In this document: positions 1 through 64,000 of the stretch, in pieces | Numbering within the stretch: the first letter of the stretch is position 1 | Layout of the letters: each line of letters starts with the position of its first letter | Assembly: GCA_965213885.1 (NCBI GenBank) | Contig: OZ243919.1 | Location: 1,372,692-1,436,691 of the forward strand | Length of the DNA: 64,000 bases | Reading direction: 5' to 3' | DNA from: Candidatus Poriferihabitaceae bacterium | GTDB taxonomy: Bacteria; Pseudomonadota; Gammaproteobacteria; Arenicellales; Poriferihabitantaceae | The notes under the pieces: generated by a model | Seen by the model: only the letters and a program-made list of their open reading frames with translations | Database searches by the model: none | What the model was told of the DNA's origin: nothing | Program-made: the position numbers and the translations under genes

Positions 1-1542
1 CCGCATGCCCATAATGACGTACTCGAAGTCTTTCGGATCATTCCCGACAACCCGGTCGGGCACCCCGGGCTGCAGCTGCTCCCGGGTATGGGTTTGAGGA
101 TTCTCGACAGCGGTCAGAAACCGTGGCACCACCTTGCGCCCGCGGTTCGCCAGGGTGGCTGTTACCGTTGCCAGCTGCAATGGTGTGATCAGCATATATC
201 CCTGGCCGATACCGACGATGATGGTTTCCCCGGGAGTCCATGGCTGTTGGTGGATTTCCTGTTTCCACTCACGTGAGGGCATCAGACCACTCGGTTCACC
301 CAACAGATCGATACCCGTGTGATCGCCAAAGCCGAAATGACTCATGCCCTCATGCATCGAGTTGATCCCCAGCCGTCTGGCAAGCTGGTAATAATACACG
401 TTGCAGGACTGCTCGATGGCATCATGGGCATCCACGCTGCCATGACCGGACTTCTTCCAGTCGCGATAACGGCGTTTTCCGTTGGGCAGACGGTAGTAAC
501 CATTGCAGAAAACACGTTGATGGGGACTGACGCCTTTCTGCATGCCCACCAGGGTCATGAAACCCTTGATCGTGGAACCAGGCGCATAGCGGCCGTACAA
601 GGCCCTGTTCAGGAGTGGGCGACGGTCCGAGGTCCGCAGTTCCCCATACGCCTTCCTGCCAATACCGTTGACGAAAGGATTGGGATCGAATCCGGGCATA
701 CTTGCGAAGGCCAGCACGTCTCCGGTAGCCGGCTCGATGGCCACGATTGCCCCCTCGTAATCTCCCAGCAGTTCCATGGCCTTTTCCTGCAGCTGTATGT
801 CCAGGCTGAGGTGCAGGACCTTGCCTGCCTCGGGCGGCACCTGTTCAAGATTTCGGATGACCTTGCCGTGGGCGTTGGTTTCCACCTGCTTGAAGCCCGA
901 CTTTCCGAGAAGCGTGGTCTCGTAGAAGGCCTCGATACCATTCTTGCCGATATACTCCAGTCCGCGGTATTTCTCATTGTCTATCTGCTCGAGGTCGTCG
1001 GCACTGATCCTTCCCACGTAACCCACCACGTGGGAGGTCAGATCACCCCGAGTGTAATCCCGTTGCAGCCTTGCCCTGAACTCGGCCCCGGGATAACGGT
1101 GAAGGTTTACCGCCAAACGGGAGGCTTCCTTCTCGCTCAGATTTGCGCGTAGCGTCTGTCGCTCGAATGAAGGCCGTCTCTTGAGCAGTGTGCGGAAACG
1201 CTCAAGGTCATCTTCCTTGAGTTCCACCAGCTGTCCCAGCTGGTCCAGCAACGCATCCATGTCCTGGACCTTGTCCGGCAGAATCTCCAGGTTATAGACC
1301 AGGAAGTTCTGGGCCAGAATTTCCCCGTTGCGGTCATAGATCAAACCACGGACCGGTGGTAACGGCACCAGATCAATTCGATTGCTCTGTGCCAGTTCTT
1401 CAAACCGTGCATGCTGGGAGATCTGCAGGTAACCCACCCGGATCGCCAGCACCAGGGCAAGCAGACCAACCGCGACAAACATCACCACAATCCGGTTATA
1501 TGCATTCCGGCTTTCCAGCAGATAGTTGCGAATCGGTGCCAC
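1..1542 (-). CDS. mrdA: Penicillin-binding protein 2 (peptidoglycan D,D-transpeptidase), first 514 codons; C-terminus runs off the left edge
   Basis: Absent from the ORF track because no stop lies inside the window. My reverse-strand translation from GTG at 1542 gives VAPIRNYLLESRNAYNRIVVMFVAVGLLALVLAIRVGYLQ...GRYAPGSTIKGF (SxxK motif)...GIGQGYMLITPLQLA. It sits directly downstream of mreBCD. Confidence 0.85.
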   Translation of the reverse strand, partial: MAPIRNYLLESRNAYNRIVVMFVAVGLLALVLAIRVGYLQISQHARFEELAQSNRIDLVPLPPVRGLIYDRNGEILAQNFLVYNLEILPDKVQDMDALLDQLGQLVELKEDDLERFRTLLKRRPSFERQTLRANLSEKEASRLAVNLHRYPGAEFRARLQRDYTRGDLTSHVVGYVGRISADDLEQIDNEKYRGLEYIGKNGIEAFYETTLLGKSGFKQVETNAHGKVIRNLEQVPPEAGKVLHLSLDIQLQEKAMELLGDYEGAIVAIEPATGDVLAFASMPGFDPNPFVNGIGRKAYGELRTSDRRPLLNRALYGRYAPGSTIKGFMTLVGMQKGVSPHQRVFCNGYYRLPNGKRRYRDWKKSGHGSVDAHDAIEQSCNVYYYQLARRLGINSMHEGMSHFGFGDHTGIDLLGEPSGLMPSREWKQEIHQQPWTPGETIIVGIGQGYMLITPLQLATVTATLANRGRKVVPRFLTAVENPQTHTREQLQPGVPDRVVGNDPKDFEYVIMGMR

Positions 1543-1550
1543 GGCCTACC

Positions 1551-2063
1551 CTATCTCATCTGAACCATGCCACTGCGTCGTCTGGCGAAACGCAGGAGGG
1601 TATACACCACCGGCCAGACCAAGGCAGAGGTCAATGCTGCCTGCCAGTATACCAGCCTCAGATCGATATCATTGGTCAGGCGAAAGACCCAGGCAAGGAA
1701 CAGGACCTCCAGTGCGGAGAGCGCAAAAATCACCATGCATTGCTGCCATAACGGATACATCCTCACCTGCCGGTGGAAGAGCACCCCTACCATGGCCACG
1801 AACGCCAGCATGAATGCATACACGCCGAACAAGGTATGCAGCATCATGTCCAGGAGCAGTCCGACGATCCAGCCGGTGCCCACTCCCACACGCTCCGGCA
1901 CCGCCAGGCACCAATAAAAAAGCACCAGGCTGACCCAGTGCGGTTCGGCAAAGTTCATCCAGTCCGGATATGGGATGACGGACAGCAGCATGGCCACACC
2001 CAGGGACACGGGAATGATCCACCAGCGACGGCCCCATGCCATTCGAGAGAAAGACGTGGTCAT
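1551..2063 (-). CDS. mreD: Rod shape-determining protein MreD
   Basis: 170 aa polytopic membrane protein immediately after mreC and before mrdA. Size and position are typical of MreD. Confidence 0.85.
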   Translation of the reverse strand: MTTSFSRMAWGRRWWIIPVSLGVAMLLSVIPYPDWMNFAEPHWVSLVLFYWCLAVPERVGVGTGWIVGLLLDMMLHTLFGVYAFMLAFVAMVGVLFHRQVRMYPLWQQCMVIFALSALEVLFLAWVFRLTNDIDLRLVYWQAALTSALVWPVVYTLLRFARRRSGMVQMR

Positions 2064-2124
2064 CGACAGTATCCGCAGAATGCTGCACGCTCCATGCGTA
2101 ACCCGACATCATCGGATTGCCGAC

Positions 2125-2952
2125 TCATTCCCCCACCGCCAATCGATCAGTGTCCCATACCAGCAACACCTGTTTCAACAGGTCGATACGAGTGGTGGTC
2201 ACGGCGTTGATGGACAGGAACGACTCGGTCGCCTCGGTTGTAATTTCCACTACCTCTGCAACCTTGTAACCTGCCGGGAAACGTCCGCCCATGCCCGAGG
2301 TCACCAGGATGTCGCCCTTGCGGATGTCAGCCTGCCGCAAGAGATAGGGCACGTTCACCTGATCCTTCTCCCCCTTGCCCTGTACGATGGTGCGAAGCCC
2401 GTTACGCTGCACTTGTACCGGGATGCCGTGACTGCGGTCCGTGACCAGGGTCACGACGCTCTGGCGTACATCCACTTCCGAAACCTGTCCGATCACACCT
2501 TCAGGCGCAACCACCGGCTGCCCCACGAACACACCTGCCTCGATGCCGCGGTCTATGATGATCCGGTGGCTGAAGGGATCCAGCCCGATATTGGTGATTT
2601 CCGCCAGAATCATCTGGTCATCGGAACGGCGGGAGGTGGCCAGAAGGCGGGACAGGCGGCTGTTTTCCGCCACCAGGGCATCGTACAGCTGCAGTCGGGT
2701 AGCCAACTTGGCCTGCCTTTCGCGCAGGGACTCCAACTCCTCGTAGACGGTGTTGTCCGGATAATGGGAACGGATCGTCTCTGAGATATTCCCGGGCAGT
2801 TCCGCCATGGCATAGAACGGCATCGCGAGTATGGATGCGGTGGAACGCACCGGCTGCAGCTGATCACTCCGATGGTCCACGATCATCAGGCCGAACGACA
2901 GGATCGCAAGCAGGATGAACCGATAGAGGGTACTGACATGCCCGAAAATCAT
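2125..2952 (-). CDS. mreC: Rod shape-determining protein MreC
   Basis: 275 aa with an N-terminal TM segment, a coiled-coil region (ELESLRERQAKLATRLQ) and beta-rich C-terminal domains. Lies between mreB and mreD. Confidence 0.9.
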   Translation of the reverse strand: MIFGHVSTLYRFILLAILSFGLMIVDHRSDQLQPVRSTASILAMPFYAMAELPGNISETIRSHYPDNTVYEELESLRERQAKLATRLQLYDALVAENSRLSRLLATSRRSDDQMILAEITNIGLDPFSHRIIIDRGIEAGVFVGQPVVAPEGVIGQVSEVDVRQSVVTLVTDRSHGIPVQVQRNGLRTIVQGKGEKDQVNVPYLLRQADIRKGDILVTSGMGGRFPAGYKVAEVVEITTEATESFLSINAVTTTRIDLLKQVLLVWDTDRLAVGE

Positions 2953-3087
2953 GGCCCTTCCGGTACTGTCTCTCGTCCGGTCAATCCGCAGGCTCCAGGG
3001 GAAGGAAGCCCCCGGAAACTATGCACTGTGCACACCACCTGCTGCAATGGACTGATTTGGAACTCCGATTCGTTGTCCCTGTGAAAT

Positions 3088-4131
3088 TCAGTTGTCGCTG
3101 GAAAATACGTTGTTCAGGGTATCCATTTCCTCCAGCGCACGGCCGCAGCCGCGGACAACGCAGGTCAGTGGATCTTCCGCGACAACAACCGGGAGATCGG
3201 TGTCCTGCATCAGGCGCCGGTCCATATCCCTCAGCAGCGCCCCACCTCCCGCGATCACCATGCCCTTTTCACCGATATCGGCAGAAAGTTCCGGTGGTGT
3301 CTTTTCCAGTGCCTGACGGATGGCCTGGACGATCTGCACCAAGGCATCGTCGATGGCGTCGTAGACTTCTTCGCTGGAGATCACCAGACTGCGGGCCATA
3401 CCCTCCGATATGTCCCGGCCCTTGATCTCCATTTCCATGTGCTCGGATTCGGACCACGCGGTCGCGATGGTCTGTTTGACACGTTCCGCAGTGGCTTCTC
3501 CGATCAGCACTCCGTGCCGGCGGCGGATGTAGTTGATGATGGCATCGTCGTAGGTGTCGCCAGCGACTCGGAGTGAATTGGAATACACCATGCCCCCAAG
3601 AGAAAGAATACCGACTTCGGTGGTACCTCCACCGATATCCACCACCATGGAACCGGTAGGCTCGGCCACGGGAAGATTCGCCCCGATGGCCACGGCCATC
3701 GGTTCCTCGATCAGGTAAACCTCCCTGGCACCGGCGCTCATGGCGGATTCACGAATAGCCCTACGCTCAACCTGGGTTGAACCGCACGGGACGCAAACGA
3801 TAATCCTCGGACTGGAGAAGAACCGGTTCTCCTGTACCTTCCTGATGAAGTATTTCAGCATGTCCTCGGTGATGTTGAAATCGGCGATTACGCCATCCCT
3901 CAACGGTCGGATTGCCCGTATGGTGCCCGGAGTACGGCCCAGCATCAGTTTGGCTTCCTGACCTACGGCGAGCACACTTTTTCCCGCCCCACCGAAACCG
4001 GAACTCTTGATGGCCACTACCGAGGGTTCGTTGAGGACAATTCCCTTATTTCGCACATAAATCAAAGTGTTGGCGGTTCCAAGATCAATGGCGAGATCAT
4101 TGGAAAAAAAGCCGGCCAGGCGTTTCAGCAT
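3088..4131 (-). CDS. mreB: Rod shape-determining actin homologue MreB
   Basis: 347 aa. N-terminus [18 protein letters not shown] and the DIGGGTTEV phosphate-binding motif are canonical MreB. Confidence 0.97.
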
Positions 4132-4358
4132 TGTGTTTTTGGAGTTGTTGAATGGGGAGGCTAAGGAATCCAGACCCCGGAGAAATCCTAGCGGCGTAGC
4201 TTAACAACCGGTGGCATACTATTCAACTGCGCAAAGCTATGGTAAGTTGCTGCGCAAATGCTGTGTCCGTAACGCTGCAGCATGGCCGGAACGGCCTTTG
4301 TTCAGGCTGCCGGACACAGTGATTGCCATTGCTTGTCCGATCATTTCCGAACCGCCAA

Positions 4359-4649
4359 ATGTCTTCCATCAGCAGTGAGCAGGTCACCCATATCGCGCGG
4401 CTTGCCCGTTTGAAGACCGACGAGGAGAAATCCACCTATTTCGCCGGTCACCTTACCCGTATCCTGGATCTCCTGGAACAAATGAACCGGATCGACACGG
4501 AGTCCATCGAACCCATGGCCCACCCCCAGAACGTCCACCTTCGGCTGCGCGAGGACACTGTCACCTCAAATACCTGTCGCGAGGATTACCAGGCCATCGC
4601 ACCGTTGGCGGAGAACGGACTGTACCTGGTTCCCCGAGTCATCGAATAG
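4359..4649 (+). CDS. gatC: Asp/Glu-tRNA amidotransferase subunit C
   Basis: Track ORF 4323..4649. I prefer the internal ATG at 4359 (MSSISSEQVTHIARLARL...), which gives the usual ~96 aa GatC. Followed by gatA and gatB. Confidence 0.9.
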   Translation: MSSISSEQVTHIARLARLKTDEEKSTYFAGHLTRILDLLEQMNRIDTESIEPMAHPQNVHLRLREDTVTSNTCREDYQAIAPLAENGLYLVPRVIE

Positions 4650-4724
4650 ACAGCGAGCGCTGCGAATATCCGAGACCGGTCCGGGCATCGCCTGACCGCC
4701 ACTGCACAGTCCGCACCCGAACGT

Positions 4725-6178
4725 ATGCACAACCGATCCATCAGGGACCACGCCCGGTCTATGGCCAAGGGCGAATACAGCAGCACCGAACTCACCCGGC
4801 ATTTTCTCGCGCGCATGGCCGATGCCGGAGATCTGAACGCCTTGATCACCGTCACCGGGGACCAGGCCCTGGAACAGGCCCACGAGGCGGACCAGCGCAT
4901 CCGATCCGGTGACGCCGGCCCGCTTGCCGGTATACCGATGGTGCACAAGGATATTTTCTGCACCGAGGGTATTCGCACCACCTGCGGCTCGAAGATGCTC
5001 TCGGAATTCGTTTCACCCTACGATGCAACCGTGGTCAGGCGTCTGGCTGAGGCCGGCATGGTGAGCATGGGAAAAACCAACATGGACGAATTCGCCATGG
5101 GTTCATCCAACGAGTCCAGCCATTTCGGGGCAGTGAAGAATCCCTGGGATACCAGCCGTGTTCCGGGGGGCAGTTCCGGTGGCTCTGCCGCGGCAGTGGC
5201 AGCCCGACTGGCAACCGTGGCCACCGCCACGGACACGGGCGGCTCCATCCGTCAGCCCGCGGCATTGTGCGGTATCACCGGGATCAAGCCGAGCTACGGC
5301 CGGGTGTCGCGATACGGCATGATTGCCTTTGCCTCCTCACTGGACCAGGGCGGCATCCTGACAACGAGCGCGGAGGACGCTGCCCTGGTGCTTGAGGCCA
5401 TGGCAGGATTTGATGAACGCGATTCGACGTCGCTTGCACAGCAGGTGCCGAACTACACGGCATCCCTGGAGGAATCGATCAGGGGCAAGGTAATCGGTCT
5501 GCCGAAGGAGTTTTTCGGTGAGGGCGTGGAGCCGGATGTCGCGGATGCCATACAGGCCGCCATCCGTGAGCTCGAGGCTCTGGGCGCCCGCACGGTGGCA
5601 GTGGAGCTCCCCAACAGCGAGATCGGCATTCCCTGTTATTACGTCCTGGCCCCGGCGGAGGCCAGTTCCAACCTTTCCCGCTTCGACGGCGTGAGATACG
5701 GTCATCGCACCTCACAGTTCGATGACCTGACCGACATGTACGAACGCAGCCGGGCGGAGGGATTCGGAGAGGAAGTGCAGCGCCGGATCATGATCGGCAC
5801 CTACGTGCTGTCATCGGGGTATTACGATGCCTACTACATCAAGGCGCAGAAGCTGCGCCGGATGATCGCGGACGACTTCAACCGCGCCTTCGAACGGTGC
5901 GATCTCATAGCCGGTCCCACTTCGCCGGGCACCGCATTTCCGATCGGCGCCAAGAACGATGACCCTATTGCGATGTATCTGAACGATATATTCACCAACT
6001 CGGTCAACCTGGCAGGACTGCCGGGAATCTCGGTCAATGCCGGGTTCGACCGCGATGGGCTGCCCGTCGGACTTCACCTCATCGGCCGCTATCTGGATGA
6101 ATCCACCATCCTGAACGTCGCCCACCAGTTCCAGCAGGCCACCGATTGGCACAAAACGGCGCCGGGAGGCTACGCCTG

Positions 6179-6179
<1 letters not shown>
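4725..6179 (+). CDS. gatA: Asp/Glu-tRNA amidotransferase subunit A
   Basis: 484 aa with the amidase signature [13 protein letters not shown]. Operon position is between gatC and gatB. Confidence 0.95.
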
Positions 6180-7612
<1,433 letters not shown>

Positions 7613-7654
7613 CCCCTGGGCGATGAGCGGATCTTCCGACAGTGAACTTCTGCG

Positions 7655-7678
7655 GCCGATCAGCTGCGATCGGCGTTT
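7655..7678 (+). terminator. Candidate weak intrinsic terminator after gatB
   Basis: GCCGATC-agctgc-GATCGGC hairpin followed by GTTT. The stem is short and the T-run is poor. Confidence 0.3.
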
Positions 7679-7738
7679 CCCATTCCGCTTAAGCCGATTG
7701 GGGTGCGGAACCGGGCAAGAGGCTCTCCTGCCGGAACC

Positions 7739-8248
7739 CTAGAACCGGTAGGGTTCAATTCTGTCCGCGGACAGCACGTAGCCGATCTCGGCCAGTGCTG
7801 TCGATATCGGAGTTGTTCCAAACATGCCGGTCACCCAAACCGGGTCAAACAGGCCCCCGTCTTCGTAGGGCTTCCCGGTGGTAACCAGCACGAGCTGATT
7901 TGCCGGAGGTGGGGGCACATGGATACAGGCGCCGATATAGGGAACCAGAATGAAGGACGTGACCCCCGTTCCCGTGTAGTCAATCGGTACGATGAACCCG
8001 GGCAGGCGTACGGTTTTCCCATTCCAGTCCGTGCGCACCCCCGTCGCGGGTGGCTGCAGATCTGCAAGCCCCGGGGCATCATGAGGAACGAATTCCTCCA
8101 GTTCGAACGGAAGGGAAAGGGAACCCTCCGGCAACAGGTCACTCCATTCGAGTTCGATGGCCGGTTCCGCCTGCAGCGTACGGCCCAACAGCGTCGCTGC
8201 GGCCAAACCCAGAAGGAAGCAGCGGCGATTCATCTGATCATCCATCAT
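7739..8248 (-). CDS. DUF3299-type periplasmic protein, accessory component of the Zrg-like metal ABC importer
   Basis: 169 aa. N-terminus NRRCFLLGLAAATLLG...LQA looks like a Tat/Sec signal. The C-terminal motif ILVPYIGACIHVPPPPANQLV is typical of the DUF3299 family found next to DUF2796/FtsX-type ABC systems. Confidence 0.7.
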   Translation of the reverse strand: MMDDQMNRRCFLLGLAAATLLGRTLQAEPAIELEWSDLLPEGSLSLPFELEEFVPHDAPGLADLQPPATGVRTDWNGKTVRLPGFIVPIDYTGTGVTSFILVPYIGACIHVPPPPANQLVLVTTGKPYEDGGLFDPVWVTGMFGTTPISTALAEIGYVLSADRIEPYRF

Positions 8249-8377
8249 TTCGATACCGCAATCATTTCACGGCCATCCCGATACGCCGCCGAATTTTCGC
8301 ATATGGCTTCCCTGACCGTATTCCCAAGGTGACTTCTCCCGGTATGGGTACGGACACAGAACAGGTGCATCTATTTT

Positions 8378-9628
8378 TCATATCCTCACCATCATGCCAT
8401 CCGCGAGGGAAAGCCGGTAGGCCCTGAGTGCAGGGATGAGCCCCACAAGCGCTGCGGCACCAACCACGGAAACGAGAATCCAGACCTCCCAGGCAGTGGG
8501 TGTTCCGATCGGTAACCAAAGGCCAAAGACGGCATCCACCCAAGGCCGGGCCACAAGCAGACCCGAGTATAGCAGCGCAGTACCGAGACCGGCCCCGGCT
8601 CCCGCCATCAGGATCGCCTCTGTGATCAGCAACCCGAGAATCGTCAGTGGCCGCGCACCCATTGCTCGCCAGATTGCCATTTCACGTCGGCGCTCATTCA
8701 GGCTGGAGAATACCATTGCCATCATCCCGATCAGCGCCGTGACCACGACCATGGCGGAAACACCGATCAGCGCGGTCTCTGCCACCCCCACAATTTCCCA
8801 GAGCTCCTGCAGCGCCACACCAGGCAGGATGGCCAGGAGCGTCTCCTCAGGATATTCGTTGATCCAGCGCTGGAGCCCAAAGACCTGCAGTCGCGACTGT
8901 ACGCCTACCAGAGCAGCTGTGATTGCATTTGGCGTAAGATCCATCTGACGGATCACCTCGACAGGTGTAGTCTTTCCCGGCATTTTTGCTCCACCCTGCC
9001 AATCGACATGGATTGCCTCGATGGCCTCCATGCCCACGATCACCGTACGATCCACGGGCGTGCCGGTCTTGCCCAAGATGCCCGCCACGCGAAACGGCTG
9101 GTCGGCGTGCTCCGAGAACGATGCAAGGCCGTGCGCGACAACGATGGGATCATCGATGGCATAACCGAGCTTGTCGGCAACATCCGCGCCGACAACAGTG
9201 TCATAGAGGTCTGCGAGGCCGTCGCCGGCTTGAAAAGCCAAAGACTGCCCGCCCCGGAACTTGTAGCGTGTGAAGAATTCCGCCGAAGTGCCCATCACGC
9301 GAAACTGCCGGTGGCTGTCACCAAGTGATATCGGCACGATCCAGTCCACCTCAGGCCGGGCGGCTATATCCTGATAGCTTTCCCAGGATATGTTGTTGGT
9401 GGCGTTGCCAATACGGAACACCGAATAGAGCAGAAGCTGCACTGAACCGGAACGCGCGCCGACAATCAGGTCAGTATTGGAAATCGTATCGGCAAAGCTG
9501 GCGCGGGCGCCGTTGCGCACTTTTTCCACACCGAGAAAGAGCATGACGGACAATGTGATCGCAAGGATGGTCATCCCCACGGTCAGCGACCTCGCCATCA
9601 GCGAGCTGAGGGCGAGTCGGATGATCAT
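8378..9628 (-). CDS. ABC transporter permease, FtsX/MacB-like (ZrgC-like)
   Basis: 416 aa. N-terminal TM segment, large periplasmic domain, then a C-terminal 3-TM FtsX-type bundle. Overlaps the upstream ATPase gene by 4 nt. Confidence 0.85.
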   Translation of the reverse strand: MIIRLALSSLMARSLTVGMTILAITLSVMLFLGVEKVRNGARASFADTISNTDLIVGARSGSVQLLLYSVFRIGNATNNISWESYQDIAARPEVDWIVPISLGDSHRQFRVMGTSAEFFTRYKFRGGQSLAFQAGDGLADLYDTVVGADVADKLGYAIDDPIVVAHGLASFSEHADQPFRVAGILGKTGTPVDRTVIVGMEAIEAIHVDWQGGAKMPGKTTPVEVIRQMDLTPNAITAALVGVQSRLQVFGLQRWINEYPEETLLAILPGVALQELWEIVGVAETALIGVSAMVVVTALIGMMAMVFSSLNERRREMAIWRAMGARPLTILGLLITEAILMAGAGAGLGTALLYSGLLVARPWVDAVFGLWLPIGTPTAWEVWILVSVVGAAALVGLIPALRAYRLSLADGMMVRI

Positions 9629-10320
9629 GCCCCCTCCCTGCCGATGGTTGCGATGTCTCCAATTCCTACCACGCGGTCGAAGTGCCGCCCGAGCCGCTCA
9701 TCGTGACTGACCATCAATAAAGTGGAATCCGCCTGACTGGTCTGGGTGAACAACAGATTCAGGAAGCTGTCCTGGGTATGTGCATCAAGTGCCGATGTCG
9801 GTTCGTCGGCAACAATCAGCGGGGGTTGTCCGATCAGAGCCCGGGCAACGGCCACCCGTTGCTGTTGGCCGACGCTGAGCCGACCTGACAAAACCGGCAG
9901 GACGTCATCTGGGAGCCCCAGTTCCGCACAGAGCCGTGCCGCCTCCGATCGTACATCCCCCGCGCGTTTCCGCCTTTCCGGGGCAAAACGCAAGGGAAGC
10001 AGGATATTGTCCACCACCCGTGCGTAGGGAAGCAGGTTGAACTGTTGGAAAATCAAGCCGATCCGTTCCGCCCGGAACCGGTCACGAGCTCCCGGGCGCA
10101 GCTTTGCAAGGTCTGTACCTGCGACTGTGACACGGCCCGAGATGGCAGTCACGATACCGCAGATCAGTGACAGGAGCGTCGATTTTCCTGAACCGCTTTC
10201 TCCAAGCAGCAGCACCCGCTCCCCCGGAGCGATTTGAAATTCGGGTATAGTGAGGCCAAAGGATTTCCGGCCCGGCCAACAGAACCGGACATCTTCAAGG
10301 GCCAGGGAGACGGTTGTCAA
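9625..10320 (-). CDS. ABC transporter ATP-binding protein (ZrgB/LolD-like)
   Basis: 231 aa with Walker A GESGSGKST, signature LSVGQQQRVAVARAL and Walker B LIVADEPTSALD. Confidence 0.9.
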   Translation of the reverse strand: MTTVSLALEDVRFCWPGRKSFGLTIPEFQIAPGERVLLLGESGSGKSTLLSLICGIVTAISGRVTVAGTDLAKLRPGARDRFRAERIGLIFQQFNLLPYARVVDNILLPLRFAPERRKRAGDVRSEAARLCAELGLPDDVLPVLSGRLSVGQQQRVAVARALIGQPPLIVADEPTSALDAHTQDSFLNLLFTQTSQADSTLLMVSHDERLGRHFDRVVGIGDIATIGREGA

Positions 10321-10321
10321 A

Positions 10322-10942
10322 TTAGATTCGATCCTCTAGATCCAATACTGGGTCGTCGCGCTCAATTTCAAAGGCCTGGGCCCCTTTGCCGGAGACTATC
10401 TGTACCTCCAATTCACGGGCGTTCGGAAAGATCGAGAAATAGGCGAAGTTGATTCGGGTCAGTGCGGACGGATTGGTGCAGTGCAATTCGTACTCGGCGT
10501 GGAACTCGGTATGCGCATTGCCATCCTCCTCGTGCTCCTCGTGTTCTTCGTGCTCCTCATGTTCTTCGTGCTCCTCATGTTCTTCGTGCTCCTCATGCTC
10601 TTCGTGCTCCTCATGCTCCTCGTGTACATCATCTACGAGACTCGCATGGGCATCGACAACCGAGCAATCCGCAGCTTCGGGCAGAAGAAACGAATTCAAT
10701 GGGCGTTCTAGTGCCTCGATCGCGTTCTCGATTGCCATTCGATCCTCGGCGCTTTTCGCAGGATGTTCAAATCCGACGATGTCTGCACCAGGTGAATTGA
10801 GTTCCATCACGATGCGATTGCCCTCAAACGCGATATTCAAATGACCGACACCATGTTCGTGGGCACCCAGATCACGCCGTTCCTGTGCGAGTAGCGGCAT
10901 GGATATGATCATAAATAATGCAGTGAATACAAAACTTTTCAT
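10322..10942 (-). CDS. DUF2796 / ZrgA-like periplasmic metal-binding protein with an (HEE)11 tract
   Basis: The signal peptide MKSFVFTALFMIISMPLLAQ follows the ATG at 10942 (the track start at 10954 is a TTG). His-rich motifs (HEHGVGH, HTEFHAEYELHC) fit DUF2796. The stop lies 1 nt from the ATPase start. Confidence 0.75.
   Translation of the reverse strand: MKSFVFTALFMIISMPLLAQERRDLGAHEHGVGHLNIAFEGNRIVMELNSPGADIVGFEHPAKSAEDRMAIENAIEALERPLNSFLLPEAADCSVVDAHASLVDDVHEEHEEHEEHEEHEEHEEHEEHEEHEEHEEHEEDGNAHTEFHAEYELHCTNPSALTRINFAYFSIFPNARELEVQIVSGKGAQAFEIERDDPVLDLEDRI
10526..10624. repeat. In-frame 9-nt repeat x11 encoding (HEE)11, with an 18-nt sub-period
   Basis: Counted directly on the + strand: ctcctcgtg / ttcttcgtg / ctcctcatg units, 11 in a row (99 nt). 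Confidence 0.95.
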
Positions 10943-11243
10943 CTTCTTTCTCAAATTGATATTACTAAACTAGAATATAGATTTCCGGTGGCAGAACCTG
11001 ATCTACCCCGCATGCCTTTGTCATTGGCTACCCCTGGATTCCGTAACGGCCTGCCATTCGATTGATCCTGAATTCCTGTGACTGAACGGAAATTTGGCGA
11101 CTGTCTGGGGAGACAACGCATTGAGTACACGGTCACCACCATGAAGGAGCCCGTTGGCTTCACCTGGGAAGTGAAACGGGCTACAGGCGTCTCAGCCTGG
11201 TACATGGGATCAACGTGTCTTACTTCGGCATTTTTTCCGGCTG

Positions 11244-11268
11244 AATATTGTTATAATATAACATAACA
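11244..11268. promoter_or_regulatory. Zur-box-like operator overlapping a plausible sigma70 promoter that faces the zinc-uptake operon
   Basis: GAATATTGTTATAATATAACATAAC contains the perfect palindrome TGTTATAATATAACA (11249-11263). This matches the core of the gammaproteobacterial Zur consensus GAAATGTTATAnTATAACATTTC. On the - strand, TTGTTA-17 nt-TTATAA could serve as -35/-10. Confidence 0.6.
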
Positions 11269-11277
11269 TAACATAAC
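11258..11277. repeat. (ATAAC)4 pentanucleotide repeat abutting and overlapping the Zur box
   Basis: ataac ataac ataac ataac read directly. Each unit repeats the TATAACA half-site of the operator. Confidence 0.9.
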
Positions 11278-11643
11278 AAAAATCCGAAACAACAGAATCG
11301 CTCGAGGATCATTCTGGAAATACCGAAAGAAAACCTGTCTTCCTGTCTGCTCTTGCCGATGACAATGCCGGTCAGGTGCGAATCGAATCCAACCGGTTAT
11401 GTCGCAGTAAACACAAGATGGGACTGACTCCCGGATCGATTGCTTGGGAAATGCGACGCCCGGGGGCAAGTGACAAGGAAATTGACGCCTGTCAACATGG
11501 GACGACACATGGGACGACAGTATCCGGGCCGGTGTCCGGCTTGCGGGAGGGCGAATCCTGCAATGAATCCAGAAACCCCGATCCAGACAACGTATATGAG
11601 CAGGTCGTTCACGGGAGCCTGCCCAAGTGCGGTTGTACCGCAG

Positions 11644-11736
<93 letters not shown>

Positions 11737-11939
11737 GGTGACAGCCAACGCAGTTCCTTTGGTCGGCGCGTGTCGAATGGGGATTCTAACGGGGCGCGGT
11801 ACTTATACCAAGCCCTGACAGGGAAACAAGGGGCTTATGTCCGGGTCTCGAGATTTGGTCCAAATCGGCATTTGCAACGACAGATCTTGCACGGAAGTTT
11901 GGCGGCTCCATGCATGTCGGCACGAACAACACACTTCGG

Positions 11940-11963
11940 CAGGCAGGCAATATGTCCTGCCTG
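11940..11963 (-). terminator. Candidate terminator downstream of pdxH
   Basis: CAGGCAGG-caatatgt-CCTGCCTG 8-bp stem. The - strand tail is only moderately T-rich. Confidence 0.35.
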
Positions 11964-11990
11964 TCGGCACGCCGCACAGGCGAGGGTGGT

Positions 11991-12644
11991 CTATGGATAT
12001 AGCCGCTCAATATCCCACTGCGCCTCGTTGGAAGAATTCCTGGTATAGACTAAACGATCGTGCAAACGACTCCTCCTTCCCTGCCAGAACTCCACCCGAT
12101 CCGCCCTGACGCAGTACCCTCCCCAAAAATCCGGTAACGGTATTTCTCCCCCGACAAAGCGATTCTCTATGCTGCGCACCCGTTCTTCCAGGGTGCCCCG
12201 GTCCGGTAATGTCTCGCTTTGACGGGAAGCCCAGGCCCCCACCTGGCTTCCCCTGGGCCGGGTAGCGAAATACTGGGCAGAATTTTCCCGGTCCACTTTC
12301 CGTACAGAACCCTGGATTTCCACCTGTCTGTGCAATGCCAACCAGGGAAACAGGCAACTGATCCTCGGATTCCCTGCCAGTTCCCGTGCCTTCCGGCTGT
12401 GGTAGTTGGTATAGAAATACAGCCCGTTCTCATCGAAGGACTTCAACAGTACCGTACGCTGGCTTGGCATGCCATCCTCTCTCATGGTGGCGATCACCAT
12501 GCCATTGGCTTCCGGCAGCTCCGCGTTCAGCGCCTGGTCAAACCAGCGCGAGAACAACGTGAAAGGGTTGTCCGGCATGGTTTCGCGGCGGATTTCTGCC
12601 TCGGGATAGCCGTTCCCTTGGAACGGGGTAACTTCGGTTGGCAT
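11991..12644 (-). CDS. pdxH: Pyridoxamine/pyridoxine 5'-phosphate oxidase
   Basis: 217 aa, colinear with E. coli PdxH: LLKSFDENGLYFYTNYHSRKA, PLPDFWGGY, EFWQGRRSRLHDRLVY, and ending IERLYP. Confidence 0.92.
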   Translation of the reverse strand: MPTEVTPFQGNGYPEAEIRRETMPDNPFTLFSRWFDQALNAELPEANGMVIATMREDGMPSQRTVLLKSFDENGLYFYTNYHSRKARELAGNPRISCLFPWLALHRQVEIQGSVRKVDRENSAQYFATRPRGSQVGAWASRQSETLPDRGTLEERVRSIENRFVGGEIPLPDFWGGYCVRADRVEFWQGRRSRLHDRLVYTRNSSNEAQWDIERLYP

Positions 12645-12886
12645 GATATTGCTCGTGCGGATTCTCTATCGTGGAATGAAAAACTGCCCTGAGTTTATTG
12701 GAACAGCCCTGCAAGGCACCATGATAACTTGGATATCTGCAATCTGATCGGAAGTTTACCCCTTAGTAAATGGCATCACGGACCACATCAGGTGACCATG
12801 GCGACCGGGAGCGGGCTCCCGGACAGGAACGGCCGGGATCGGGGTTGACACGCGAATTGAGCCGGAGCCGGTATCCTATGAGGCCC

Positions 12887-13489
12887 TCAGGCTATTGCAG
12901 TGAGCAGGAATACCGGATATTCCCGGGCAGGTTTGCTGATCGCGCTGGCCGTCACCATGTCCACGCTGTCGAAACCGGCCTGCCTCGCGATATTCTCCAG
13001 CCAGCCACGATCAAAACCGAAGTGGTATACCCCGGTATCCTCTTCGTGAAATGAGCCGTCTTCGCTGTCGAGATCGGCCAGGGCAATGAACCCTCCGGGA
13101 TTCAGTAGTTCATGAAACCTGGCGAACAATCCGGGAATATCCTCAATGTGGTGCAGGGTCATGGAAGAAATAATGCCGTCAAATCGCTGATTCAGGGTTT
13201 CCCGGGTCAAATCCATTTCCCTGATGTCCAGTTCACAGGGCAGATCCTCGCGCTTGCCTTCGAGCTGCGTGTTCATGGACGGAGAAATATCCACCGCGGT
13301 GATACGCTCAACCAATGGCGCAACCCCCTGCAGCAACAGGCCTGTTCCCGAACCGAAATCGAGAATGTGCATCCCGGGCCGGAACCGGATCTGGCTCCGG
13401 ATCGTGTCGGCGATCCTGTCCACGTTGTTGACCCGACACTCCGACTGGTCGTACTCACCGGCCTTGTGCCTGAAGTAGTCTCTTTGCAT
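12887..13489 (-). CDS. Class I SAM-dependent methyltransferase (small-molecule type)
   Basis: Motif I ILDFGSGTGLL and the SSMTLHHIED motif. I prefer the start at M69 of the track ORF (MQRDYFRHKAGEYD...), giving 200 aa. Confidence 0.75.
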   Translation of the reverse strand: MQRDYFRHKAGEYDQSECRVNNVDRIADTIRSQIRFRPGMHILDFGSGTGLLLQGVAPLVERITAVDISPSMNTQLEGKREDLPCELDIREMDLTRETLNQRFDGIISSMTLHHIEDIPGLFARFHELLNPGGFIALADLDSEDGSFHEEDTGVYHFGFDRGWLENIARQAGFDSVDMVTASAISKPAREYPVFLLTAIA

Positions 13490-13835
13490 GTGTTTTCGTA
13501 CTCCGGAAAGTAGCGTGACAGAGATCCTGGAATGATATCGAAATGAATGGGAGTCCGGTATCCCCAGGGTGGTTCTCCTGGAAACATCCCTGTCAGTCTG
13601 GACTTGATTCAATGACCGTAAATCAGCGCAACTCCTTGATGCTGGGCCCTTTTTTCTGGTTATTGGTGGTGTGTGAATGGAGTTCTGCCACAACTGTAAC
13701 TTGTTGAATTTACAAGGTGTGGGTAACAGCCCAGGTTCTCTGGTTGTCTGTTTTGGTCCTTACTGCTGGAGAAAAAAGACAATCTGTCCATAGTTCGGCA
13801 CTGTGCCACAGAGGAGACTGGTCGATACGGGAAAA

Positions 13836-15425
13836 TTATTCCCGCTCGGCACGGAATCCCAGTAGGTTGCGCTCGGCGCGACCAAACACGCCACCCACCA
13901 GATATATTGGCTCGCCCCGGTTCCGGTACTTCTCCCCATATCCACGATCCCGCATCTGTGCAATGGCCCTGTCCAGCACATCTTCCGTATCCCCTTCATC
14001 CTTCGCCATCTTGAACTCGAACACGAACACCTGCCCGCCATGGAGCACCACCATGTCCGCCCGGCCCCGGCCCGAGGAATCCTCCACCCGGAGGTCCAGG
14101 CCGATGGTCCGGAAACAGGCGTACAGCATCCCGGCGTACCAGGCCTCGTAGCGGGCCGGACTGTTGGCACCCTGCCACTGGTAGGGTATGCCAGCGAAGA
14201 ATGATCGAAGATGATCCGCGAATCCATCGAAGTCATTGGCCACCAGTAGACGGCCGAGTGCCTTGCCCCGGTCCGACACCTCCTTGCCCTGCCGGCCCAA
14301 ATGGCCCAGCAGCCCATGGTTCAGGCTGTACCGTACCTCGAAGTTGGGGTAGTTGAGGGTGTAGAAGGTCTGCGGACCATCCCTCTCCATTCCTGTAATA
14401 GTCAGGTACCCGGTCTGGAACAGCAGCGCATCGACGGTGATGTTCTCGACATCGAAGGTCGAGACCAGTTCCTCATCAGAGACACGGTTCTCCAGTTCCA
14501 TCGGACTGACCTCCCGCTCCATCATCATCCGGAACAGGAAGGTGGGGGAGCCGGTCTCGAACCAGTGGGACTTGAAATTCCGGGTCTCGAACAGCAGCAG
14601 GAGATCGAACGGGTTGTAGAGCTTCTCGTCGCCGAGCCAGTGGTAGCCGTTGTACCACTCCCGGATCTCGTCCCGGTCGAGCCCGGGGAGTTCCGGGGCG
14701 AATACCGCGCCCAGGTCCCTGTCCGTATATCCGCAGATGGTGGCGTAATTGGGATCGAAACTGATGTTCCGGAGGTTGTTGAGACCCGAAAAGAGGCTCA
14801 CCTTCGAGAACATGCTGACCCCGGTGACCAGGACGAACCGGACGTGCTCGGCGCTGCCCTTGATGATTCCATAGAACCCCCTCAGGTAGTCCCGGTTCGC
14901 CTTCGCGAGATCCGGGTCCTCCAGCACGTCCAGAATCGGCTTGTCATACTCATCCACCAGAACCACTACCTGCCGGCCCGTAGCGTGATGGAGACGGTCC
15001 AGCAAATCCTGAAAACGCTCGGGCCCCGTATCCAGGGCTGGGGACAACGTCAGGCCAGCATTGCGTTCTATGATCGCCAGTTGGTTGAGAACGCTGCGCT
15101 CAACATCTTCAGGCTGGTTGTATTTTCCGTCAAAACTGAGCCGCACCACCGGGTGCTGTGCCGACCAGTCCCACTGTCCGTGAATGTCCAGCCCCCGGAA
15201 CAGTTCCTCGCTGCCCTCGAACAGCGATTTCAGGGTGTCCACCAGAAGACTCTTGCCGAACCGGCGGGGGCGGGACAGGAAATAGAATCGCCCCTGCTCT
15301 ACAAGATGCCGGATGAGGGGGGTCTTGTCGACGTAGTAGAAATCCTCCTCACGGATGGTCCGGAAGGACTGGATTCCGATGGGGAGTTTGCGGCGTTTCA
15401 TCGCGCCTGATTCGGGTCGGGTCAT
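13836..15425 (-). CDS. AAA-ATPase-like domain protein with a C-terminal PD-(D/E)XK nuclease-like domain (PF09820 + PF08011 architecture, recalled from memory)
   Basis: KLPIGIQSFRTIREEDFYYVDKTPLI...FLSRPRRFGKSLLVDTL is the hallmark N-terminus of this family. The C-terminus carries GRADMVVLHGGQVFVFEFK (a D...E.K nuclease-like core). A good SD (GAGAGGAAG) precedes the ATG at 15425. Confidence 0.75.
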   Translation of the reverse strand: MTRPESGAMKRRKLPIGIQSFRTIREEDFYYVDKTPLIRHLVEQGRFYFLSRPRRFGKSLLVDTLKSLFEGSEELFRGLDIHGQWDWSAQHPVVRLSFDGKYNQPEDVERSVLNQLAIIERNAGLTLSPALDTGPERFQDLLDRLHHATGRQVVVLVDEYDKPILDVLEDPDLAKANRDYLRGFYGIIKGSAEHVRFVLVTGVSMFSKVSLFSGLNNLRNISFDPNYATICGYTDRDLGAVFAPELPGLDRDEIREWYNGYHWLGDEKLYNPFDLLLLFETRNFKSHWFETGSPTFLFRMMMEREVSPMELENRVSDEELVSTFDVENITVDALLFQTGYLTITGMERDGPQTFYTLNYPNFEVRYSLNHGLLGHLGRQGKEVSDRGKALGRLLVANDFDGFADHLRSFFAGIPYQWQGANSPARYEAWYAGMLYACFRTIGLDLRVEDSSGRGRADMVVLHGGQVFVFEFKMAKDEGDTEDVLDRAIAQMRDRGYGEKYRNRGEPIYLVGGVFGRAERNLLGFRAERE

Positions 15426-15798
15426 GGGAACTTCCTCTCACTGTAATGATACCACTCCCCGAATACCTTCACTTTCACTCCCGCAGGAGTGTAGTCAGAG
15501 CGTCAATGCGGAATCATCCTGGAATCCCGGAGGCGCGAAACCTCCCCGAAATCGACGTGAACCAGTCCAGACATGCAATACTCCTCCGAAGCTCGGCTTC
15601 AGGATGGAAGGGACGGTTGTCGATCACACTCCGATGGCCATGTAGCGGTATTGCCTGAACATCGCCCTTGTGCGCCGGCGCCCGCTCCAGCAGTCCGGGT
15701 TGCGGCGATATGGCCTCCGCCAGGGATTTTCCCACCGGCAGACTGCAGTAGCCCTGCCGGGCACCGCGATGCACCGGGTTCGGACAGTCCGGCGGCAC

Positions 15799-18700
15799 TC
15801 ACCACCGCACGGTCATCTCGAATCCCACCCCATGCACCGGGGCGGTCCCCATGCTCTCCCGCCGCGTCGCCCGCACGCCGAAGGACAGGTCCGGAACGCC
15901 CGACGATACCCGCGACAGCCGCCAACCAACCGTCACGTCACGCCCGTCTCCCATGAACCCGAACCCCGCATGGGGACTCCCCGTGAAACGGCCCCCCAGT
16001 GCCGGGAAGCCATAGGCCGCCTCCACCGTCCAGCGGGCGGCAGTCTCGCCGCTGCCCGTGCGGTCCTCCAGCGGATCGGCCCGGAACAGCGCATCAAGCC
16101 CACCCTCGGCCTGTCCGCCCATCTCCTGACGAAGCGCAAGCGACAGGCCACGCTCCGAGGCCGGGTCCGGATCGAAGGCAAGCGAAGCCGCAAACCCACG
16201 GTCCTCGAGATCATCCGCCTCATGCGTGATCAGCGTACGGCCCGACAGGTCCAGCGACAGTCCGAGACTCGGGTCCACCCAGGCAATGCCCCCGCCAACC
16301 TCCACCCCCGATCCACTCTCCGCATCCCCGCCGTCCCGGCGCAGTCCCAGCTCCACCTTCGGCGTGACATGACCTCCGCCCTCGGTGGCGATGCGCCAGC
16401 TGCCCTCCAGACCGAGTCGCAGGCGGGTTACATCAGAGTCCGACGCTGCCAGTTCGCTGGTCCGGTCCGACTCCGTCCGCGACCACAGTGCATCCGAGGT
16501 GATTGCCAGGGCCGGACCGGATCCCTGTGCCGGCGGTGCGATCACATCCCCCCGAAGGCCCGCCGACGCCATCGTCCAGGTGAGGTCGGAGCGAAGCGAG
16601 CCGCCCACCTCCGGCTTGAGGGTCACTTCGCCCGTGCCGTAACCCAGCGCGCCCCACAGCTTCAGCCTCTCCGATACCCGGATCGCGCCATAGGGAACCG
16701 CCGCCGTCAGCGACGACTCCACCGTTCCATCGCCCTCCCGGACCGCACCGCCGCACAGAACCTCCCTCGTCTGCGGGTCCATGTCATGATCGGCATCCGT
16801 ACAGAGCTGCGACGCGGCGCGGGACCCGGTCTCCGTATCCCGGTAACCGCCTTCCCCGCCGCTCTGCAGCAGCGCCAGGCCCACCAGCCACTGGCCCCGC
16901 GCATAGTCGGTCCCCAGCAGCGCCGTGGTCGCCTCTCCGTCCAGCGAGAACGTCCCCTCCCTGCCATCGAAGCTCGAGTGCGCCGCACGGCCCCACAGTG
17001 CCAGGCTGCCCCCCGAGGAATCCCCGGGGCCCGTCGCCGTGAAATGACTGCCCAGCAGCAGTTCCTGCAGCGTCATGGTCCGGATGCCAGGGGGCGCCAT
17101 GCCGTCGACTCCTTCATTCGTGTCAATCCCGTCGATGCCGAAGCCATGGAGAACAGGGCCGGATGGATTGAATGGGCTGAATGGGTCGGATTGATTGAGT
17201 TGGCTGAATTCGCTGAATGGATCCAATGGATCAGACTGATCAGAGTCCCCATCGCCGGAATCCCGGGGCTGCAGGGAAATGCCCCCGAACGTGCCTTCGG
17301 TGCCCGCCGTGCGCGGGGCCGACAGTCGGCCCGAGATTCCGTCCAGCGCCTGCTCCGCCACCGTCCGACCGAACCGCGACAGCCACGCCGCCGGCATCGG
17401 GTCGTCGTTGACGATGGTGCCGACCGCGACGTCGTCCGTAATCGACACCGGCACCTTCTGGCCCGAGCGGTACATGAACGCGTCGAAGAGCTCGACCTCG
17501 AACGTCTCCGGATTCTCGTCGTGGCTGTCGTCGCGAATGCCGATACGGATTTCTGTGAACGTTTCGCCGGCCCTGATCCGGCTTCCTATGCGCCACGCGC
17601 GCGGGACGTGGCTATAGTCCCTGTTCGCCGTTGCCGAGACTGGCGTCGATTCGCGCGTCGCGTAGGCGAAGCGGACATCCTGGTCCGTCGCCTTGCTCAA
17701 GCGTACCGTGAACCAACCGTTGCGTTCGTTCTCCTTCAGGGTGGCATCGGCAATCGAGATCGTCGGACCCGACGTCGGCGTCGTTGCATCGTTGTCGGAT
17801 ACCGCCACCGTGGCCGCATTCTCCGGCGATGCCGCCACCGTGTAGCCCGTGCCGGCATCGACGGTTGCCGTGACCGAGCCGTCCGGCTCGTCCGCGCCGT
17901 CGTCGTCGGTGGCGACCTCGAAGGTCGCGCTGCCCGTGACCGGGACGGTGACCGTCCGTGATCCCATCTCGCCCGAAGCGGCGAAGTCGCCGCTCTGGGC
18001 AACGCTCAAGGTCACATCGAGCGGTGCCGCCGGCACCGGGCTGGCTGTCAGCGTAAAGGAGGCCGGGCTGCCTTCCGTCACACCCGTACCGGCCACAATG
18101 CGGATCACCGGCTCGTCATTGTCGCGCACCGCCACCGCGGCGCTGCCCTGGCCCGTGGCGATCGTATAGCCCGTGCCCGTGCCGAGGGTGACGGACACCG
18201 AGCCGTCGGCCTCGTCCGCATCATCATCCACCGTGCCCACGGAGAGTGCGGTGCTGGTATCCCCTGCTGTCAGCGTCACCGTCCGGTGACCTGCGCCGGG
18301 GGTATCCAGATACTCGCCGGACTGGGCGACGGTCCAGGTGACCGTGAGGTCGGCAGAAGGCGCGGGATCGGCGGTGAGGGTGAAGGTGGCATTGCCGCCC
18401 TCGTCCACGGCGGACCCCGCCCGGAGGCTGAGCTCGGGCGTAGCGGGTGTCACGTCATTGTCGCGCACCGCCACCGTACCGCTGCCCTTGCCCGTGGCCA
18501 CCGTGTATCCGGTGCCCGTGTCGAGGGTGACGCTCACCGAGCCGTCGGCCTCGTCCGCCGTGTCGTCCACCGTCGCCACCGAGAGATCGGTGCTGGTCGT
18601 GCCCGCCGCCAGCACCACCGTCCGGCTGCCCGCACCGGGCGCGGCCAGATACTCGCCGCTCTGGGCGACGGTCCAGGTGACCGTCAGGTCGGTGGCCGGG

Positions 18701-21594
18701 GCCGGATCGGCCGTGACTGTGAAGGTGGCATTGCCGCCCTCGTCCACGGCGGAGCCCGCCCGGAGGCTGAGCTCGGGCGTGGCGGGTGTGACCGGCTGTT
18801 CCTCGGCCTGCGCTTCCTCTTCCTGCGGTGCTTCCTCCTGCGGCAGGTTCGCCAGGCATTCGAGCGCCGGCGCCACCGGCGCCCAGCGCTTCAGGCCCCG
18901 ATCCGCTTGCGCCTGCGCCTCGGCGACGGTCATCGGGCGGTTGCTGTACTGGTTACTCACCCCGAAGGCGGCCAGCACCCGGCTCCAGCGCTCGACATGG
19001 CCCGAGGTCCGCCAGGTCTCGCTCGCAGCCAGCTGGGCGTCGGCCAGCAGGGCGTCGGAGACGCAAGAGGGTGTCTGGCTGTCAGCGCTCTCGGCGCTGG
19101 CACTCAGGGCATCACTGTCCGGCCCCACCTTGAGCGTTGCTGTGGCGGCGAGTGTGTCGAGTGGCTGCACCACGCCGTTACCATCCACGTATTCCGGTGT
19201 CACCGTGACCGTCAGTGTCATCGCTTCCTGGGCGTTGTGCTGGATGGTGGCCGTGGTGCCCGTTACGCTCTCGGCACCGGAGACGGCGGTCTGCTGATCG
19301 CTGCTCTCGGCCTCCCAGGACACGTCATAGGAGGTGGCGTGTGCCACCGCGTCCCAGGTGACGCTGGCGCTGGCGTCGTCCACCGCCGCCAGCTGCAGGT
19401 TGGAGACTGTTTCAGTGGGCGCCTGCGCCGGCGCGGCCTGCGCGGGCGCGTTGTTGCCCACGGGGCATAGCCCGCCATTGATCCGCACGCACTTGCTGCC
19501 CGGAGCCAGCCGGAACGGACGGCCGGTGGGCGTTACCTTGAAGGTCGCGCTGCCCGCCCCGGCATTGTGCCGGATCCCGATGGGGACCCTGAACTCGGAG
19601 AAACCCCTGGTGAGTGCCTTGTAGCCCGACTTGCCCAGACCCTGCTTGCGGTTGTCGTTGACCACATCGCCCGTGTCCTCGACCTCCCACTTGACATAGA
19701 GGTCAGTGGGCAGGCCGCCATTGACCGAGCGGATGGTGAACCTGGCGTGGTGCGAGTAGTCCTTCTTGTCCTGGTACCCCGACACCTTCAGAACGGGCAG
19801 GTCGTCCTTGATGGTGATGACCGTGCTGATGGTCTCGTTGGCAATGCGGGTCGAGTTCGGGATCTCCAGCAGGTCCGTGGTCTCCTTGCCTGACACGGTG
19901 CTCTTCTGCAGCCGGATTTTCACCGACTCGTCCGGCTCATCTGAGCTGCCATCGTCGAACAGCGTCAGATCGAGGTAGGTGCCGAGCTCCCCCTTCGGCA
20001 GGGTCGCGAGGTGGCAGCCCGTCGTGACCTTCATGCCGTCCGGGCGCACCAGCGTGTAGTCGTCGCCGAGCGTCGCCGAGCCCGTCACGCAATACTCGAA
20101 ATGCGCATCGACCTGCAGCGGCCGGTCGGGTATCGAGGAATGCGCAGGGGCCAGAGCGATCTTGATCCTGTGCCCACTGTCGACCCCGTCCCTCAGGACC
20201 GTCCCGTGCTCGTCGACCTTGAGCAGGGGCTTCGCTTCGTCGTCCTGGATGTATATCGTGATCCGGTTCGGCGAGCCCACTGAGTGGGTGCCCGTGCCTA
20301 CCATCTCCAGGACCACCGTCTCGGTTCCCTCGATCAGTGTGTCCTCGATGACCGTGATCGGCAGCGACGCAAGCGTCTTCCCCTTCGCCAGCGTCATCGT
20401 GCCCCGGTTGGTGTTCCGGTTGTAGCCGCCGCGCAGGCGGTAGTCGGTGCCGTAGGTTGCCGTGCTGCCCCCGTCCTCATTCCCGGGTACCACCCGGTAG
20501 GTTACCGTGTTATCCCAACCGGCCTGCGCCGAGAACGGGATGCCGACATCCTGATCGAGGGACGGTCTGCCTTCTCTCACGCCCGGTTTGCCGGCCCAGG
20601 TGCCGAAGGCAAGCGGCTGCTGGTGATAATCGTCGTCATCGATCACCAGGGTCTTGATACTGAACACGCTGTCGATCCCGTAGGGTGAAGGGAGCGGCTT
20701 TGCCGGGTTCGGATTCAATGCGATATTGACCGTTTCCTGCCCCGATATCACCAGCCGCTCCTTGCCGTCGACCCACATCGGCACCTGCTCGTGGTGGTTG
20801 TCTCCAAGGACCTGGATGCGGAACCGCTTCAGTGGTTGGTTGGCGGCGATGGACGAATCGACGCAGCCACTGTTTCTGGTCTGCCAGGCGCTCCCCACCC
20901 GTTCCTGTATCAGATAGTCGTCCTGCTCGGCATTGCCGCCGGTGCGCCGCGTGGCGCTGCCGGAGAAGCACAGGCGGAAGGGCAAGGCCGATGAAGAAGT
21001 CTGGTCGGTCTTGACCTGGAACTCCACATTCTTCGGCGCTGAATCCGTCTCCTTCACGCATGTGTAGGTTTTGCTGCTGCCTCCACCAACAGGGCAAGTA
21101 TCCTTGCCCCGGTCCAGCGAGAGCGAGAGAAACCGGGTGGCGTTGGTTGTGGGGGTGACGGGAGTGACTTGCGCGCCCTTGATCGTGAAGGTGTCGGAAA
21201 GGTTTGGAGGGAATGTCACGTCCTGCTGGTTCCCAAACCGAAGCAAGCCTCTCGGCTGCTTGCCACCTGTGACAGTCACCGTTACCGGATCGTCCACTGT
21301 GATCGCCGAACCGCTGTAGGCGAGAGTGATCTGCGCGGAGCGATGGCCTTGGGTAGCGCCACCGTGCGAGTGAGTAGCCTCACGCGCGAGTAGCTTGCCG
21401 CTTGCGATCGTCAGTCCCGAAGGCGCACCCGACAATGTAATCAGGGCAAGACCTGCTGCGCTCAGCCTGGCTTCGGCGGTCGGGTTTTTCAAACCCTCAG
21501 CATTTCCCGGAATCCGGTCATCCGGGTGAATGTATTTCTCTACGGCACCACCGCTCCCGCCAGCCGACATAAAAGTGGCGTTCTTCGGAATCAA
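15799..21594 (-). CDS. Giant type Va autotransporter: Calx-beta-rich, FN3-containing passenger plus C-terminal beta-barrel. The true N-terminus probably lies upstream (see findings).
   Basis: 1931 codons from the first canonical start (TTG). There are multiple Calx-beta-like modules (e.g. GTDYRLRGG...TLASLPITVIEDTLIEGTETVVLEM and DDTADEADGSVSVTLDTGTGYTV) and an FN3-like segment (SNLQLAAVDDASASVTWDAVAHATSYDVSW). The C-terminal ~300 aa match the autotransporter beta-domain pattern (LALWGRAAHSSFDGREGTFSLDGEATTALLGTDYARGQWLVGLAL...) and end MTVRW. Confidence 0.85.
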   Translation of the reverse strand: MIPKNATFMSAGGSGGAVEKYIHPDDRIPGNAEGLKNPTAEARLSAAGLALITLSGAPSGLTIASGKLLAREATHSHGGATQGHRSAQITLAYSGSAITVDDPVTVTVTGGKQPRGLLRFGNQQDVTFPPNLSDTFTIKGAQVTPVTPTTNATRFLSLSLDRGKDTCPVGGGSSKTYTCVKETDSAPKNVEFQVKTDQTSSSALPFRLCFSGSATRRTGGNAEQDDYLIQERVGSAWQTRNSGCVDSSIAANQPLKRFRIQVLGDNHHEQVPMWVDGKERLVISGQETVNIALNPNPAKPLPSPYGIDSVFSIKTLVIDDDDYHQQPLAFGTWAGKPGVREGRPSLDQDVGIPFSAQAGWDNTVTYRVVPGNEDGGSTATYGTDYRLRGGYNRNTNRGTMTLAKGKTLASLPITVIEDTLIEGTETVVLEMVGTGTHSVGSPNRITIYIQDDEAKPLLKVDEHGTVLRDGVDSGHRIKIALAPAHSSIPDRPLQVDAHFEYCVTGSATLGDDYTLVRPDGMKVTTGCHLATLPKGELGTYLDLTLFDDGSSDEPDESVKIRLQKSTVSGKETTDLLEIPNSTRIANETISTVITIKDDLPVLKVSGYQDKKDYSHHARFTIRSVNGGLPTDLYVKWEVEDTGDVVNDNRKQGLGKSGYKALTRGFSEFRVPIGIRHNAGAGSATFKVTPTGRPFRLAPGSKCVRINGGLCPVGNNAPAQAAPAQAPTETVSNLQLAAVDDASASVTWDAVAHATSYDVSWEAESSDQQTAVSGAESVTGTTATIQHNAQEAMTLTVTVTPEYVDGNGVVQPLDTLAATATLKVGPDSDALSASAESADSQTPSCVSDALLADAQLAASETWRTSGHVERWSRVLAAFGVSNQYSNRPMTVAEAQAQADRGLKRWAPVAPALECLANLPQEEAPQEEEAQAEEQPVTPATPELSLRAGSAVDEGGNATFTVTADPAPATDLTVTWTVAQSGEYLAAPGAGSRTVVLAAGTTSTDLSVATVDDTADEADGSVSVTLDTGTGYTVATGKGSGTVAVRDNDVTPATPELSLRAGSAVDEGGNATFTLTADPAPSADLTVTWTVAQSGEYLDTPGAGHRTVTLTAGDTSTALSVGTVDDDADEADGSVSVTLGTGTGYTIATGQGSAAVAVRDNDEPVIRIVAGTGVTEGSPASFTLTASPVPAAPLDVTLSVAQSGDFAASGEMGSRTVTVPVTGSATFEVATDDDGADEPDGSVTATVDAGTGYTVAASPENAATVAVSDNDATTPTSGPTISIADATLKENERNGWFTVRLSKATDQDVRFAYATRESTPVSATANRDYSHVPRAWRIGSRIRAGETFTEIRIGIRDDSHDENPETFEVELFDAFMYRSGQKVPVSITDDVAVGTIVNDDPMPAAWLSRFGRTVAEQALDGISGRLSAPRTAGTEGTFGGISLQPRDSGDGDSDQSDPLDPFSEFSQLNQSDPFSPFNPSGPVLHGFGIDGIDTNEGVDGMAPPGIRTMTLQELLLGSHFTATGPGDSSGGSLALWGRAAHSSFDGREGTFSLDGEATTALLGTDYARGQWLVGLALLQSGGEGGYRDTETGSRAASQLCTDADHDMDPQTREVLCGGAVREGDGTVESSLTAAVPYGAIRVSERLKLWGALGYGTGEVTLKPEVGGSLRSDLTWTMASAGLRGDVIAPPAQGSGPALAITSDALWSRTESDRTSELAASDSDVTRLRLGLEGSWRIATEGGGHVTPKVELGLRRDGGDAESGSGVEVGGGIAWVDPSLGLSLDLSGRTLITHEADDLEDRGFAASLAFDPDPASERGLSLALRQEMGGQAEGGLDALFRADPLEDRTGSGETAARWTVEAAYGFPALGGRFTGSPHAGFGFMGDGRDVTVGWRLSRVSSGVPDLSFGVRATRRESMGTAPVHGVGFEMTVRW
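18116..18793. repeat. Two near-identical tandem 339-bp (113-codon) units inside the autotransporter, with more diverged copies to the left
   Basis: tcattgtcgcgcaccgccaccg recurs at 18116 and 18455. The peptides are TPATPELSLRAGSAVDEGGNATFT(V/L)TADPAP..DLTVTWTVAQSGEYL...VAVRDND, twice. Confidence 0.8.
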
Positions 21595-21810
21595 TGTGAT
21601 CGTCGCCCCATCCAGGGAAGCGGCCGCTATCTCGGTGGGGTCAAGAACCAGGGAAGGCGCACTCTGTGCCTGTGCACCAGCGGCAAGGCCAAGCAGGAGT
21701 GCAATGGCTGCAACACGGCGCAGGACGCCGGCAAGGGTGCAGCGGGCGGGAAGGTCGGACTCAGATAGAGAGGATACTAGGCGACGAAGCCATGAAAATA
21801 CAAACAGGGC

Positions 21811-21875
21811 GGCTCGGCTCGGCTCGGCTCGGCTCGGCTCGGCTCGGCTCGGCTCGGCTCGGCTCGGCTCGGCTC
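21811..21875. repeat. Perfect pentanucleotide simple-sequence repeat (GGCTC)13; GAGCC on the coding strand of the autotransporter
   Basis: Counted directly: 13 uninterrupted units (65 nt), flanked by the partial units gggc and ggc. Confidence 0.97.
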
Positions 21876-22227
21876 GGCAATCATGGTCTGACCATCATCT
21901 GACCATGTCAACCCCGGGGTCGCGCCCGAATCCGTACAGGACGCCCAAGGGAATTCTCGGAATTTCCCAATGTCGGTGGTGCGTTGCTGTCCGTTCCCGT
22001 GGTTCCGGTCGTTCATCGCTGTGCCTCTTCTGTGGATTGCTTCAGGAATCCTGATAAGGATTGCATGGGCTACGGGACCGGCCGGATACCAACTCCCGCC
22101 GCCCGCGCAGAACAGGCGCGATTCTCCTACAGAACCACTCCATTCTCAAGACTGAGTGACCGCGGCCGGAATAACCACGGATTGACCTGCTCCGGCTGTT
22201 GCTTGCCGGGCTGCCAGCGCCCGAATC

Positions 22228-22713
22228 TCAGAACGGGATGTCGTCGTCGAAATCGTCAAACGCACCCTTGGGTTGCTGGCTGCCGCCTTCCCGGGGGTTC
22301 GTGGCTGGGCCGGATGTCGGGCGGGACGGCGCGGACTGGTCATAGTCGTCCCCTGCCCCGCCACCAGTTCCACCACGCCCACCAAGCATCTGCATGTCGT
22401 TGGCGATGATCTCGGTTGTCCAGCGGTCCTGGCCACTTTGATCCTGCCATTTTCGGGTTTGCAACCGGCCTTCGATATACACCTGCTGCCCCTTCTTGAG
22501 CCAGTCCTCGGCAACTTTTGCCAGGCCGCGAAACATGACCACACGATGCCATTCGGTATTCTCCCGGGTTTCGCCGGTATTCCTGTCCTTCCAGGATTCA
22601 CTGGTGGCCAGGTTGATATTGGCAATGGGATCACCGCTTTGCGTGTAGCGGATTTCCGGGTCACGCCCCAGGTTCCCCACCAGGATCACCTTGTTGATTC
22701 CTCTATTGGGCAT
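22228..22713 (-). CDS. ssb: Single-stranded DNA-binding protein
   Basis: 161 aa with an OB-fold N-terminus ([18 protein letters not shown]), a Gly-rich linker and the acidic tip DDDIPF. Confidence 0.95.
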
Positions 22714-22718
22714 CGTGA

Positions 22719-24125
22719 TTAATCTCCCCGTATTTGGTCAAGTTTCTGAAGTGCGGCGATATCCAATTCCCTGTCATCGACCTTGAGGTACGCCAATGTC
22801 TCGCCGCGCACGATGGTTACCTCCTGGACGCCTCTGACTGCCTGTATTCTATCAACCAGGGCTTCCCTGTGCGAGTGATTTGCCGAGTCTCCGATATGGA
22901 TCACCCGTGAGGATGAAAGGCGGAACGCCGGTGACAGCCAGGCAATGACCAGCCAAGCCAGCACCAGTACCGCGCACAGGAGAAACACCGCACCGGCACC
23001 GTAACCGCCCGACATCCAGCCCGCCAGGCCGCCGCCGACGAACACACCGAAGAACTGGAAGGTATTGAAGATACCGATGGCCGTACCCTTGTCTGCCGCC
23101 GGAGACACCCGTGAGACCAGGGAGGGCAACATTGCCTCCAGCGCGTTGAAACCGCAGAAAAACACCCACAGGCAGGCAGGCAGCCACAGGAAGGGACTGC
23201 CGTCTCCCCACGTCACCAGCGCAAACCCGCCCAGGGCGGCCAGGAGCAGGAAAATGGCGATTCGGAACATGGGTGCAACCATGTTGGTTCTGGAACCCAT
23301 AACAATCAAGGGCGCCATGCCGATCACGGACATCAGCAGTACCGGGAAATAGACTTTCCAGTGTTCGTGCAATGCCATATCTCCCATCCGGGACAATTCG
23401 GCGGGCACGACCACGAACAGGGCCGTAAGAACCAGGTGCAGGACAAAGGCACCGACATTCAGGCGCAGCAACTGCGGGTCGCGCAGAACCGCAGGCACCC
23501 GACTGGTGGTGGGCGTGACATCGCGATGCCGCAAATGTCTGGACGGGGACGGCACAACGCCGTACAGCAGAAACAGCGCCACGACACCAAGCCCCGCAGT
23601 CAGCCAGAACAGTCCCTGGACACCGATGTACAGAGACAGCGCGGGTGCCAGAGCCATGGACGTGAGGAACACCGCGCCGATACTGATCCCGATCAGTGCC
23701 ATGGCCTTGGTGCGTTGTTCCTCGCGAGTCAGGTCCGCCGTCAGTGCCAGCACTGCCGAGGACACGGCTCCCGCGCCCTGAATCGCGCGACCTGCGATCA
23801 GCCATGGCAGCGTGTCTGCAAGGGCGGCAACCACGCTGCCGGCGATGAAGATGAGGAGTCCGAACGCGATCACGCCCCTGCGGCCGAAAATGTCCGAGCA
23901 CATGCCGAAAGAAAGCTGGAACAGGGCCTGCGTCAATCCGTAGATGCCCAGGGCCAGTCCCACCAGGAACGGCGTGCTGCCCGGCATGACAGCAGCATGC
24001 AGGGCCAGTACCGGCAGCAGCAGGAAGAGCCCGAACATGCGCGCGGAAACGACGCCGGACAGTGCCAGCACTGACCGCCGTTCCATCGCATTCATCGGAC
24101 TGGCGGCAGGCAATCCTTCACGCAA
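22719..24125 (-). CDS. MFS transporter with a small C-terminal cytoplasmic domain
   Basis: About 12 TM segments and the MFS motif [11 protein letters not shown]. The same uvrA / MFS-ssb divergent arrangement occurs in pseudomonads (from memory). Confidence 0.85.
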
Positions 24126-24194
24126 TTTTTATTTGGCTCGGAGTTGGAAGACGGCGTATAGTATCAGGTTTGTCCAGACTCGCTGGCAGCTTTC

Positions 24195-27038
24195 GTGTCC
24201 ACCGAAAAAATCCGAATCCGCGGTGCGCGCACGCACAACCTCAAGGCGATTGATCTCGACCTTACCCGGGATCAGCTCATCGTTTTCACGGGGCTGTCAG
24301 GTTCGGGAAAGTCCTCACTGGCCTTTGACACCATCTACGCGGAGGGTCAGCGACGCTATGTCGAATCCCTCTCTACCTACGCTCGGCAATTCCTTTCGAT
24401 GATGGAGAAACCGGAGGTGGACCTGATTGAGGGACTCTCCCCGGCAATCAGCATCGAGCAGAAGTCTTCCTCCCACAATCCGCGCTCCACGGTCGGCACG
24501 GTAACCGAAGTCTATGATTACCTTCGCCTGCTGTTCGCCCGTATCGGGGAACCCCGTTGCCCGAACCACGACATCACCCTGGAGGCCCAGACCGTGAGCC
24601 AGATGGTGGACCAGGTCATGTCTCTCGGGGAGAGCCGCCTGATGTTGCTGGCGCCGGTGGTCAATGACCGCAAGGGAGAGTTTCAGCAGCTCCTGGGGGA
24701 ACTCCATTCCCAGGGCTACATTCGCGCCGTGGTCGATGGGGAAACGGTCGAACTCGACACTCCACCCAAGCTGGACAAGCGCTACAAGCACAGTATCGAG
24801 GTGGTGGTGGACCGGGTCGTGGCCAGGGACGGCAATCAGCAGCGACTGGCGGAATCCTTCGAAACCGCATTGGCTCTCACGGATGGCACTGTCCGGGTCG
24901 CGGTGCTTGGCGATGACCGTCAGGTGTCGAAGTCCTTCCTGTTTTCCAGCAAGTTCGCCTGCCCCCACTGCGGGTACAGCCTGACCGAGCTGGAGCCGAG
25001 ACTGTTTTCCTTCAACAATCCCGCCGGGGCCTGCCAGGAATGCGATGGGCTCGGCGTGATGCTGTTCTTCGACCCGGACCGTATCGTCGTGGATCCGGAA
25101 CTATCACTATCCGCCGGCGCCATTCGCGGCTGGGACCGCCGGAGCGCCTACTTTTTTACCCAGCTTTCCTGCCTGGCGGATCACTACGGATTCAGTGTGG
25201 ACCAGCCGTTCAACACGCTGACGCGGAAACAGCAGGACTTCGTACTCTACGGCAGCGGTCGGGAAAAAATCGACTTCGTGTATTTCCGGCACGGTACGCA
25301 CTTCCGGAAGCAGCATGTATTCGAAGGCGTGATCAACAATTACGAACGACGCTACCGGGAAACCGAATCCAGTGCGGCTCGGGAGGAACTGGCCCGCAAC
25401 ATGAGCACTCGCCCCTGCAGCGCCTGCGAAGGCAGCCGGCTCAGGCGAGCGGCGCGCCACGTATATGTCGGCAACCGTACGATCCAGGATATCACCACCA
25501 TGACGGTGGACCGGGCGCTCGATTTTTTTGCCTCCCTGGAGCTGGAAGGCCGACGTGCGAAGATTGCCGCGAAGATCGCACATGAAATCAAGGCCCGCCT
25601 CGGATTTCTCACCAATGTGGGACTGAATTATCTGACCCTGTCCCGTGCGGCGGAAACCCTTTCCGGCGGCGAGGCCCAGCGAATCCGTCTGGCCTCCCAG
25701 ATCGGGTCCGGACTCGTGGGGGTGATGTATGTGCTGGATGAACCCTCGATCGGTCTGCACCAGCGCGACAACAACCGGCTGCTGGAGACACTGTTCCACC
25801 TGAGGGACCTTGGTAACACCGTCATCATGGTGGAACACGACGAGGGAGCCATTCTCAGTGCGGACTACGTCGTGGACATCGGCCCGGGCGCAGGCAAGCA
25901 CGGCGGCGCAGTGGTCGCCGAAGGGCCACCGCAGAAGCTGATCCACGACCCCGAGTCGATCACCGCCCGCTACCTGAGCGGACGGGAGACCATCCCGATA
26001 CCAGCAACGCGCACCCCGATGGACCCCGGACGGGTACTGCGTGTCTCCGGCGCCCGGGGCAACAATCTCAAGGGAGTCACCGCCGAGATTCCCGTGGGAT
26101 TGCTGACCTGTGTGACCGGTGTTTCAGGATCCGGCAAGTCGACCCTGGTGAACGGGACTCTCTATCCGGCCGTCGCCCACCAGCTCCAACTCCTGCGGGC
26201 AAGTCCGATGCCTTTCGAAGACATCAGCGGCCTGGATCATTTCGACAAGATCATCATGATCGACCAGAGCCCCATCGGACGCACCCCGCGGTCCAACCCC
26301 GCAACCTATACGGGTCTGTTCACCCACATACGCGATATATTCACCCATACACAGGAAGCCAGGGCCAGGGGCTACAGGCCCGGCCGGTTCTCCTTCAACG
26401 TCAAGGGTGGCCGTTGTGAGGCCTGCCAGGGGGACGGCATGATCAGGGTGGAAATGCATTTCCTGCCGGATATCTTTGTCGCCTGCGACGTGTGCAAGGG
26501 AGAGCGCTACAACCGGGAAACCCTGGACGTGCGTTTCAAGGGCCGCAACATCAGCGAGGTGCTGCAGATGACAGTGGAGGAATCGGCAGAATTCTTTTCC
26601 GCGATCCCCACAATCAAGAAGAAACTGGACACCCTGCTGGATGTGGGGCTGGGGTACATCACCCTCGGCCAGAGCGCCACCACCCTGTCCGGCGGCGAAG
26701 CACAACGCATCAAGCTTTCACGGGAATTGTCCAAGCGAGACACCGGGCGAACCCTGTACGTACTGGACGAGCCCACCACCGGACTGCATTTCCATGACAT
26801 CCGCCAGTTGCTCGGGGTACTGCACCGCCTCAGGGATCATGGCAATACCGTGATGGTCATCGAACATAACCTGGACGTCATCAAGACCGCGGACTGGATC
26901 ATCGACCTGGGCCCGGAAGGCGGTGATGGGGGCGGTGAAATCATCGCAGCCGGCACCCCGGAAGACGTGATCAAGGTACGGAATTCCTACACGGGTAAAT
27001 ACCTGAAACCCGCCCTGAACCTCATGATGATTGCCTGA
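24195..27038 (+). CDS. uvrA: Excinuclease ABC subunit A
   Basis: 947 aa. [18 protein letters not shown]...[28 protein letters not shown], two ABC modules and zinc-finger cysteines (CPHCGYS...CQEC; CEACQGDG...CDVC). Confidence 0.97.
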
Positions 27039-27359
27039 GCCGTGACCATATTGAGCGGTTGAAACCGGAGAAGGGAACGGCCTCGGGGCAGAACAGCACC
27101 AACCTTCCCCGCAATGCGCCGCAAAGAGCCGGAACCCCGCATTGGCGGTGGTCCCCACCTGTCACGGCAAGGATTCTTCCCGAAGGGAATGCGGTACGCT
27201 GACGGGGATGTCCGGGAATGGCTATTCCGCCAACGGCAAATCCGCCGGGATGGCCATGCCGACCCGATGGTGCAGAACCCGGCCCCGGCATTTACCTCTC
27301 CAGAACACAATGGGGCCTAAAATGGCGGATTCGGTTACTGTCCTGCGGATGAACGGGTG

Positions 27360-30107
27360 TCAGGTGACCGCCTCAATCCTCGCGGCACAGTACTTGAATT
27401 CCGGAATCTTGCCGAACGGATCGAGCGCGGGATTGGTCAGTGTGTTGGCCGCTGCTTCCGCGTAACAGAACGGGATGAACACCATCCCCTCCGGCACCGA
27501 TGAATCCGCCCTCACCTTCAGTTCAATCACGCCCCGACGGGTGGATACCCGGACCCTGTCACCGCCCCTGATCGACATCTTTTCCAGCAGTGCCGGAGAC
27601 AGTGTCGCTACGGCTTCCGGTTCGATCTGGTCGAGCACACGGGTCCGCCGGGTCATGGACCCCGTGTGCCAGTGTTCGAGTTGACGTCCGGTGGTCAGTA
27701 CCATGGGGAAATCCGCATCCGGCTGTTCGTCGGGTGGAATCAGGTTGGCGGGTACAAGCCTGCCCTTGCCACTGGGTGTTGGAAAACCGTCCCCGAACAC
27801 GATATCGTTACCCGGCAAGTCGGGGGCATCACAGGGATAGGTGACACCGCTCTCCCGCTCGAGCCGCTCCCAGGTAATGTTGTTCAGCGATGGCATCACG
27901 GTAGCCATTTCGGCGAATACTTCGGATGGGTGGCCGTAGCTCCAGTCGAGTCCGATCCGGCGCGCGATTTCCTGGATCAGCCACCAGTCCGGACGAGCAT
28001 CCCCGGGCAGTTCCAGGGCAGCACGACCGAGCTGCACCTGGCGGTTGGTATTGGTGACCGTACCGTCCTTTTCCGGCCATGCGGACGCCGGCAGGATGAC
28101 ATCCGCATAAAATGCCGTCTCAGTCAGGAACAGGTCCTGCACCACCAGGTGATCCAGCCTGGCCAGGGCCTCCCTGGCATGCTGTACATCGGGATCCGAC
28201 ATCGCCGGATTTTCCCCCATGATATACATACCGGTAATCTTCCCGGCATGGATTGCATCCATGATCTCGACCACGGTCAGTCCACGCTGGGGGTCCAGGC
28301 TTGTGCCCCAGGCATCCTCGAAGCGTGAGCGCAGATCCGGCACGTCTACCAGGTTGTAGTCCGGCAGCATCATTGGAATCAGTCCTGCATCCGAAGCCCC
28401 CTGGACGTTGTTTTGCCCACGCAGCGGATGCAGGCCCGTTCCGGGTCGGCCCACCTGGCCGGTAACCAGTGCCAGGGCGATCAGGCAGCGGGAATTGTCC
28501 GTGCCGTGGATATGCTGCGAAATGCCCATCCCCCAGAAGATGATGGCAGCCTTCGCGGTGGCGTACTTGCGCGCCACGGTACGAAGTGTCCGGGCGTCGA
28601 TGCCGCAAATGGGTGCCATGGCCTCGGGAGTGAAGGGGCCGATGTGCTTCTTCAGGTTTTCGTATCCTTCCGTATGGCGGGCCACGTATTCCTCATTCAC
28701 CAGTCCTTCCGTGATGATCACGTTCAGCATCGCGTTCAGCATGGATACGTCCGCTCCGGGCTTGAACTGCAGCATGTGTGTGGCATGACGCTTCAGGGCG
28801 GTTCCGCGCGGGTCCATGACGATCAGGTCGCCGCGCTTGGCGGCCTGCTTGAAGAAGGTCGCTGCCACGGGATGGTTCTCCACCGGGTTGGCCCCGATGA
28901 CGATGACGCAATCGCTTTCGTTCACCGCGTTGAAGGGAGCGGAAACCGCCCCGGATCCCACTCCTTCGAGCAATGCGGCCACCGATGAGGCATGACAAAG
29001 CCGTGTGCAGTGGTCGACGTTGTTGGTGCCGAAGCCCGTTCGCACCAGTTTCTGGAACAGGTAGGCTTCCTCGTTGGAACCCTTGGCGGAACCGAATCCG
29101 GCCAGGGCACCGCCCCCCCTTTCCTCGCGAATCCTGTTCAGGCCGCCCCCGGCCAGGTCAAGGGCCTCCTTCCAGGTGGCCTCGCGGAAATGGGTCCAGG
29201 GATTGGCAGGGTCCAGGTCCAGGTCACCGTGCTTGGCGGCCCCCTCCTTGCGGATCAGCGGTACGGTCAGGCGATGGGGGTGCTGCACGTAATCGAAACC
29301 GAAACGGCCCTTGACGCACAGCCGGTTTGCGTTAGCAGGCCCGTCGCGGCCGTCCACTGCCACAATCTTGTTGTCCCGGATCCGGTAGGTGAGTTGACAG
29401 CCCACGCCGCAATACGGGCAGACGCTGTGGACCTCGTCCATGTCGAGGTTCCGGTCCACTCCAGAGGCATCCACCAGGTTGGATTCCATCAGCGCCCCGG
29501 TGGGGCAGGCCTGCACGCATTCCCCGCAGGCAACGCAGGTACTCAGGCCCATGGGGTCGTCCTGATCGAACACGATCTTTGCCTGTGCGCCGCGGTTCGC
29601 CATGCCGATCACGTCATTGACCTGGACCTCGCGGCAGGCACGAACGCACAGATTGCATTGAATGCAGGCATCCAGGGCAACATGCATGGCGGGATGACTG
29701 GGATCCGGCGAGTGCGGGGCCCGGGGCTCAAGGCGGCTTTCGCCGACTTCCAGTCGGTCCGCCCATTGCCAGAAATGACTGTTGCGATCGTGCGCAATTT
29801 CCCTGGGTGGCTGATCCGCCACCAGCATCTCCATCACCATGCGCTGGGCGGTCCTGGCCCGATGGCTGTCCGTGACCACCTTCATTCCCTCGGCCGGCGT
29901 TCTGAGACAGGATGCCGCCAGCACCCGCTCACCCTCGATTTCCACCATGCAGGCGCGGCAATTCCCATCCGGCCGGTAGTCCGGCTTGGGGGAATAACAC
30001 AGATGGGGGACCTCCACGTCATGGCTCTTCGCTACCTGCCAGATGGTTTGGCCAGGTGCTGCCTCCACCTCCTCTCCGTTGATATAAAATTTAATTTTAT
30101 CTGACAT
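27360..30107 (-). CDS. fdsA: NAD-linked formate dehydrogenase alpha subunit (molybdopterin/tungstopterin, Fe-S rich; FdsA/Fdh1A type)
   Basis: 915 aa with an N-terminal 2Fe-2S plus 4Fe-4S cysteine ladder (CYSPKPDYRPDGNCRACMVE; CIQCNLCVRAC; CVACGECVQACP) followed by a MopB catalytic domain. There is no in-frame TGA, so it is the Cys type. Confidence 0.9.
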   Translation of the reverse strand: MSDKIKFYINGEEVEAAPGQTIWQVAKSHDVEVPHLCYSPKPDYRPDGNCRACMVEIEGERVLAASCLRTPAEGMKVVTDSHRARTAQRMVMEMLVADQPPREIAHDRNSHFWQWADRLEVGESRLEPRAPHSPDPSHPAMHVALDACIQCNLCVRACREVQVNDVIGMANRGAQAKIVFDQDDPMGLSTCVACGECVQACPTGALMESNLVDASGVDRNLDMDEVHSVCPYCGVGCQLTYRIRDNKIVAVDGRDGPANANRLCVKGRFGFDYVQHPHRLTVPLIRKEGAAKHGDLDLDPANPWTHFREATWKEALDLAGGGLNRIREERGGGALAGFGSAKGSNEEAYLFQKLVRTGFGTNNVDHCTRLCHASSVAALLEGVGSGAVSAPFNAVNESDCVIVIGANPVENHPVAATFFKQAAKRGDLIVMDPRGTALKRHATHMLQFKPGADVSMLNAMLNVIITEGLVNEEYVARHTEGYENLKKHIGPFTPEAMAPICGIDARTLRTVARKYATAKAAIIFWGMGISQHIHGTDNSRCLIALALVTGQVGRPGTGLHPLRGQNNVQGASDAGLIPMMLPDYNLVDVPDLRSRFEDAWGTSLDPQRGLTVVEIMDAIHAGKITGMYIMGENPAMSDPDVQHAREALARLDHLVVQDLFLTETAFYADVILPASAWPEKDGTVTNTNRQVQLGRAALELPGDARPDWWLIQEIARRIGLDWSYGHPSEVFAEMATVMPSLNNITWERLERESGVTYPCDAPDLPGNDIVFGDGFPTPSGKGRLVPANLIPPDEQPDADFPMVLTTGRQLEHWHTGSMTRRTRVLDQIEPEAVATLSPALLEKMSIRGGDRVRVSTRRGVIELKVRADSSVPEGMVFIPFCYAEAAANTLTNPALDPFGKIPEFKYCAARIEAVT

Positions 30108-31805
30108 TTAAAGATCCTCCTTAAAGTATTTAAGGACGCAATGTATCGGGTTGCCCGCGGCCTGACCGAGACCGCAGATGGAGGCGTCCGCCATCACGGT
30201 GCCGAGCTCCTCCAGCAGTCCGGTATCCCATGCGGGTTTTTCCATCAGCCTGACGGCCTTTTCCGTGCCGACCCGGCAAGGCGTACACTGGCCGCAGCTT
30301 TCATCCTCGAAGAAGCGCATGAGATTCAGGGCGACGTCCTTCATGTTGTCCTGGTCGCTGAAGATCACCACGGCGGCCGAACCGATGAAACAGTCGTATT
30401 CCTGCAGGGTGCCGAAATCCATCGGCACATCACCCAGGCTGGCCGGCAGAATTCCGCCCGATGCACCACCGGGGAGATAGCCCTTGAACGTGTGACCCTC
30501 CTGCATGCCGCCGCAGTGGTTCTCGATCAGTTCATTGACCGTGGTTCCGGCCGGGGCGAGCACCATGCCGGGCCTGTTGACACGCCCGGATACCGAGTAG
30601 GAGCGCCAACCCCTGCGGCCATGGGCGCCGGCACCGGAGAACCATTCCGCCCCCTTTTCGACGATGTCACGGACCCAGTAGAGCGTCTCGACATTGTTCA
30701 CCAGCGTCGGCCGCCCGAAGAGTCCCACTTCCGCCACGTAGGGCGGGCGGTTGCGGGGCAGCCCCCGCTTGCCCTCGATGGATTCGATCATGGAGGATTC
30801 CTCGCCGCAGATGTACGCCCCGGCCCCCCGCCGGACCTCGAATTCGACATGGTGTGCAAGACCTTCATCCCTCACCCTGTCCAACTCCTCACTGAGCAGC
30901 GCAACCGCAGCCGGATACTCGTCACGGATGTAGACGAAACACTTTTCCGCACCCACCACCCAGGCGGCGATGAGCATGCCCTCGATAAAACGATGGGGGT
31001 CGGACTCCAGGTACACACGATCCTTGAACGTTCCCGGTTCGCCCTCGTCACCGTTCACCGCCATCAGGCGCGGTCCGGGATATTCCCGGACGATGCTCCA
31101 TTTGCGTCCAGTGGGAAACCCGGCACCGCCAAGCCCCGCGAGAGAGGACTGGTTCAGCGTGTCGATGATCTCCTGCGGGTCGCGTTCGCCCGACAGGCAG
31201 GACCTGAGCAGCGCATAGCCGCCATCGGCCTGGTAGGCCGCCAGGTTCCGGTAGTCGGGCTGCCTGGGGTGAAGGTCGCGCTCCTCGGCCGCCCGCAGGA
31301 GTCCTGCACTGTCGGCGCATGCAATGTGGTTGTGGCCCACCTCGGCCACGGGTGCGGTATCACATCGCCCCATGCAGGGGGCCCGCAACACCCGGACATC
31401 GTCTCCTGCATTCCGTTTCAGTTCCTCAATCAGCTGTTCCGCACCGGCCAACTGGCAGGAGATGCTGTCGCAGACACGGATGGTGACCTCCGGCGGAGGT
31501 GCCTCACCTTCCGCGAGTACATCAAAATGGGCATAGAACGTCGCCACCTCGTAGACCTCGGCCTGGGCCAGCCCCATGTGGTCCGCAAGGGCGGCAATAT
31601 GCGCGGGACTGATGTGACCGAACCGGTCCTGGATACGGTGGAGGTACTCGATCAACAGGTCGCGTCGGGTATCGGTCCCGATCAGCGAACGAATTTCAAA
31701 AAGCACCACCGGGTCGACCTGGCGCCCCTTGGGCCGGCTTCGGGTTTTCTTCTTGCCGCTGCCGGGATGCCCGCGCAGCTGCGGTTCTCTTGGTACTACA
31801 CCCAT
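30108..31805 (-). CDS. fdsB: Formate dehydrogenase beta subunit, NuoE-like + NuoF-like fusion (FdsG-FdsB / Fdh1B type)
   Basis: 565 aa. The N-terminus is a thioredoxin-like 2Fe-2S module, followed by the NuoF FMN/NADH motifs (GLGGAGFPTGRKW, ESCGQCTPCR). Abuts fdsA with no gap. Confidence 0.85.
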   Translation of the reverse strand: MGVVPREPQLRGHPGSGKKKTRSRPKGRQVDPVVLFEIRSLIGTDTRRDLLIEYLHRIQDRFGHISPAHIAALADHMGLAQAEVYEVATFYAHFDVLAEGEAPPPEVTIRVCDSISCQLAGAEQLIEELKRNAGDDVRVLRAPCMGRCDTAPVAEVGHNHIACADSAGLLRAAEERDLHPRQPDYRNLAAYQADGGYALLRSCLSGERDPQEIIDTLNQSSLAGLGGAGFPTGRKWSIVREYPGPRLMAVNGDEGEPGTFKDRVYLESDPHRFIEGMLIAAWVVGAEKCFVYIRDEYPAAVALLSEELDRVRDEGLAHHVEFEVRRGAGAYICGEESSMIESIEGKRGLPRNRPPYVAEVGLFGRPTLVNNVETLYWVRDIVEKGAEWFSGAGAHGRRGWRSYSVSGRVNRPGMVLAPAGTTVNELIENHCGGMQEGHTFKGYLPGGASGGILPASLGDVPMDFGTLQEYDCFIGSAAVVIFSDQDNMKDVALNLMRFFEDESCGQCTPCRVGTEKAVRLMEKPAWDTGLLEELGTVMADASICGLGQAAGNPIHCVLKYFKEDL

Positions 31806-32023
31806 GAAGTGTTCCTGCGTGGTTGTGGCTCACGGAGCATCGCCACGGACACGGGACCAGGTCCGGGCTGATGCCATCCGTGAATTCTATGGTTGTTTAA
31901 TAACCCATCGTGGACGGACAAATGCGTCCGCCCACGCCATGATCTGTCGCCCTGCCGACTGACCCCGGGATCGCATGGCGGATGGTCGGGTGCCGGTTCC
32001 GTGCACCCGGCTGCCGGGGAAGA

Positions 32024-32899
32024 TCAGTTTCCGAGGGCCGCCTTCAGGGTCGTACCCAACGATGCCGGGGAGTCTGCAACTGCGATTCCGGCGGACTGCA
32101 GTGCTTCGATCTTGTCGCCTGCGCCGCCCTTTCCCCCGGCGATGATGGCGCCGGCATGCCCCATGCGGCGGCCCGGCGGTGCCGTCACCCCGGCGATGAA
32201 TCCGCACATGGGTTTCTTGATCTTGCTCTGGCGGATGAAATCCGCAGCCTCTTCCTCGGCAGTGCCCCCGATCTCCCCGATCATGATGATGGATTCCGTC
32301 TCTGGATCTCCCAGGAACAATTCGAGACAATCGATGAAGCTGGTTCCGTTGACGGGATCCCCGCCAATCCCTATGCAGGTGCTCTGGCCCATGCCCGCGG
32401 CCGTGGTTTGGGCCACCGCCTCATAGGTCAGCGTACCTGAGCGGGACACGATCCCGACACTGCCCTTCTGATGGATATGACCCGGCATGATTCCGATCTT
32501 GCATTCATCCGGAGTAATGACGCCGGGGCAGTTCGGGCCCACCAACCGGCTGTCCGATCCCTGCAGCATGCGTTTCACCCGGACCATGTCCAGCACCGGG
32601 ACACCCTCGGTGATACAGACGATCAGGGGGATTTCCGCATCGATGGACTCCATGATCGCATCCGCGGCAAATGGCGGGGGAACGTAGATCACCGATGCGG
32701 TTGCACCGGTCTGCTCCACCGCATCCCGGACCGTGTCGAAAACGGGCAGGCCCAGATGGTTCTGGCCCCCCTTGCCCGGCGTGACTCCACCCACCATGCG
32801 GGTTCCGTAGGCGACCGCCTGCTCGCTGTGAAACGTGGCGGTGGAACCGGTGAATCCCTGGCAGATGACTCGGGTGTCCTTGTTGACCAGAACGGACAT
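32024..32899 (-). CDS. sucD: Succinyl-CoA synthetase alpha subunit
   Basis: [19 protein letters not shown]..., [10 protein letters not shown], and the catalytic His in RMGHAGAII. The start at 32899 overlaps the sucC TAA (TAATG), so the track start at 33097 is too early. Confidence 0.95.
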
Positions 32900-34068
32900 T
32901 ATGCGGCCTCCTTCACTGCCTTGACGGCTTTTTCTGCAGCATCCGCAAGGTTGTCGGCGGAAAGAATGGGCAACCCGGAATCCTCCAGTATCTTCTTTCC
33001 CTTCTCCACGTTGGTACCCTCGAGTCGCACCACCAGGGGCCGGTCCAGGGAAACCTCCCTGGCTGCCGTGACAATGCCCTCCGCGATCACGTCGCAACGC
33101 ATGATCCCGCCGAAGATGTTCACCAGGATGCCCCTGACATTTTCATCCGCGAGGATGATCTTGAATGCCACGGTGACCTTTTCCGCGGTGGCGCCGCCGC
33201 CCACGTCGAGAAAGTTCGCCGGCGAACTGCCGTACAGCTGGATAATGTCCATGGTGGCCATGGCGAGTCCGGCGCCGTTCACCATGCAGCCGATGGACCC
33301 GTCCAGCTTGATGTAGCTGAGGTCGTGCTTGCTGGCCTCGATCTCCGCCGGATCCTCCTCGTCCTCGTCCCGGAGCGCCATCACGTTCGGATGGCGATAC
33401 AGTGCGTTGCTGTCGAAATTCATCTTGGCATCCAGTGCGATCAGGCTGCCATCCCCCTGGACGACCAGTGGGTTGATTTCCACCATGCTGGCATCCAGAT
33501 CCACGAATGAGCGGTACATCGCGGCCAGGAAATTCACCGCGGACCGTACCTGATCTCCCTCGAGTCCAAGACCGAAGGCCAGACGCCGGGCGTGAAACGG
33601 CTGCAGGCCGGTAGCGGGATCGATCACCACGGTGATGATCTTTTCGGGCGTATTCTCCGCCACCTCCTCGATATCCATGCCTCCCTCCGTGGAGGCAATG
33701 ATGGTGACGCGGCTGGTGGCGCGGTCGATGAGCAATCCGAGATAGAGTTCACTGGCAATATCGCAGCCTTCCTCGATGTACAGCCGCTTGACCACCTTTC
33801 CTTCCGCGCCGGTCTGATGGGTGACCAGGGTCATGCCCAGCATATTGCCGGCAGCCTCGCGCACCTTTTCGATGGAATCCACTACCTTGACACCGCCGGC
33901 CTTGCCGCGGCCGCCGGCATGAATCTGCGCCTTGACCACCCAGACCGGACCGCCCAGTTCACGGGCTGCGCTCTCGGCATCATCGACGCTGAACGCCGGT
34001 TTTCCCCTGGGCACTGTAACTCCGCAATCACCAAGCAACTGCTTGGCCTGGTACTCATGGATGTTCAT
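32899..34068 (-). CDS. sucC: Succinyl-CoA synthetase beta subunit
   Basis: 389 aa. [12 protein letters not shown]..., [18 protein letters not shown] and an ATP-grasp fold. Confidence 0.95.
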
Positions 34069-34208
34069 GTTAGATTGCGAGTTGGATTTGGATCACTATG
34101 AGGAAATCAAGATTAAACCAGGCCGGAACAGCCGGATATCCGCATGATTGTTGTACACCAGCCGGTCACTTTCGGTGTATCTGATTGTGATTCATCATTC
34201 TTGTATAT

Positions 34209-34225
34209 TGTATACCATATACCAA
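34209..34225. promoter_or_regulatory. Operator-like motif copy A in the sucC / FAH divergent intergenic region
   Basis: + strand TGTATACCATATACCAA, which is the reverse complement of TTGGTATATGGTATACA. It is nearly identical to the sites at 51481-51496 and 54867-54885. Confidence 0.5.
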
Positions 34226-34375
34226 GAGTACCACCCTATCCGGGTCTACACAATGCCCCGGCACCGGTGCTATCTTCCGCTCTTGTCCGCCGGCACCGGT
34301 TGACCGGACATGGTCCGTCAGCATCTGCACGTGAACATGCTGCAATACCCTCAACGATAACCCTGATTTTACTGT

Positions 34376-35161
34376 ATGGCTACCTGGATCCGATTCGAAA
34401 ATTCTGGAAATACCGCATTCGGTCTGCTTGAGCAGGCCTCCATCCGTGTGCACGAGGGGGACATGTTCGGACCCACGCAGGCCACCGGCGAGGTCGTGGC
34501 GCTCAGCGATGTCACTATCCTGACGCCCTGCGTTCCAGGCAAGATGCTGGCTCTGTGGAACAATTTCCATGCCACCATGGAAAAGACCGGTCTGCCGAAG
34601 CCCGGACATCCCTGGTACTTCGTCAAGACCCCGAATACCTATGCCCCCGCCGGCGCTGTGATCCGAAGACCCGACGCCTGCGGCGGCAAGGTGCTGTTCG
34701 AGGGAGAACTCGGCATTGTCATCGGCCGGGACTGCCACAATGTTTCGGTCGGGGATGCCGATGAATACATATTCGGCTATACCTGTATCAACGATGTGAC
34801 CGCGCTTGAGCATCTTTTCAGTGAGCAGAAGTTTGCCCACTGGACCAGGGCCAAGTGCTTTGACGGGTTCGGTGTGTTCGGGCCCGGCATCACCTGCGGC
34901 GTCAATCCGGATGAACTGGTCGTCATGACATACCTGGAAGGCGAAGGCGAAGTCCAGGAGCGGCAGAATTACCCTGTCAGCGACATGATCTACGGACCGC
35001 GGGAAATCGTGAGCCGCATCTCCCATGACATGACGCTGAATCCGGGAGACATCATCGCCTGCGGCACATCCGTGGGAGCCGGCGCCCTGAAGGACGGCTG
35101 GACCGTGCGCATCCTCATTGAAGGTGTCGGGGAACTTGTCAACCGCTATGACGGACGCTGA
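34376..35161 (+). CDS. Fumarylacetoacetate hydrolase (FAH) family protein
   Basis: 261 aa. GELGIVIGRDCHNVSVGDADEYIFGYTCINDVTA and the metal-binding acidic residues are typical of FAH/HpcE-like enzymes. Confidence 0.85.
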   Translation: MATWIRFENSGNTAFGLLEQASIRVHEGDMFGPTQATGEVVALSDVTILTPCVPGKMLALWNNFHATMEKTGLPKPGHPWYFVKTPNTYAPAGAVIRRPDACGGKVLFEGELGIVIGRDCHNVSVGDADEYIFGYTCINDVTALEHLFSEQKFAHWTRAKCFDGFGVFGPGITCGVNPDELVVMTYLEGEGEVQERQNYPVSDMIYGPREIVSRISHDMTLNPGDIIACGTSVGAGALKDGWTVRILIEGVGELVNRYDGR

Positions 35162-35538
35162 TGGGCCTGCTTTCGGAACGGGCAGCCGGGCTGGTCGCCG
35201 GCCGGCTGGTCTTGAACTTCGCGGCCATGGCCTTCCTGGGGGTCACCCTGTTCCTGACCTGGCAGGGCAATGCCTGGTCTTTGCTGTTCACCCTGCGGGG
35301 ACTCGCGTATCTGCTGTGCGGATTGGCCATCACCGGCGGTATCATTGGTGCACTACCGGCCCACCTGCACGGAAAGCTGGTCCGATGGATGCTGGCCCGG
35401 GGCGATGGCGACCCCGGCCCCCGGGAAGCGGCCATGATCCGCTGGACAGGAACCTTCGTGCTGTTGTGTCAGCTGCTGCTGGTTTACTATCTGACCCTGT
35501 GGTCCTACGACCGTTGGGTACTCCCTGCACCGGGATGA
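35161..35538 (+). CDS. Hypothetical small membrane protein (about 3 TM)
   Basis: The ATG overlaps the FAH TGA (TGATG), suggesting translational coupling. It has three hydrophobic segments. I recognise no family. Confidence 0.5.
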   Translation: MGLLSERAAGLVAGRLVLNFAAMAFLGVTLFLTWQGNAWSLLFTLRGLAYLLCGLAITGGIIGALPAHLHGKLVRWMLARGDGDPGPREAAMIRWTGTFVLLCQLLLVYYLTLWSYDRWVLPAPG

Positions 35539-37284
35539 TCAGTCATCGTTCCCCGTGAGGCGTTCGGTGTCCGGATAAACGCTGACAACCGGCACCTTCC
35601 CCGTCTGCAGGTCCCGCTGGATGGACTCCCAGTAATCCACCGTCAGCAGCATGGGGTGCTCGGCCTCGAAATGACGCCGCAGTTCCCGATAGGGCAGGCA
35701 CAGCCCTGCAACCAGTTCCTCCGGCAAGAATACCACCCCGTCCTCGAAATACCAGTCGGGGATATCCTCCTCACCATCGATGCGATCGGTATTGGTGCGG
35801 ATCTTGACGTCAGTAAGATCCTCCAGGGCATCGTAGTCGTACAGGTACACCTTCAGATAGGAGGTGACACCATAGTTGCGTGCATCCAGATCCCGGTTGA
35901 ATATGTTTCCCGCGGCATTGTTCTTGATGCAGTATCCAAGATTGACCATCGCTGTCTCTGCCTGCTTTGGCGTGGCGTTCTCCAGGTAAACCGGCAACGG
36001 TGTCAGGCGGCGCTGCACGATGAGATAACGGAAAACCAGTGCATCGCCATCCAGGTATACGCTTTCTCTGGCGTATTCCAGCAGCTGATCCAGCAACTCC
36101 CCAGCAAACCAGGAAACATTCAGCCGGAGGTTATAGAAGATGATGGCATCAAGCATGCTGTCGGTTCGATTGATCTCGTGTACCCTGGTGTACTTTCTGA
36201 GCACCGACGGAACCCCGTCAAACCTGCCCCACTTGTAACCGCCGGTCGGCTTGTCCCGCACGACCTTGAGCACATAGGCCGAATCCGGCATGCAGAACCC
36301 GATTGCCACAGTGCCGGGTTTTCCTGGAGCCACGTCCATGGGGCGACCGCCCGACTCGAACTCCGCCTCCAGTTCGTTCATCACCGCCACCTTCCCGAGA
36401 TGATTGTATCCCACGGTGGAATAATGCAGCCCCAGGGGACGCATGGGCATGATACTGCGCAGGAAACGACACAGTTCATGATAGTAGAAACTGGTGACAT
36501 GAAAGTTCGCCAGTGTGGAACTGAACATGTTGTGCGCATAGGTGGCACTGTTGATGAGCGCATCCACGTAGAGTCCCTTGTCGCCATTCAATAATGCGAT
36601 GATGAAGGGGCGATACCGCTCATGGTCGAATGTCGTACGGCCCACCATGTAGGCACCACGGTTGCGATAAAACCCCGCCGGGAACATTTCGATTACCATG
36701 GGGGTGTCCCGCAGGCGCGACTCGAGGCCGAGGTTGCGGTACGCCCGGGTCACGATCCGCCGGGCATCGCGGTCCATGTCCTCATAGGGCACTTCGAACG
36801 CCTCCATGGCAAGGACCTCCTTCACGGTCTGCACGGTCAGCCTGTTCCGGATCTCGTACCGTACAAGCTGGTCGGCCATCACCTCGTCGGTTTCGTATTT
36901 GCTGCGATAGCTGGCGTAATCGTTGACCCGCCACTCCCCCTGGTAGATCTTGCGCCTGATGGAATGCAGGTAGGCCATCGCCAGATCCGCTGCATACTCC
37001 CCTTCCACCGCTTCGAGATATCGCTTCTCCACCATTTCCCAGGAGGACTCGTCACCAGCCAGTACCGGGTACTCCCGCTTGATGCGGTCGCTGAAGTCAC
37101 GGATGCTGATACTGTAGAGCTGCAGCCGACGACTGCTCAGCCGCAGGGAACTGGCATGATCACGCCTTTCAAAGGCCTTCCTCGAGAGTTCCGGTATTTC
37201 CTTGAACTGCCGGTAAAAATCACGGAATTCGCCCAGTACCAGATCGGACACGATGTTCCATTGCGTGCCGGTATGGTCATCCAT
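35539..37284 (-). CDS. aceK: Isocitrate dehydrogenase kinase/phosphatase
   Basis: 581 aa, with the length and overall sequence typical of AceK (..FKEIPELSRKAFERRDH.., ..NIFNRDLDARNYGVT..). Divergent from aceA. Confidence 0.92.
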   Translation of the reverse strand: MDDHTGTQWNIVSDLVLGEFRDFYRQFKEIPELSRKAFERRDHASSLRLSSRRLQLYSISIRDFSDRIKREYPVLAGDESSWEMVEKRYLEAVEGEYAADLAMAYLHSIRRKIYQGEWRVNDYASYRSKYETDEVMADQLVRYEIRNRLTVQTVKEVLAMEAFEVPYEDMDRDARRIVTRAYRNLGLESRLRDTPMVIEMFPAGFYRNRGAYMVGRTTFDHERYRPFIIALLNGDKGLYVDALINSATYAHNMFSSTLANFHVTSFYYHELCRFLRSIMPMRPLGLHYSTVGYNHLGKVAVMNELEAEFESGGRPMDVAPGKPGTVAIGFCMPDSAYVLKVVRDKPTGGYKWGRFDGVPSVLRKYTRVHEINRTDSMLDAIIFYNLRLNVSWFAGELLDQLLEYARESVYLDGDALVFRYLIVQRRLTPLPVYLENATPKQAETAMVNLGYCIKNNAAGNIFNRDLDARNYGVTSYLKVYLYDYDALEDLTDVKIRTNTDRIDGEEDIPDWYFEDGVVFLPEELVAGLCLPYRELRRHFEAEHPMLLTVDYWESIQRDLQTGKVPVVSVYPDTERLTGNDD

Positions 37285-37376
37285 GGGAAGGGATCGTGCC
37301 GTGCGTCGTCATCATCGGTCTGTACTGTGCTGTGGTTAATCTGGCACCGAGCCATGCCATTTTATTATATTAATTA

Positions 37377-37405
37377 TTGAAATTAACTATAATTTGAAAT
37401 TTCAA
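37377..37405. promoter_or_regulatory. AT-rich aceK/aceA control region: TTGAAATT direct repeat and perfect palindrome TTGAAATTTCAA
   Basis: TTGAAATT at 37377-37384 and again within the 12-bp perfect palindrome at 37394-37405. It resembles the GAAAT..ATTTC core of IclR-type boxes. Confidence 0.35.
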
Positions 37406-37503
37406 GAATTGACATTAAAACAATTGGTTTATTGCAGTCTTGTCCCCTGCGGGCTGATTCCGGATGATTGAATTGACCGATTGTACCTTTGAGGAAACAG
37501 GCG

Positions 37504-38820
37504 ATGAGCAGAAATATGACCCGGGCGGAGCAGGTTTCCGCCCTAGAAAAGGATTGGGCCGAAAGTCCCCGCTGGAAAGACGTGCGGCGCAACTACAGCG
37601 CGGAGGATGTAGTCCGGTTGCGCGGATCGGTGCAACCGGAACTCACCTATGCCCAACGTGGAGCGGAAAAGCTGTTCGGCCTGATTCATGGCGGAGCCCG
37701 CAAAGGCTATGTGAACTGTCTTGGAGCCCTGACGGGCGGCCAGGCGGTACAGCAGGCCAAGGCGGGCATCGAAGCGGTCTACCTGTCCGGCTGGCAGGTG
37801 GCCGCTGATGCCAACACCTCGGAATCCATGTACCCTGACCAGTCCCTGTACGCCTACGACTCTGTCCCCACGGTGGTGCGACGGATCAACAACGCCTTCG
37901 CCCGGGCCGACCAGATCCAGTGGCAGCGGGGCATTGAGCCCGGTGATGACGGGTACGTCGACTATTTTCTGCCGGTCGTGGCGGATGGTGAAGCCGGCTT
38001 CGGCGGCGTACTGAACGCCTATGAACTCACCCGAAACATGATCAGCGCCGGAGCCGGCGGTGTGCACTTCGAGGATCAGCTCGCCGCCGTGAAGAAGTGC
38101 GGCCACATGGGCGGAAAGGTACTGGTGCCTACCGAGGAGGCCATCCAGAAACTGGTGGCAGCACGACTGGCCTGTGACGTGGCAGGGGTGTCCACACTGA
38201 TACTCGCCCGCACCGATGCCGAGGCTGCCAACCTGCTGACCTCGGATTACGATGTTCGGGACCGACCCTTCCTGACCGGCGAACGCACCGCTGAGGGATT
38301 TTACCGGGTGCGGAACGGCCTGGAGCAGTCCGTTGCCAGGGGAGTGGCCTATGCACCCTACGCGGACATGGTATGGTGTGAAACCGGCACTCCGGATCTC
38401 GGCTTCGCCCGTGAATGGGCGGAAGCTGTGCGCAGGGAAAACCCGGGGCAGCTCCTGGCCTACAACTGCTCTCCTTCATTCAACTGGAAGAAAAATCTCG
38501 ACGACAGCGCAATTGCCTCCTTCCAGGACGAGTTGGCCGCGATGGGCTACACCTACCAGTTCATCACCCTCGCCGGCATCCACAGCATGTGGTACAACAT
38601 GTTCAGCCTAGCGAAGGACTACGCTGCGGGCGAGGGCATGAAGCATTACGTGAACCAGGTGCAGGAACCGGAATTTTCCGCCGCGGGCCGCGGGTACACC
38701 TTCGTCGCACACCAACAGGAGGTGGGCGCTGGATACTTTGACGATGTCACGACCACCATCCAGGGCGGCACCTCGTCCGTCACCGCCATGGCGGGGTCCA
38801 CGGAAGAGGATCAGTTCTGA
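37504..38820 (+). CDS. aceA: Isocitrate lyase
   Basis: The catalytic loop [14 protein letters not shown] is present. The ATG at 37504 has a GAGGAAA SD, whereas the track start at 37489 is a TTG. Confidence 0.95.
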
Positions 38821-38826
38821 TTCAGC

Positions 38827-38845
38827 GCCGGGTTTTCCTCCCGGC
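38827..38845. terminator. Candidate bidirectional hairpin between the convergent aceA and malic enzyme genes
   Basis: GCCGGG-ttttcct-CCCGGC, followed by the 12-bp palindrome CGCTCGCGAGCG. Confidence 0.35.
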
Positions 38846-38884
38846 CGCTCGCGAGCGCTGCATGGCGCCCGCCAGGCCGCCTGA

Positions 38885-40096
38885 TCAGGAACAGCCGGAT
38901 GACTCGGATATGGCCTTCTTGAGCCCTCCCACCATGTGCTCGCACAACCTGGGGTCGAACTGTTTCGGCAGGATATAGCCGGGTCCGAACTCCAGGATTT
39001 CCCGGGGATAGATTTCCCGCACCTCCCCGGGAGCCTTGATCCTGGCCAGTGAAGCCAGACAATGTACCGCCGCCGTCATCAGCGAGGCGTCGATACCGGT
39101 CAGTTTTTCGTCAAGCGCGGCACGAAACACGAAGGGGAACACCAGCGAATTGTTCACCTGGTTCGGATAGTCCGACCGGCCTGTAGCAACGACGATCTGT
39201 TCGCTCACCTCGAAAATTTCCTCCGGGGTGATTTCCGGGTCGGGATTGGACAGGGCGAACACGATCGAACGCTTCGCCATGGACCGGATCATTTCTTTGG
39301 AGATCATGCCGGGACCGGAAAGCCCGATCAGCACATCCGCATCTATCAGGGCCTCCGCGGCACTCCGAAGGGGCGTGTTGGCGGCAAACGCCTGCTTGTA
39401 GACATTGAGATCATCCCTGGCGGTGTGAATGACTCCGCGGCTGTCCACCATCACGATGTTGTCTCGATTGGCACCAAGACTGCAAAGAAGCTTGGCTGTG
39501 GCAATACCCGCCGCCCCTGCCCCCTGGAACACGATGCGGACGTCCTCAAGCCGTTTCCCCTGGATTTCCAGGGCGTTGACAAGTCCCGCACAAGCCACAA
39601 TCGCGGTGCCATGCTGGTCATCGTGGAAAACCGGGATGTCCAGCCTTTCCTTCAATGCCTCCTCGATGGCAAAACACTTCGGAGCCGCGATATCCTCCAG
39701 ATTGATCCCGCCGAATGTGGGTGCGATATTGGCTACCGTTTCAATGAACCCTTCCGTGCTGGGGGCCTCCACCTCGATATCAAAGACATCGATATCCGCG
39801 AACAGTTTGAACAGGACGGACTTCCCTTCCATGACCGGCTTTCCTGCCACCGCACCCACATTACCCAGGCCGAGCACTGCGGATCCATCCGTCACCACCG
39901 CCACCAGATTTCCCTTGTTGGTGTAGCGGTATGCCTCCTTCTCGTCCGCGGCGATGGCTTCAACCGGACCTGCCACCCCCGGGGTATAGGCCAGCGAAAG
40001 ATCGTGCTGCCCGTCGAACGGCTTGGTCGGCCGTACCGAGGTTTTTCCCGGCCGCGGATGCTCGTGGTAATCGAGGGCAAGTTTCTTGTAATCCAT
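38885..40096 (-). CDS. maeB: NAD(P)-dependent malic enzyme, short form without a PTA domain
   Basis: MDYKKLALDYHEHPRPGK...LSLAYTPGVA...VVTDGSAVLGLGNVG. I prefer the start at M34 of the track ORF (403 aa). Confidence 0.88.
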   Translation of the reverse strand: MDYKKLALDYHEHPRPGKTSVRPTKPFDGQHDLSLAYTPGVAGPVEAIAADEKEAYRYTNKGNLVAVVTDGSAVLGLGNVGAVAGKPVMEGKSVLFKLFADIDVFDIEVEAPSTEGFIETVANIAPTFGGINLEDIAAPKCFAIEEALKERLDIPVFHDDQHGTAIVACAGLVNALEIQGKRLEDVRIVFQGAGAAGIATAKLLCSLGANRDNIVMVDSRGVIHTARDDLNVYKQAFAANTPLRSAAEALIDADVLIGLSGPGMISKEMIRSMAKRSIVFALSNPDPEITPEEIFEVSEQIVVATGRSDYPNQVNNSLVFPFVFRAALDEKLTGIDASLMTAAVHCLASLARIKAPGEVREIYPREILEFGPGYILPKQFDPRLCEHMVGGLKKAISESSGCS

Positions 40097-40652
40097 GAGA
40101 AACGGGATGGATGGCGAACAAATGGGAAGCTGCGTATTGTACGCCACCGTACATGGGGTACGCGAATGATGATTCCGATTCACAGCGATTTTCAAAGATG
40201 GCCTTTAATTTGATCTGTTATTGATCTCTTTACGATTTTCGGGATCAGTGGATGATGTCTTTGGTGTTGTGTTGGTGAATCAGGGAGGCTGTGGGCCGGA
40301 CGGCCCGGCAGTGCCTCGCCATCGCGGCACTGCCGATGCTACCCCCAGCTCGAGAACACTGCAGACGCCAACGTTGAGTAATATCGGGGCTCAATAGCGC
40401 TGCTTCCCCACTCGCTTCACGACAGGCGTTGCCGCCCGCCATGCACCACTCGCTCCCGCCCGGTGGGATGCACCTTTACCGGGCAGGAGTGGAACCTGCT
40501 GGACTGCGATGAATGGTTTCCGTGATGTCATCACATCCTCCATCTCAGGACTTGCTCTGGCGCAACTCCGAGAATAATATTGCATGATAATTTACTAAAT
40601 TTATTGTCATATTAGCCACCGGGCGTTATATTTGCCAACGGAGGTCATGGCT

Positions 40653-41234
40653 ATGAAGCGTTTGGATCAGTTGAAAAGACACCTGCGCCCCGGGCGTGTG
40701 TACCGACGCGCGGATCTGGCCGAATGGTCGAAGAGCGTTGACCGGCATGCCCGTGAGCTGGTCGAACAAGGCGTGCTGCAGAAGCTCCGCAACGGGCTCT
40801 ATTTCTACCCCAAGGCGTCTGTTTTTGGCCGCGTGCCGGCGGACGAGCGTGAGCTGGTGCGCAGCTTCCTGAAAGAGGACGACTTTCTGCTCACTTCCCC
40901 CAATGCCTATAACACCCTGGGACTGGGCACCACGCAGCTCTATAACACCCGTGTCGTCTACAACCACAAGCGTCATGGCCGCTTCACTCTGGGCCGCATG
41001 TCCTTCGAGTTCCGCAGGAAGCCCCGCTTCCCCCGGCAACTGACCGAAGAGTTCCTGCTCGTCGACCTGTTGAATAACCTGCCTGAACTGGCCGAAGACC
41101 CGACCGCGGTGCGTGAGCGCGCGCGCGCCAAGGCGCAGGAATTGGACACCGCCAGGCTCCGGCGCGCCGCGCGTGACTACGGCAAGGTCGCCACGCGCAA
41201 GTTCTTCGAACAGGCGTTGTCGGATGCCGCCTGA
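40653..41234 (+). CDS. AbiEi-like (type IV toxin-antitoxin) antitoxin / transcriptional regulator
   Basis: About 193 aa with a winged-helix-like N-terminus. It directly precedes an AbiEii-family gene and overlaps it by 11 nt. A GGAGG sits 8 nt before the ATG at 40653. Confidence 0.6.
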   Translation: MKRLDQLKRHLRPGRVYRRADLAEWSKSVDRHARELVEQGVLQKLRNGLYFYPKASVFGRVPADERELVRSFLKEDDFLLTSPNAYNTLGLGTTQLYNTRVVYNHKRHGRFTLGRMSFEFRRKPRFPRQLTEEFLLVDLLNNLPELAEDPTAVRERARAKAQELDTARLRRAARDYGKVATRKFFEQALSDAA

Positions 41235-42180
41235 TCCTTTCCTGCACCAGCATTCCGATTTTGCCGACCTGATCCGCATCGTCGCCGACGAACGGGGGCT
41301 GCTACCCGCACTCGTGGAGAAGGACTACTGGATCATGCACTGCCTGTACGGCCTGGGCGCACAGGGTTTCGGCTTCGAGCTCAAGGGCGGCACCTCGCTG
41401 TCGAAGGGCTTCGGCATCATCCAGCGCTTTTCCGAGGACATCGACATTCGCATCGACCCGGTATGCGCCCCCTTCGAGGTCTTCACCGCGCCGAATCAAA
41501 CCAAGAAGGCGCGGCACATCGAGTCAAGGCGGCAGTTCTACGACTGGCTTGCCGATCAGATTCACATCGAAGGTATCTCCGGCATCGTCCGCGATCACGC
41601 CTTTGATGACGAGAAATGCCGCAGCGGCGGCATCCGCCTCCATTACACCAGCGCCTTCAACCATCCGGCGAGCCTGAAGGAAGGCATCCTGCTGGAGGTC
41701 GGCTTCGAGGACACCCTGCCCAATATATGCCGGACGATTTCGTCCTGGGCCTTTGAGCGGGCCACCGACACCGGCGTTGCCATCGGCGACAACCGCGCAA
41801 TGGACGTACCCTGCTATCACCCCGGCTACACCTTTGTGGAGAAGCTGCAAACCGTTTCCACCAAGTTCCGCCAGCAACAGGACAACGGGGCGTTACCACC
41901 GAACTTCCTCCGCCACTATTACGATATCAGCCAGCTACTGGACTACCCCGAGGTGACTGCGTTCATCGTCACCCCGGCATATCACGCACGAAAGGAGCAA
42001 CGCTTCCGGAAAGATGACAAGCTGATCATCGCCGACAACGAGGCGTTTCTCTTATCCGACGCGGCGACCCGCGAGCAATACACCCTGACCTACCAGGCAA
42101 CAGCCCCGCTCTATTTCGGCGGGCAACCACCCTTCGACGCCATTCTGGCGAAGATCCAGGAGTGGATCGACAGGCTATAG
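41224..42180 (+). CDS. Nucleotidyltransferase AbiEii/AbiGii toxin family protein (DUF1814)
   Basis: FADLIRIVADERGLLPALVEKDYWIMHCLYGL...FELKGGTSLSKGFGIIQRFSEDIDI is the family hallmark (GGT.L...R.S.DiD). Confidence 0.8.
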   Translation: MPPDPFLHQHSDFADLIRIVADERGLLPALVEKDYWIMHCLYGLGAQGFGFELKGGTSLSKGFGIIQRFSEDIDIRIDPVCAPFEVFTAPNQTKKARHIESRRQFYDWLADQIHIEGISGIVRDHAFDDEKCRSGGIRLHYTSAFNHPASLKEGILLEVGFEDTLPNICRTISSWAFERATDTGVAIGDNRAMDVPCYHPGYTFVEKLQTVSTKFRQQQDNGALPPNFLRHYYDISQLLDYPEVTAFIVTPAYHARKEQRFRKDDKLIIADNEAFLLSDAATREQYTLTYQATAPLYFGGQPPFDAILAKIQEWIDRL

Positions 42181-42765
42181 GCAGCACCACCAATCCCTTC
42201 CGACATTGGCTACCGGACACCGCACCTTTTGCCTATCGCACGGACACCGGTAAATCGTATCGAATCGCCGATCACGTTTTCCATTACAAGCGTCCGCGAT
42301 CCGAACCACCTCGCGCTGCCCTTCCGTCAGACCGCCCTTCGCGAGCGCCGCCTCCACGCGTCCCGCCTGGGCCAAGGGTCCGCTACCGTCCCGTGCCGAC
42401 CGCATCGCTGCGAGGATCTCGCGTTCCGCTGTGATGTCCGCCTTCTTCAGCCTCTCGGTCGGCCGCTTGTTCTCGATCACCAGTATGGGCACGCCGTTCA
42501 CGAAGGCGACGATGTCGCAGCGTTTCATCTGACTTGATGCTGTCCAATCGACCAAGAACTCGGCGGTGACTTGGAAGACGTTATTCTCCAGCGTCCTCCA
42601 ATCGATGTAGCCAAAGAAGTGGCTCTTCGAGTCGCCGTCGATGGACTTCGTGATCGTCGTGCCGAACCACCTCCGGAAGTCAACCAGAACTGTTGCAGTC
42701 TTTGCGTTACAGCATATGAGAAATGCTGCCCGGGTCAGGAACTGCCCGGGGGGCAGCCCGGGCAT
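42175..42765 (-). pseudogene. Chimeric gene scar: a type I restriction HsdR N-terminal fragment joined to a TrwC/TraI relaxase-like fragment
   Basis: KRCDIVAFVNGVPILVIENKRP matches the HsdR_N catalytic motif. The following ITAEREILAAMRSARDGSGPLA...GGLTEGQREVVRI resembles the relaxase-helicase junction. No complete domain is present. Confidence 0.45.
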
Positions 42766-42768
42766 GTG

Positions 42769-43773
42769 TCAGGCTGGCTGCCCCCTGACGGATATGCCCT
42801 GCTCCGACATGGTGTGATTGAGCAGGGATACGCAGGCATGGATTGCCTTCAGGGTAGGTATTGGGGTTCCGGTCATCTGAGCGAGTTCAATCACCACGCC
42901 AAGCATGCCGTCAATCTCCAGCGGCTTGCCTGCTTCGACGTCCTGCAACATGGACGTCTTGTGCTTGCCGACCTGTTCCGCCCCCTCGATCCGGCGCTCC
43001 AGGGACACCCGAAAGCTCGCGCCAAGTTTTTCCGCAACCTCCATGGCCTCGGTCATCATCGTTGCCGCCAACTCACGGGTCAGCGGATATCGGCAGATGG
43101 CTTCCAGGGTGGAATGCGTCATGGCGCTGATGGGATTGAAGCTCAGGTTGCCCCACAGCTTGAGCCAGATCTCTGAACGGATATCCTCCAGCACCGGTGA
43201 CTTGAAGCCTGCATCGACCAGTGTTTCAGAAACCCGCCTCGCCCGTTCAGACAGGTTGCCGTCGAGTTCGCCCAACGGGAAACGGGTGCCTTCGACGTGC
43301 CGGATCACGCCGGGTTCCGCGACCACGGCGGCCGGATAGGCGATGCACCCGAGGAGACAGTCCGGGTTGATACTGTTCAGCAGTACGCCGCCAGGATCCA
43401 CCGTCTCCACGACCCGGCCCTCATAGGCGCCCGGCAGTTTCTGGAAATACCACCAGGGAATACCGTTCTGCAGGGTGACCATCACGGTTTCGGGTCCGAT
43501 GATTCCCGGCAGCTTGTCAAGCACCGAGACGATCTGGTGGGATTTCAGCGCCAGCAGAACAACATCCTGCACGGGCAATTCCCCGATGTCATCCGTGGCG
43601 GCAACATTTCGGGCAACGATCTCCTCGTTGTCCTGCAGCAGCCTGAGGCCGCCTTGTCGGATCGCGGCCAGATGGGGGCCCCGTGCGATCAGGGAAATCT
43701 CGTGATCCCGTTGCGCCAGTCGGGTGCCCATGAAACCTCCGATGGCGCCAGCGCCTACGACACAGATTTTCAT
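42769..43773 (-). CDS. 2-dehydropantoate 2-reductase family (PanE/ApbA) oxidoreductase
   Basis: 334 aa with the Rossmann motif MKICVVGAGAIGG and a ketopantoate reductase C-terminal domain. Confidence 0.85.
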   Translation of the reverse strand: MKICVVGAGAIGGFMGTRLAQRDHEISLIARGPHLAAIRQGGLRLLQDNEEIVARNVAATDDIGELPVQDVVLLALKSHQIVSVLDKLPGIIGPETVMVTLQNGIPWWYFQKLPGAYEGRVVETVDPGGVLLNSINPDCLLGCIAYPAAVVAEPGVIRHVEGTRFPLGELDGNLSERARRVSETLVDAGFKSPVLEDIRSEIWLKLWGNLSFNPISAMTHSTLEAICRYPLTRELAATMMTEAMEVAEKLGASFRVSLERRIEGAEQVGKHKTSMLQDVEAGKPLEIDGMLGVVIELAQMTGTPIPTLKAIHACVSLLNHTMSEQGISVRGQPA

Positions 43774-43800
43774 TGATTCGTCAGAAAAAGAAATGGATTC

Positions 43801-44013
43801 TTATGGATCGGGCGAACGGATACAACCACCGCTGGCCTGAATCTTTGTATGGGGATCATTAAAGATTTGAATGATACCGGGATCGGGACACTCAAAGCCC
43901 GACAACGGCATGACGCAGGCAAGGACCCTGGGTGACCCCCGGGCATGTGGGTAATGTACCCGGACGGCCGCGTCCCCGCCCCTGCAATCCACATGTCCCC
44001 AATGACCGGGCAT
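43801..44013 (-). CDS. Candidate small His/Cys-rich protein (70 aa), unknown family
   Basis: GGGAGG SD, then GTG (44019) or ATG (44013). The peptide is MPGHWGHVDCRGGDAAVRVHYPHARGSPRVLACVMPLSGFECPDPGIIQIFNDPHTKIQASGGCIRSPDP. It is the 3' part of track ORF 43801..44433. Confidence 0.3.
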   Translation of the reverse strand: MPGHWGHVDCRGGDAAVRVHYPHARGSPRVLACVMPLSGFECPDPGIIQIFNDPHTKIQASGGCIRSPDP

Positions 44014-44093
44014 ATGCACGAGATTACCTCCCGTACATGGCCGGTATGGCCCGGGACGTAATATCAACTCATCCCCGGCCGCCGCCGCGGTCG

Positions 44094-44960
44094 TCAATGC
44101 ACCATGACGGTGACGATCCGGCTGTTCTTCAGAACATACTCGGTCACACCACCGAAAACCCTTTCCTGCATGCGGGAATGACTGTAGCCGCCCATGACCA
44201 GGAAATCGGCCTCGAGGTTCTTGCAGATAGCCAACAGCCGTTTTCCCACGGAAGCGGTCCTGCGATTCAGAATCTGGATTTCGGCCTTTGCACCGTGACG
44301 GCCGAGATGCTCCACGACCCGGTGCCCGATGCCATGCAGCTTGCGCGGAACCACTACGGTGACCTGTTTCATCTGAACCAGCCAGGGAATGGTCACGGAA
44401 AGAGCCCGGGACGACTCCAGGCTCTGGTTCCACGCAACCACCGCCCGCTGGGCCCGGTGCGCGACCCAGTCCGGGGGCACGAGCAGAGTTGGACTGCCGG
44501 AATGCAGCATCAGGGCGTCCAGATTGCTTTCCATGATGCTGCGCGACAGAAACCGCCCGAAATGCGTCGGGCGCATGACCGCGGTGGCGTCCACCATCCT
44601 CGCCCAGTTCACCAGGGTTTCCCGCACGTTGCCGGATTCATGGTGGAAGGAAACCGTGACCTGCTTCTGCCGGTTGCAGGGGGGGTCGCAAAGGGCAATC
44701 CGGCGTCTTTTCGCAAACGCCGTGAGGCGGCGCAGAATGTCGTCCGCCCGCTCCTTCAGTATCCTTCGTTCCTCGATCCTCGCATCCGCACGAAGCTTGT
44801 CCGGAAGATTGATCTCCCGGGCACTCAGTATCGTGCCTTCCGAAACATGCAGCACCATGATGTGGGATTCGAACCGGCGGGCCACCACGAGAGCGGCCTC
44901 CAGGACTTTCTGCATGTCGTCACGCCCGTCCGTGGGCACGAGAATGGACTTGATCGCCAT
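44094..44960 (-). CDS. Universal stress protein, tandem UspA domains
   Basis: 288 aa. MAIKSILVPTDGRDD... and the C-terminal GGYSHSRMQERVFGGVTEYVLKNSRIVTVMVH. Confidence 0.85.
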   Translation of the reverse strand: MAIKSILVPTDGRDDMQKVLEAALVVARRFESHIMVLHVSEGTILSAREINLPDKLRADARIEERRILKERADDILRRLTAFAKRRRIALCDPPCNRQKQVTVSFHHESGNVRETLVNWARMVDATAVMRPTHFGRFLSRSIMESNLDALMLHSGSPTLLVPPDWVAHRAQRAVVAWNQSLESSRALSVTIPWLVQMKQVTVVVPRKLHGIGHRVVEHLGRHGAKAEIQILNRRTASVGKRLLAICKNLEADFLVMGGYSHSRMQERVFGGVTEYVLKNSRIVTVMVH

Positions 44961-44984
44961 CGGGTGGTGGTTGATGGATGAGTA

Positions 44985-46652
44985 CTAGAAAAGGCCTTCC
45001 ACCTGCCCTGCTTCATTGATCCGGATACTGTTGGCTGCCGGCACCCTGGGCAGGCCGGGCATGGTCATGATATCACCACAGACCGCCACGACGAAACCAG
45101 CGCCCGCGGACAGCCGCACCTCCCGGACCGGCAGGACATGTCCCGTGGGTGCACCCTTCCTGTTCGGATCCGAGGAAAAGCTGTATTGCGTCTTGGCGAT
45201 GCAGACCGGCAAGTCGCCGAAGCCGGCCTCCTGCAGGTCCCGAATCTGGTTGCGGGTTTTCTGATCGGCGACGATCTCGTCGGCACGGTAGATCCGGGTG
45301 GCAACGGTCTCGATCTTCTCCCACAGCGGCATCTCATCCGGATACAGCGGGGCGAACTGGCTCTCCCCGCTGTCCGCCAGCTTCACGGCCTCCTCGGCCA
45401 GGGTCATGGTGCCGGCACCTCCGTCCGCCCAATGGGTAGCATCAATAGCCCGGACGCCCTGACTTTCGGTGGCCTCGCGTACCGCCGCCATTTCCGCGTC
45501 GGTATCCGCGCTGAAACGGTTGATGGCCACCACCACGGGAACCCCATAGGATTTCACGTTCTCGATATGGCGCTTCAGGTTGACGCAGCCGTCTTTCACC
45601 GCCTGTACGTTCTCGCTGCCGAGATCATCCCTGGCAACGCCGCCATGCATCTTGAGCGCACGCACAGTGGCCACGATCACCGCCGCATCCGGTGCCAGAC
45701 CCGCGCTGCGGCACTTGATGTCGAAGAATTTTTCCGCACCCAGGTCCGCGCCGAAGCCGGCCTCCGTCACCACATAATCCGCCAGCTTGAGAGCGGTACG
45801 TGTTGCCAGCACGGAATTGCATCCATGGGCGATGTTTGCGAACGGTCCGCCGTGGATGAATGCCGGATTGTGCTCAAGTGTCTGCACCAGATTGGGCGCC
45901 AGGGCGTCCTTGAGCAGCACGGTCATGGGGCCGGGCGCATTGACAGATTCCGCCCGGACAGGCTGGCGGGTACGGGTATAACCGATCACGATTCGACTCA
46001 GGCGCTCCTGCAGGTCCTCAAGACTCCCGGCAAGACAGAAAATGGCCATCACTTCCGAGGCAACGGTAATGTCGAAACCGTCCTCCCTGGGGAACCCGTT
46101 CGCCACACCGCCAAGGGAACTTGCGATCTGCCGCAGTGCCCTGTCATTCATGTCCACGACACGTCGCCAGGCCACCCGGCGAGTGTCCAGGCCGGCCTCG
46201 TTGCCCCAGTAGATGTGATTGTCGATCAGTGCCGACAACAGGCTGTGGGCGGATGTGATGGCGTGGAAGTCTCCGGTGAAATGCAGGTTGATGTCCTCCA
46301 TCGGGACCACCTGGGCATATCCGCCGCCGGCCGCCCCCCCCTTCATGCCGAAGCATGGCCCGAGGGAGGGTTCCCGCAGACAGACCATGGCGTTCTTGCC
46401 GATCCGGTTGAGACCGTCGGTCAGTCCCACGGAAGTCGTGGTCTTGCCTTCACCGGCCGGCGTCGGCGTGATGGCGGTTACGAGAATCAGCTTGCCGTCC
46501 GGCCTGTCCTGGATGGAATCGATATAGTCCAGGCTGACTTTGGCCTTGGTATGCCCGTAGGGCATCAGTGACTCGTTGGGAATGCCGAGCTTGTCGGCAA
46601 CTTCCCTGATGGGCCGAATTTCCGCCGCGCGGGCAATTTCGATATCGCTCAT
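44985..46652 (-). CDS. fhs: Formate--tetrahydrofolate ligase
   Basis: 555 aa. SDIEIARAA...[17 protein letters not shown] is canonical FTHFS. Confidence 0.96.
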
Positions 46653-46725
46653 GATCAGTCTCTCTATTGTTCAATCTTACGGTGTTGGCTGTAACCGGAC
46701 CCCTGCGGACATGCGTCGCAGGGAT

Positions 46726-47637
46726 TCAGTTTCCGAGCATGTCTCCAGGCACGAGTCCGGTCTGGGCAGCGTATTCGTTGGCCGGGATTTTTCCGCCATC
46801 CGCACGAACCCTGGAAACCCGGATGGAACCACCATCCGCGGCAACCTCGAATCCACCGTCATCCACTGCAATCACTTCTCCCGGCCTGCCTGTGCCTTCA
46901 CCCCGGACGGCATTGAAAATCTTCAGTTCCCTGCCGTGACGGGTGGTCCAGGCGCCGGGCTGGGGATTGGCGGCGCGGACAATGTTATAGACGTTTGCCA
47001 CGGGCCGCGTCCAATCCAACTCCGCCTCCTTCTTGCCAAACCACGACTCGTAGGATCCCTCGGCCAGGTTCTGCTCGATTCGCGGCGCCTTTCCTTCCCG
47101 CACGAGGTCGAGGGATTCGATCATGGCTTCGACCCCCATGGGAAACAGCTTGTTGAAGTAGACGTCCCCCAGCGTTTCATCCGGACCGATCCCGCAGGTT
47201 TTCTGCAACAGCATCGGGCCCTCGTCCAGTCCGTCGTCCGGCCAGAAAATGGTCAGGCCGGTGCGGGTGGCGCCCATGGCGATGGGCCAATTGATGGAAG
47301 ACGGCCCGCGGTGCATGGGCAGCAACGAGGGGTGATACTGGAAGGAACCGTGCTTCGGGATGTCGAGGACCGCCGAGGGTACGAACAGAAGTACATACGC
47401 CATCATGCAGATGTCGGCGTCAAAGGATTTCATCAGATCCAGGGCCTCGTCGGTCTTCCAGGACGCGGGCTGGTGCACCGCAAGGTCCCTTTCCAGCGCC
47501 AGCTCCTTCAACGGGTCCATGGGGCGTCCCTCCCTGTCGGGGGCAGTACAGATCGCCACCACGTTCTCGCCACGTTCCAGCAGCTTCTCCAGCACCGCGC
47601 GGCCGAAGGCCTGCTGCCCGTGTACAACTATTCTCAT
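46726..47637 (-). CDS. Stand-alone formyltransferase resembling the N-terminal domain of 10-formyl-THF dehydrogenase (Formyl_trans_N + Formyl_trans_C)
   Basis: MRIVVHGQQAFGRAV..., HGSFQYHPSLLPMHRGPSSINW and GLTIFWPDDGLDEGPMLLQK align by eye with ALDH1L1 (MKIAVIGQSLFGQEV; YHPSLLPRHRGASAINW; FTIFWADDGLDTGDLLLQK). Confidence 0.85.
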   Translation of the reverse strand: MRIVVHGQQAFGRAVLEKLLERGENVVAICTAPDREGRPMDPLKELALERDLAVHQPASWKTDEALDLMKSFDADICMMAYVLLFVPSAVLDIPKHGSFQYHPSLLPMHRGPSSINWPIAMGATRTGLTIFWPDDGLDEGPMLLQKTCGIGPDETLGDVYFNKLFPMGVEAMIESLDLVREGKAPRIEQNLAEGSYESWFGKKEAELDWTRPVANVYNIVRAANPQPGAWTTRHGRELKIFNAVRGEGTGRPGEVIAVDDGGFEVAADGGSIRVSRVRADGGKIPANEYAAQTGLVPGDMLGN

Positions 47638-47707
47638 GTTTCGTTCTCCAATTATGGGTGGGCCGTCATCGGCCCGGGGGCCGGCCCGTAAGAAGGGTCG
47701 TCAATCT

Positions 47708-48952
47708 TCAGACCACGCCGGCTTCCTGCATGGCGGCAACCTCGTCCCCGGAGTAGCCGAGCAGAGACAGGACTTCCTCGGTGTGTTCACCCAGCAGAGG
47801 CGAGCGCATCACGTCCACCGGGGAATCGGACAGCTTCACGGGGCATCCGACGGTCAGGTACTTGCCGCGCTCCGGGTGATCCACCTCAACGATGGTTCCG
47901 GTTTCGCGCAGCGAGGGTTCCTCGGCCAGCTCCCTCATGGACAGGATCGGACCCACCGGGATGTCCAGCGGATTGCAGATTTCCATGACCTCGAACTTGG
48001 TCTTGGTCATGGTCCATTGCTCGATGGCGCCAAACACCTCATTGAGCCTTGGCAGCCGGGCATCCGGAGTGGTGAAGTCCGGATCCTCCTTCCACTCGGG
48101 CATGCCGATCACGTCGCAGATCTTCTGCCACACTGCGGCCTGGGTGATAAAGTATGTGTATGCGTTGGGGTCTTCTTCCCAACCCTTGCATTTCAGGATC
48201 CGGCCGGGCTGGCCGCCGCCCGAATCGTTCCCGGACCTCGGCGTGGCGTCACCGAAGGGAATATTCTCGCCGTACTGGGAATACTCCTTGAGGGGGCCTG
48301 CAGCCAGACGCTGTTGATCGCGGAGCTTCACCCGGCAGAGATTCAGGACCCCGTCCTGCATCGGTGCCAGTATCCGCTGCCCCCGGCCGGATTTTTCACG
48401 GTGATACAACGCGGTCACGATTCCGAGCGCCAGGTGCAGACCGGTTCCGGAATCCCCGATCTGGGCTCCCGTCACCAGCGGAGGCCCGTCAAGGAACCCG
48501 GTTGTGGACGCGGAGCCGCCCGCACATTGGGCGACGTTCTCATACACCTTGCAATCCTCGTAGGGCCCCGGGCCAAACCCCTTGACCGATGCCATGATCA
48601 TGCGGGGATTGAGCGACTGCACCCGCTCCCAGCCGAAACCCATCCGGTCGAGGGCGCCCGGTGCAAAGTTTTCCACCAGGACATCGCATTCACCGATGAG
48701 TCGCTCCAGGACCTCCTTGCCGTCCGGCGTCTTGGTATTGAGTGTCAGGGAGCGCTTGTTGTGATTGAGCATGGTGAAATACAAAGAATCAGCCCCCGGC
48801 ACATCCACCAGTTGCTTGCGGGTGGCATCACCCACACCAGGGCGTTCGACCTTGATGACATCTGCACCGAACCAGGCCAGCAGCTGCGTGCATGTCGGCC
48901 CTGACTGGACATGGGTGAAATCAAGGATCCTTACACCTTCAAGTGCCTTCAT
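47708..48952 (-). CDS. frc: Formyl-CoA:oxalate CoA-transferase
   Basis: Very high similarity by eye to E. coli Frc: [51 protein letters not shown] and [14 protein letters not shown]. Confidence 0.93.
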
Positions 48953-48984
48953 ATTCGAGAACTCCCGTTATTGAATGTTTGAGA

Positions 48985-50724
48985 TTACTTGTACATGGTC
49001 TGGGCCTTGGTACCCGGTGCGTATTCATCCGGGTCCACCCAGACATTCACCACGGCGCACATCCCGGTTCTAGCGATGGCTTCCCTGGCACGTTGCAGTG
49101 CAGGCTGGATCTGGCTCGCATCCCGCACTTCTTCGCCGTAGCCGCCGATCATCTGTCCGAACATGCTAAAGGGCACGTCACCGAGCTTGTTCCCCACATC
49201 GCCACGCTCAGCGCCGTACTTGGCGATCTGGCCGTAGCGGATCTGGTTCATTGCGGAGTTGTTGCCCACGACGGCCAGGTACGGAGCACCGAACCGCTGG
49301 GAGGTTTCCATGTCGAAGGCGGTCATGCCGAAAGACCCGTCGCCGTACAGGCAGACCACCTCTTTTTGCGGATGCGCCAACTTGGCGGCCATGGCAAATC
49401 CCGTGCCGACACCGAGTGATCCCAGGGCGCCCGGGTCCATCCATTGCCCTGGCCTGCGTGGCCGCACCGCCTGGGCGGAAATGGTGACGATATCCCCACC
49501 GTCGCCGATGTAGATGGTGTCTTCCCCGAGGAACCGGTTGATCTCATAGGCCAGGCGATACGGATGGATCGGGTTCTGGTCAGTGGTGAACATGGGCATC
49601 AGCTTCTCCAGCTTTTGCCCCTCGATCCCGCGAAGCTGTTTCATCCATTCCTGGCGTTTCTGTCTGGCCCCCCGGTCGATCCGCCCGGATGCGGCCTGGG
49701 TCACGGCGGTGAGAACGGCACCGGGGTCACCGGCGATGCCGAGCGCAACATCCCGGTTCTTGCCGACGGTGGCGTAACTCTGGTCGATCTGCACCAGCAC
49801 CAGGTCCTGCGAAATCCGCTTGCCGTATCCCATGCGGAAATCGAACGGCGTTCCGACGATCAGAATCACATCCGCGTTGGAAAAGGCATCCCTGCGGGTC
49901 CGATCGAAATGATGGGGATCATCTTCCGGAAGCATGCCCCGGCTGGCCCCGTTCATGTAGGCGGGAATGTCCAGCGCCCGTATGAATTCGATGGCCTGCT
50001 CATGGCCCTGCGAGGCCCAGACCTGTTGCCCGAACAGCACCGCCGGACGTTCTGACTTGACCAGGATATCAGCCAGTTTCTCGATGTCCGCCGGGTCTCC
50101 GATGGCTTTCGTGGACGACCGGTAATGCCCGGGCTTCGGGACGACCGCCTTTTCCATCGGAATTTCCGCATCCAGAATATCCCTGGGAATTTCGAGGTAG
50201 GAGGGACCGTAGGCGCCGTTGAAACACTCCCTGGCCGCCATGGAGACCATGTCCGCCACCCTCTCGGTGGAGAATACTCCGGAGGCGAACTTGGTGATGG
50301 GAGCCATCATGTCCACATGGGGCAAATCCTGCAGAGAGCCCATCTTGTGCTGAGTCAGCGAACTTTGGCCGCCGATATGGAGAATGGGGCTTTCGGATCG
50401 AAACGCCGTGGCGATTCCGGTCACCGCGTTGGTGCAGCCCGGACCGGCGGTGGTCACCACGCAACCCAGCTTTCCCGTCTGGCGCGCGTAGCCATCCGCG
50501 GCGTGGGCGGCAGTCTGTTCGTGGCGCACATCCACGATGCGGATGCCCTCGTCGATGCATCCGTCGTAGATATCGATGATGTGACCGCCGCACAGGGTGA
50601 AAATGGTATCCACGCCCTCGTTTGCCAGGGCCTTGGCGACCAGATGTCCACCGGAAACCACTGCTCCGCTTTTGTCCTTTTGCGCCAGCGTGTCGGTGGC
50701 GGTGTCTCTGCTGCTGTCGTTCAT
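48985..50724 (-). CDS. oxc: ThDP-dependent enzyme, probable oxalyl-CoA decarboxylase
   Basis: Acetolactate-synthase-like fold with the ThDP motif GDGSFGMTAFDMETSQRFGAPYLAVVGNN. The assignment to Oxc rests on adjacency to frc. I prefer the start at ATG 50724 (GGAGAA SD). Confidence 0.7.
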   Translation of the reverse strand: MNDSSRDTATDTLAQKDKSGAVVSGGHLVAKALANEGVDTIFTLCGGHIIDIYDGCIDEGIRIVDVRHEQTAAHAADGYARQTGKLGCVVTTAGPGCTNAVTGIATAFRSESPILHIGGQSSLTQHKMGSLQDLPHVDMMAPITKFASGVFSTERVADMVSMAARECFNGAYGPSYLEIPRDILDAEIPMEKAVVPKPGHYRSSTKAIGDPADIEKLADILVKSERPAVLFGQQVWASQGHEQAIEFIRALDIPAYMNGASRGMLPEDDPHHFDRTRRDAFSNADVILIVGTPFDFRMGYGKRISQDLVLVQIDQSYATVGKNRDVALGIAGDPGAVLTAVTQAASGRIDRGARQKRQEWMKQLRGIEGQKLEKLMPMFTTDQNPIHPYRLAYEINRFLGEDTIYIGDGGDIVTISAQAVRPRRPGQWMDPGALGSLGVGTGFAMAAKLAHPQKEVVCLYGDGSFGMTAFDMETSQRFGAPYLAVVGNNSAMNQIRYGQIAKYGAERGDVGNKLGDVPFSMFGQMIGGYGEEVRDASQIQPALQRAREAIARTGMCAVVNVWVDPDEYAPGTKAQTMYK

Positions 50725-50761
50725 AAGTTCAGTTCTCCAGATCGTTCTTGGTTCCTGCAGA

Positions 50762-51457
50762 TCAATCGAGATAGTCGACATACTGCTTGATGTGCTCGGC
50801 GAGAGTCATTGCATGCTCCCGCACCAGTTGTTCCGCCATGGTGGCATCACGGGCTTCCACTGCCCTGATGATGCGCATGTGGTCGATGATCGACTCCGTG
50901 GCCCGATCCCGTTCACCAATGGTTTTTCTGCGGATGGCGCGCATGTGCATGAACAGGCCATCGGTGATTTCCTTCAACAGGCGGCACTTGCTGAGCTCGA
51001 TCAGCCGCTGGTGAAAGAGGATATTGGTATCCGAGTATTCGTCGATGTGGGCCCTCGCCTCATGACTTTCATCGAAGGTGGCGAACATGCGGCGCATGGA
51101 AGCGATCTCTTCATCACTCGCGTTCTCGGTGACCAGGCGCGCGGCCATGCCCTCGAGCCCCGCCCAGACACAGACGATTTCCAGAATCTCCGCTTTCGAC
51201 TTGCGGACCACGAAGGCGCCACGGCGAGGATAGGTTTTCACCAGCCCCTCCTGTTCGAGGCGTGTAATGGCCTCACGGATCGGGGTCCTGCTGACACCCA
51301 GGTTCATCGCAAGCTTCCGCTCATCCAGCTTGGGTGGTTCTTCGCCGGAATAGATGTCCATGCCGGATATCGCATCCTTGATGGCCTGATAGACCGATTC
51401 CTTGAGCCCCGGAGTAGCCTCCAGGGGTTTAACCGTAACGATGCTGTCAGAACTCAT
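50762..51457 (-). CDS. GntR-family transcriptional regulator, FadR/FCD subfamily
   Basis: 231 aa. wHTH (ERKLAMNLGVSRTPIREAITRLEQEGLV) plus an all-helical FCD domain. Confidence 0.88.
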   Translation of the reverse strand: MSSDSIVTVKPLEATPGLKESVYQAIKDAISGMDIYSGEEPPKLDERKLAMNLGVSRTPIREAITRLEQEGLVKTYPRRGAFVVRKSKAEILEIVCVWAGLEGMAARLVTENASDEEIASMRRMFATFDESHEARAHIDEYSDTNILFHQRLIELSKCRLLKEITDGLFMHMRAIRRKTIGERDRATESIIDHMRIIRAVEARDATMAEQLVREHAMTLAEHIKQYVDYLD

Positions 51458-51473
51458 GGTCAGTCGAAAATCC

Positions 51474-51497
51474 CGGTATCTGGTATCTGGTATACAA
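51474..51497. promoter_or_regulatory. Operator-like motif copy B, immediately upstream of the GntR gene
   Basis: CGGTATCTGGTATCTGGTATACAA carries three GGTAT units. The core TGGTATCTGGTATACA (51481-51496) differs by 1 nt from copies A and C. Confidence 0.45.
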
Positions 51498-51533
51498 TCC
51501 TGTCGATTCAGACGATATCCGGTGTTGCATGGT

Positions 51534-53063
51534 TCAGCCCTGCCCTTGTCCCATTCCCAGATTGCGGCGCCTGTAACGAATGAGTTTCTGGATGAGCGGA
51601 TAACAGATGAGCGCCAGCGCGATCAGGATACAGACTGCGGAGATGGGACGGGTCATGAACACGGTCACGTCTCCGTGAGAGGCCAGCAGGGATTGTCGCA
51701 ATGAACGCTCGGCCAGGGGGCCCAGCACGATCGCCAGTACCGCGGGCGCCACGGGGTAGTTCAGTTTTCTGAGCAGATAGCCCACCACACCGAACAACAG
51801 CATCAGCCAAACGTCGTGCATGGTCTGGGTGGGTGCATAACCGCCCACCACGCAGAGAATGTAGATAATCGGCGCCAGGATGGAAAACGGCAGCGTCAGT
51901 ATCTTGACGAAAAGCGGGATAAACGCCAGGTTGATCACCAGGGTTGCGAAATTCGCGATGTACAGCGACCCGATCAGGCCCCACACGAATTCCGGATTCT
52001 CGGTGAACAGCAGCGGACCCGGTCTGAGCCCCCAGATGATCATGCCCCCCAGCAGGATGGCGGTCGTCGGCGATCCCGGGATTCCCAGGGTGATCATGGG
52101 CAGCATGGAGCCGGTGGAGGCAGCGTTGTTGGCCGCCTCCGGTGCAGCGACGCCCCCCACATTGCCCTTGCCGAAACTGTCGGGATCCTTACTGAAGGTT
52201 TTCGCCAGGCCGTAGGACATCAGGGAGGCCGGGGTTGCTCCCGCGGCAGGCAGGGTGCCGACGAAGTAGCCGAGCACCGATCCCAGGGAGGTTGTTCCGA
52301 TATAGTTCTTGATGTCCCTGAAATTGCTCTTCATCCTTTCCAGGGAAATCTGGACCTTGTGCACCATCACTTCACCCTTGGTGGTTTCCAGGGTCCAGAG
52401 CATTTCCCCGATGCCGTAAATACCGATGGCAAGCACCAGAAAGTTGATGCCATGGAGGAATCCGTCGATGTCGCCGAAAATGAGTCTCGGCTGACCGGAA
52501 ATGATGTCAAGGCCGACCGCCGCCAAGACCAGTCCGATGAGTATGGAAAAGATGGTTTTGGGAATATCGTCCCCACCAAGCCCGATGAACGTGGCGAAGG
52601 CCATGATCATCAGGGCGAATTCCTCCGCTGGCCCGAACCTGAGCGCAAAGGATGCCAGCGGTGGCGCGAACAGGGTGAACAGCACCACGGAGATGGTGCC
52701 GCCGACGAAAGAGGCCACCGCTGCGGCGGTCAGCGCCCTGTCTGCCTGCCCCGACTGGGCAAGCGGCCTGCCGTCGAACACCGTTGCTACCGCGGTGGAT
52801 GCCCCGGGTATGCCCAGCGTGATCGAACTGATGGCACCCCCGTACATCGCGCCGTAATAGATTGCCGCAAGGAAGATGATCGCGGCGGTGGGCGGTACGA
52901 TGAAGGTGATGGGAAGCAGGATGGCCACCCCGTTGACCGAACCAAGGCCAGGCATGGCGCCGATCAGCAGTCCCAGCGCACAGCCGATGATGATCATCAT
53001 GAAATTGAGTGGCTGCATCGCCTCGGCCAAGCCACCCATCAGATGAAGAAAAATGTCTTCCAC
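51534..53063 (-). CDS. tctA: Tripartite tricarboxylate transporter large permease
   Basis: 509 aa, about 12 TM, with a typical TctA N-terminus (LMGGLAEAMQPLNFMMIIIGCALGLLIGAMPGLG). Confidence 0.92.
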   Translation of the reverse strand: MEDIFLHLMGGLAEAMQPLNFMMIIIGCALGLLIGAMPGLGSVNGVAILLPITFIVPPTAAIIFLAAIYYGAMYGGAISSITLGIPGASTAVATVFDGRPLAQSGQADRALTAAAVASFVGGTISVVLFTLFAPPLASFALRFGPAEEFALMIMAFATFIGLGGDDIPKTIFSILIGLVLAAVGLDIISGQPRLIFGDIDGFLHGINFLVLAIGIYGIGEMLWTLETTKGEVMVHKVQISLERMKSNFRDIKNYIGTTSLGSVLGYFVGTLPAAGATPASLMSYGLAKTFSKDPDSFGKGNVGGVAAPEAANNAASTGSMLPMITLGIPGSPTTAILLGGMIIWGLRPGPLLFTENPEFVWGLIGSLYIANFATLVINLAFIPLFVKILTLPFSILAPIIYILCVVGGYAPTQTMHDVWLMLLFGVVGYLLRKLNYPVAPAVLAIVLGPLAERSLRQSLLASHGDVTVFMTRPISAVCILIALALICYPLIQKLIRYRRRNLGMGQGQG

Positions 53064-53144
53064 GCTATACCTCGGTGCTCAGTGGTGATGCCCCTGGCTC
53101 GGTGATTGCCCGGAAGGCCATTAAGCAGCTAACCAGTCCGGACA

Positions 53145-53651
53145 TTACGAATACATCAGGTCGTAGATCGGATAGAACATCGGTTCCGTGATGGACTTCG
53201 GCAGCGGAATCTTGAGTGCCCACTCAAACAGGCAGAAAATGAAAACCGGAACCAGGACCATCATGGCAACCGTGATCAGCCAGGAATGCCTGCCGACAAA
53301 CCTGAGATAGAACAGCAGGAACAGGAACAGCGCGACATAGATGCCCAGCAGGTGTGTCACAACCAGGAGAAATACGATGGACCCCGCTGATATCCCCACC
53401 AGCAGGGCGACTTCCCTGGTCATGTAGGGCTCAAGGTTCCTGGACTCCGGGGTGGTTCCGCGAAACCACCGGAACATGGTGGCTACACAGGCCAACAGCA
53501 TGCCTGCCGAAAGCCAGAACGGCCAGGCACCCGAACCGGGCCCCCTGTCAGGTACCCATCCGATCCTGAGTTCCGCACTCTTGACCATGAGCCCTATGGA
53601 GCACAGTGCGAGCAGTACTGCCATCAGGATTTCTGCGGTACGGACTGTCAT
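53145..53651 (-). CDS. tctB: Tripartite tricarboxylate transporter small permease
   Basis: About 168 aa, 4 TM, located between tctC and tctA. The ATG at 53651 has a GAGG SD; the track start at 53693 remains possible. Confidence 0.75.
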   Translation of the reverse strand: MTVRTAEILMAVLLALCSIGLMVKSAELRIGWVPDRGPGSGAWPFWLSAGMLLACVATMFRWFRGTTPESRNLEPYMTREVALLVGISAGSIVFLLVVTHLLGIYVALFLFLLFYLRFVGRHSWLITVAMMVLVPVFIFCLFEWALKIPLPKSITEPMFYPIYDLMYS

Positions 53652-53824
53652 GGTGGTTACCTCGTTGGTGGTCACCGTCCTCCTGCCCGTCATTCAGGAC
53701 ATCGGGCGGCTCACAGAACAGTGATGCTGTATCCGGCATCACCCTCCTCGGGGATGCCGGCCGGAGCGGCGATACAACGCCGCCCCGGCCATTGTCGACA
53801 AACGGTTATCGATATGGAATCGAA

Positions 53825-54832
53825 TTACTCGCCGGTGATCGCAGTTGCACCGACGGATTCGATCAGTTCCTTGTGCAGGGCAATCTGCTGGGTATGGTAC
53901 GTACCAAGGTCATCACCGGCCAGCCACTGGTCGCAGGCCAGGCCATCATCCGTGCAGAATTTCTGCCACTCCGCGGATTCAAACAGCGTCTTGAACAGGT
54001 TGATGTACCAATCCTGAGCCTCCTGGGACATTCCCGGAGGTCCGTTGATGGAACGCTGCATGTAGTACTCCATGTTTACCCCCAGTTCGTTCGCAGTGGG
54101 AACGTCCGGATAGGCGGGAAGGCGCTCTGCCGTGAACTGAACGATGGGCTTGGTTTCCCCGGCACGGTAGAACTCGTTCTGCTCGGCCGGGTTGTTCACC
54201 GTGGAGTCGACGTGGTTGCCCACCAGGTTCTTGGCCACCGTGCCACCGCCCGGGAATGGGATGTAGGTCACGTCGTAACCGAACTCCTTCTCCATCATCG
54301 CAGTCAGGATGGAATCCTCCTGGCCGGTGCCGGTGCCGCCGACTTTCCAGTTGTTGCCGGCAGCCTTGACGGCGGCCACATAGCTGTCAAGATCGGTGAT
54401 GTCTTCGCGCCCGCTGTTAACCCAGAGCACGAAGTTGTCGATCGCCATCCGGCCGATGGGCGTGAAGTTTGACACGTCCACGCCGATGCCCTTCTGTATG
54501 ACCGGTGTGGTGTAGAAGCTGTTCAACGTTACGAGGATGGTATGGTCGTCACCGTCCTTGTCCTGGATGTAGCGCAATGCCTCTGCGCCGGAACCTCCGG
54601 GCTTGTTGATCGGGATGATGGGCCGTGGCGAGAGGTCCTTCTTCTCGATCAGACCCTGCAGCAGTCGGGCAATCTGGTCAGCACCTCCACCGGCCCCCGC
54701 CATGATGATCAGCTCAACGGGCTTTTTCGGGGACCACTCGGCCATCGCAGGAGCCGAAAGCCCCAATGATGTCGCGGTGGCAACGGCAACCGGAACAGCC
54801 GCCTTTTTTAACTTAGAAAGTACAGTACACAT
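53825..54832 (-). CDS. tctC: Tripartite tricarboxylate transporter substrate-binding protein (Bug/TctC family)
   Basis: 335 aa with a signal peptide ending SAPAMA and Bug-family motifs (IIMAGAGGGADQIARL; NKPGGSGAEAL). Confidence 0.9.
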   Translation of the reverse strand: MCTVLSKLKKAAVPVAVATATSLGLSAPAMAEWSPKKPVELIIMAGAGGGADQIARLLQGLIEKKDLSPRPIIPINKPGGSGAEALRYIQDKDGDDHTILVTLNSFYTTPVIQKGIGVDVSNFTPIGRMAIDNFVLWVNSGREDITDLDSYVAAVKAAGNNWKVGGTGTGQEDSILTAMMEKEFGYDVTYIPFPGGGTVAKNLVGNHVDSTVNNPAEQNEFYRAGETKPIVQFTAERLPAYPDVPTANELGVNMEYYMQRSINGPPGMSQEAQDWYINLFKTLFESAEWQKFCTDDGLACDQWLAGDDLGTYHTQQIALHKELIESVGATAITGE

Positions 54833-54866
54833 CAGTTTTTATCCTCCAGAGGAAATGATTTGATTT

Positions 54867-54885
54867 TTGGTATATGGTATACCAA
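54867..54885. promoter_or_regulatory. Operator-like motif copy C, 35-53 nt upstream of tctC
   Basis: TTGGTATATGGTATACCAA has 8-nt inverted arms TTGGTATA/TATACCAA and contains the 10-bp palindrome TGGTATACCA. Confidence 0.5.
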
Positions 54886-55038
54886 ATACCAGGACAGAGA
54901 ATACTCCGCCTTGCGCCGCTTGTAAAGCAGCAGGCGAAGCGGGTTTGGCTACCGGTCTGACGATGGGTCGGACCGGATAGGAAAGCCACTGGTCAAAATC
55001 GAGATGTGGATTCTAGTCAATTGATTTACATGATATTT

Positions 55039-55911
55039 TCAGGATATCATGGATTTAGCGATGGCACCGATCTCCACGGGGCTGTCGACAACGTGCACCC
55101 CGGCAGCGGCCAGGGCTGCTTTTTTCGTCGCCGCCGTTCCGTTGCCGGACTGAATGATGGCGCTGGCATGGCCCATGCGGGTTTCCGTTGGCGCATGTTC
55201 CCCTGCAATGTATGCGAGCACGGGCTTGCCAAACTCGTGAGAGCCCAGGTATTCCGCGGCACGTTCCTCCTCGGTGCCACCGATTTCACCCACCAGCACC
55301 ACGAGTTCGGTCTCCCCGTCATTGCCGAACCTCTCCAGGCAGTCAACGAAGCCGAGGCCATGCAACGGATCGCCACCGATTCCCACGCAGGTGGACTGCC
55401 CCAGCCCGGCATCGGTGGTCTGCCATACCGCTTCATAGGTCAGTGTACTGGACCGGGATATGATGCCCGCCCGGCCGCGCCGGAAAATCTGCCGGGGCAT
55501 GATGCCGATACGACATTCCTCCGGAGTAATGATGCCGGGCGTGTTCGGGCCGAGGAGAAGACTGCGGCTTCCATCCAGCCTCTCCCGGACCCGGGCCATG
55601 TCGAGAACCGGAATATGCTCCGTGATGCAGATGATCAGGGGAATTTCCGCATCGATTGACTCCAGTATCGCGTCCGCCGCCCGATCCTTGGGCACAAAGA
55701 TCACACTGGCATTGGCATCCGTGTCGGCACGGGCCGTCAGCACATCGTCATAGACCGGCAGGCCCAGATGCCTGCTGCCCCCCTTGCCCGGGCGTACGCC
55801 TGCCACCATGCGGGTGCCGAATGAAATGGCACGTTCGGTGTAGAAACTCGCCTGGTTGCCGGTGATTCCCTGGCAAAGCACCCGCGTTTCACTGTCCACC
55901 AGTATCGACAT
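55039..55911 (-). CDS. Succinyl-CoA-synthetase-like (ADP-forming acid-CoA ligase) alpha subunit, second and divergent copy
   Basis: 290 aa. The CoA-binding N-terminus and phosphohistidine loop RMGHASAII are conserved, but [10 protein letters not shown] and other segments differ from the sucD at 32024-32899. Confidence 0.85.
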
Positions 55912-57185
55912 TACCCCCTGCCCTCCTGAGACTGACCGCTGACTCTCTGAATAATCTTCTGCAGCCAGCCCTCCTGCGTCCTGGGGTCGGCAGTTTTCCC
56001 GGTCCGCGCCAACTGCACCGCGAGTTGCGCACCTTCGGCCATGTTTGTCGCCAGGACCACACCGGGCATTCCCTCCCGCAACCGCCGGTTGGCAAGTTCC
56101 GAATTGGTGCCGGCAAGACGTACCACCAGGGGAACGCGGAAAGGTCGCACGCGGTTGATGACCTGGATGGCATCGGACACGGTGTCACAACGCATGATGC
56201 CCCCGCCGAACACGTTGATGAACAGACAGCGAATTCCGTCCCCGCCGAGCAACAGCTCCAGGGCGCTGGTTACCCGGTTGACCTTGGAATCCGGGGGAAG
56301 ATCAAGGAAATTGGCCGGCCGGCCGCCGAATTGCACCAGAGCATCCAGAGTCGCCATGGACAACCCCGCTCCCACCGTCATGCATGCAATGTCGCCACCC
56401 ATGCGTATGTAATTGAATCCATCACTGCTGGCCCTGCGTCGGTTGCCGCTTTCCGACTCCTCCGCTTCCATCCGCAACAGGGTCTCCTGGCGGTAGAGGG
56501 CATTGTCATCCGCAATGATCTTGGCATCCAGGGCAATGTACTCCCCGCCCGTGATGCCCACCGGATTGATTTCAAGCAGCGTGAGGTCACGCTCCCGTGC
56601 CAGGGTGACCATCCTGCCGGCAAGATCCCGCATGGACTCCGCTTCATTCCCCGTGAATCCATAACGATCCAGCGCCGCATCCAGTTTTGCCGCATCCGGA
56701 CCATGATCGAGGGAGACCGGAACGGCGGCCACGGCATCCGGCCTGTGCCTCAGACTGTCCTCGATGCCGGTACCGCCCTCCGGCGAAACCAGCAGCACGA
56801 AGGACTGGTTGAATTCATCCATCAGCAGCGACAGTGACACCTCCCGCTCCACTTTCAACGCCAGTTCAACATAAACGCGTTCCACCGGCATCCCCTCCGG
56901 TCCGGTCTGGGCGGTGATCAGGTTCCTGCCCAACATGCTGCGGGCATCCGCACCCACATTGACGAGCGTCTTCGCGGCACGAATGCCCGACTTGAGGTCC
57001 TGACCCCTGAAGCTTCCCTCGGCGCGGCCGCCGGCGGGAATCTGTGCCTTCACCATCCACTCGTCCCCGCCGATATCCCGGGCAACCGCCTCGGCTTCCT
57101 CCGGGGATTCTGCAGCCTGGCCCGCGGGAACCCTGATGCCGTAATCCCGCAGTAGCGCCTTCGCCTGGTATTCGTGGAGATTCAT
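55911..57185 (-). CDS. Succinyl-CoA-synthetase-like beta subunit (ATP-grasp), divergent paralogue with a C-terminal extension
   Basis: 424 aa. MNLHEYQAKALLRDYGIRVP... is SucC-like, but the body is much more diverged than the sucC at 32899-34068. It shows the same 1-nt TAATG-style overlap with its alpha subunit. Confidence 0.8.
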   Translation of the reverse strand: MNLHEYQAKALLRDYGIRVPAGQAAESPEEAEAVARDIGGDEWMVKAQIPAGGRAEGSFRGQDLKSGIRAAKTLVNVGADARSMLGRNLITAQTGPEGMPVERVYVELALKVEREVSLSLLMDEFNQSFVLLVSPEGGTGIEDSLRHRPDAVAAVPVSLDHGPDAAKLDAALDRYGFTGNEAESMRDLAGRMVTLARERDLTLLEINPVGITGGEYIALDAKIIADDNALYRQETLLRMEAEESESGNRRRASSDGFNYIRMGGDIACMTVGAGLSMATLDALVQFGGRPANFLDLPPDSKVNRVTSALELLLGGDGIRCLFINVFGGGIMRCDTVSDAIQVINRVRPFRVPLVVRLAGTNSELANRRLREGMPGVVLATNMAEGAQLAVQLARTGKTADPRTQEGWLQKIIQRVSGQSQEGRG

Positions 57186-57281
57186 TCGTCAGTATTCGTG
57201 CCGGCACTTCGATGACAACATTGCGTTCACCCGCAAGGATGCCAGTAATCCTGTCCTCCAAAGCCAGCCATTATGCGGGAA

Positions 57282-58265
57282 TTAGATTTTCAGCACAATT
57301 TTCCCGAAATGACCCGATGTTTCCATCAGGCGATGGGCACTGGCTGCCTCCCTCAGCGGAAATTCATGGGAAACGAGCGGCGTGATGGCGCCCGAGGCAA
57401 ACAGTCCGAGGACCCGATCGCGGAAGTCACCGATGATTTCCACCTTCTCCGCAATGGACCTTGGCCGAAGTACCGACCCGGTGATCTGCTGCCGTTTGAC
57501 CATCATCAGCGCAAGGTTGACTTCCCCGCGTGTCCCGCTGGTCACGCCGATGATGACCAGACGCCCATACACCGCAAGGGACTTCAGATTCTTCTGCAGG
57601 TACTCCGCGCCGACATGATCCAGAATCACGTCGACGCCCCTGCCCCCCGTGATTTCCTTGATCTCCTCGTCGAATGCGGATTGCCGGTAGTCAATGACAT
57701 GCTGTGCACCGAGCTTACGCACGCTGTCGACCTTGCCACTGGACGCTGTGACGAACAGGGGACTCCCGGGCGCCAGCTGTCTGCAGAGCTGAATCGCCGC
57801 GGTGTTCACGCCCCCGCCGCCGCCATGAAGCAGGGCGGACTCCCCATCCCTCATTCCCGCCAGGCGGAACAGATTGAGAAATGCCGTGATGTAGGTTTCG
57901 CAGACGCAGGCCGCCTGTCCGAAAGTCATGTTCTCCGGTATCGCCATCAGGTGCCCGGAGTGGGCAACGGCGAATTCCGCATAGCCGCCACCACCGATCA
58001 ACGCCATCACCCGGTCACCACGCCCCCAGTCCGTGACATCTTCGCCGACGGATTCGATGGTCCCGGCCACCTCAAGCCCCAGGATCTCCGATTCACCCCG
58101 TGGCGGATGGTAGTTGCCCTGTCGCTGGACGATGTCGGGACGGTTGACCGATGTTGCCGCCACCCGGATCAGCACCTGGTTCGCGCCGGGTTCCGGCATG
58201 CTCGTCTCACCGTAATGCATGCATTCGGGTCCGCCGAATCCGTCCAGTAGAATCGCTTTCATCAT
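57282..58265 (-). CDS. NAD(P)H:quinone oxidoreductase, MDR/zeta-crystallin (PIG3-like) family
   Basis: 327 aa. RVAATSVNRPDIVQRQGNYHPP and GGGGGVNTAAIQL. Confidence 0.85.
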   Translation of the reverse strand: MMKAILLDGFGGPECMHYGETSMPEPGANQVLIRVAATSVNRPDIVQRQGNYHPPRGESEILGLEVAGTIESVGEDVTDWGRGDRVMALIGGGGYAEFAVAHSGHLMAIPENMTFGQAACVCETYITAFLNLFRLAGMRDGESALLHGGGGGVNTAAIQLCRQLAPGSPLFVTASSGKVDSVRKLGAQHVIDYRQSAFDEEIKEITGGRGVDVILDHVGAEYLQKNLKSLAVYGRLVIIGVTSGTRGEVNLALMMVKRQQITGSVLRPRSIAEKVEIIGDFRDRVLGLFASGAITPLVSHEFPLREAASAHRLMETSGHFGKIVLKI

Positions 58266-59689
58266 CAGTCTATTGTGGCCACGTGCAGGGAATTCGTGGT
58301 ACCGGAAATCCCGAAGGGAATGCCGGCGGCAATGATGATGTTGTCTCCGGACACCGCGAACCCCTCCCGCACGGAGATTTCCTTGGCTGCATCAAGAACG
58401 GTCAACAGGTTCGCATCCGCGTTAGCCACGTCGGTCACCACGGGATGAACGCCCCAGACCATGCTGAGGTAACGGGCGGTGCGCAGTTCGGGGGTGATGC
58501 CGAGGATAGGGGCATCCGGTCGTTCCCTGGCAGCGCGGATGCTGGTGCTTCCGGAAGTGGTGTAGGTCACCGTAACCGTCGAAGACAGGATTCCTGTGAC
58601 GGTCTGCAACGCGTTGCAGATGGCATCGGCAGCAGTACTGTCCGGTTGCGGTCGCTGTGCATCGATAATATTCCTGTACAGAATATCCTGTTCCACGGAA
58701 TGGATAATGCTGTCCATCATGGCCACTGATTCCACCGGATAATCCCCTGCAGCGGATTCCGCGGACAGCATGACGGCGTCCGCACCATCATATACCGAAT
58801 TGGCGACATCAGACGCCTCGGCACGGGTGGGGACCGGTGCATGCACCATGGAATCGAGCATGTGGGTCGCGATCACCACCGGTTTGCCGTCGCGCCGGCA
58901 ACAGCGAACGATCTCCTTTTGCGCCACCGGCACCTGCTGGGGCGGCAATTCCACCCCCAAATCTCCCCTGGCAACCATGGCTCCGTCACAAAGGTCGAGG
59001 ATGCTGTCCAGGTTCTCCAGGGCCGAGGGCTTTTCCAGCTTGACCATGATGGCCGCCTGATCCCCCACCAGATCACGCAGTTCCCGAACGTCCTCGGGTT
59101 GCTGCACGAAGGATTGGGCGACCCAGTCCACCCCGAGTGAAAGCCCGTATTCGATATCCGCACGGTCTTTTTCGGTGATGACCGATATGGGCAGGATCAC
59201 GCCGGGGACATTGACACCCTTGTGGCTGCTGACTTCTCCCCGCACGAGCACCTCGGTCAGGGCGGATTCGCCATCGCACTCGAGCACCCCGAGCTTCACC
59301 CGTCCATCATTGACAAGCAGTTCCTTTCCGGGGCTGAGAGATGCAAAGATCTCGGGATGAGGCAGATTGACCCGGTCCTTCCCCCCCTCCGTCGGATCCA
59401 GGTCCAGTCGGAACCTCTGGCCCTTGGAAAGCCAGGTCGGTCCCCCGGAAAAACTGCCCAGCCGGAGCTTGGGGCCCTGGATATCCAGAAGAATGCCAAT
59501 GGGCCTTCCGGTTTCCTGCTCGATGCGGCGAATGGTGCGGTGACGCTCGGCATGGTCATGGTGTGTGCCGTGACTGAAGTTCAGCCGGAACACGTCAACG
59601 CCGGCGTCGAATAGCCGGCGGATCACATCCTCGCCGGAGCTTGCCGGTCCCAGCGTGGCGATGATCTTGGCCTTGCGGTGTCTTCTCAT
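58265..59689 (-). CDS. pyk: Pyruvate kinase
   Basis: MRRHRKAKIIATLGPAS..., MVARGDLGVELP and FRLNFSHG. I prefer the start at M38 of the track ORF (474 aa). Confidence 0.92.
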   Translation of the reverse strand: MRRHRKAKIIATLGPASSGEDVIRRLFDAGVDVFRLNFSHGTHHDHAERHRTIRRIEQETGRPIGILLDIQGPKLRLGSFSGGPTWLSKGQRFRLDLDPTEGGKDRVNLPHPEIFASLSPGKELLVNDGRVKLGVLECDGESALTEVLVRGEVSSHKGVNVPGVILPISVITEKDRADIEYGLSLGVDWVAQSFVQQPEDVRELRDLVGDQAAIMVKLEKPSALENLDSILDLCDGAMVARGDLGVELPPQQVPVAQKEIVRCCRRDGKPVVIATHMLDSMVHAPVPTRAEASDVANSVYDGADAVMLSAESAAGDYPVESVAMMDSIIHSVEQDILYRNIIDAQRPQPDSTAADAICNALQTVTGILSSTVTVTYTTSGSTSIRAARERPDAPILGITPELRTARYLSMVWGVHPVVTDVANADANLLTVLDAAKEISVREGFAVSGDNIIIAAGIPFGISGTTNSLHVATID

Positions 59690-59854
59690 GACCGGGGGGA
59701 TATGGGAAACGAATTCCGGATGGTAGCAGAGGAATATTACATGCTCGGGATTTTCAAGCGTATTTTCGGCAGGCCGGCCATGATTCCGGCACCTGGACAC
59801 CGTTGAAGCAGGCGCATGGGCCGGAAGCCGGTCAGACCAGAATCCGGCAACTCC

Positions 59855-61714
59855 TCAGAAAATGAGATTCAGCATGATGATCTCCGTCACCAGAAACATG
59901 ATGGTCATGAAACCACCGGCACGCATGAAATCCATCACACTATATCCTCCGGGACCCATGATCAGGGCATTGACCTGGTGCGTCGGAATGAGAAAGGAGT
60001 TACTGGTGGACAGGGCCACCGTCAATGCGAACACTGCGGGGTTGGCTCCGGCGCCGATGGCCATGTTCACCGCTAGGGGTACCAGAAGCACAGTAGCCCC
60101 GACGTTCGACATAACGAGGGTGAAAGCCGTCGCCAGCACCGCCAGTACCGACTGCAGTACCCAGATGGGAACGCCGTCCAGCAGCAGCAGGACCTGCTGG
60201 GCAACCCAGGCGGCAGTGCCTGACTGGTCAACAGCCATACCAAGCGGTATCAGGCTGGCCAGGAGAAACACACTCTGCCAGCCGATCGCGCGATAAGCCT
60301 CGTCGATCTTGATGACCCCGGAAACGATCATACCCACGGCTCCAGCCATCAGCGCCACCGACAGCCGGATATCCGTGAACAGGATCATCACCAACGTGAT
60401 CAGGAAAAAGCCGATCGCGTATTTGGTCTTTTCGGGGCGTTCATCTTCCCTCGGGAAGTCCGTCACAACCACGAAATCGTGCCGGTTGTCAGAGATGCCC
60501 TTGAGGTCATTCCAGCTGACATGCAGCACCAGCGTATCTCCCGACTGCAGCACCAGGTCGGGCAGATCGATGTCGATCACATCATCGGCACGAAAGACCG
60601 TCAGCACCGTGGCTCCAAACCGCTTGCGTATCTCGACCTCCTTGATCGACTTGCCGATCATGGAGGAATCCGGCGGGACGACCACCTCGGCGATCCCCGC
60701 GCTGCTTGCGTTCAGCACTTCCGCGAAAACGTCCAGTTCGCTCTTGACACGCAGCGCATATTCATCCGCAAACCTCATCACCGCCTCCCTGCGGCCCATG
60801 ATGGCGATTTCGCTGCCCACCCAGAATTCGGTGTCTCCTCTCGGCGCCACGGTCATTTCATTACCGTCACGAACCGCAACAATCCAGCCGGCCCGGCCGG
60901 CAGCATCGACGTCCGACAGGAATTTGCCGATCAGGGGGCTGTCCCGGGTGATCCGGCATTCATAGACTTCCCCTTCGATTCCGTATACTTCCTTGAAATA
61001 GCGGAGCATGCTCCCGGATTCGCCCGGCTTGTCCTTGATGACCGGAAGCACAAACCGCCCGGCAATCAAGAAATAGCCAATTCCACATGCCAGCAGCACA
61101 ATACCGATCGGAGTCACGTCGAACAGATCAAAGGTCTCCATCTGCGGAACACCCGCCGGCAACACCTGGTTGGAGCTGTGAATCAGATCGTTGAGCAGTA
61201 TCAGCGGGCTTGAGCCGATCATGGTGATGGTGCCACCCAGAATGGCACAGAATCCCATCGGCATCAGCAATCGGGAAATTGCGAGATTCCCACGACGGGC
61301 AATTCGGTTGACCACCGGAAGAAACAGTGCGGCAGCACCGATATTCTGCATGAAGCTGGAAATGATTCCGACCACCGCAGAAACGATGGTGATCACCCTG
61401 CCCTCGGTACTCCCGCCGTAACGGAGTATTTTCCCGGCGAGTTGCCCCATCATTCCGGTCCGGTCCAAACCCGCCCCGATGATCATCACCGCAATGATGG
61501 AGATCACCGCATTGCTGGAGTAGCCATCAAACAGATGCTCCATCGGGACCAGGCCTTCGTAGCCGGGAATCAGCCCGCTAAGGCCGATCAGCACCATGAT
61601 CAGGACTGCCGCGACATCCACCCGCACCACTTCGAATGCGAACAGGTAAACCGTCAACAGCAATATTCCCATGACCGCGATCATCTCGCCGGTCAGGTGC
61701 AACATTTCAGTCAA
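59855..61714 (-). CDS. SLC13/DASS-family anion (di/tricarboxylate or sulfate) transporter with two central TrkA-C domains
   Basis: 619 aa. Two hydrophobic halves flank about 180 aa of TrkA-C-like sequence (GKFLSDVD...VAVRDGNEM; GKSIKEVEIRKRFGATVLTVFR). Confidence 0.88.
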   Translation of the reverse strand: MTEMLHLTGEMIAVMGILLLTVYLFAFEVVRVDVAAVLIMVLIGLSGLIPGYEGLVPMEHLFDGYSSNAVISIIAVMIIGAGLDRTGMMGQLAGKILRYGGSTEGRVITIVSAVVGIISSFMQNIGAAALFLPVVNRIARRGNLAISRLLMPMGFCAILGGTITMIGSSPLILLNDLIHSSNQVLPAGVPQMETFDLFDVTPIGIVLLACGIGYFLIAGRFVLPVIKDKPGESGSMLRYFKEVYGIEGEVYECRITRDSPLIGKFLSDVDAAGRAGWIVAVRDGNEMTVAPRGDTEFWVGSEIAIMGRREAVMRFADEYALRVKSELDVFAEVLNASSAGIAEVVVPPDSSMIGKSIKEVEIRKRFGATVLTVFRADDVIDIDLPDLVLQSGDTLVLHVSWNDLKGISDNRHDFVVVTDFPREDERPEKTKYAIGFFLITLVMILFTDIRLSVALMAGAVGMIVSGVIKIDEAYRAIGWQSVFLLASLIPLGMAVDQSGTAAWVAQQVLLLLDGVPIWVLQSVLAVLATAFTLVMSNVGATVLLVPLAVNMAIGAGANPAVFALTVALSTSNSFLIPTHQVNALIMGPGGYSVMDFMRAGGFMTIMFLVTEIIMLNLIF

Positions 61715-62149
61715 AAATCTCTCCGAGGATGCTGGTGCTTGTTTCAGGCCCCCTCAATCCGGGCCCTCCCCATTCCGGGGAAATCGCCTCCCTGGCCGGA
61801 TCGTCGGACAGTCTACCATCATCCTAAGGTACAGACGTAAATTTGTCTGGAAATCCAAGGATTTTGAACCCAAAATTATTTTTCTCTAGGTATAGATGGG
61901 ATTAGGTATCATGCAAGCGCAAGGGGAGGATCAAATGGTTGAATTCTGCATGGATAACATCCCGCTTCATACGTAAGGACAGAAACTGGTGCGAACAAAT
62001 AATCGATGGAGATTTGTGCCAGGAAGACTTCAAGGCATTGTTTTTACTGGAATTTCCTCCTGTGCATGGGACGGCAAGAATCAAAGGACCATGATGTTGC
62101 ATGCCTTCGGGAAATTGCACATCGACAATGCCCTGGGACAGAATCGGCA

Positions 62150-62620
62150 CCCTACATCCGGGTGGGTTCCGACAACATCGGCATGATCGCATCCGGCTCG
62201 CCCGGGAATGACACCTCGTTCAGCGTCAGCGTGGTCAGGTCATCAATCAGTGTGCGGAGGCTGTGCACCGGCAGGCCGTCTTCGGTGCATTGGCTGTCCG
62301 CCCTGGCTTTGGCACGCGCAGAGACTCGGGACGTCTCCACCAGGCTGGCGCGGACAGCCCATGCACCCTCCCGGTCATCATCTTCGAACAGCACCGGTGC
62401 CAGCGCCTGTCGCATGTGCCATTTGACATGGAGCGCCAGCATGACAGGAACACATGTCCCCGGACATGATCAGCCGAATAAACGTGCATCGGGCGGATCC
62501 CCAGATCGGTCCTGGCATTCCTGAATGCCCACTCCACCATGGCGAGGTCCTTGTACGCCCAAACGACACCTCGTGGTGGCACTCTTGCGCTTCACATAAT
62601 CCTTCACCGCCATCCAACTG
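62150..62620 (-). pseudogene. C-terminal remnant of an IS1634/IS4-like DDE transposase, frameshifted and N-terminally truncated
   Basis: Two overlapping frames read ...AYKDLAMVEWAFRNARTDLGIRPMHVYSADHVRGHVFLS and then MLALHVKWHMRQALAPVLFEDDD...TEDGLPVHSLRTLIDDLTTL. I recall this as the conserved C-terminal block of IS1634-type transposases. I saw no N-terminal part and no terminal inverted repeats. Confidence 0.6.
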
Positions 62621-62669
62621 GATAGAAGACTTGCACCTCCAAGCTGCCAGTCATGCTCGGCACACCACG

Positions 62670-62698
62670 AAAAACCCCGGCGACCGAAGTCGCCGGGG
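62670..62698 (-). terminator. Rho-independent terminator of the lipoprotein gene
   Basis: On the - strand: CCCCGGCGAC-ttcg-GTCGCCGGGG (perfect 10-bp GC stem) followed by TTTTT, 20 nt after the stop at 62719. Confidence 0.8.
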
Positions 62699-62718
62699 AG
62701 CGTGCCACGGAATGTATA

Positions 62719-63876
62719 CTACCTTTTCGCGTCGAAAGCGCCAACCGCAGCGCCGTCGCTGTATCGCAAAGCCATACTCCCGACATAGCCTTCGGGTTGA
62801 CCGCCGGCGAAATAGTTCCCGCGTCCGTCGTTGAAGCGAACGCCATAGGCTTGGGCCACCCAATATCCGTCAGATGTACCGTCGGTAGTTACCGTGAAGG
62901 TTCCATCGGGGTTTGTATTTAGCGTAGCGGCTACCCACGCCGGGTTGGCTCCGGCTCCACTGAAACCGCTGACCGTTCCGACTATTTCTCCAGGATCTTC
63001 TCCATCGCCGTAATTGGCACGCAAGGTAACGTCCGCAGTAAACCTACCAGCTTTGTCTTTGTGGTAGGCATAGCCCTTTACATCGCCGGTATAAGTAGCG
63101 GTTCCCGTATATTCCATGGCTAAATTCGGCGCCTCAATTTTTCCGGCAGGAGCATCAGACCGGCTTGTCAGTAGGTCATCGTTTGGATCGTCCGGATCAT
63201 GCCCGTCGATCAGCCATACCCCGTAGTTTTCGGCCGTATCCATGTTGTCGGGATGTGGATCGGGGACACCAACGATGTTGATTGCGTACAGAATCGCAGT
63301 TCTGATCCGATCAGCTTCTATTGCGAGTGGGTTCAGTGTAGTCAGGCGGTCGTCAACAAGAGAAAACAACGCCTGTCGTTGTTCTTGAGTCAAGCTGCGA
63401 TAGCCTTCATCAGAGTCATTATGAAACATGGTATCGACAGCTACAAGTTCGGCTTTCGTGGTCGCCCCCCAAAGCTGCATTTCCATGCGTTCGCAACCGG
63501 CATGGCCCATGCAGACCGACGCGCCGCCATTGCCTGGATTGTTGCCACCGGCACTGCCTGAATTGTTGCCGCCGGCACTGCTGGAACCTGAACCGCCACC
63601 AGTGTTGCCCCCATCGGTGCTGTCACCGCCATTGCCGGAGCCGTCACTTCCGCCACTGTCACCGGTTCCGCCTCCAGAGTCTCCCCCGGTGTTCCCACCG
63701 GTGTTTCCACCCGTACCGCTGCCGGAAGACGGCATCATGTCGTTGTCATCATCATTGCCGTTTCCGTTTCCGTTTCCGCCGCCTCCGCCGCAGGCGGCCA
63801 GCAGCAGGCTAAGGAACAAGGCAGCGAGGACCGACCTGACCGTGTTCTGCGCACAACGTTTTTGGTGTTTCATCAT
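62719..63876 (-). CDS. Surface/outer-membrane lipoprotein with a long Gly/Ser/Asn/Asp-rich linker and a C-terminal TbpB-like (handle/beta-barrel) domain
   Basis: The lipobox LLLAAC|GGGGG follows MMKHQKRCAQNTVRSVLAALFLS. A low-complexity linker of about 100 aa follows. The C-terminus (YTGTATYTGDVKGYAY...GRFTADVTLRANYG...IVGTVSGF...GAAVGAFDAKR) fits the TbpB/fHbp-type beta-barrel pattern. Confidence 0.7.
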   Translation of the reverse strand: MMKHQKRCAQNTVRSVLAALFLSLLLAACGGGGGNGNGNGNDDDNDMMPSSGSGTGGNTGGNTGGDSGGGTGDSGGSDGSGNGGDSTDGGNTGGGSGSSSAGGNNSGSAGGNNPGNGGASVCMGHAGCERMEMQLWGATTKAELVAVDTMFHNDSDEGYRSLTQEQRQALFSLVDDRLTTLNPLAIEADRIRTAILYAINIVGVPDPHPDNMDTAENYGVWLIDGHDPDDPNDDLLTSRSDAPAGKIEAPNLAMEYTGTATYTGDVKGYAYHKDKAGRFTADVTLRANYGDGEDPGEIVGTVSGFSGAGANPAWVAATLNTNPDGTFTVTTDGTSDGYWVAQAYGVRFNDGRGNYFAGGQPEGYVGSMALRYSDGAAVGAFDAKR

Positions 63877-64000
63877 CTTGCCTCTGGATTGATACCGATA
63901 ATTCGTCTTAATGGGGCCAATACACCTGCCCGCCCCGGCAGGAGTGCGTCCGGTCATCCTGCGGAAGACCTTGATCCCGGCGATCCCACAACTCAATAAT

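What the first reader, a model, noticed from the sequence alone, without database searches (positions are those of the whole stretch)
21594..22016. Perfect (GAGCC)13 repeat between an ATG and the signal peptide of the giant autotransporter: a likely slipped-strand ON/OFF switch, currently OFF
What the sequence shows on the - strand:

- An ATG at 21884 is followed by ATT GCC and then 13 perfect GAGCC units (21875-21811). An open frame runs back from this ATG to ATG 22016.
- In that frame, translation stops at TAG 21779-21777, only 35 codons from 21884.
- The autotransporter reading frame is open from a TGA at 21897-21895 all the way down through the repeat. Between 21720 and 21667 it encodes a textbook signal peptide (..GVLRRVAAIALLLGLAAGAQA/QSAP..).
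- That frame contains no ATG, GTG or TTG until the TTG at 21594, which lies after the signal peptide.
- The distance 21884 to 21594 is 290 nt, so the frame is off by 2. With 12 units (285 nt) or 15 units (300 nt), the ATG is fused in frame to the signal peptide and the whole 1931-codon passenger.

This is the architecture of Neisseria opa genes, where CTCTT pentamers lie inside the signal-peptide coding region. I do not know of it being described for a Calx-beta autotransporter.

An alternative reading is that the protein starts at a non-canonical codon (for example the CTG of LRRV). In that case the tract sits in the 5' UTR or promoter, where length changes could still modulate expression.
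Basis: partly seen in the sequence, partly recalled or inferred. Interest (0 to 1): 0.8.

Follow-up and report, generated by a model that had tools for sequence, protein, structure and literature searches.

The report
Repeat-tract on/off switch, giant surface protein
A perfect 13-copy 5-base repeat sits between the only usable start codons and the export signal of a 2,000-residue surface protein, and nearly every relative in other uncultured marine bacteria has a similar slippery repeat at the same spot, so this is very probably a random on/off switch that is currently off.

Summary

In silico, 9, 12, 15 or 18 units fuse ATG 21884 (and an upstream ATG 22016, which has a GAGG ribosome-binding site) to a ~2,030-codon ORF. 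All other counts stop 11-16 codons past the tract.

The decisive evidence is comparative:
- 22 of 23 homologous 5' ends from other MAGs (at least one from a sponge metagenome) carry a perfect tract at the same place.
- Tract units are 1, 5, 7 or 8 nt, never a multiple of 3, and copy numbers differ between loci.
- No other such tract occurs in 252 kb examined.
- Two ~95%-identical orthologues differ only by C12 versus C11. The first gives an intact 3,574-aa ORF; the second is frame-broken.

Verdict: this is a slipped-strand contingency locus, most likely a translational ON/OFF switch (opa-like logic), now OFF.

One caveat is unresolved. A promoter-like module (TTGACA ... -10-like box) abuts the tract, as in Haemophilus hmw1A, so a 5'-UTR "volume control" or dual control is not excluded.

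The mechanism is known; the setting (uncultured marine symbiont adhesin family) appears undescribed.

The parts
21811..21875 (-). Perfect (GAGCC)13 tract, the hypermutable element (TRF limits 21810-21878)
21882..21884 (-). Proximal start candidate ATG (M-I-A, then the tract). It is out of frame by 2 with the main ORF at 13 units and overlaps the -10-like hexamers GACCAT and CATGAT.
   Evidence: The same 'ATGATWGCC + tract' occurs in L018/L026, where that region supplies the start of the ON form.
22014..22016 (-). Distal start candidate ATG in the same frame as ATG 21884, with GAGG (22027-22024) 7 nt upstream
21876..22016 (-). Leader ORF (MNDRNHGNGQQRTTDIGKFREFPWASCTDSGATPGLTWSDDGQTMIA) that runs into the tract
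   Evidence: GC3 is the highest position in this frame, which is weak evidence.
22121..22149 (-). Promoter-like site TTGAGA-17-GAGAAT between the ssb stop and ATG 22016 (candidate distal promoter)
   Evidence: This is a consensus match only.
21880..21911 (-). Promoter-like module abutting the tract: TTGACA 21911-21906, then GACCAT (17-nt spacer) or CATGAT (20-nt spacer). Role unresolved.
   Evidence: TTGACA is conserved in WIN, L004, L008, L010, L012, L013, L014, L022, L025, L027 and L028. It was not reported by the scan.
21895..21897 (-). TGA that closes the main reading frame upstream of the tract
21730..21810 (-). Conserved N-terminal extension in the main frame (ALFVFSWLRRLVSSLSESDLPARCTLA). 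CTG 21807-21805 sits where relatives have ATG, GTG or TTG, five codons before Trp 21792-21790.
21667..21729 (-). Signal-peptide core GVLRRVAAIALLLGLAAGAQA, with the predicted cleavage before QSAP
   Evidence: RR, hydrophobic core and AQAQ are conserved. No signal-peptide predictor was available.
21777..21779 (-). TAG that ends the ATG frame at 10, 13 or 16 units
21761..21763 (-). TGA that ends the ATG frame at 11, 14 or 17 units
15799..21666 (-). Mature giant protein (about 1,955 aa). It has a conserved ~170-aa N-terminal domain, Calx-beta/LapA/fn3-like repeats (best Calx-beta hit about 17482-17766) and a C-terminal outer-membrane beta-barrel (15802-16899) ending ..FEMTVRW.

Best explanation
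The tract is the switch of a contingency locus.

How it works (inferred): during replication the (GAGCC)n run gains or loses units by slipped-strand mispairing. Translation starts upstream of the tract, at ATG 22016 (GAGG ribosome-binding site) and/or ATG 21884, and reads through it.
- When the unit count is a multiple of 3 (12 or 15 are the nearest), the leader is fused to a conserved N-terminal extension, the signal peptide and the ~1,955-residue passenger plus outer-membrane barrel. The cell then displays the giant adhesin-like protein.
- At every other count, including the present 13, ribosomes stop 11-16 codons after the tract and the protein is not made.

What is shown:
- the anatomy and the frame arithmetic;
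- the absence of any canonical start after the tract;
- family-wide conservation of a tract at this position;
- tract-length differences between related loci;
- one ON/OFF orthologue pair.

What is inferred:
- that the window's own population is heterogeneous;
- that the mRNA includes the upstream ATGs;
- that the switch serves bet-hedging at a host or phage interface.

A second, tract-proximal promoter may add transcriptional or 5'-UTR control.
For: 1. Frame logic.
- Units of 9, 12, 15 or 18 give 2,021-2,080-codon ORFs. All other counts give 30-91 aa.

2. No alternative start.
- The main frame has no ATG, GTG or TTG from TGA 21897 to TTG 21594, although the 2,031-codon frame is intact.

3. 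Same position in relatives.
- Perfect tracts lie 5' of the homologous N-terminal extension in L001-L004, L006-L019, L022 and L025-L028.
- The units are AGCCG, ACCGCAG, GCTGGATC, CCGGTCG, ACGAGCC, CGGATCAC, ACCGGATT, GGATGCC, GCCGGATC, GTCGCCGG, GCCGGGTC, GCCGCCGA, poly-C and poly-G.
- Unit sizes are 1, 5, 7 and 8 only.

4. Specificity.
- In 252 kb, such tracts occur only at these 5' ends.

5. Length instability.
- AGCCG occurs at 10, at least 12.8, 13 and 18 copies.
- GCTGGATC occurs at 5.9 versus 15.9 copies in two paralogues of one MAG whose flanks match at 58 of 60 positions.
- GGATGCC occurs at 14.6 versus 15.6 copies.

6. Direct ON/OFF pair.
- L026 (C12) has ATG CAT GAT AGC C.. in frame and a 3,574-aa ORF.
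- L018 (C11) is frame-broken, has no other start, and still has at least 1,141 codons open.
- Their flanks are ~95% identical.

7. Other loci that lack a start after the tract but keep long ORFs, and that have upstream ATGs with good ribosome-binding sites.
- L028: AGGAGG-8-ATG, C10, OFF.
- L025: GAGGAG-7-ATG, OFF.
- L006: OFF, versus its paralogue L017, ON.

8. Upstream ATGs.
- All 15 testable loci have an upstream ATG that is open into the tract. Shuffles predict 11.4; P(all) = 0.012.
Against: 1. A perfect TTGACA lies 23-32 nt 5' of the tract in about 11 loci, and an AT-rich -10-like hexamer ends 0-4 nt before the first repeat in most. A promoter there would start the mRNA inside the tract and leave out ATG 21884 and ATG 22016.

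2. Most relatives have ATG, GTG or TTG five or six codons before the conserved Trp, just after the tract. In those loci the tract could be pure 5' UTR.

3. ATG 21884 has no Shine-Dalgarno sequence.

4. The leader regions of L008 and L010 show no coding signature (2 synonymous versus 11 non-synonymous codon differences).

5. The ON product would carry a 71-115-residue stretch before the cleavage site, which is long for a Sec signal. It has no ESPR match.

6. The ON:OFF ratio among loci (5:13) equals the one third expected by chance, so it does not by itself show that frame matters.

7. No second genome of the window's own species was found, so variation at this exact locus is unobserved.
Confidence: 0.6

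Rival explanations
1. hmw1A-type 'volume control'. The TTGACA/-10-like module just 5' of the tract is the working promoter, the tract is the start of the 5' UTR, and unit number tunes transcript or translation level in a graded way rather than by reading frame. In the window the start would be the non-canonical CTG 21807-21805, so expression is low whatever the count. A hybrid is possible, with a distal promoter giving the frame-dependent mRNA and a proximal promoter giving a tract-led mRNA.
For: Promoter-like features:
- TTGACA is conserved in about 11 loci.
- -10-like boxes abut the tract: TATAAT in L006, L017, L019, L022 and L027; TACAAT with an upstream TG in L025; TATTAT and TATTGT in L013 and L014; CATGAT in the window.
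- Putative upstream factor sites are present: GGGATATTTCG x3 in L004 and GGGAATTCCC-like palindromes.

Start codons: ATG, GTG or TTG lies 5-6 codons before the conserved Trp in at least 12 loci, abutting the last repeat in L013 and L014.

Precedent: in hmw1A the heptamer tract overlaps the -10 box of promoter P2, lies in the 5' UTR, and more repeats give less HMW1 (PMC8262952).
Against: - The window, L006, L018, L025 and L028 have no canonical start between the tract and the hydrophobic core of the signal peptide, yet keep long open frames.
- The L018/L026 pair behaves as a frame switch, with its promoter (TTGACA-17-TATACT) about 140 nt upstream of the ATG.
- The spacer from TTGACA to the good -10 boxes is 20-25 nt, outside the sigma-70 optimum. 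The scan did not call this site.
- No unit length is a multiple of 3 among 12 different multi-base units.
- TTGACA is read as Leu-Thr in the frame of the leader ORF in 11 of 12 loci, despite spacing differences of 30-39 nt.
Confidence: 0.22
2. Decaying gene with a neutral microsatellite. The gene has lost its start codon (ATG to CTG five codons before the Trp), and the tract is a leftover with no current function in this genome.
For: - The window has CTG where relatives have ATG, GTG or TTG.
- Several family members show mid-gene frame breaks or truncation by mobile elements (L004, L009, L012, L023, L024, L025).
Against: - 2,031 codons remain open in a 60% GC window, and the barrel and N-terminal domain are well conserved.
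- The tract is perfect over 13 units. A neutral microsatellite in a dead gene should accumulate interruptions.
- One unit lost restores a complete ORF from two ATGs.
Confidence: 0.06
3. Repeat array as a binding platform. The repeats would be sites for a regulatory protein or RNA-binding factor, as proposed for the TAACTGA heptamers in front of Beggiatoaceae genes, with copy number setting occupancy.
For: Position just 5' of the coding body. Precedent in PMC4679880.
Against: - The unit sequence differs from locus to locus, even within one genome: L006 CGGATCAC versus L017 ACCGGATT; L008 GGATGCC versus L009 GCTGGATC. Homopolymers can replace the repeats. No common motif is therefore presented to a factor.
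- The RNA fold of the tract region is no better than shuffled sequence (z = 0.84).
Confidence: 0.03
4. The count of 13 is an assembly consensus or an error, and the real dominant allele is in frame (12 or 15).
For: - Repeat tracts are error-prone in assemblies.
- Three short-read contigs of relatives break inside their tracts (L003, L011, L016).
Against: - The tract is only 65 nt and perfect.
- Long-read contigs of relatives carry comparable or longer tracts.
- This reading concerns the current state, not the nature of the element.
Confidence: 0.05

Closest known systems
Neisseria opa genes (CTCTT pentamer repeats in the signal-peptide coding region; translational ON/OFF). From established knowledge, not re-read here.
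   Same: - A pentanucleotide unit lies between the start codon and the mature protein of an outer-membrane surface protein.
- The frame is restored every third unit.
- Out-of-frame states stop shortly after the tract.
- It is a multigene family in which most copies are OFF.
   Different: - No sequence or fold relationship to Opa, which is an 8-strand barrel of about 250 aa.
- Here the tract lies upstream of a long conserved N-terminal extension, not inside the hydrophobic core.
- The unit differs from locus to locus (1, 5, 7 or 8 nt).
- The organisms are uncultured marine MAG lineages, not human pathogens.
- A promoter-like module abuts the tract.
Haemophilus influenzae hmw1A/hmw2A heptamer (ATCTTTC)n tract (PMC8262952)
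   Same: - Large secreted adhesin.
- 7-nt-class repeats of 13-24 copies.
- The tract starts at or next to a -10 box.
- Copy number varies between isolates.
   Different: - In hmw the tract is non-coding (5' UTR of promoter P2), a separate ribosome-binding site and start lie downstream, and expression falls gradually with more repeats.
- In the window there is no start codon downstream of the tract, and the frame arithmetic gives a strict 3-unit period.
Bartonella badE and other trimeric autotransporter adhesin contingency loci (mononucleotide SSR frameshifts; PMC11466379)
   Same: - Homopolymer or SSR frameshifts switch an adhesin ON and OFF.
- ON/OFF variation is seen among natural isolates, as with the C11/C12 pair L018/L026.
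   Different: - Those are trimeric autotransporters of a mammalian pathogen, with the SSRs inside the gene body.
- Here the tract is at the extreme 5' end and is mostly made of 5-8-nt units.
Phase-variable classical autotransporters of Neisseria and Haemophilus (for example NalP, AutA, Lav, with poly-C or tetranucleotide tracts). From memory.
   Same: A T5SS-type surface protein switched by an intragenic 5' SSR.
   Different: - Different passenger (Calx-beta/LapA-like giant).
- The barrel scores below the Pfam cut-off and is modelled with more than 12 strands.
- The same N-terminal module is joined to a T9SS tail in one relative.
TAACTGA heptamer direct repeats upstream of start codons in marine Beggiatoaceae (PMC4679880)
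   Same: Short tandem repeats immediately 5' of coding regions in marine Gammaproteobacteria, with poor Shine-Dalgarno sites.
   Different: - There, one fixed heptamer is used genome-wide, at 2-6 copies, in front of unrelated genes, and is proposed to be a factor-binding site.
- Here there are many different units, long perfect arrays, and one gene family.

Membership tests
Translational SSR contingency locus (opa-type logic) | Long, perfect tandem tract whose unit length is not a multiple of 3 | tested here: met
   (GAGCC)13, 100% matches, score 138.
Translational SSR contingency locus (opa-type logic) | The tract lies between a start codon and the body of the ORF, with no other start that could bypass it | tested here: met
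   ATG 22016 and ATG 21884 are open into the tract. The main frame has no ATG, GTG or TTG until TTG 21594, after the signal peptide. Whether the mRNA contains those ATGs is not known.
Translational SSR contingency locus (opa-type logic) | Frame restored with period 3 in unit number; other states end early | tested here: met
   In-silico alleles of 9-18 units.
Translational SSR contingency locus (opa-type logic) | Tract length differs between closely related genomes or cells, giving ON and OFF alleles | tested here: inconclusive
   Met for relatives: C12 ON versus C11 OFF in ~95%-identical L026 and L018, and 5.9 versus 15.9 units in paralogues with near-identical flanks. No second genome of the window's own species was found.
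Translational SSR contingency locus (opa-type logic) | Protein expression switches with tract length | not testable with these tools
   Needs reporters, western blot or proteomics.
hmw1A-type promoter-proximal / 5'-UTR SSR | The tract abuts or overlaps the -10 box of the active promoter and is transcribed as 5' UTR | tested here: inconclusive
   TTGACA 21911-21906 plus GACCAT or CATGAT lie next to the tract, and the layout recurs in relatives. The spacers are 17 to 25 nt, the site was not called by the scan, and no transcription start data exist.
hmw1A-type promoter-proximal / 5'-UTR SSR | Start codon and ribosome-binding site downstream of the tract, independent of frame | tested here: not met
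   The window has CTG at the position where relatives have ATG, GTG or TTG, and no canonical start before the end of the signal peptide.
Classical (type Va) autotransporter | C-terminal Autotransporter beta-domain (PF03797) | tested here: inconclusive
   The window's C-terminus scores 18.4 bits, E = 0.002, below the cut-off of 26. 15 of 38 homologues (51-74% identical) match, best 1.8e-9. There was no PDB sequence hit.
Classical (type Va) autotransporter | 12-strand outer-membrane barrel with a linker helix; C-terminal aromatic residue | tested here: inconclusive
   The AlphaFold2 model (pLDDT 74.5) is an all-beta barrel of about 14-16 long strands with one short helix. Foldseek hits are generic outer-membrane barrels, including EstA, NalP and EspP, at TM 0.3-0.4. 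The protein ends in ..TVRW.
Classical (type Va) autotransporter | N-terminal Sec signal peptide | tested here: met
   RR, a hydrophobic core and AQA/Q are conserved in all aligned homologues. This is by inspection; no predictor was available.
ESPR extended signal peptide (PF13018) | Match to the ESPR motif at the N-terminus | tested here: not met
   No Pfam hit at E <= 10 for five natural or reconstructed N-termini.
TAACTGA-type regulatory heptamer repeats | One fixed unit sequence reused in front of many genes | tested here: not met
   12 different multi-base units plus homopolymers, restricted to one gene family.

The most novel reading that the evidence does not exclude
The tract is one instance of a portable 5' 'switch cassette': promoter-like module, short leader ORF, fast-evolving SSR, conserved Trp/Arg...PPESS extension, signal peptide and a ~170-aa N-terminal domain. 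This cassette would head a whole family of giant surface proteins in uncultured, largely sponge-associated bacteria of several phyla. It is joined to T5SS barrels in Proteobacteria and to a T9SS tail in Rhodothermales. It would be controlled at two levels at once: frame-dependent translation from a distal promoter, and tract-length-dependent output from a tract-proximal promoter. If so, stochastic surface variation, so far a hallmark of pathogens, would be a general strategy of beneficial marine symbionts.
Probability: 0.35. Interest if true: 0.8.

Novelty: new member of a known kind. Interest (0 to 1): 0.62.

Why it matters
Simple-sequence contingency loci are textbook devices of host-restricted pathogens such as Neisseria, Haemophilus, Campylobacter and Bartonella.

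Here the same device heads a family of giant adhesin-like proteins in uncultured marine bacteria. At least one relative comes from a Lamellodysidea sponge metagenome (PRJNA320446). I found no paper linking phase variation to sponge symbionts.

If confirmed, three things follow:
- Symbiont populations inside a host would be mixtures of cells with and without particular giant surface proteins. This bears on how symbionts avoid host phagocytosis, host immunity or phage.
- It would explain why these genes are so often mis-called, truncated or broken at contig ends in MAGs.
- It gives a simple, testable read-out: per-read tract length in existing long-read data.

The family also offers a natural experiment in SSR turnover, because the unit changes while the position and the 'not a multiple of 3' rule are kept.

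Tried and rejected
- Exact-protein look-up of the neighbouring ssb, to find other assemblies of the same species: not on record.
- Metagenome-contig scan with the N-terminal profile: 169 pattern matches, none a relative. No within-species comparison for the window was therefore possible.
- Synteny: none of the homologous loci has ssb or the MFS gene nearby.
- Rfam: nothing at the locus.
- RNA fold of tract plus leader: no better than shuffles (z = 0.84).
- Pfam ESPR on natural or reconstructed N-termini: no hit.
- NCBIfam on the giant protein: no hit.
- PDB sequence search of the C-terminus: no hit.
- Codon-position test on the L008/L010 leaders: no coding signature.
- GC3 of the window leader ORF: weakly coding-like, too short to count.
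- A sigma-54 reading (GG-N10-GC) and a leaderless-mRNA reading of ATG 21884 were checked by hand against and rejected, because the spacing does not fit.
- The idea that an ATG always directly precedes the tract was dropped. It held in the first four loci but fails in L006, L013, L014, L017 and L022.
- One table ('starts after tract') was mis-phased by my script and is not used. One search gives the correct main-frame starts.
- Barrel homologues L023 and L024 turned out to be 5'-truncated remnants next to integrases and transposases, and are uninformative.

Full report
OBSERVATION

On the - strand the window reads ...ggggTTGACAtggtcagatgatggtcagaccATGattgcc(GAGCC)13gccCTGtttgtattttcaTGGcttcgtcgc....
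- Tandem Repeats Finder reports 21810-21878, period 5, 13.8 copies, 100% identity, score 138.
- It is the only perfect tract of at least 4 copies and 25 nt in the 64-kb window.
  - ATG 21884 stops at TAG 21779-21777 after 35 codons.
  - The large frame is open from TGA 21897-21895 through the tract.
  - The first ATG/GTG/TTG in that frame is TTG 21594, after the signal peptide ..GVLRRVAAIALLLGLAAGAQA/QSAP.
- Rebuilding the locus with 9-18 units shows ORFs of 2,021-2,080 codons at 9, 12, 15 and 18 units. All other counts give 30-91 codons, ending at TAG 21779 or TGA 21763.

THE GENE AND ITS SETTING

The gene order is uvrA (+), an MFS transporter, ssb (-), then the tract and the giant ORF, then an AAA-ATPase/PD-(D/E)XK gene.

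The 2,031-codon frame has Calx-beta, LapA-like and fn3-like repeats and ends ..FEMTVRW.

Its last 366 residues:
- have more than 290 homologues at 51-74% identity in MAGs assigned to many phyla, several named 'autotransporter outer membrane beta-barrel domain-containing protein';
- score 18.4 bits on PF03797, below the cut-off of 26, while 15 of 38 homologues match;
- fold in AlphaFold2 (pLDDT 74.5) as a barrel of about 14-16 long strands that resembles outer-membrane barrels, including EstA, NalP and EspP, at low TM-score.

'Autotransporter-like' is therefore reasonable. A classical 12-strand type Va barrel is not shown.

THE SAME PLACE IN RELATIVES

The N-terminal 394 residues have few relatives: 6 in the word-indexed search and 41 among 1.84 billion cluster representatives.

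Reading their DNA, and the loci from a scan of one genome per species, gave a consistent picture. A perfect tract lies just 5' of a conserved N-terminal extension (x-W-[LR]-R-R ... S-P-P-E-S-S ... RR, hydrophobic core, AQAQ) in 22 of 23 loci whose 5' end is present.

| Unit | Loci and copy numbers |
|---|---|
| AGCCG | 10, at least 12.8, 13, 18 copies (L013, L011, window, L014) |
| ACCGCAG | L012 |
| GCTGGATC | 5.9 and 15.9 copies in two paralogues of one MAG (L009, L016) |
| CCGGTCG | L003 |
| ACGAGCC | L004 |
| CGGATCAC and ACCGGATT | two paralogues of a complete Arenicellales chromosome (L006, L017) |
| GGATGCC | 15.6 and 14.6 copies (L008, L010) |
| GCCGGATC | L027, L010 |
| GTCGCCGG | L022 |
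| GCCGGGTC | L019 |
| GCCGCCGA | about 25 copies (L025) |
| Homopolymers | C17, G13, C11, C12, C10 (L007, L015, L018, L026, L028) |

Sources.

- Only the distant L005 (37% identity) lacks a tract.
- No multi-base unit has a length that is a multiple of 3.
- Flanks can be nearly identical while copy number differs three-fold: L009 and L016 match at 58 of 60 flank positions.

Together these are the signature of a hypermutable site that selection keeps in place while its sequence turns over.

A DIRECT ON/OFF PAIR

Protein P0135 from the representative search starts MHDSPPPPRYRRGRF... Its locus L026 aligns with L018 at about 95% identity around the tract, and the two differ there by one C.
- C12 puts ATG CAT GAT AGC C.. 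in frame with a 3,574-residue ORF (Calx-beta plus a T9SS Por_Secre_tail).
- C11 in L018 breaks the frame. No other start exists before the hydrophobic core, yet at least 1,141 codons remain open.
- A good promoter (TTGACA-17-TATACT) lies about 140 nt upstream of that ATG.

This is translational phase variation as far as sequence can show it. The window shares the local motif: ATGATTGCC plus tract, versus ATGATAGCC plus tract in L018.

WHY I FAVOUR THE FRAME MODEL FOR THE WINDOW

- Five loci have no canonical start between the tract and the signal-peptide core but keep long ORFs: the window, L006, L018, L025 and L028.
- Each has an upstream ATG whose frame runs into the tract. Several of these ATGs have good Shine-Dalgarno sites:
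  - L028: AGGAGG-8-ATG
  - L025: GAGGAG-7-ATG
  - L022: GGAGG-5-ATG
  - window: GAGG-7-ATG 22016
- In the Arenicellales genome the paralogue L017 is in frame from a homologous ATG, and L006 is one unit off.
- The stretch just after the tract in that pair differs by two synonymous changes, two non-synonymous changes and a 3-nt indel, with no start codon in between.
- All 15 testable loci have an upstream ATG open into the tract, against 11.4 expected from shuffles (P = 0.012).
- Simulating plus or minus 1-2 units turns every OFF locus ON except L004.
- For the window, a consensus-like promoter (TTGAGA-17-GAGAAT, 22149-22121) lies upstream of ATG 22016.

WHAT DOES NOT FIT

- A perfect TTGACA lies 23-32 nt 5' of the tract in about 11 loci, including the window (21911-21906).
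- An AT-rich -10-like hexamer ends 0-4 nt before the first repeat in most loci. Examples are TATAAT, TGgTACAAT, TATTAT and TAGTAT; in the window it is GACCAT or CATGAT, overlapping ATG 21884.
- This is the layout of the P2 promoter of Haemophilus hmw1A. There a heptamer tract overlaps the -10 box, is transcribed as 5' UTR and lowers expression as it lengthens (PMC8262952).
- Most relatives also have ATG (9 loci), GTG (3) or TTG (1) five to six codons before the conserved Trp, right after the tract. The window has CTG there.
- A transcript from the proximal module would lack the upstream ATGs.

I could not reconcile the two sets of features by sequence alone. Two further observations complicate the promoter reading:
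- The spacers to the good -10 boxes are 20-25 nt.
- TTGACA is read as Leu-Thr in the leader frame in 11 of 12 loci, despite spacing differences of 30-39 nt.

The possibilities are two promoters (dual control) or a conserved leader that merely looks like a promoter. Under either model the window's gene is silent or nearly silent at 13 units.

COMPARISON WITH KNOWN SYSTEMS

- The logic is that of Neisseria opa: a pentamer between the start and the mature outer-membrane protein, restored every third unit. There is no homology to Opa, and the tract lies upstream of a long extension rather than in the hydrophobic core.
- The anatomy next to the tract resembles hmw1A.
- Homopolymer switching of adhesins among natural isolates is paralleled by Bartonella badE (PMC11466379).
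- It is unlike the fixed TAACTGA heptamers of Beggiatoaceae (PMC4679880), because the unit differs from locus to locus.

NOVELTY

The mechanism is a known kind. What is new is where it occurs:
- a rare family of giant surface proteins in uncultured marine bacteria, with L003 from a Lamellodysidea sponge metagenome;
- a tract position conserved across bins of several phyla and two secretion systems.

Full-text searches found nothing on phase variation in sponge symbionts, nor in the paper describing that metagenome.

LIMITS

- There is no second genome of the window's species, no transcript or protein data, and no signal-peptide predictor.
- MAG taxonomy comes from record titles only.
- My recollection that the SB/RHO/COS bins are sponge MAGs is from memory.

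Noticed in passing
window 11253-11278 (and 10322-10954, 10530-10624): (GTTAT)5 on the - strand runs into the palindrome TGTTATATTATAACA. This looks like a Zur-box operator upstream of a zrgA (PF10986) / ABC / FtsX-MacB zinc-uptake operon. The 18-nt x5.3 repeat at 10530-10624 lies inside zrgA and is probably a His/Glu-rich stretch.
   Followed up: partly
window 40287-40492 (-): Full-length match to Rfam RF02005 (group II intron D1-D4-6, 83 bits) next to a malic-enzyme gene (38885-40195). No reverse transcriptase was identified.
   Followed up: no
window 18114-18789: 339-nt tandem duplication (2.0 copies, 84% identity) inside the giant gene, corresponding to two adjacent Calx-beta-like repeats.
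   Followed up: no
window 15800-21000 versus flanks: The giant gene is more GC-rich (0.64-0.71) than its neighbours (0.53-0.62). It lies between core genes (uvrA-ssb) and a tRNA (11647-11734), which may indicate an acquired island.
   Followed up: no
L004 1577-1641, 4199-4285, 5691-5727: The same long-read contig carries other, imperfect heptamer arrays upstream of unrelated genes: GAATTAC x9.3 before a Fic-domain gene and ATTAGGA x12.4. It also has three direct GGGATATTTCG repeats just 5' of the TTGACT of the family gene. This genome may hold many repeat-controlled loci.
   Followed up: no
L006 2915-2945; L017 2775-2935; L004 5945-5975; L013 after the tract: REP-like palindromes (for example cattcccgcgaatgcgggaatcc, translated '..IPANAGIH..') lie inside the N-terminal extension that stays open in the main frame.
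   Followed up: partly
L026 1501-12225 (P0135): In the Rhodothermales-type member, the conserved N-terminal domain and 5' tract are joined to a T9SS Por_Secre_tail instead of a T5SS barrel. The 5' module therefore travels between secretion systems.
   Followed up: partly
L028 1255-1266 and 1318-1327: A 2.4-unit AGCCG remnant sits at the usual tract position, after TTGACA-23-TAGTAT. A C10 run 50 nt further on is the only long tract. This looks like replacement of one hypermutable tract by another.
   Followed up: partly
L025 ~9975; L004 6834; L012 3546; L009 3912; L023, L024: Several family members have mid-gene frame breaks, or are 5'-truncated next to integrases or transposases. These could be pseudogenes, assembly errors or further switch points.
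   Followed up: no
one search hit list: The barrel domain is 55-73% identical across MAGs labelled Rhodospirillaceae, Chromatiales, Defluviicoccus, Spirochaetaceae, Deltaproteobacteria and Acidobacteriota. This suggests horizontal spread within one habitat, or binning errors.
   Followed up: no

Follow-up and report, generated by a model that had tools for sequence, protein, structure and literature searches.

A motif built around a GTATAC core occurs at three loci in the window, the 64,000-nucleotide stretch of DNA analysed here, and at one more elsewhere in the genome, and these sites probably serve as operators for a GntR/FCD regulator of the VanR group, the product of 50762-51457. The preliminary description had predicted a regulon under this single regulator, comprising gntR itself, the Tct transporter, the formyl-CoA genes and the sucCD/FAH region, and all the computational tests applied supported it, through conservation of the sites at orthologous positions, phyletic co-occurrence, placement close to promoters and the near match of the recognition helix to the one in Atu1419. 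The regulatory mechanism suggested is well supported and fairly ordinary, a local switch of standard GntR/FCD repressor design.

Predicted operator sites, promoters and target genes

The three motif copies described earlier (A, B and C) were all found at their places, and the distances given from site to gene were valid after strand assignment, the minus strand carrying both gntR (50762-51457) and tctC (53825-54832). The three copies and a fourth site are:

34201-34224, minus strand, operator A; plus-strand letters TTGTATATTGTATACCATATACCA, reverse complement, toward sucC, TGGTATATGGTATACAATATACAA
51474-51497, minus strand, operator B; plus-strand letters CGGTATC-TGGTATC-TGGTATACAA, a core palindrome with two phased half-sites
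54868-54891, minus strand, operator C; TGGTATATGGTATACCAAATACCA, a near-perfect 24-bp palindrome
genome 1718130-1718153, outside the window, operator D; precedes a Mrp-type antiporter operon (mnhE)

Sites A, B and C are nearly identical over 24 bp. Sites A-D share a common plan, in which further half-sites are phased at 7 bp from a palindromic 10-bp core, T(G/T)GTATAC(C/A)A, and this core, present at four of four sites, has the palindromic form with GT...AC that characterises GntR/FCD operators. Operator C consists of the 10-bp core TGGTATACCA and two outer half-sites in 7-bp phasing; sites B and D are not palindromic overall, being made of direct repeats and one core. The third GGTATC unit claimed for site B proved real when the letters of 51474-51497 were read. 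Half-sites 7 bp apart are a poor fit to simple side-by-side dimers. Operator A lies within the sucC/FAH divergent region, with the sucC ATG 133 nt away and the FAH ATG 152 nt away; operator B lies within the 76-nt gap between tctA and gntR, with the gntR ATG 17-24 nt beyond the end of the site; and the tctC ATG follows operator C after 36 nt.

The exact pattern TGGTATNTGGTATAC, for which a genome-wide search had been suggested, occurs at only three loci (A, B and C) in the whole 3.56-Mb, 62% G+C genome, all of them intergenic, and is not a scattered repeat. Six matches (the three loci and one weak one) fall in the window against 0.09 ± 0.32 expected, a count reached by none of 100 shuffles. 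When the genome was scanned with a weight matrix derived from sites A, B and C, one more strong site appeared, operator D, at 25.6 bits compared to maxima of 14.8-19.1 bits in five shuffled genomes. All four strong sites fall between genes, with coding sequence making up 85% of the genome. Weak matches at genome positions 2231163, 2942472, 1444305, 438796 and 1195250 lie within coding regions without phased units, and were rejected.

The features around operators B and C are:

54898-54926, minus strand, predicted tctC promoter from a consensus scan; -35 TTTACA (54926-54921), 17-nt spacer, -10 TATTCT (54903-54898)
53825-54832, minus strand, tctC, periplasmic binding protein of a tripartite tricarboxylate-type transporter (PF03401, 82 bits), first gene of tctCBA
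53145-53693, minus strand, tctB, transporter membrane part (Pfam PF07331 and PF01970 for tctB/tctA)
51534-53063, minus strand, tctA, transporter membrane part (Pfam as for tctB)
50762-51457, minus strand, gntR, 231 aa, GntR family, FCD subfamily, VanR group; proposed repressor
48985-50724, minus strand, TPP enzyme of HACL/Oxc type, downstream of gntR
47708-48952, minus strand, frc, formyl-CoA transferase, downstream of gntR (NCBIfam and PDB comparisons)
46726-47637, minus strand, fmt-like formyltransferase, downstream of gntR (NCBIfam and PDB comparisons)
44985-46652, minus strand, fhs, formate-THF ligase, downstream of gntR (NCBIfam and PDB comparisons)
55039-55911, minus strand, sucD2, of a diverged SucCD-like pair directly upstream of operator C
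55911-57185, minus strand, sucC2, partner of sucD2
57282-58265, minus strand, quinone-oxidoreductase-like gene (qor) beside sucC2/sucD2

Both hexamers of the tctC promoter are conserved in an alignment of 13 genomes, in which spacer and flanks vary; operator C begins 5-6 nt past the -10, and a ribosome-binding site, GGAGGA, precedes the ATG at 54832. The order of gntR and the genes downstream of it (TPP enzyme, frc, fmt-like and fhs; span 44985-50724) is conserved in relatives, and annotation of the cluster genes revealed no second regulator. The label oxc, given earlier to the TPP enzyme, had to be dropped; the protein does not reach the cut-off of the NCBIfam model for oxalyl-CoA decarboxylase, and it resembles 2-hydroxyacyl-CoA lyases more closely. 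No operator site of their own was found for sucC2, sucD2 and qor in this genome; in some relatives these genes belong to the predicted regulon (G025, and the SucCD-like pair in Paracoccaceae MAGs).

Around operator A the features are:

34225-34253, minus strand (leftward), predicted sucC promoter; -35 TTGTGT (34253-34248), 17-nt spacer, -10 TACTCT (34230-34225)
32899-34068, minus strand, sucC, succinyl-CoA synthetase (NCBIfam)
32024-32899, minus strand, sucD, succinyl-CoA synthetase (NCBIfam)
30108-31805, minus strand, NAD-type formate dehydrogenase beta subunit, NuoE/F-like, downstream of sucD
27360-30107, minus strand, NAD-type formate dehydrogenase alpha subunit, downstream of sucD
34376-35161, plus strand, FAH-family gene (PF01557), divergent from sucC
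35161-35538, plus strand, orf125, after the FAH gene

The -10 of the sucC promoter abuts operator A. This promoter was read by eye from the alignment and was not reported by the simple consensus scan at site A; the form TTGTG(T/C)-17-TA(T/C)TCT occurs in most of the 13 aligned genomes, G012 among them, where the operator at sucC is lost and the promoter kept. Simple scans returned no -35/-10 pair at sites A and B, no convincing pair could be placed at site D, and all the promoter hexamers given here are consensus matches only. As the operator stands directly past a conserved -10 at both tctC and sucC, repression is indicated.

The conserved promoter beside site A points to sucC, and not FAH, as the target of this site, and an equivalent of site A lies upstream of sucC in G003, where a search found no FAH homologue, and in G022, where FAH lies elsewhere. 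Operator A therefore probably controls sucCD (32024-34068), the genome's sole canonical succinyl-CoA synthetase and one of just two SucCD pairs in it. Neither a terminator nor a promoter consensus was found in the 219-nt gap between sucD and the formate dehydrogenase genes, and these genes may be co-transcribed with sucCD. FAH-orf125 is a possible member of the regulon; the FAH gene is near the gntR cluster in most of the searched genomes that have it, and its distance from the site ranges from 79 to 159 nt. The preliminary description had assigned site A to the "sucCD and/or FAH-aceK side": promoter and conservation bear this out for sucCD, FAH is uncertain, and aceK (35539-37284, minus strand) does not belong to the unit, because it is convergent with FAH-orf125 and cannot be driven from site A.

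The regulator and the motif in relatives

The GntR family assignment follows from PF00392 (57 bits, residues 19-83), a region that forms three helices and a two-strand wing in the AF2 model, and the FCD assignment from PF07729 (75 bits, residues 93-215). VanR-group regulators have six helices in the C-terminal domain and FadR-group regulators seven (PMC7797058); membership of the VanR group was assigned here on prediction, the AF2 model (pLDDT 81.5) having six C-terminal helices (88-112, 115-123, 138-155, 159-179, 183-201 and 205-230). The best PDB neighbours are mostly from the VanR group (Atu1419, TM0439, McbR, 3IHU and AlkR), with PmiR (7xp0) and Atu1419 (6z74) as the best solved relatives. 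Residues S56-R57-T58-P59, R61 and E62 are invariant and the recognition helix SRTPIRE is present in 21 of 21 orthologues, R57 corresponding to Arg45 of Atu1419. The three His and Asn/Asp with which metal-type FCD regulators chelate Zn or Ni in the effector pocket have counterparts in the sequence, N145, H149, H193 and H215, invariant in the 21 orthologues; the three His align with the Zn ligands H141/H192/H214 of Atu1419, and the four-residue spacing of N145 and H149 equals that of N137 and H141 in Atu1419.

Conservation of the motif at the orthologous tctC, gntR and sucC promoters, which had been proposed as a check, was observed in relatives. At tctC the site is the main invariant block in the alignment of 13 genomes from several genera and families. 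In most members of the genus and in several other families the gntR orthologue is preceded by a site matching B; no equivalent was detected in G003, G016 and G022, in which gntR follows tctA with a gap of ~40-95 nt. The sucC/FAH site is present at 10 of 11 loci of the genus with the sucC-FAH arrangement, and in eight genomes of the genus site D is the main conserved block upstream of mnhE.

The motif is also found where the genes have been rearranged. In G025 the operator heads qor-sucC2D2-gntR-frc, in G030 two sites lie between gntR-...-tctCBA and sucCD-fdsB, in G035 tctCBA is not linked to gntR and retains its site, and in G036 sites precede a sucCD-like pair and fdsB. Alphaproteobacterial Paracoccaceae MAGs encode a regulator 51% identical, with a SucCD-like pair divergent from gntR and two sites between them, and in two Paracoccaceae genomes of 6-7 Mb the sole two genome-wide matches fall in this gntR/sucCD-like intergenic region; at a further Paracoccaceae locus (L036, in G041) the gene module is present and a matching site was not found. 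Among sampled genomes with an orthologue, 19 of 23 contain the exact pattern and all 23 contain it at one mismatch or fewer, compared to an exact match in none of 18 genomes without an orthologue. These counts are inflated by kinship, and regulator and target genes are inherited together. The orthologue-less genomes gave five one-mismatch hits, a rate close to that of the reversed-pattern control (about 0.3 per genome). These comparisons support the view that the motif tracks the regulator through rearrangements and into another bacterial class.

At least three other FCD-type paralogues, ~26-28% identical, are encoded in the genome (1674576-1675286, 2663098-2663781 and ~2154104-2154673). A site at genome position 1681885 (TGGTATACCA), with 8-bp spacing compared to 7 bp at sites A-D, precedes a tctC-like gene heading a second tctCBA/sugar-acid operon that ends with the paralogue 1674576-1675286, and a site at 2663061 (TTGTATACCA) lies 28 nt before the paralogue 2663098-2663781. 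Both were considered as members of the present regulon and assigned instead to the adjoining paralogues.

Alternative readings and proposed mechanism

The sites could be real operators of a different binder, either another FCD-type GntR paralogue or an unrelated factor. Two paralogues do have single TGGTATACCA-like sites next to their own genes, making cross-recognition possible, and the GTATAC core, being common to the operators of E. coli UxuR (PMC8092373) and of Atu1419, is not specific by itself. However, the multi-unit, 7-bp-phased form is confined to the four loci tied to this gntR, the motif accompanies its orthologues in rearranged loci and in another class, exact matches are absent from the 18 sampled genomes without an orthologue, and the annotated cluster offers no second candidate regulator, so that a different binder seems unlikely. 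We consider it equally improbable that this GntR binds and that at some promoters, such as FAH or mrp, its effect is activating or dual: the distance of site A from FAH (152 nt upstream) is more typical of activation or of no effect, and no -35/-10 pair was confidently placed at sites D and B, but the conserved -10 lies immediately before the operator at tctC and sucC, and Atu1419 and PmiR, the VanR-group relatives of known structure retrieved here, have both been described as repressors (PMC7797058).

Sites C and A are long palindromes predicted at the extreme 5′ end of their transcripts, and one weak terminator-like hairpin adjoins site C in a scan, which would suit a function in RNA, as hairpins for stability or termination, instead of protein-binding DNA. 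Such a function is very improbable, as sites B and D do not form a palindrome over their full length, what is conserved is base identity (TGGTATACCA) and not pairing, no co-variation links the variable positions 7 and 18, and the motif is found in either orientation relative to genes. A dispersed repeat or chance likeness of no regulatory meaning could appeal to an AT-rich motif in a GC-rich genome whose intergenic DNA is AT-rich generally; yet there are just four strong copies per 3.56 Mb, each promoter-proximal, no shuffle attains the window count, and the copies are kept at orthologous positions while their flanks diverge. Genome counts, co-occurrence and conservation effectively refute this last reading.

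Returning to the GntR repressor, we infer from sequence that it binds, in which direction it regulates, how it oligomerises and what kind of effector it has, as follows. Each winged-helix monomer would read a TGGTA half-site, with Arg57 contacting the G of GT like Arg45 in Atu1419, and one dimer would cover the core T(G/T)GTATAC(C/A)A, which is 10 bp long; more subunits, e.g. a second dimer or a tetramer, may be recruited by the half-sites phased 7 bp from it. Bound on or just past the -10 element, the regulator would block transcription of tctCBA, with read-through into gntR, the HACL/Oxc-like gene, frc, the fmt-like gene and fhs; of gntR from an internal start at site B, giving negative autoregulation; of sucCD, possibly with the downstream formate dehydrogenase genes; and, outside the window, of the Mrp-type antiporter operon at site D. 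A small carboxylate or C1-related metabolite, bound in the FCD domain at its conserved, putative Asn/His3 metal site, is the candidate inducer that would release the DNA, and induction would lead to substrate uptake and breakdown to formyl-CoA and formate.

A bolder reading, which we offer tentatively and think rather doubtful, is that of a novel formyl-CoA/formate module in sponge symbionts, with a C1-carrier-sensing regulator forming a higher-order oligomer on half-site arrays, and not a plain oxalate switch. Its parts would be the Tct importer, the HACL-like lyase, Frc, the fmt-like formyltransferase, Fhs, SucCD and the SucCD-like ligase, the NAD-dependent formate dehydrogenase and the Mrp antiporter, and what the regulator sensed would not be the imported substrate but a carrier, either formyl-CoA or a derivative of folate, on the model of Atu1419 and its effector methylene-THF. 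The literature searched contained no description of GntR proteins binding a contiguous 7-bp-phased half-site array.

The predicted one-regulator regulon provides a testable case for an uncultured sponge-symbiont lineage (Candidatus Poriferihabitaceae), in which one switch would link the Tct transporter, a lyase pathway yielding formyl-CoA, the disposal of formate, succinyl-CoA synthetase and a Mrp antiporter, and it narrows the candidates for the pathway role and the inducer. The combination of TTTACA-17-TATTCT, a 24-bp site and a small regulator is a possible biosensor part once the effector is identified.

Comparison with known systems

The neighbourhood resembles the oxc-frc system of Oxalobacter formigenes and E. 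coli (yfdU/yfdW) in that frc passes the equivalog model for oxalate formyl-CoA transferase, TIGR03253 (709.9 bits, cut-off 504.2), and adjoins a TPP enzyme of the Oxc/HACL superfamily, with the formate-handling genes fhs and formate dehydrogenase within the same predicted regulon. In contrast, the TPP enzyme reaches 216 of the 557 bits required by the oxalyl-CoA decarboxylase model NF006721, and its score is higher with HACL (7pt1, 264 bits) than with the Oxc of O. formigenes (2c31, 150 bits). A canonical oxalate oxc-frc module was thus rejected, frc passing its equivalog model and oxc failing, and a literature search for a GntR regulator of oxc/frc or oxalotrophy returned no relevant description.

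UxuR/ExuR, the E. coli FCD GntR regulators of hexuronate genes, recognise the operator AAATTGGTATACCAATTT, whose core TGGTATACCA is identical (PMC8092373), and likewise place several unlinked promoters under one regulator with autoregulation, which is predicted here. Their operator is a single 18-bp palindrome that lacks the 7-bp-phased extra half-sites, and they serve another pathway. Orthology to UxuR/ExuR was rejected, with scores of 24.2 bits against a cut-off of 442 for the NCBIfam UxuR model NF007588 and 21.8 against 396 for the ExuR model NF008571.

PmiR of Pseudomonas aeruginosa responds to 2-methylisocitrate and controls methylcitrate-cycle genes. It is likewise a VanR-type FCD regulator and the closest solved relative (PDB 7XP0/7XP1; E 2e-24, TM 0.73-0.85, 33-34% identity), and an identity of ~33% is too low for orthology to be inferred. 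The regulon described here differs in having no prp genes, its neighbourhood consisting of tct, frc, the HACL-like gene and fhs.

Atu1419, a VanR-group FCD GntR repressor of Agrobacterium fabrum (PDB 6Z74, 6ZA3), was crystallised on 5′-ATGTATACAT-3′, in which the G is read by Arg45 (PMC7797058). It is only ~26% identical to GntR, controls hydroxycinnamate-degradation genes, takes 5,10-methylene-THF as effector, and has palindromes 109-190 bp apart on a tetramer-bridged DNA loop, whereas the half-sites here are contiguous and 7 bp apart. Despite these differences, the two are alike in domain plan, with a six-helix effector domain (here modelled), in the recognition helix (SRTPVRE compared to SRTPIRE here, one conservative change), in the metal site of an Asn and three His (here from sequence), and in the type of 10-bp GTATAC palindrome, ATGTATACAT compared to T(G/T)GTATAC(C/A)A. 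In both, finally, the operators overlap core promoter elements and the regulator's own gene is repressed, as predicted here.

Candidate operator sites and their rarity in the genome

The three copies of an operator-like motif that the preliminary description had placed at the sucC/FAH, gntR and tctC promoters (sites A, B and C) were confirmed at their positions by reading the sequence.

34201-34224, site A: TGGTATATGGTATACAATATACAA when read in the sucC direction
51474-51497, site B: CGGTATC-TGGTATC-TGGTATACAA
54868-54891, site C: TGGTATATGGTATACCAAATACCA, an almost perfect 24-bp palindrome

The sites follow a common plan, in which a 10-bp palindromic core, T(G/T)GTATAC(C/A)A, is joined by one or two additional half-sites (TGGTAT or ATAC(C/A)A), each shifted by exactly 7 bp. 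A degenerate form of the pattern has six matches in the window where 0.09 would be expected, a count that 100 shuffles never reached. The motif is not scattered through the genome (complete, 3.56 Mb, 62% G+C), where exact matches are confined to the loci of sites A, B and C. A weight matrix built from these three sites was run on the whole genome and on shuffled genomes, and gave one further strong site, D (genome 1718130-1718153), which lies outside the window, ~345 kb from its start, and scores 25.6 bits compared to best scores of 14.8-19.1 bits in the shuffled genomes. All four sites fall between genes, with 85% of the genome being coding sequence, and sites A–C occur far more often than chance would give.

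Genes and predicted promoters at the sites

The host is an uncultured gammaproteobacterial sponge symbiont. Around sites B and C, the order along the minus strand is a DASS-type transporter gene, pyruvate kinase, a quinone-oxidoreductase-like gene (qor), a diverged SucCD-like pair, site C, tctC, tctB, tctA, site B, gntR (encoding 231 aa with GntR and FCD domains), a TPP enzyme gene, frc, an fmt-like formyltransferase gene, fhs, a Usp-family (universal stress protein) gene and a panE-like reductase gene. While frc passed the formyl-CoA transferase equivalog model, the TPP enzyme (48985-50724, minus strand), previously labelled oxc, reached only 216 bits against the NCBIfam oxalyl-CoA decarboxylase model, whose cut-off is 557, and is nearer to 2-hydroxyacyl-CoA lyases (264 bits to the solved 7pt1 compared to 150 bits to Oxalobacter Oxc 2c31). 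The oxc label is thus not secure, and by sequence similarity the substrate cleaved may be a 2-hydroxyacyl-CoA instead of oxalyl-CoA. Elsewhere in this metabolic island, an AbiEii-family nucleotidyltransferase toxin gene and its overlapping upstream partner (40653-42180, plus strand) sit between the malic enzyme and panE-like genes, breaking the gene order of relatives, where panE adjoins maeB.

We checked for the motif upstream of orthologous tctC, gntR and sucC genes. The 24-bp site precedes tctC in all 13 aligned genomes, each of which has the tctCBA–gntR cluster. The flanks diverge freely, and the blocks that are kept are TTTACA, (A)GTATTCT 17 nt further on, the operator after another 5-6 nt, and the ribosome-binding site; these match the -35/-10 pair from a consensus scan, and the predicted transcript start lies at about 54892-54890. 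Most genomes also have a site upstream of gntR. A gntR-proximal site was not detected in three relatives (G003, G016 and G022), in which gntR comes ~40-95 nt after tctA and the tctC promoter would drive it. Of the 11 genus loci with the sucC–FAH arrangement, 10 carry the site.

Site A lies 17 kb from the gntR cluster, between two divergent units.

32024-34068, minus strand: sucCD, the only canonical succinyl-CoA synthetase in the genome
34253-34248 (-35) and 34230-34225 (-10), toward sucC: predicted sucC promoter, read from an alignment, with the predicted transcript start at about 34219-34217
27360-34068, minus strand: sucCD with the NAD-type formate dehydrogenase genes (NuoE/F-like fusion and alpha subunit)

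In the sucC direction, the alignment shows TTGTG(T/C), 17 nt and TA(T/C)TCT directly abutting the operator, and the pair is present in most aligned genomes, including G012, a genus member whose operator is lost. A simple promoter scan did not report this promoter, so its placement is the reading of an alignment. Toward FAH, the site is 79 to 159 nt away depending on the genome, and no conserved hexamers could be placed; given the conserved pair on the other side, site A was assigned to sucCD on this sequence evidence. The formate dehydrogenase genes possibly join sucCD under site A: they follow after a 219-nt gap, in which neither a terminator nor a promoter consensus was found, and the order sucCD–fdsB recurs in G030, a rearranged relative. 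On the plus strand, site A is followed by the FAH-family gene and a 125-codon ORF. Of the earlier proposal that sucCD and/or FAH–aceK belong to the regulon, sucCD is therefore the probable part and FAH a possible one. Site A cannot serve aceK, a minus-strand gene that is convergent with FAH. In most of the searched genomes that have FAH, the gene is close to the gntR cluster, and in G022 it is beside the cluster's qor gene. In G012, where the sucC operator is lost, a matching site (L085, G012:C31, 3994-4017) lies ~160 nt ahead of a TRAP dctP gene, next to a D-2-hydroxyacid dehydrogenase gene, and may mark a lineage-specific regulon member.

The site D sequence TGGTATACAATATACCA occupies genome 1718137-1718153, 42-49 nt ahead of mnhE, with which an operon for an Mrp/Mnh-type cation:proton antiporter begins, and it is the main conserved block of the mnhE upstream region in eight genus genomes. 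We speculate that this link may reflect ion or pH balance in the metabolism proposed below.

Association of the motif with the regulator

Orthologues of the regulator, 52-98% identical in an order-wide sample, were found in all 12 other sampled genus genomes, in three other genera of the family and in seven genomes of six other families of the order. In a phyletic test of 41 genomes, the exact 17-nt pattern was present in 19 of 23 with an orthologue (23 of 23 at ≤1 mismatch) and in none of 18 without, the latter giving five one-mismatch matches, in line with a reversed-pattern control; these counts are inflated by kinship and by co-inheritance of the regulator and its targets. Rearranged and cross-class cases are more independent evidence. 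The site stands at the head of qor–sucC2D2–gntR–frc in G025, and two sites lie in G030 between gntR–TPP–frc–fmt–fhs–tctCBA and a divergent sucCD–fdsB. It is retained at tctCBA in G035, though far from gntR there, and in G036 a sucCD-like pair and fdsB have further sites ahead of them. In G022 it is found 22 nt before sucC, and in G003 it is kept upstream of sucC in a genome where no FAH homologue was found. Sponge-associated alphaproteobacterial Paracoccaceae MAGs (L036-L040, about 7500-12000 per locus) encode a 51% identical regulator followed by a 66% identical fmt-like gene, with gntR divergent from a SucCD-like pair and two sites in the intergenic region; in two 6-7-Mb genomes of this group, the local pattern matches nowhere else. 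One locus, L036 (G041), has the gene module but no matching site. That the formyltransferase is better conserved than the regulator may point to lateral transfer among symbionts or to a close functional pairing of the two.

The window shuffles, genome-wide counts, weight-matrix scan and phyletic test exclude that the motif is a repeat or arose by chance. RNA hairpins are an unlikely explanation: taken whole, sites B and D are no palindromes, and no covariation is seen at the variable positions. Sites A–D could instead be bound by a paralogous GntR, since the genome has at least three FCD paralogues, two of them with a single TGGTATACCA-like site close to the gene; these sites lack the 7-bp phasing, however, and the phased form goes with this regulator alone. 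Binding by the gntR product is the preferred reading, and at FAH or mrp it could act as an activator.

Two paralogue loci lie outside the window. At genome 1681885-1681908, a TGGTATACCA palindrome whose additional half-site is spaced at 8 bp, not 7 bp, precedes a second tctCBA operon (1674576-1683042), divergent from a pdxA-like gene. Enolase-superfamily, aldehyde dehydrogenase and DHDPS-like genes belong to this operon, whose last gene encodes another FCD GntR paralogue; it is probably a separate sugar-acid regulon. A TTGTATACCA site at 2663061-2663070, 28 nt before a third paralogue (2663098-2663781), is probably autoregulatory for that gene.

Regulator, proposed mechanism and known systems

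The best solved relatives of the regulator are PmiR (7xp0, E 2e-24, 33-34% identity) and Atu1419 (6z74). Its AlphaFold model (pLDDT 81.5) shows a winged HTH of three helices and a C-terminal part with six helices, a number that marks the VanR group (PMC7797058), in which the model places it. Invariant in 21 orthologues are the recognition helix S56-R57-T58-P59-x-R61-E62 and N145, H149, H193 and H215. The helix has its counterpart in SRTPVRE of Atu1419, which contacts the 10-bp palindrome 5'-ATGTATACAT-3', with G read by Arg45, and whose effector pocket holds a Zn ion through Asn137, His141, His192 and His214 (PMC7797058). By this residue match, the regulator would be expected to read GTATAC palindromes and to bind an effector at the metal site.

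We propose that a GntR dimer would sit on the core palindrome and the 7-bp-phased half-sites recruit further subunits. As the operator is on or just after the -10, bound protein would block transcription of tctCBA (and through it gntR to fhs), sucCD and the mrp operon, with site B adding direct autoregulation of gntR, until an effector at the Asn/His3 metal site frees the protein from DNA. Binding by this protein, the sign of regulation, stoichiometry and effector are what we infer. The earlier suggestion that the FCD GntR autoregulates and controls the Tct and formyl-CoA genes is supported, at the sequence level, by site conservation, co-occurrence and the rearranged loci. Gene content points to a pathway of organic-acid import and formyl-CoA formation, in which an acid, with oxalate or a 2-hydroxy acid as candidates, would enter via Tct and be converted to its CoA thioester by Frc, with CoA supplied or primed by succinyl-CoA synthetase or the SucCD-like ligase. 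Formyl-CoA would next arise from this thioester through cleavage by the TPP enzyme, with Fhs, the formyltransferase and formate dehydrogenase disposing of the formyl unit.

In the literature, we found no described GntR regulator of frc/oxc-type genes. The E. coli UxuR operator likewise uses the TGGTATACCA core (PMC8092373), which it shares with the sites here, although the proteins are not orthologous; a UxuR/ExuR identity for the regulator was rejected on model comparison. A small, self-including regulon run by a GntR/FCD repressor through a GTATAC-type operator is a known design; less usual are the contiguous arrays of 7-bp-phased half-sites and the predicted membership of a housekeeping succinyl-CoA synthetase and an Mrp operon.

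Follow-up and report, generated by a model that had tools for sequence, protein, structure and literature searches.

The minus-strand oxalate-degradation operon in the window (the whole stretch of 64,000 nucleotides that was analyzed) contains a gene for a stand-alone formyltransferase (FT), which on balance probably acts as a 10-formyl-THF:CoA formyltransferase and, in reverse, as a formyl-CoA:THF formyltransferase, and which, with the formate-tetrahydrofolate ligase Fhs, would connect formate and formyl-CoA in an ATP-coupled manner. The preliminary description had placed four co-directional, closely set genes after a GntR gene, and all of them are present on the minus strand where it located them (Table 1). 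The series gntR, ThDP enzyme, frc, FT, and fhs has gaps of 32 to 73 nt (gntR-ThDP, 37 nt; ThDP-frc, 32 nt; frc-FT, 70 nt; FT-fhs, 73 nt), a GGAG-type ribosome-binding site precedes each start, including the ATG of the ThDP enzyme at 50724, and no convincing intrinsic terminator was found between the operon genes on the minus strand; the genes are probably co-transcribed. The earlier assignments of a clear formyl-CoA transferase and of a formate-THF ligase held, with both proteins scoring above the family cut-offs. Frc also shows the GGGQPG loop and the QIGDSGTG motif, and Frc and Fhs are each present as a single copy in the genome.

Table 1. Features of the window discussed in the text, in order of position
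Feature	Position	Strand	Evidence or location
fdsA, NAD-linked formate dehydrogenase	27360-30107	-	Pfam molybdopterin and Nuo51 domains (fdsBA)
fdsB, NAD-linked formate dehydrogenase	30108-31805	-	see fdsA
Operator-like palindrome, third copy	34208-34217		between divergent units, sucCD-fdsBA (-) and an FAH-family gene (+)
PanE/ApbA-family reductase	42769-43773	-	Pfam ApbA, ApbA_C; NF005089, 440 bits
Tandem universal stress protein	44094-44960	-	two Pfam Usp domains
Fhs, formate-tetrahydrofolate ligase	44985-46652	-	Pfam FTHFS, 899 bits; NF010030, 924 bits (cut-off 652)
FT, stand-alone, 303 aa	46726-47637	-	Pfam Formyl_trans_N and Formyl_trans_C
Frc, formyl-CoA:oxalate CoA-transferase	47708-48952	-	TIGR03253, 709.9 bits (cut-off 504.2); NF003809, 724 bits (cut-off 442)
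ThDP enzyme (type A)	48985-50724	-	TPP_enzyme_N, M, and C domains; HACL/OXC superfamily
GntR/FCD regulator	50762-51457	-	Pfam GntR and FCD
Operator-like palindrome TTGTATACCA	51488-51497		upstream of gntR
tctA	51534-53063	-	Pfam TctA
tctB	53145-53693	-	Pfam TctB
tctC	53825-54832	-	Pfam TctC
Operator-like palindrome TGGTATACCA	54875-54884		upstream of tctC
SucCD-like acid-CoA ligase pair, diverged	55039-57185 (alpha 55039-55911, beta 55911-57185)	-	ATP-grasp_2, CoA_binding, Ligase_CoA

The operon arrangement is far beyond chance, because Frc lies directly upstream of FT in 74 of 77 related loci. Fhs follows FT directly in 48/65 loci, and a formyl-CoA-forming ThDP enzyme is located upstream in 61/65. 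At 45 to 54% FT identity, Frc/OXC adjoins FT in six of seven loci and Fhs does so in the remaining one, while six further genomes from the class sample also show FT linkage. Adjacency of FT, frc, and fhs is near-obligate and spans Alpha- and Gammaproteobacteria. Among 401 genomes (400 Pseudomonadota genomes plus that of the window), FT was present in 8 of the 22 Frc-positive genomes versus 0 of the 379 Frc-negative ones, with 14/22 Frc-positive genomes having no FT; in three genomes FT is unlinked, and all three still have Frc. Co-conservation of FT with frc, oxc, and fhs, proposed earlier as a check, was thus observed both in gene order and in the nesting of FT within Frc-positive genomes. 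In a variant from an abundant marine lineage that lacks Frc at the locus, FT comes directly after a type A ThDP enzyme, with aceK adjoining and no fhs near; what the FT neighbors have in common is therefore formyl-CoA.

The best PDB relatives of FT were hydrolase domains of 10-formyl-THF dehydrogenase (FDH/ALDH1L1), namely, 4qpd (E value of 4.9e-57) and 1s3i (2.6e-55), with about 45% identity over 250 residues, followed by Fmt (5.9e-43), ArnA (1e-23), and HypX (1e-11). The label "ALDH1L1-N-like" given to FT in the preliminary description was borne out by this ranking above Fmt. His102, Ser104, Asp138, and Tyr196, which correspond to FDH His106, Ser108, Asp142, and Tyr200, were invariant in 81 orthologs, in which the N-domain is nearly invariant and the C-domain poorly conserved. 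The AF2 model (pLDDT of 93.9) had 4QPD as its top Foldseek match with a TM of 0.88, and the comparison of folds does not separate the families, since the TM was 0.88 to FDH-N and to Fmt alike. FT was rejected as the housekeeping Fmt: it scored 134 bits on the fmt equivalog versus a cut-off of 201.5, the true fmt at genome position 258656-259558 reached 283.7 bits, and the Fmt loop insertion is absent from FT. Databases and automated pipelines label FT as a Met-tRNA formyltransferase.

Natively, the FDH domain moves the formyl group from 10-formyl-THF to the thiol of 4'-phosphopantetheine, and hydrolysis is a surrogate for this transfer (PMC6802093). The isolated FDH N-domain is a 10-formyl-THF hydrolase in vitro, an observation that, together with the lack of a PurU above the cut-off in the source genome, counts against formyl transfer to CoA by FT. 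The acceptor thiol of animal FDH sits on a tethered phosphopantetheine arm, whereas the proposed acceptor of FT is the thiol of free CoA, with the His102/Ser104/Asp138 triad moving formyl between it and N10 of THF. Precedents for free CoA as an acceptor are LctF (2025), for which formation of formyl-CoA from 10-formyl-THF and CoA has been demonstrated in vitro (PMC11730586), and the N-domain of HypX, to which the same reaction has been assigned (PMC6802093); both run towards formyl-CoA, and the earlier statement that no characterized formyl-CoA:THF formyltransferase is known is outdated. In HypX the CoA nucleotide is held by its other domain, which FT does not have, and we could not point to a CoA-binding site in FT.

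The ThDP enzyme had been described as a probable oxalyl-CoA decarboxylase (OXC). It is indeed a ThDP enzyme, but its membership in the OXC family did not stand: type A scored below all NCBIfam cut-offs (PRK05858, 444/587; HACL, 356/600; OXC [PRK09259], 216/557), and it was rejected as a canonical OXC on the latter score and on its missing active-site residues. Leu-Gln occurs where OXC has Tyr120-Glu121, equivalents of Tyr483, Ser553, and Arg555 are absent, and type A has none of the OXC residues that bind the oxalyl carboxylate. It is a separate clade of the HACL/OXC superfamily, marked as an OXC analogue by context alone. Canonical OXC holds the ThDP slot in most relatives, and type A takes its place in operons whose other genes are orthologous, TctC, GntR, and Frc among them; at least five swaps in this slot are forced by well-supported branches, and there were probably seven. 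Because of these repeated swaps with true OXC, type A is probably a functional analogue that supplies formyl-CoA, and we infer its substrate accordingly. It is possible, though doubtful, that type A is instead a true 2-hydroxyacyl-CoA lyase/synthase that interconverts glycolyl-, lactyl-, or tartronyl-CoA with formyl-CoA and a carbonyl compound, e.g., glyoxylate. HACLs (E value of 2e-77), and not OXCs, are its best structural relatives, the Gln used by HACL and ALS (AcHACL Gln128) replaces the OXC Tyr-Glu pair, and in the marine lineage it pairs with FT beside aceK without Frc at the locus. However, type A has Ile where AcHACL has its acid/base residue Glu493, loss of which lowers lyase activity 10- to 50-fold (PMC8760513), the swaps with OXC occurred in operons that are otherwise orthologous, and canonical OXC is absent from 5/6 type A genomes, so that in most of them the canonical Frc has no OXC partner other than type A.

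The TctCBA tripartite tricarboxylate-type transporter (51534-54832) is likely the uptake system for the substrate, oxalate, and TctC orthologs (78 to 81% identity) are found within the same family alongside either ThDP type. Among the 40 full-flank loci, a GntR/FCD ortholog was found in 35, TctA in 33, the SucCD-like pair in 20, and the universal stress protein, which here lies 24 nt downstream of fhs, after fhs in 12. The beta subunit of the SucCD-like pair scored 358 bits, just under the SucC cut-off of 370, and in relatives the pair shares the neighborhood and the regulon. An operator-like palindrome, T[GT]GTATAC[CA]A, has 9 matches in 3.56 Mb, three of them in the window. One lies 30 to 40 nt upstream of the gntR start, the one before tctC overlaps the only sigma-70-like promoter match of the region, and fdsBA is located downstream of sucCD, behind the copy at 34208. 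In related loci, the motif was found upstream of gntR in 33 cases, of tctC in 12, and of the SucCD-like pair in 16, and it was kept upstream of these genes in 45/80 loci. As a predicted operator, the conserved TGGTATACCA motif connects the operon with the tct genes and the SucCD-like pair, and the GntR/FCD regulator would control all three through it. The PanE/ApbA reductase, which is found again after the cluster in gammaproteobacterial loci, is a candidate oxalyl-CoA reductase or, equivalently, CoA-acylating glyoxylate dehydrogenase. Enzymes of the PanE/ApbA type are able to convert glyoxylate to oxalyl-CoA, with precedents in Methylobacterium extorquens PanE2 and Cupriavidus necator ApbA2, the gene of which lies beside frc-oxc (PMC7486775). 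A tie of the FT/Fhs route to NAD-dependent formate dehydrogenase is plausible, with fdsB-fdsA coming directly after fhs in relatives L007, L008, L058, and L100.

In the assignment that we prefer, Fhs would interconvert formate, ATP, and THF with 10-formyl-THF, ADP, and Pi, and FT would interconvert 10-formyl-THF and CoA with formyl-CoA and THF, the two enzymes acting as a two-step, folate-mediated, ADP-forming formate:CoA ligase. With Frc included, oxalate, ATP, and CoA would be reversibly converted to oxalyl-CoA, ADP, and Pi, with formate as a catalyst. On oxalate, FT would then serve mainly to establish and replenish the formyl-CoA/oxalyl-CoA pool, which the Frc/decarboxylase cycle would recycle but could not build, and which would be drained by the reduction of oxalyl-CoA to glyoxylate by the PanE-like reductase. 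With oxalyl-CoA coming from glyoxylate oxidation, FT and Fhs could run in reverse and recover ATP; given this enzyme function, we lean modestly towards the top-up direction. Formyl transfer from an amide to a thioester is probably uphill by ~10 kJ/mol (textbook hydrolysis energies), and the top-up direction therefore needs pull from Frc and the reductase. The ATP cost is the same on all routes; thus, energetics select no direction. The earlier proposal that FT links formyl-CoA and 10-formyl-THF gained support from the frc/fhs adjacency, the nesting within Frc-positive genomes, and the FDH-to-pantetheine chemistry, but its direction did not: passing formyl-CoA to 10-formyl-THF with a gain of ATP brings no net energy advantage when Frc activates oxalate, and the conserved Frc-FT-Fhs trio is matched no less well by the opposite flux, in which formate and ATP give formyl-CoA.

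It is unlikely that FT, with the same enzyme function but the opposite net flux, solely drains formyl-CoA to 10-formyl-THF, from which the C1 unit would go to biosynthesis or, through reverse Fhs, to formate and ATP and then to NAD-dependent formate dehydrogenase. Transfer from thioester to amide is thermodynamically downhill, and in the marine variant, which is Frc-less at the locus, the FT gene comes immediately after that of the formyl-CoA-forming ThDP enzyme, with fhs not near. Oxalyl-CoA made from glyoxylate by a PanE/ApbA-type enzyme (PMC7486775) would yield stoichiometric formyl-CoA with no oxalate to take the CoA; the cluster has aceK and aceA nearby in the source genome and in relatives L094 and L102, no glyoxylate carboligase was found in the source genome, and fdsBA follows fhs in several relatives, as noted. 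However, with entry through Frc, moving formyl from CoA to THF takes away the sole CoA donor for the next oxalate, and a separate ATP-dependent activation would therefore be needed, with no net gain. The candidate ligase for this step, the SucCD-like pair, is present in just half of the full-flank loci, and LctF and HypX both go in the other direction.

A PurU-like function for FT, in which it would hydrolyze 10-formyl-THF to free formate and regenerate THF without a role for CoA, seems to us very unlikely, even with its nearest solved homologs named hydrolase domains, the hydrolysis residues conserved down to the Tyr200 equivalent, and no PurU above the cut-off in the source genome. Beside fhs, such an enzyme would create an ATP-wasting futile cycle, a general role in the folate pool leaves the restriction to Frc-positive genomes and the position directly after frc unexplained, and FDH hydrolysis itself stands in for transfer to the pantetheine thiol. 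Most improbable is formylation of another acceptor (an amine metabolite, a carrier-protein phosphopantetheine, or a special tRNA) with 10-formyl-THF made by Fhs from oxalate-derived formate: the Formyl_trans_N/C architecture is common to Fmt, ArnA, and sugar N-formyltransferases, the C-terminal OB-like domain is kept, and the automated name points the same way, but FT falls under the fmt cut-off with a real fmt elsewhere in the genome, it is the C-domain that is poorly conserved, no conserved carrier-protein or amine-metabolizing gene was found in the FT neighborhood, and all conserved neighbors handle formyl-CoA or 10-formyl-THF. We conclude that FT, mislabeled as a Met-tRNA formyltransferase, is a built-in part of a widely conserved bacterial oxalate-degradation operon.

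Every gene between 42.7 and 57.2 kb of the window lies on the minus strand. The arrangement of four genes claimed in the preliminary description, encoding a ThDP enzyme, formyl-CoA transferase (Frc), a formyltransferase (FT) and formate-THF ligase (Fhs), was confirmed by the coordinates, by the spacers (32 nt between the ThDP gene and frc, 70 nt between frc and FT, and 73 nt between FT and fhs) and by the equivalog scores of Frc and Fhs, which are full-length members of their families and passed the curated cut-offs comfortably. A spacer of 37 nt separates the regulator gene from the start of the ThDP gene, a GGAG-type ribosome-binding site precedes the start of each of the four genes, and no convincing terminator was found between them in a simple scan. 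In the combined terminator and promoter scan, only a promoter-like site at tctC exceeded the shuffled background. The spacer between FT and fhs holds an 8-bp GC-rich stem-loop (CCCTGCGG...CGCAGGG, 46701-46723). A T-tract is absent from the coding strand, and the hairpin could be an RNA-processing or stabilising element.

Genes of the cluster and operator-like sites, in window coordinates
Feature	Coordinates	Strand	Remarks
SucCD-like pair, diverged	57185-55039	-	beta subunit just under SucC cut-off
tctC, tctB, tctA	54832-51534	-	
GntR/FCD regulator	51457-50762	-	
ThDP enzyme (type A)	50724-48985	-	
frc	48952-47708	-	709.9 bits on TIGR03253 (cut-off 504.2), residues 2-414 of 414
FT, 303 aa	47637-46726	-	Formyl_trans_N + Formyl_trans_C
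fhs	46652-44985	-	924 bits on NF010030 (cut-off 652); 899 bits on Pfam FTHFS
Tandem Usp	44960-44094	-	
PanE/ApbA-family reductase	43773-42769	-	
Operator-like site	54875-54884		upstream of tctC
Operator-like site	51488-51497		upstream of gntR
Operator-like site	34208-34217		between sucCD-fdsBA and FAH-family gene

Judged by its sequence, FT is a relative of the N-terminal formyl-transfer ("hydrolase") domain of 10-formyl-THF dehydrogenase (FDH, or ALDH1L1; the domain is called FDH-N here) and not an FDH, because its 303 residues end after the C subdomain, without the ACP-like and aldehyde dehydrogenase domains of FDH, and no ACP or ALDH gene is conserved near it in the neighbourhoods of related loci. 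Phmmer searches of the PDB gave 189 to 196 bits for FDH-N, 128 to 150 for methionyl-tRNA formyltransferase (Fmt), 78 to 87 for ArnA and 47 for HypX; the E values against solved structures were 4.9e-57 to 1e-54 for animal FDH-N, 6e-43 for Fmt, 1e-23 for ArnA and 1e-11 for HypX. Identity to FDH-N (structures 4qpd, 1s3i and 2bw0) was about 45% over 250 residues. An alignment of 81 FT orthologues contained 88 invariant positions, mostly in the N subdomain, among them His102, Ser104, Asp138 and Tyr196, which correspond to His106, Ser108, Asp142 and Tyr200 of FDH; the first three of these form the FDH catalytic triad (PMC6802093). With FDH-N as the best PDB match and the triad and the Tyr200 equivalent kept, the earlier description of FT as a stand-alone homologue of the ALDH1L1 N domain was correct. 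The AlphaFold2 model of FT (pLDDT 93.9) has the two-subdomain fold, Rossmann-like N and OB-like C, and its top Foldseek match was 4QPD (E 5.5e-35, TM 0.88). This feature is non-discriminating, however, since Fmt superposes on FT as well as FDH-N does, so that Foldseek cannot tell the two apart.

The possibility that FT is the housekeeping Fmt was ruled out, as it scored 134.2 bits on the fmt equivalog (TIGR00460, cut-off 201.5) and the genome, a single 3.56-Mb contig, has its real fmt at another site (258656-259558, 283.7 bits). FT lacks the loop insertion with which Fmt recognises tRNA, having the short FDH-like REGRPMDP versus RPAGRGRRLTPSP in the Fmt of the same genome, and Gln100 takes the place of the Asn that is catalytic in Fmt and GART and precedes the His by two residues. 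Fmt and FT share their Pfam architecture, a fold with TM values of 0.88 to 0.93 and the motifs HxSLLPxxRG and GLDxGP, whereas the C domain of FT is variable and its context is catabolic, not def-fmt. At least 565 related loci were found among species-representative genomes, and wherever a source gives their FT proteins a name it is "methionyl-tRNA formyltransferase". The relatives recovered in a representative search were mostly stand-alone proteins of about 300 aa, with a few FDH-length fusions. A 610-aa open frame at one related locus (L088), considered as a "Rosetta stone" fusion, was rejected because its upstream portion is a TauE gene in a different frame.

Among the nearest characterised systems, FDH-N agrees with FT in its two subdomains, in the His/Ser/Asp triad and in the Tyr200 equivalent, but Ile104 of FDH is replaced by Gln100 in FT. 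In the native reaction of FDH-N, 10-formyl-THF donates its formyl group to a thiol, that of 4'-phosphopantetheine (PMC6802093), which is tethered in FDH, while the presumed acceptor thiol of FT is free CoA; FDH works in folate catabolism, whereas FT is placed in an oxalate operon. The same reaction, with free CoA as acceptor, has been assigned to the N domain of HypX (PMC6802093). This domain (PDB 6j0p) has an FDH-N-like fold, binds THF and uses His/Asp catalytic residues, but it is distant from FT (E 1e-11, TM 0.71), has Asp80 as its third triad residue where FT has Ser, and, unlike the unfused FT, is joined to an enoyl-CoA-hydratase-like domain, in which CoA is held and formyl-CoA is decarbonylated to CO. 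The preliminary description knew of no characterised formyl-CoA:THF formyltransferase, but the activity exists: LctF of the lactacystin pathway of Streptomyces lactacystinicus, reported in 2025, makes formyl-CoA from 10-formyl-THF and CoA in vitro and is reported to be 32% identical to Fmt (PMC11730586). Compared by its reported properties only, LctF is a stand-alone Fmt-like protein with exactly the chemistry that we propose for FT; unlike FT, it feeds a PKS loading module in secondary metabolism and is not linked to frc, oxc or fhs. Literature searches for formyltransferases in oxalate operons returned only LctF and HypX and nothing on oxalotrophy, and two recent oxalotrophy reviews contained no formyltransferase or folate-linking enzyme. 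Thus, the chemistry and the fold family are known, and the undescribed part is the proposed role in oxalate metabolism.

We examined the neighbourhoods of 80 loci, all of them in species-representative genomes and carrying an FT of 65 to 93% identity. Frc was encoded immediately upstream of FT in 74 of the 77 loci with room for it, Fhs immediately downstream in 48 of 65, and a formyl-CoA-forming ThDP enzyme upstream in 61 of 65. Among relatives at 45 to 54% identity, six of seven adjoined Frc/OXC (OXC being oxalyl-CoA decarboxylase) and the seventh adjoined Fhs; the linkage was also seen in six more genomes of a class-level sample. Every conserved neighbour of FT makes or uses formyl-CoA or 10-formyl-THF. 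In a sample of 401 genomes (400 Pseudomonadota genomes evenly drawn, plus that of the window), Frc was present in 22 and FT in 8; all eight FT-positive genomes also had Frc, and FT was absent from all 379 genomes without Frc. Because related genomes are non-independent, these counts describe a pattern and do not serve as a test statistic. Co-conservation with frc, a check that the preliminary description had proposed, was found by both synteny and co-occurrence. FT is unlinked in three genomes of the Paracoccaceae, all of which have Frc at another genome site.

Several variants of the cluster were observed. An abundant marine lineage, represented by loci L094 to L096 (e.g., L094:4675-12550), GCA_004212825.1 and at least 24 marine metagenome contigs, has the order tctC-tctB-tctA, type A ThDP enzyme (87% identical to that of the window) and, 58 nt downstream, FT (57% identical), followed by aceK and an amidase gene; gntR, frc and fhs were absent within 17.7 kb. 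Three loci (L039, L089 and L090) have a second Frc paralogue, 62 to 66% identical, directly upstream of the main frc, and by analogy with YfdE of Escherichia coli it may be a CoA-transferase with another donor or acceptor. The clusters of L072, from a record titled Leptospira interrogans, and L033, from a Bacteroidota MAG, are Hyphomicrobiaceae-like and group inside alphaproteobacterial clades of the Frc + FT tree, which suggests assembly contamination or mis-binning rather than transfer. The downstream end of the cluster repeatedly carries U605, a protein of about 600 aa that has no annotation (L019:16775-18592 and L101:7550-9328; also L016, L018, L020, L021, L025, L028, L035 and L102, among others), after tctA in Alphaproteobacteria and after panE in Gammaproteobacteria. 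For U605 and another recurrent neighbour, U265, searches of Pfam, NCBIfam and the PDB gave no more than a weak P-loop kinase signal, which in U605 is central (Zeta_toxin/AAA_33); U605 had no relative in the PDB. The window genome is without U605 and has a mobile-element scar after panE instead.

The ThDP enzyme of the window belongs to a clade, type A, that occupies the OXC slot of the operon. The preliminary description had called it a probable oxalyl-CoA decarboxylase; as a canonical OXC it failed, with 216 bits on PRK09259 against a cut-off of 557 and the oxalyl-binding residues absent. All other NCBIfam cut-offs were missed as well, including those of PRK05858, the nearest (444 versus 587 bits), and of actinobacterial 2-hydroxyacyl-CoA lyase (HACL; NF058623, 355.8 versus 600 bits). 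The first PDB match was the lyase reference AcHACL (E 2e-77), and the OXC of Oxalobacter formigenes matched at 9e-43. In an alignment of 21 type A orthologues with 42 OXCs, numbered as in the O. formigenes enzyme and AcHACL, Leu-Gln replaced Tyr120-Glu121 of OXC, and Tyr483, Ser553 and Arg555 had no counterpart, with an NNSAMNQ segment and a PGTKAQTMYK tail instead (both in 21 of 21 orthologues). The acid/base Glu493 of AcHACL is Ile in type A, and the equivalent of its Gln128 is kept (roles of the OXC and AcHACL residues are from PMC8760513). HKMGSLQDLPH, GNNSAMNQIRYG and the PGTKAQTMYK tail are invariant type A motifs. Type A shares with OXC and HACL the three-domain layout and the superfamily of formyl-CoA-releasing, CoA-ester-dependent ThDP enzymes, and with OXC the operon slot, but by scores under the cut-offs and by replacement of the catalytic residues of both it falls outside either family.

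A true OXC occupied the same slot in 41 related loci (964 to 1030 bits in the three scored), and the OXCs of related operons were 23 to 26% identical to the ThDP enzyme of the window. On a concatenated Frc + FT tree of 66 loci, the ThDP type changed at least seven times, and at least five of these changes were forced by well-supported branches. The family Granulosicoccaceae contains both versions, each accompanied by the same orthologues of TctC, GntR, Frc and FT. Canonical OXC was absent, despite a canonical Frc, from the window genome and from four of the five other type A genomes searched. From these repeated swaps, the shared partners within one family and the lack of another OXC in most genomes, the parsimonious reading, towards which we lean, is that type A is a functional replacement of OXC, an unorthodox oxalyl-CoA decarboxylase. 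That it is a genuine lyase or synthase is a weaker possibility. Type A proteins were 86 to 96% identical across the best 120 database matches, and the sources that name them use only "TPP-binding protein" or "acetolactate synthase."

Nine copies of the palindrome T[GT]GTATAC[CA]A, a likely FCD/GntR operator, occur in the genome. Three TGGTATACCA-type sites lie in the window, all of them intergenic and with extended GTATA(T)...ATACC flanks. The other six lie elsewhere, and among the places next to them are a second locus of the TctC/PdxA family and a further GntR/FCD gene. The motif was found in 45 of the 80 related loci, upstream of gntR (33), tctC (12), the SucCD-like pair (16, including divergent promoters), frc (2) and panE (1), and none of the 60-odd sites in these 45 loci fell inside any mapped cluster gene. 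Specificity for this one regulator was rejected: the palindrome is a family-type operator, since a different GntR/FCD gene and a different TctC locus also have it beside them, and the assignment of the site at 34208 to this regulator is therefore tentative. Through the operator, the SucCD-like ligase and the transporter are linked to the operon. The link to the NAD-linked formate dehydrogenase drawn in the preliminary description gained some support from the 34208 site near sucCD-fdsBA and from several relatives with fdsBA directly after fhs. The third operator site lies in the intergenic region that sucCD-fdsBA shares with a divergent fumarylacetoacetate hydrolase (FAH)-family gene (34376-35161, plus strand); a minus-strand ORF overlapping this region (34166-35026) matched no family and is possibly not a gene. 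The SucCD-like acid-CoA ligase pair, preceded by the same operator motif, stands beside the oxalate cluster in about half of the related loci (e.g., L079:6408-8498); in three genomes of the Paracoccaceae, gntR-FT has no conserved neighbour other than this pair. The pair may act as a CoA ligase on oxalate, formate or succinate and so supply the same thioester pool.

From its context and the chemistry of its homologues, formyl transfer between CoA and folate appears to be the best reading of FT. Together, Fhs and FT would catalyse formate + ATP + CoA <-> formyl-CoA + ADP + Pi, with THF as the carrier; with Frc added, the sum would be oxalate + ATP + CoA <-> oxalyl-CoA + ADP + Pi, with formate as a catalyst. 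The textbook Frc/OXC oxalate cycle conserves one thioester per turn and creates none. A PanE/ApbA-family gene follows the cluster in the window and in many gammaproteobacterial relatives, and a thioester would be drained from the cycle whenever oxalyl-CoA is reduced to glyoxylate. This reduction is established for PanE2 of Methylobacterium extorquens and for ApbA2 of Cupriavidus necator, the latter encoded beside frc-oxc (PMC7486775). In the account of the E. coli yfdXWUVE operon, YfdE is described as an acetyl-CoA:oxalate CoA-transferase that primes the Frc/OXC cycle (PMC3720670), and, on that account, it is a precedent for an extra enzyme in a frc-oxc operon that feeds new CoA thioester to the cycle. 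YfdE is a family III CoA-transferase acting on acetyl-CoA, whereas the primer proposed here consists of Fhs and a formyltransferase that depends on folate, with formate and ATP as inputs. Because the cycle creates no thioester, PanE-type reduction would drain it and YfdE primes it in E. coli, we favour a role of FT on oxalate in topping up the thioester pool.

The preliminary description had proposed the opposite flux, from formyl-CoA to 10-formyl-THF. This direction is thermodynamically easier and would make sense if oxalyl-CoA comes from glyoxylate; malate synthase G is present in the genome, aceK and aceA lie a few kb from the cluster, aceK abuts the cluster in L094 and L102, and a search of the window genome found no glyoxylate carboligase. 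The ATP cost is equal on all routes by simple stoichiometry, so sequence data cannot decide the direction, and the Fhs/FT pair may well run near equilibrium. The main alternative to formyl transfer is a PurU-like 10-formyl-THF hydrolase, a role compatible with the lack of a PurU above the cut-off in the window genome; however, hydrolysis would be futile beside fhs and leaves the restriction of FT to Frc-positive genomes unexplained. We consider unlikely the most far-reaching combination, in which Fhs and FT form a reversible, folate-mediated "formyl-CoA synthetase (ADP-forming)" that would yield ATP with oxalyl-CoA derived from glyoxylate by a PanE-like dehydrogenase, giving aerobic marine bacteria substrate-level phosphorylation from a formyl thioester as they oxidise glyoxylate or oxalate, and type A is a new catalytic solution for making or consuming formyl-CoA without the known OXC/HACL residues.

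As type A shows, surveys that rely on oxc overlook an entire marine clade of high conservation. We know of no efficient route to formyl-CoA in the current synthetic pathways of formate and formyl-CoA assimilation, for which FT and type A are of direct interest. If the proposed role of FT is true, the mis-annotation "methionyl-tRNA formyltransferase" would be corrected, and the two activated-C1 pools of the cell would be joined in central metabolism and not in a specialised pathway. A folate-dependent formyl-CoA bridge would then explain how the cycle is started and replenished, or how energy is recovered, in many marine and soil bacteria.
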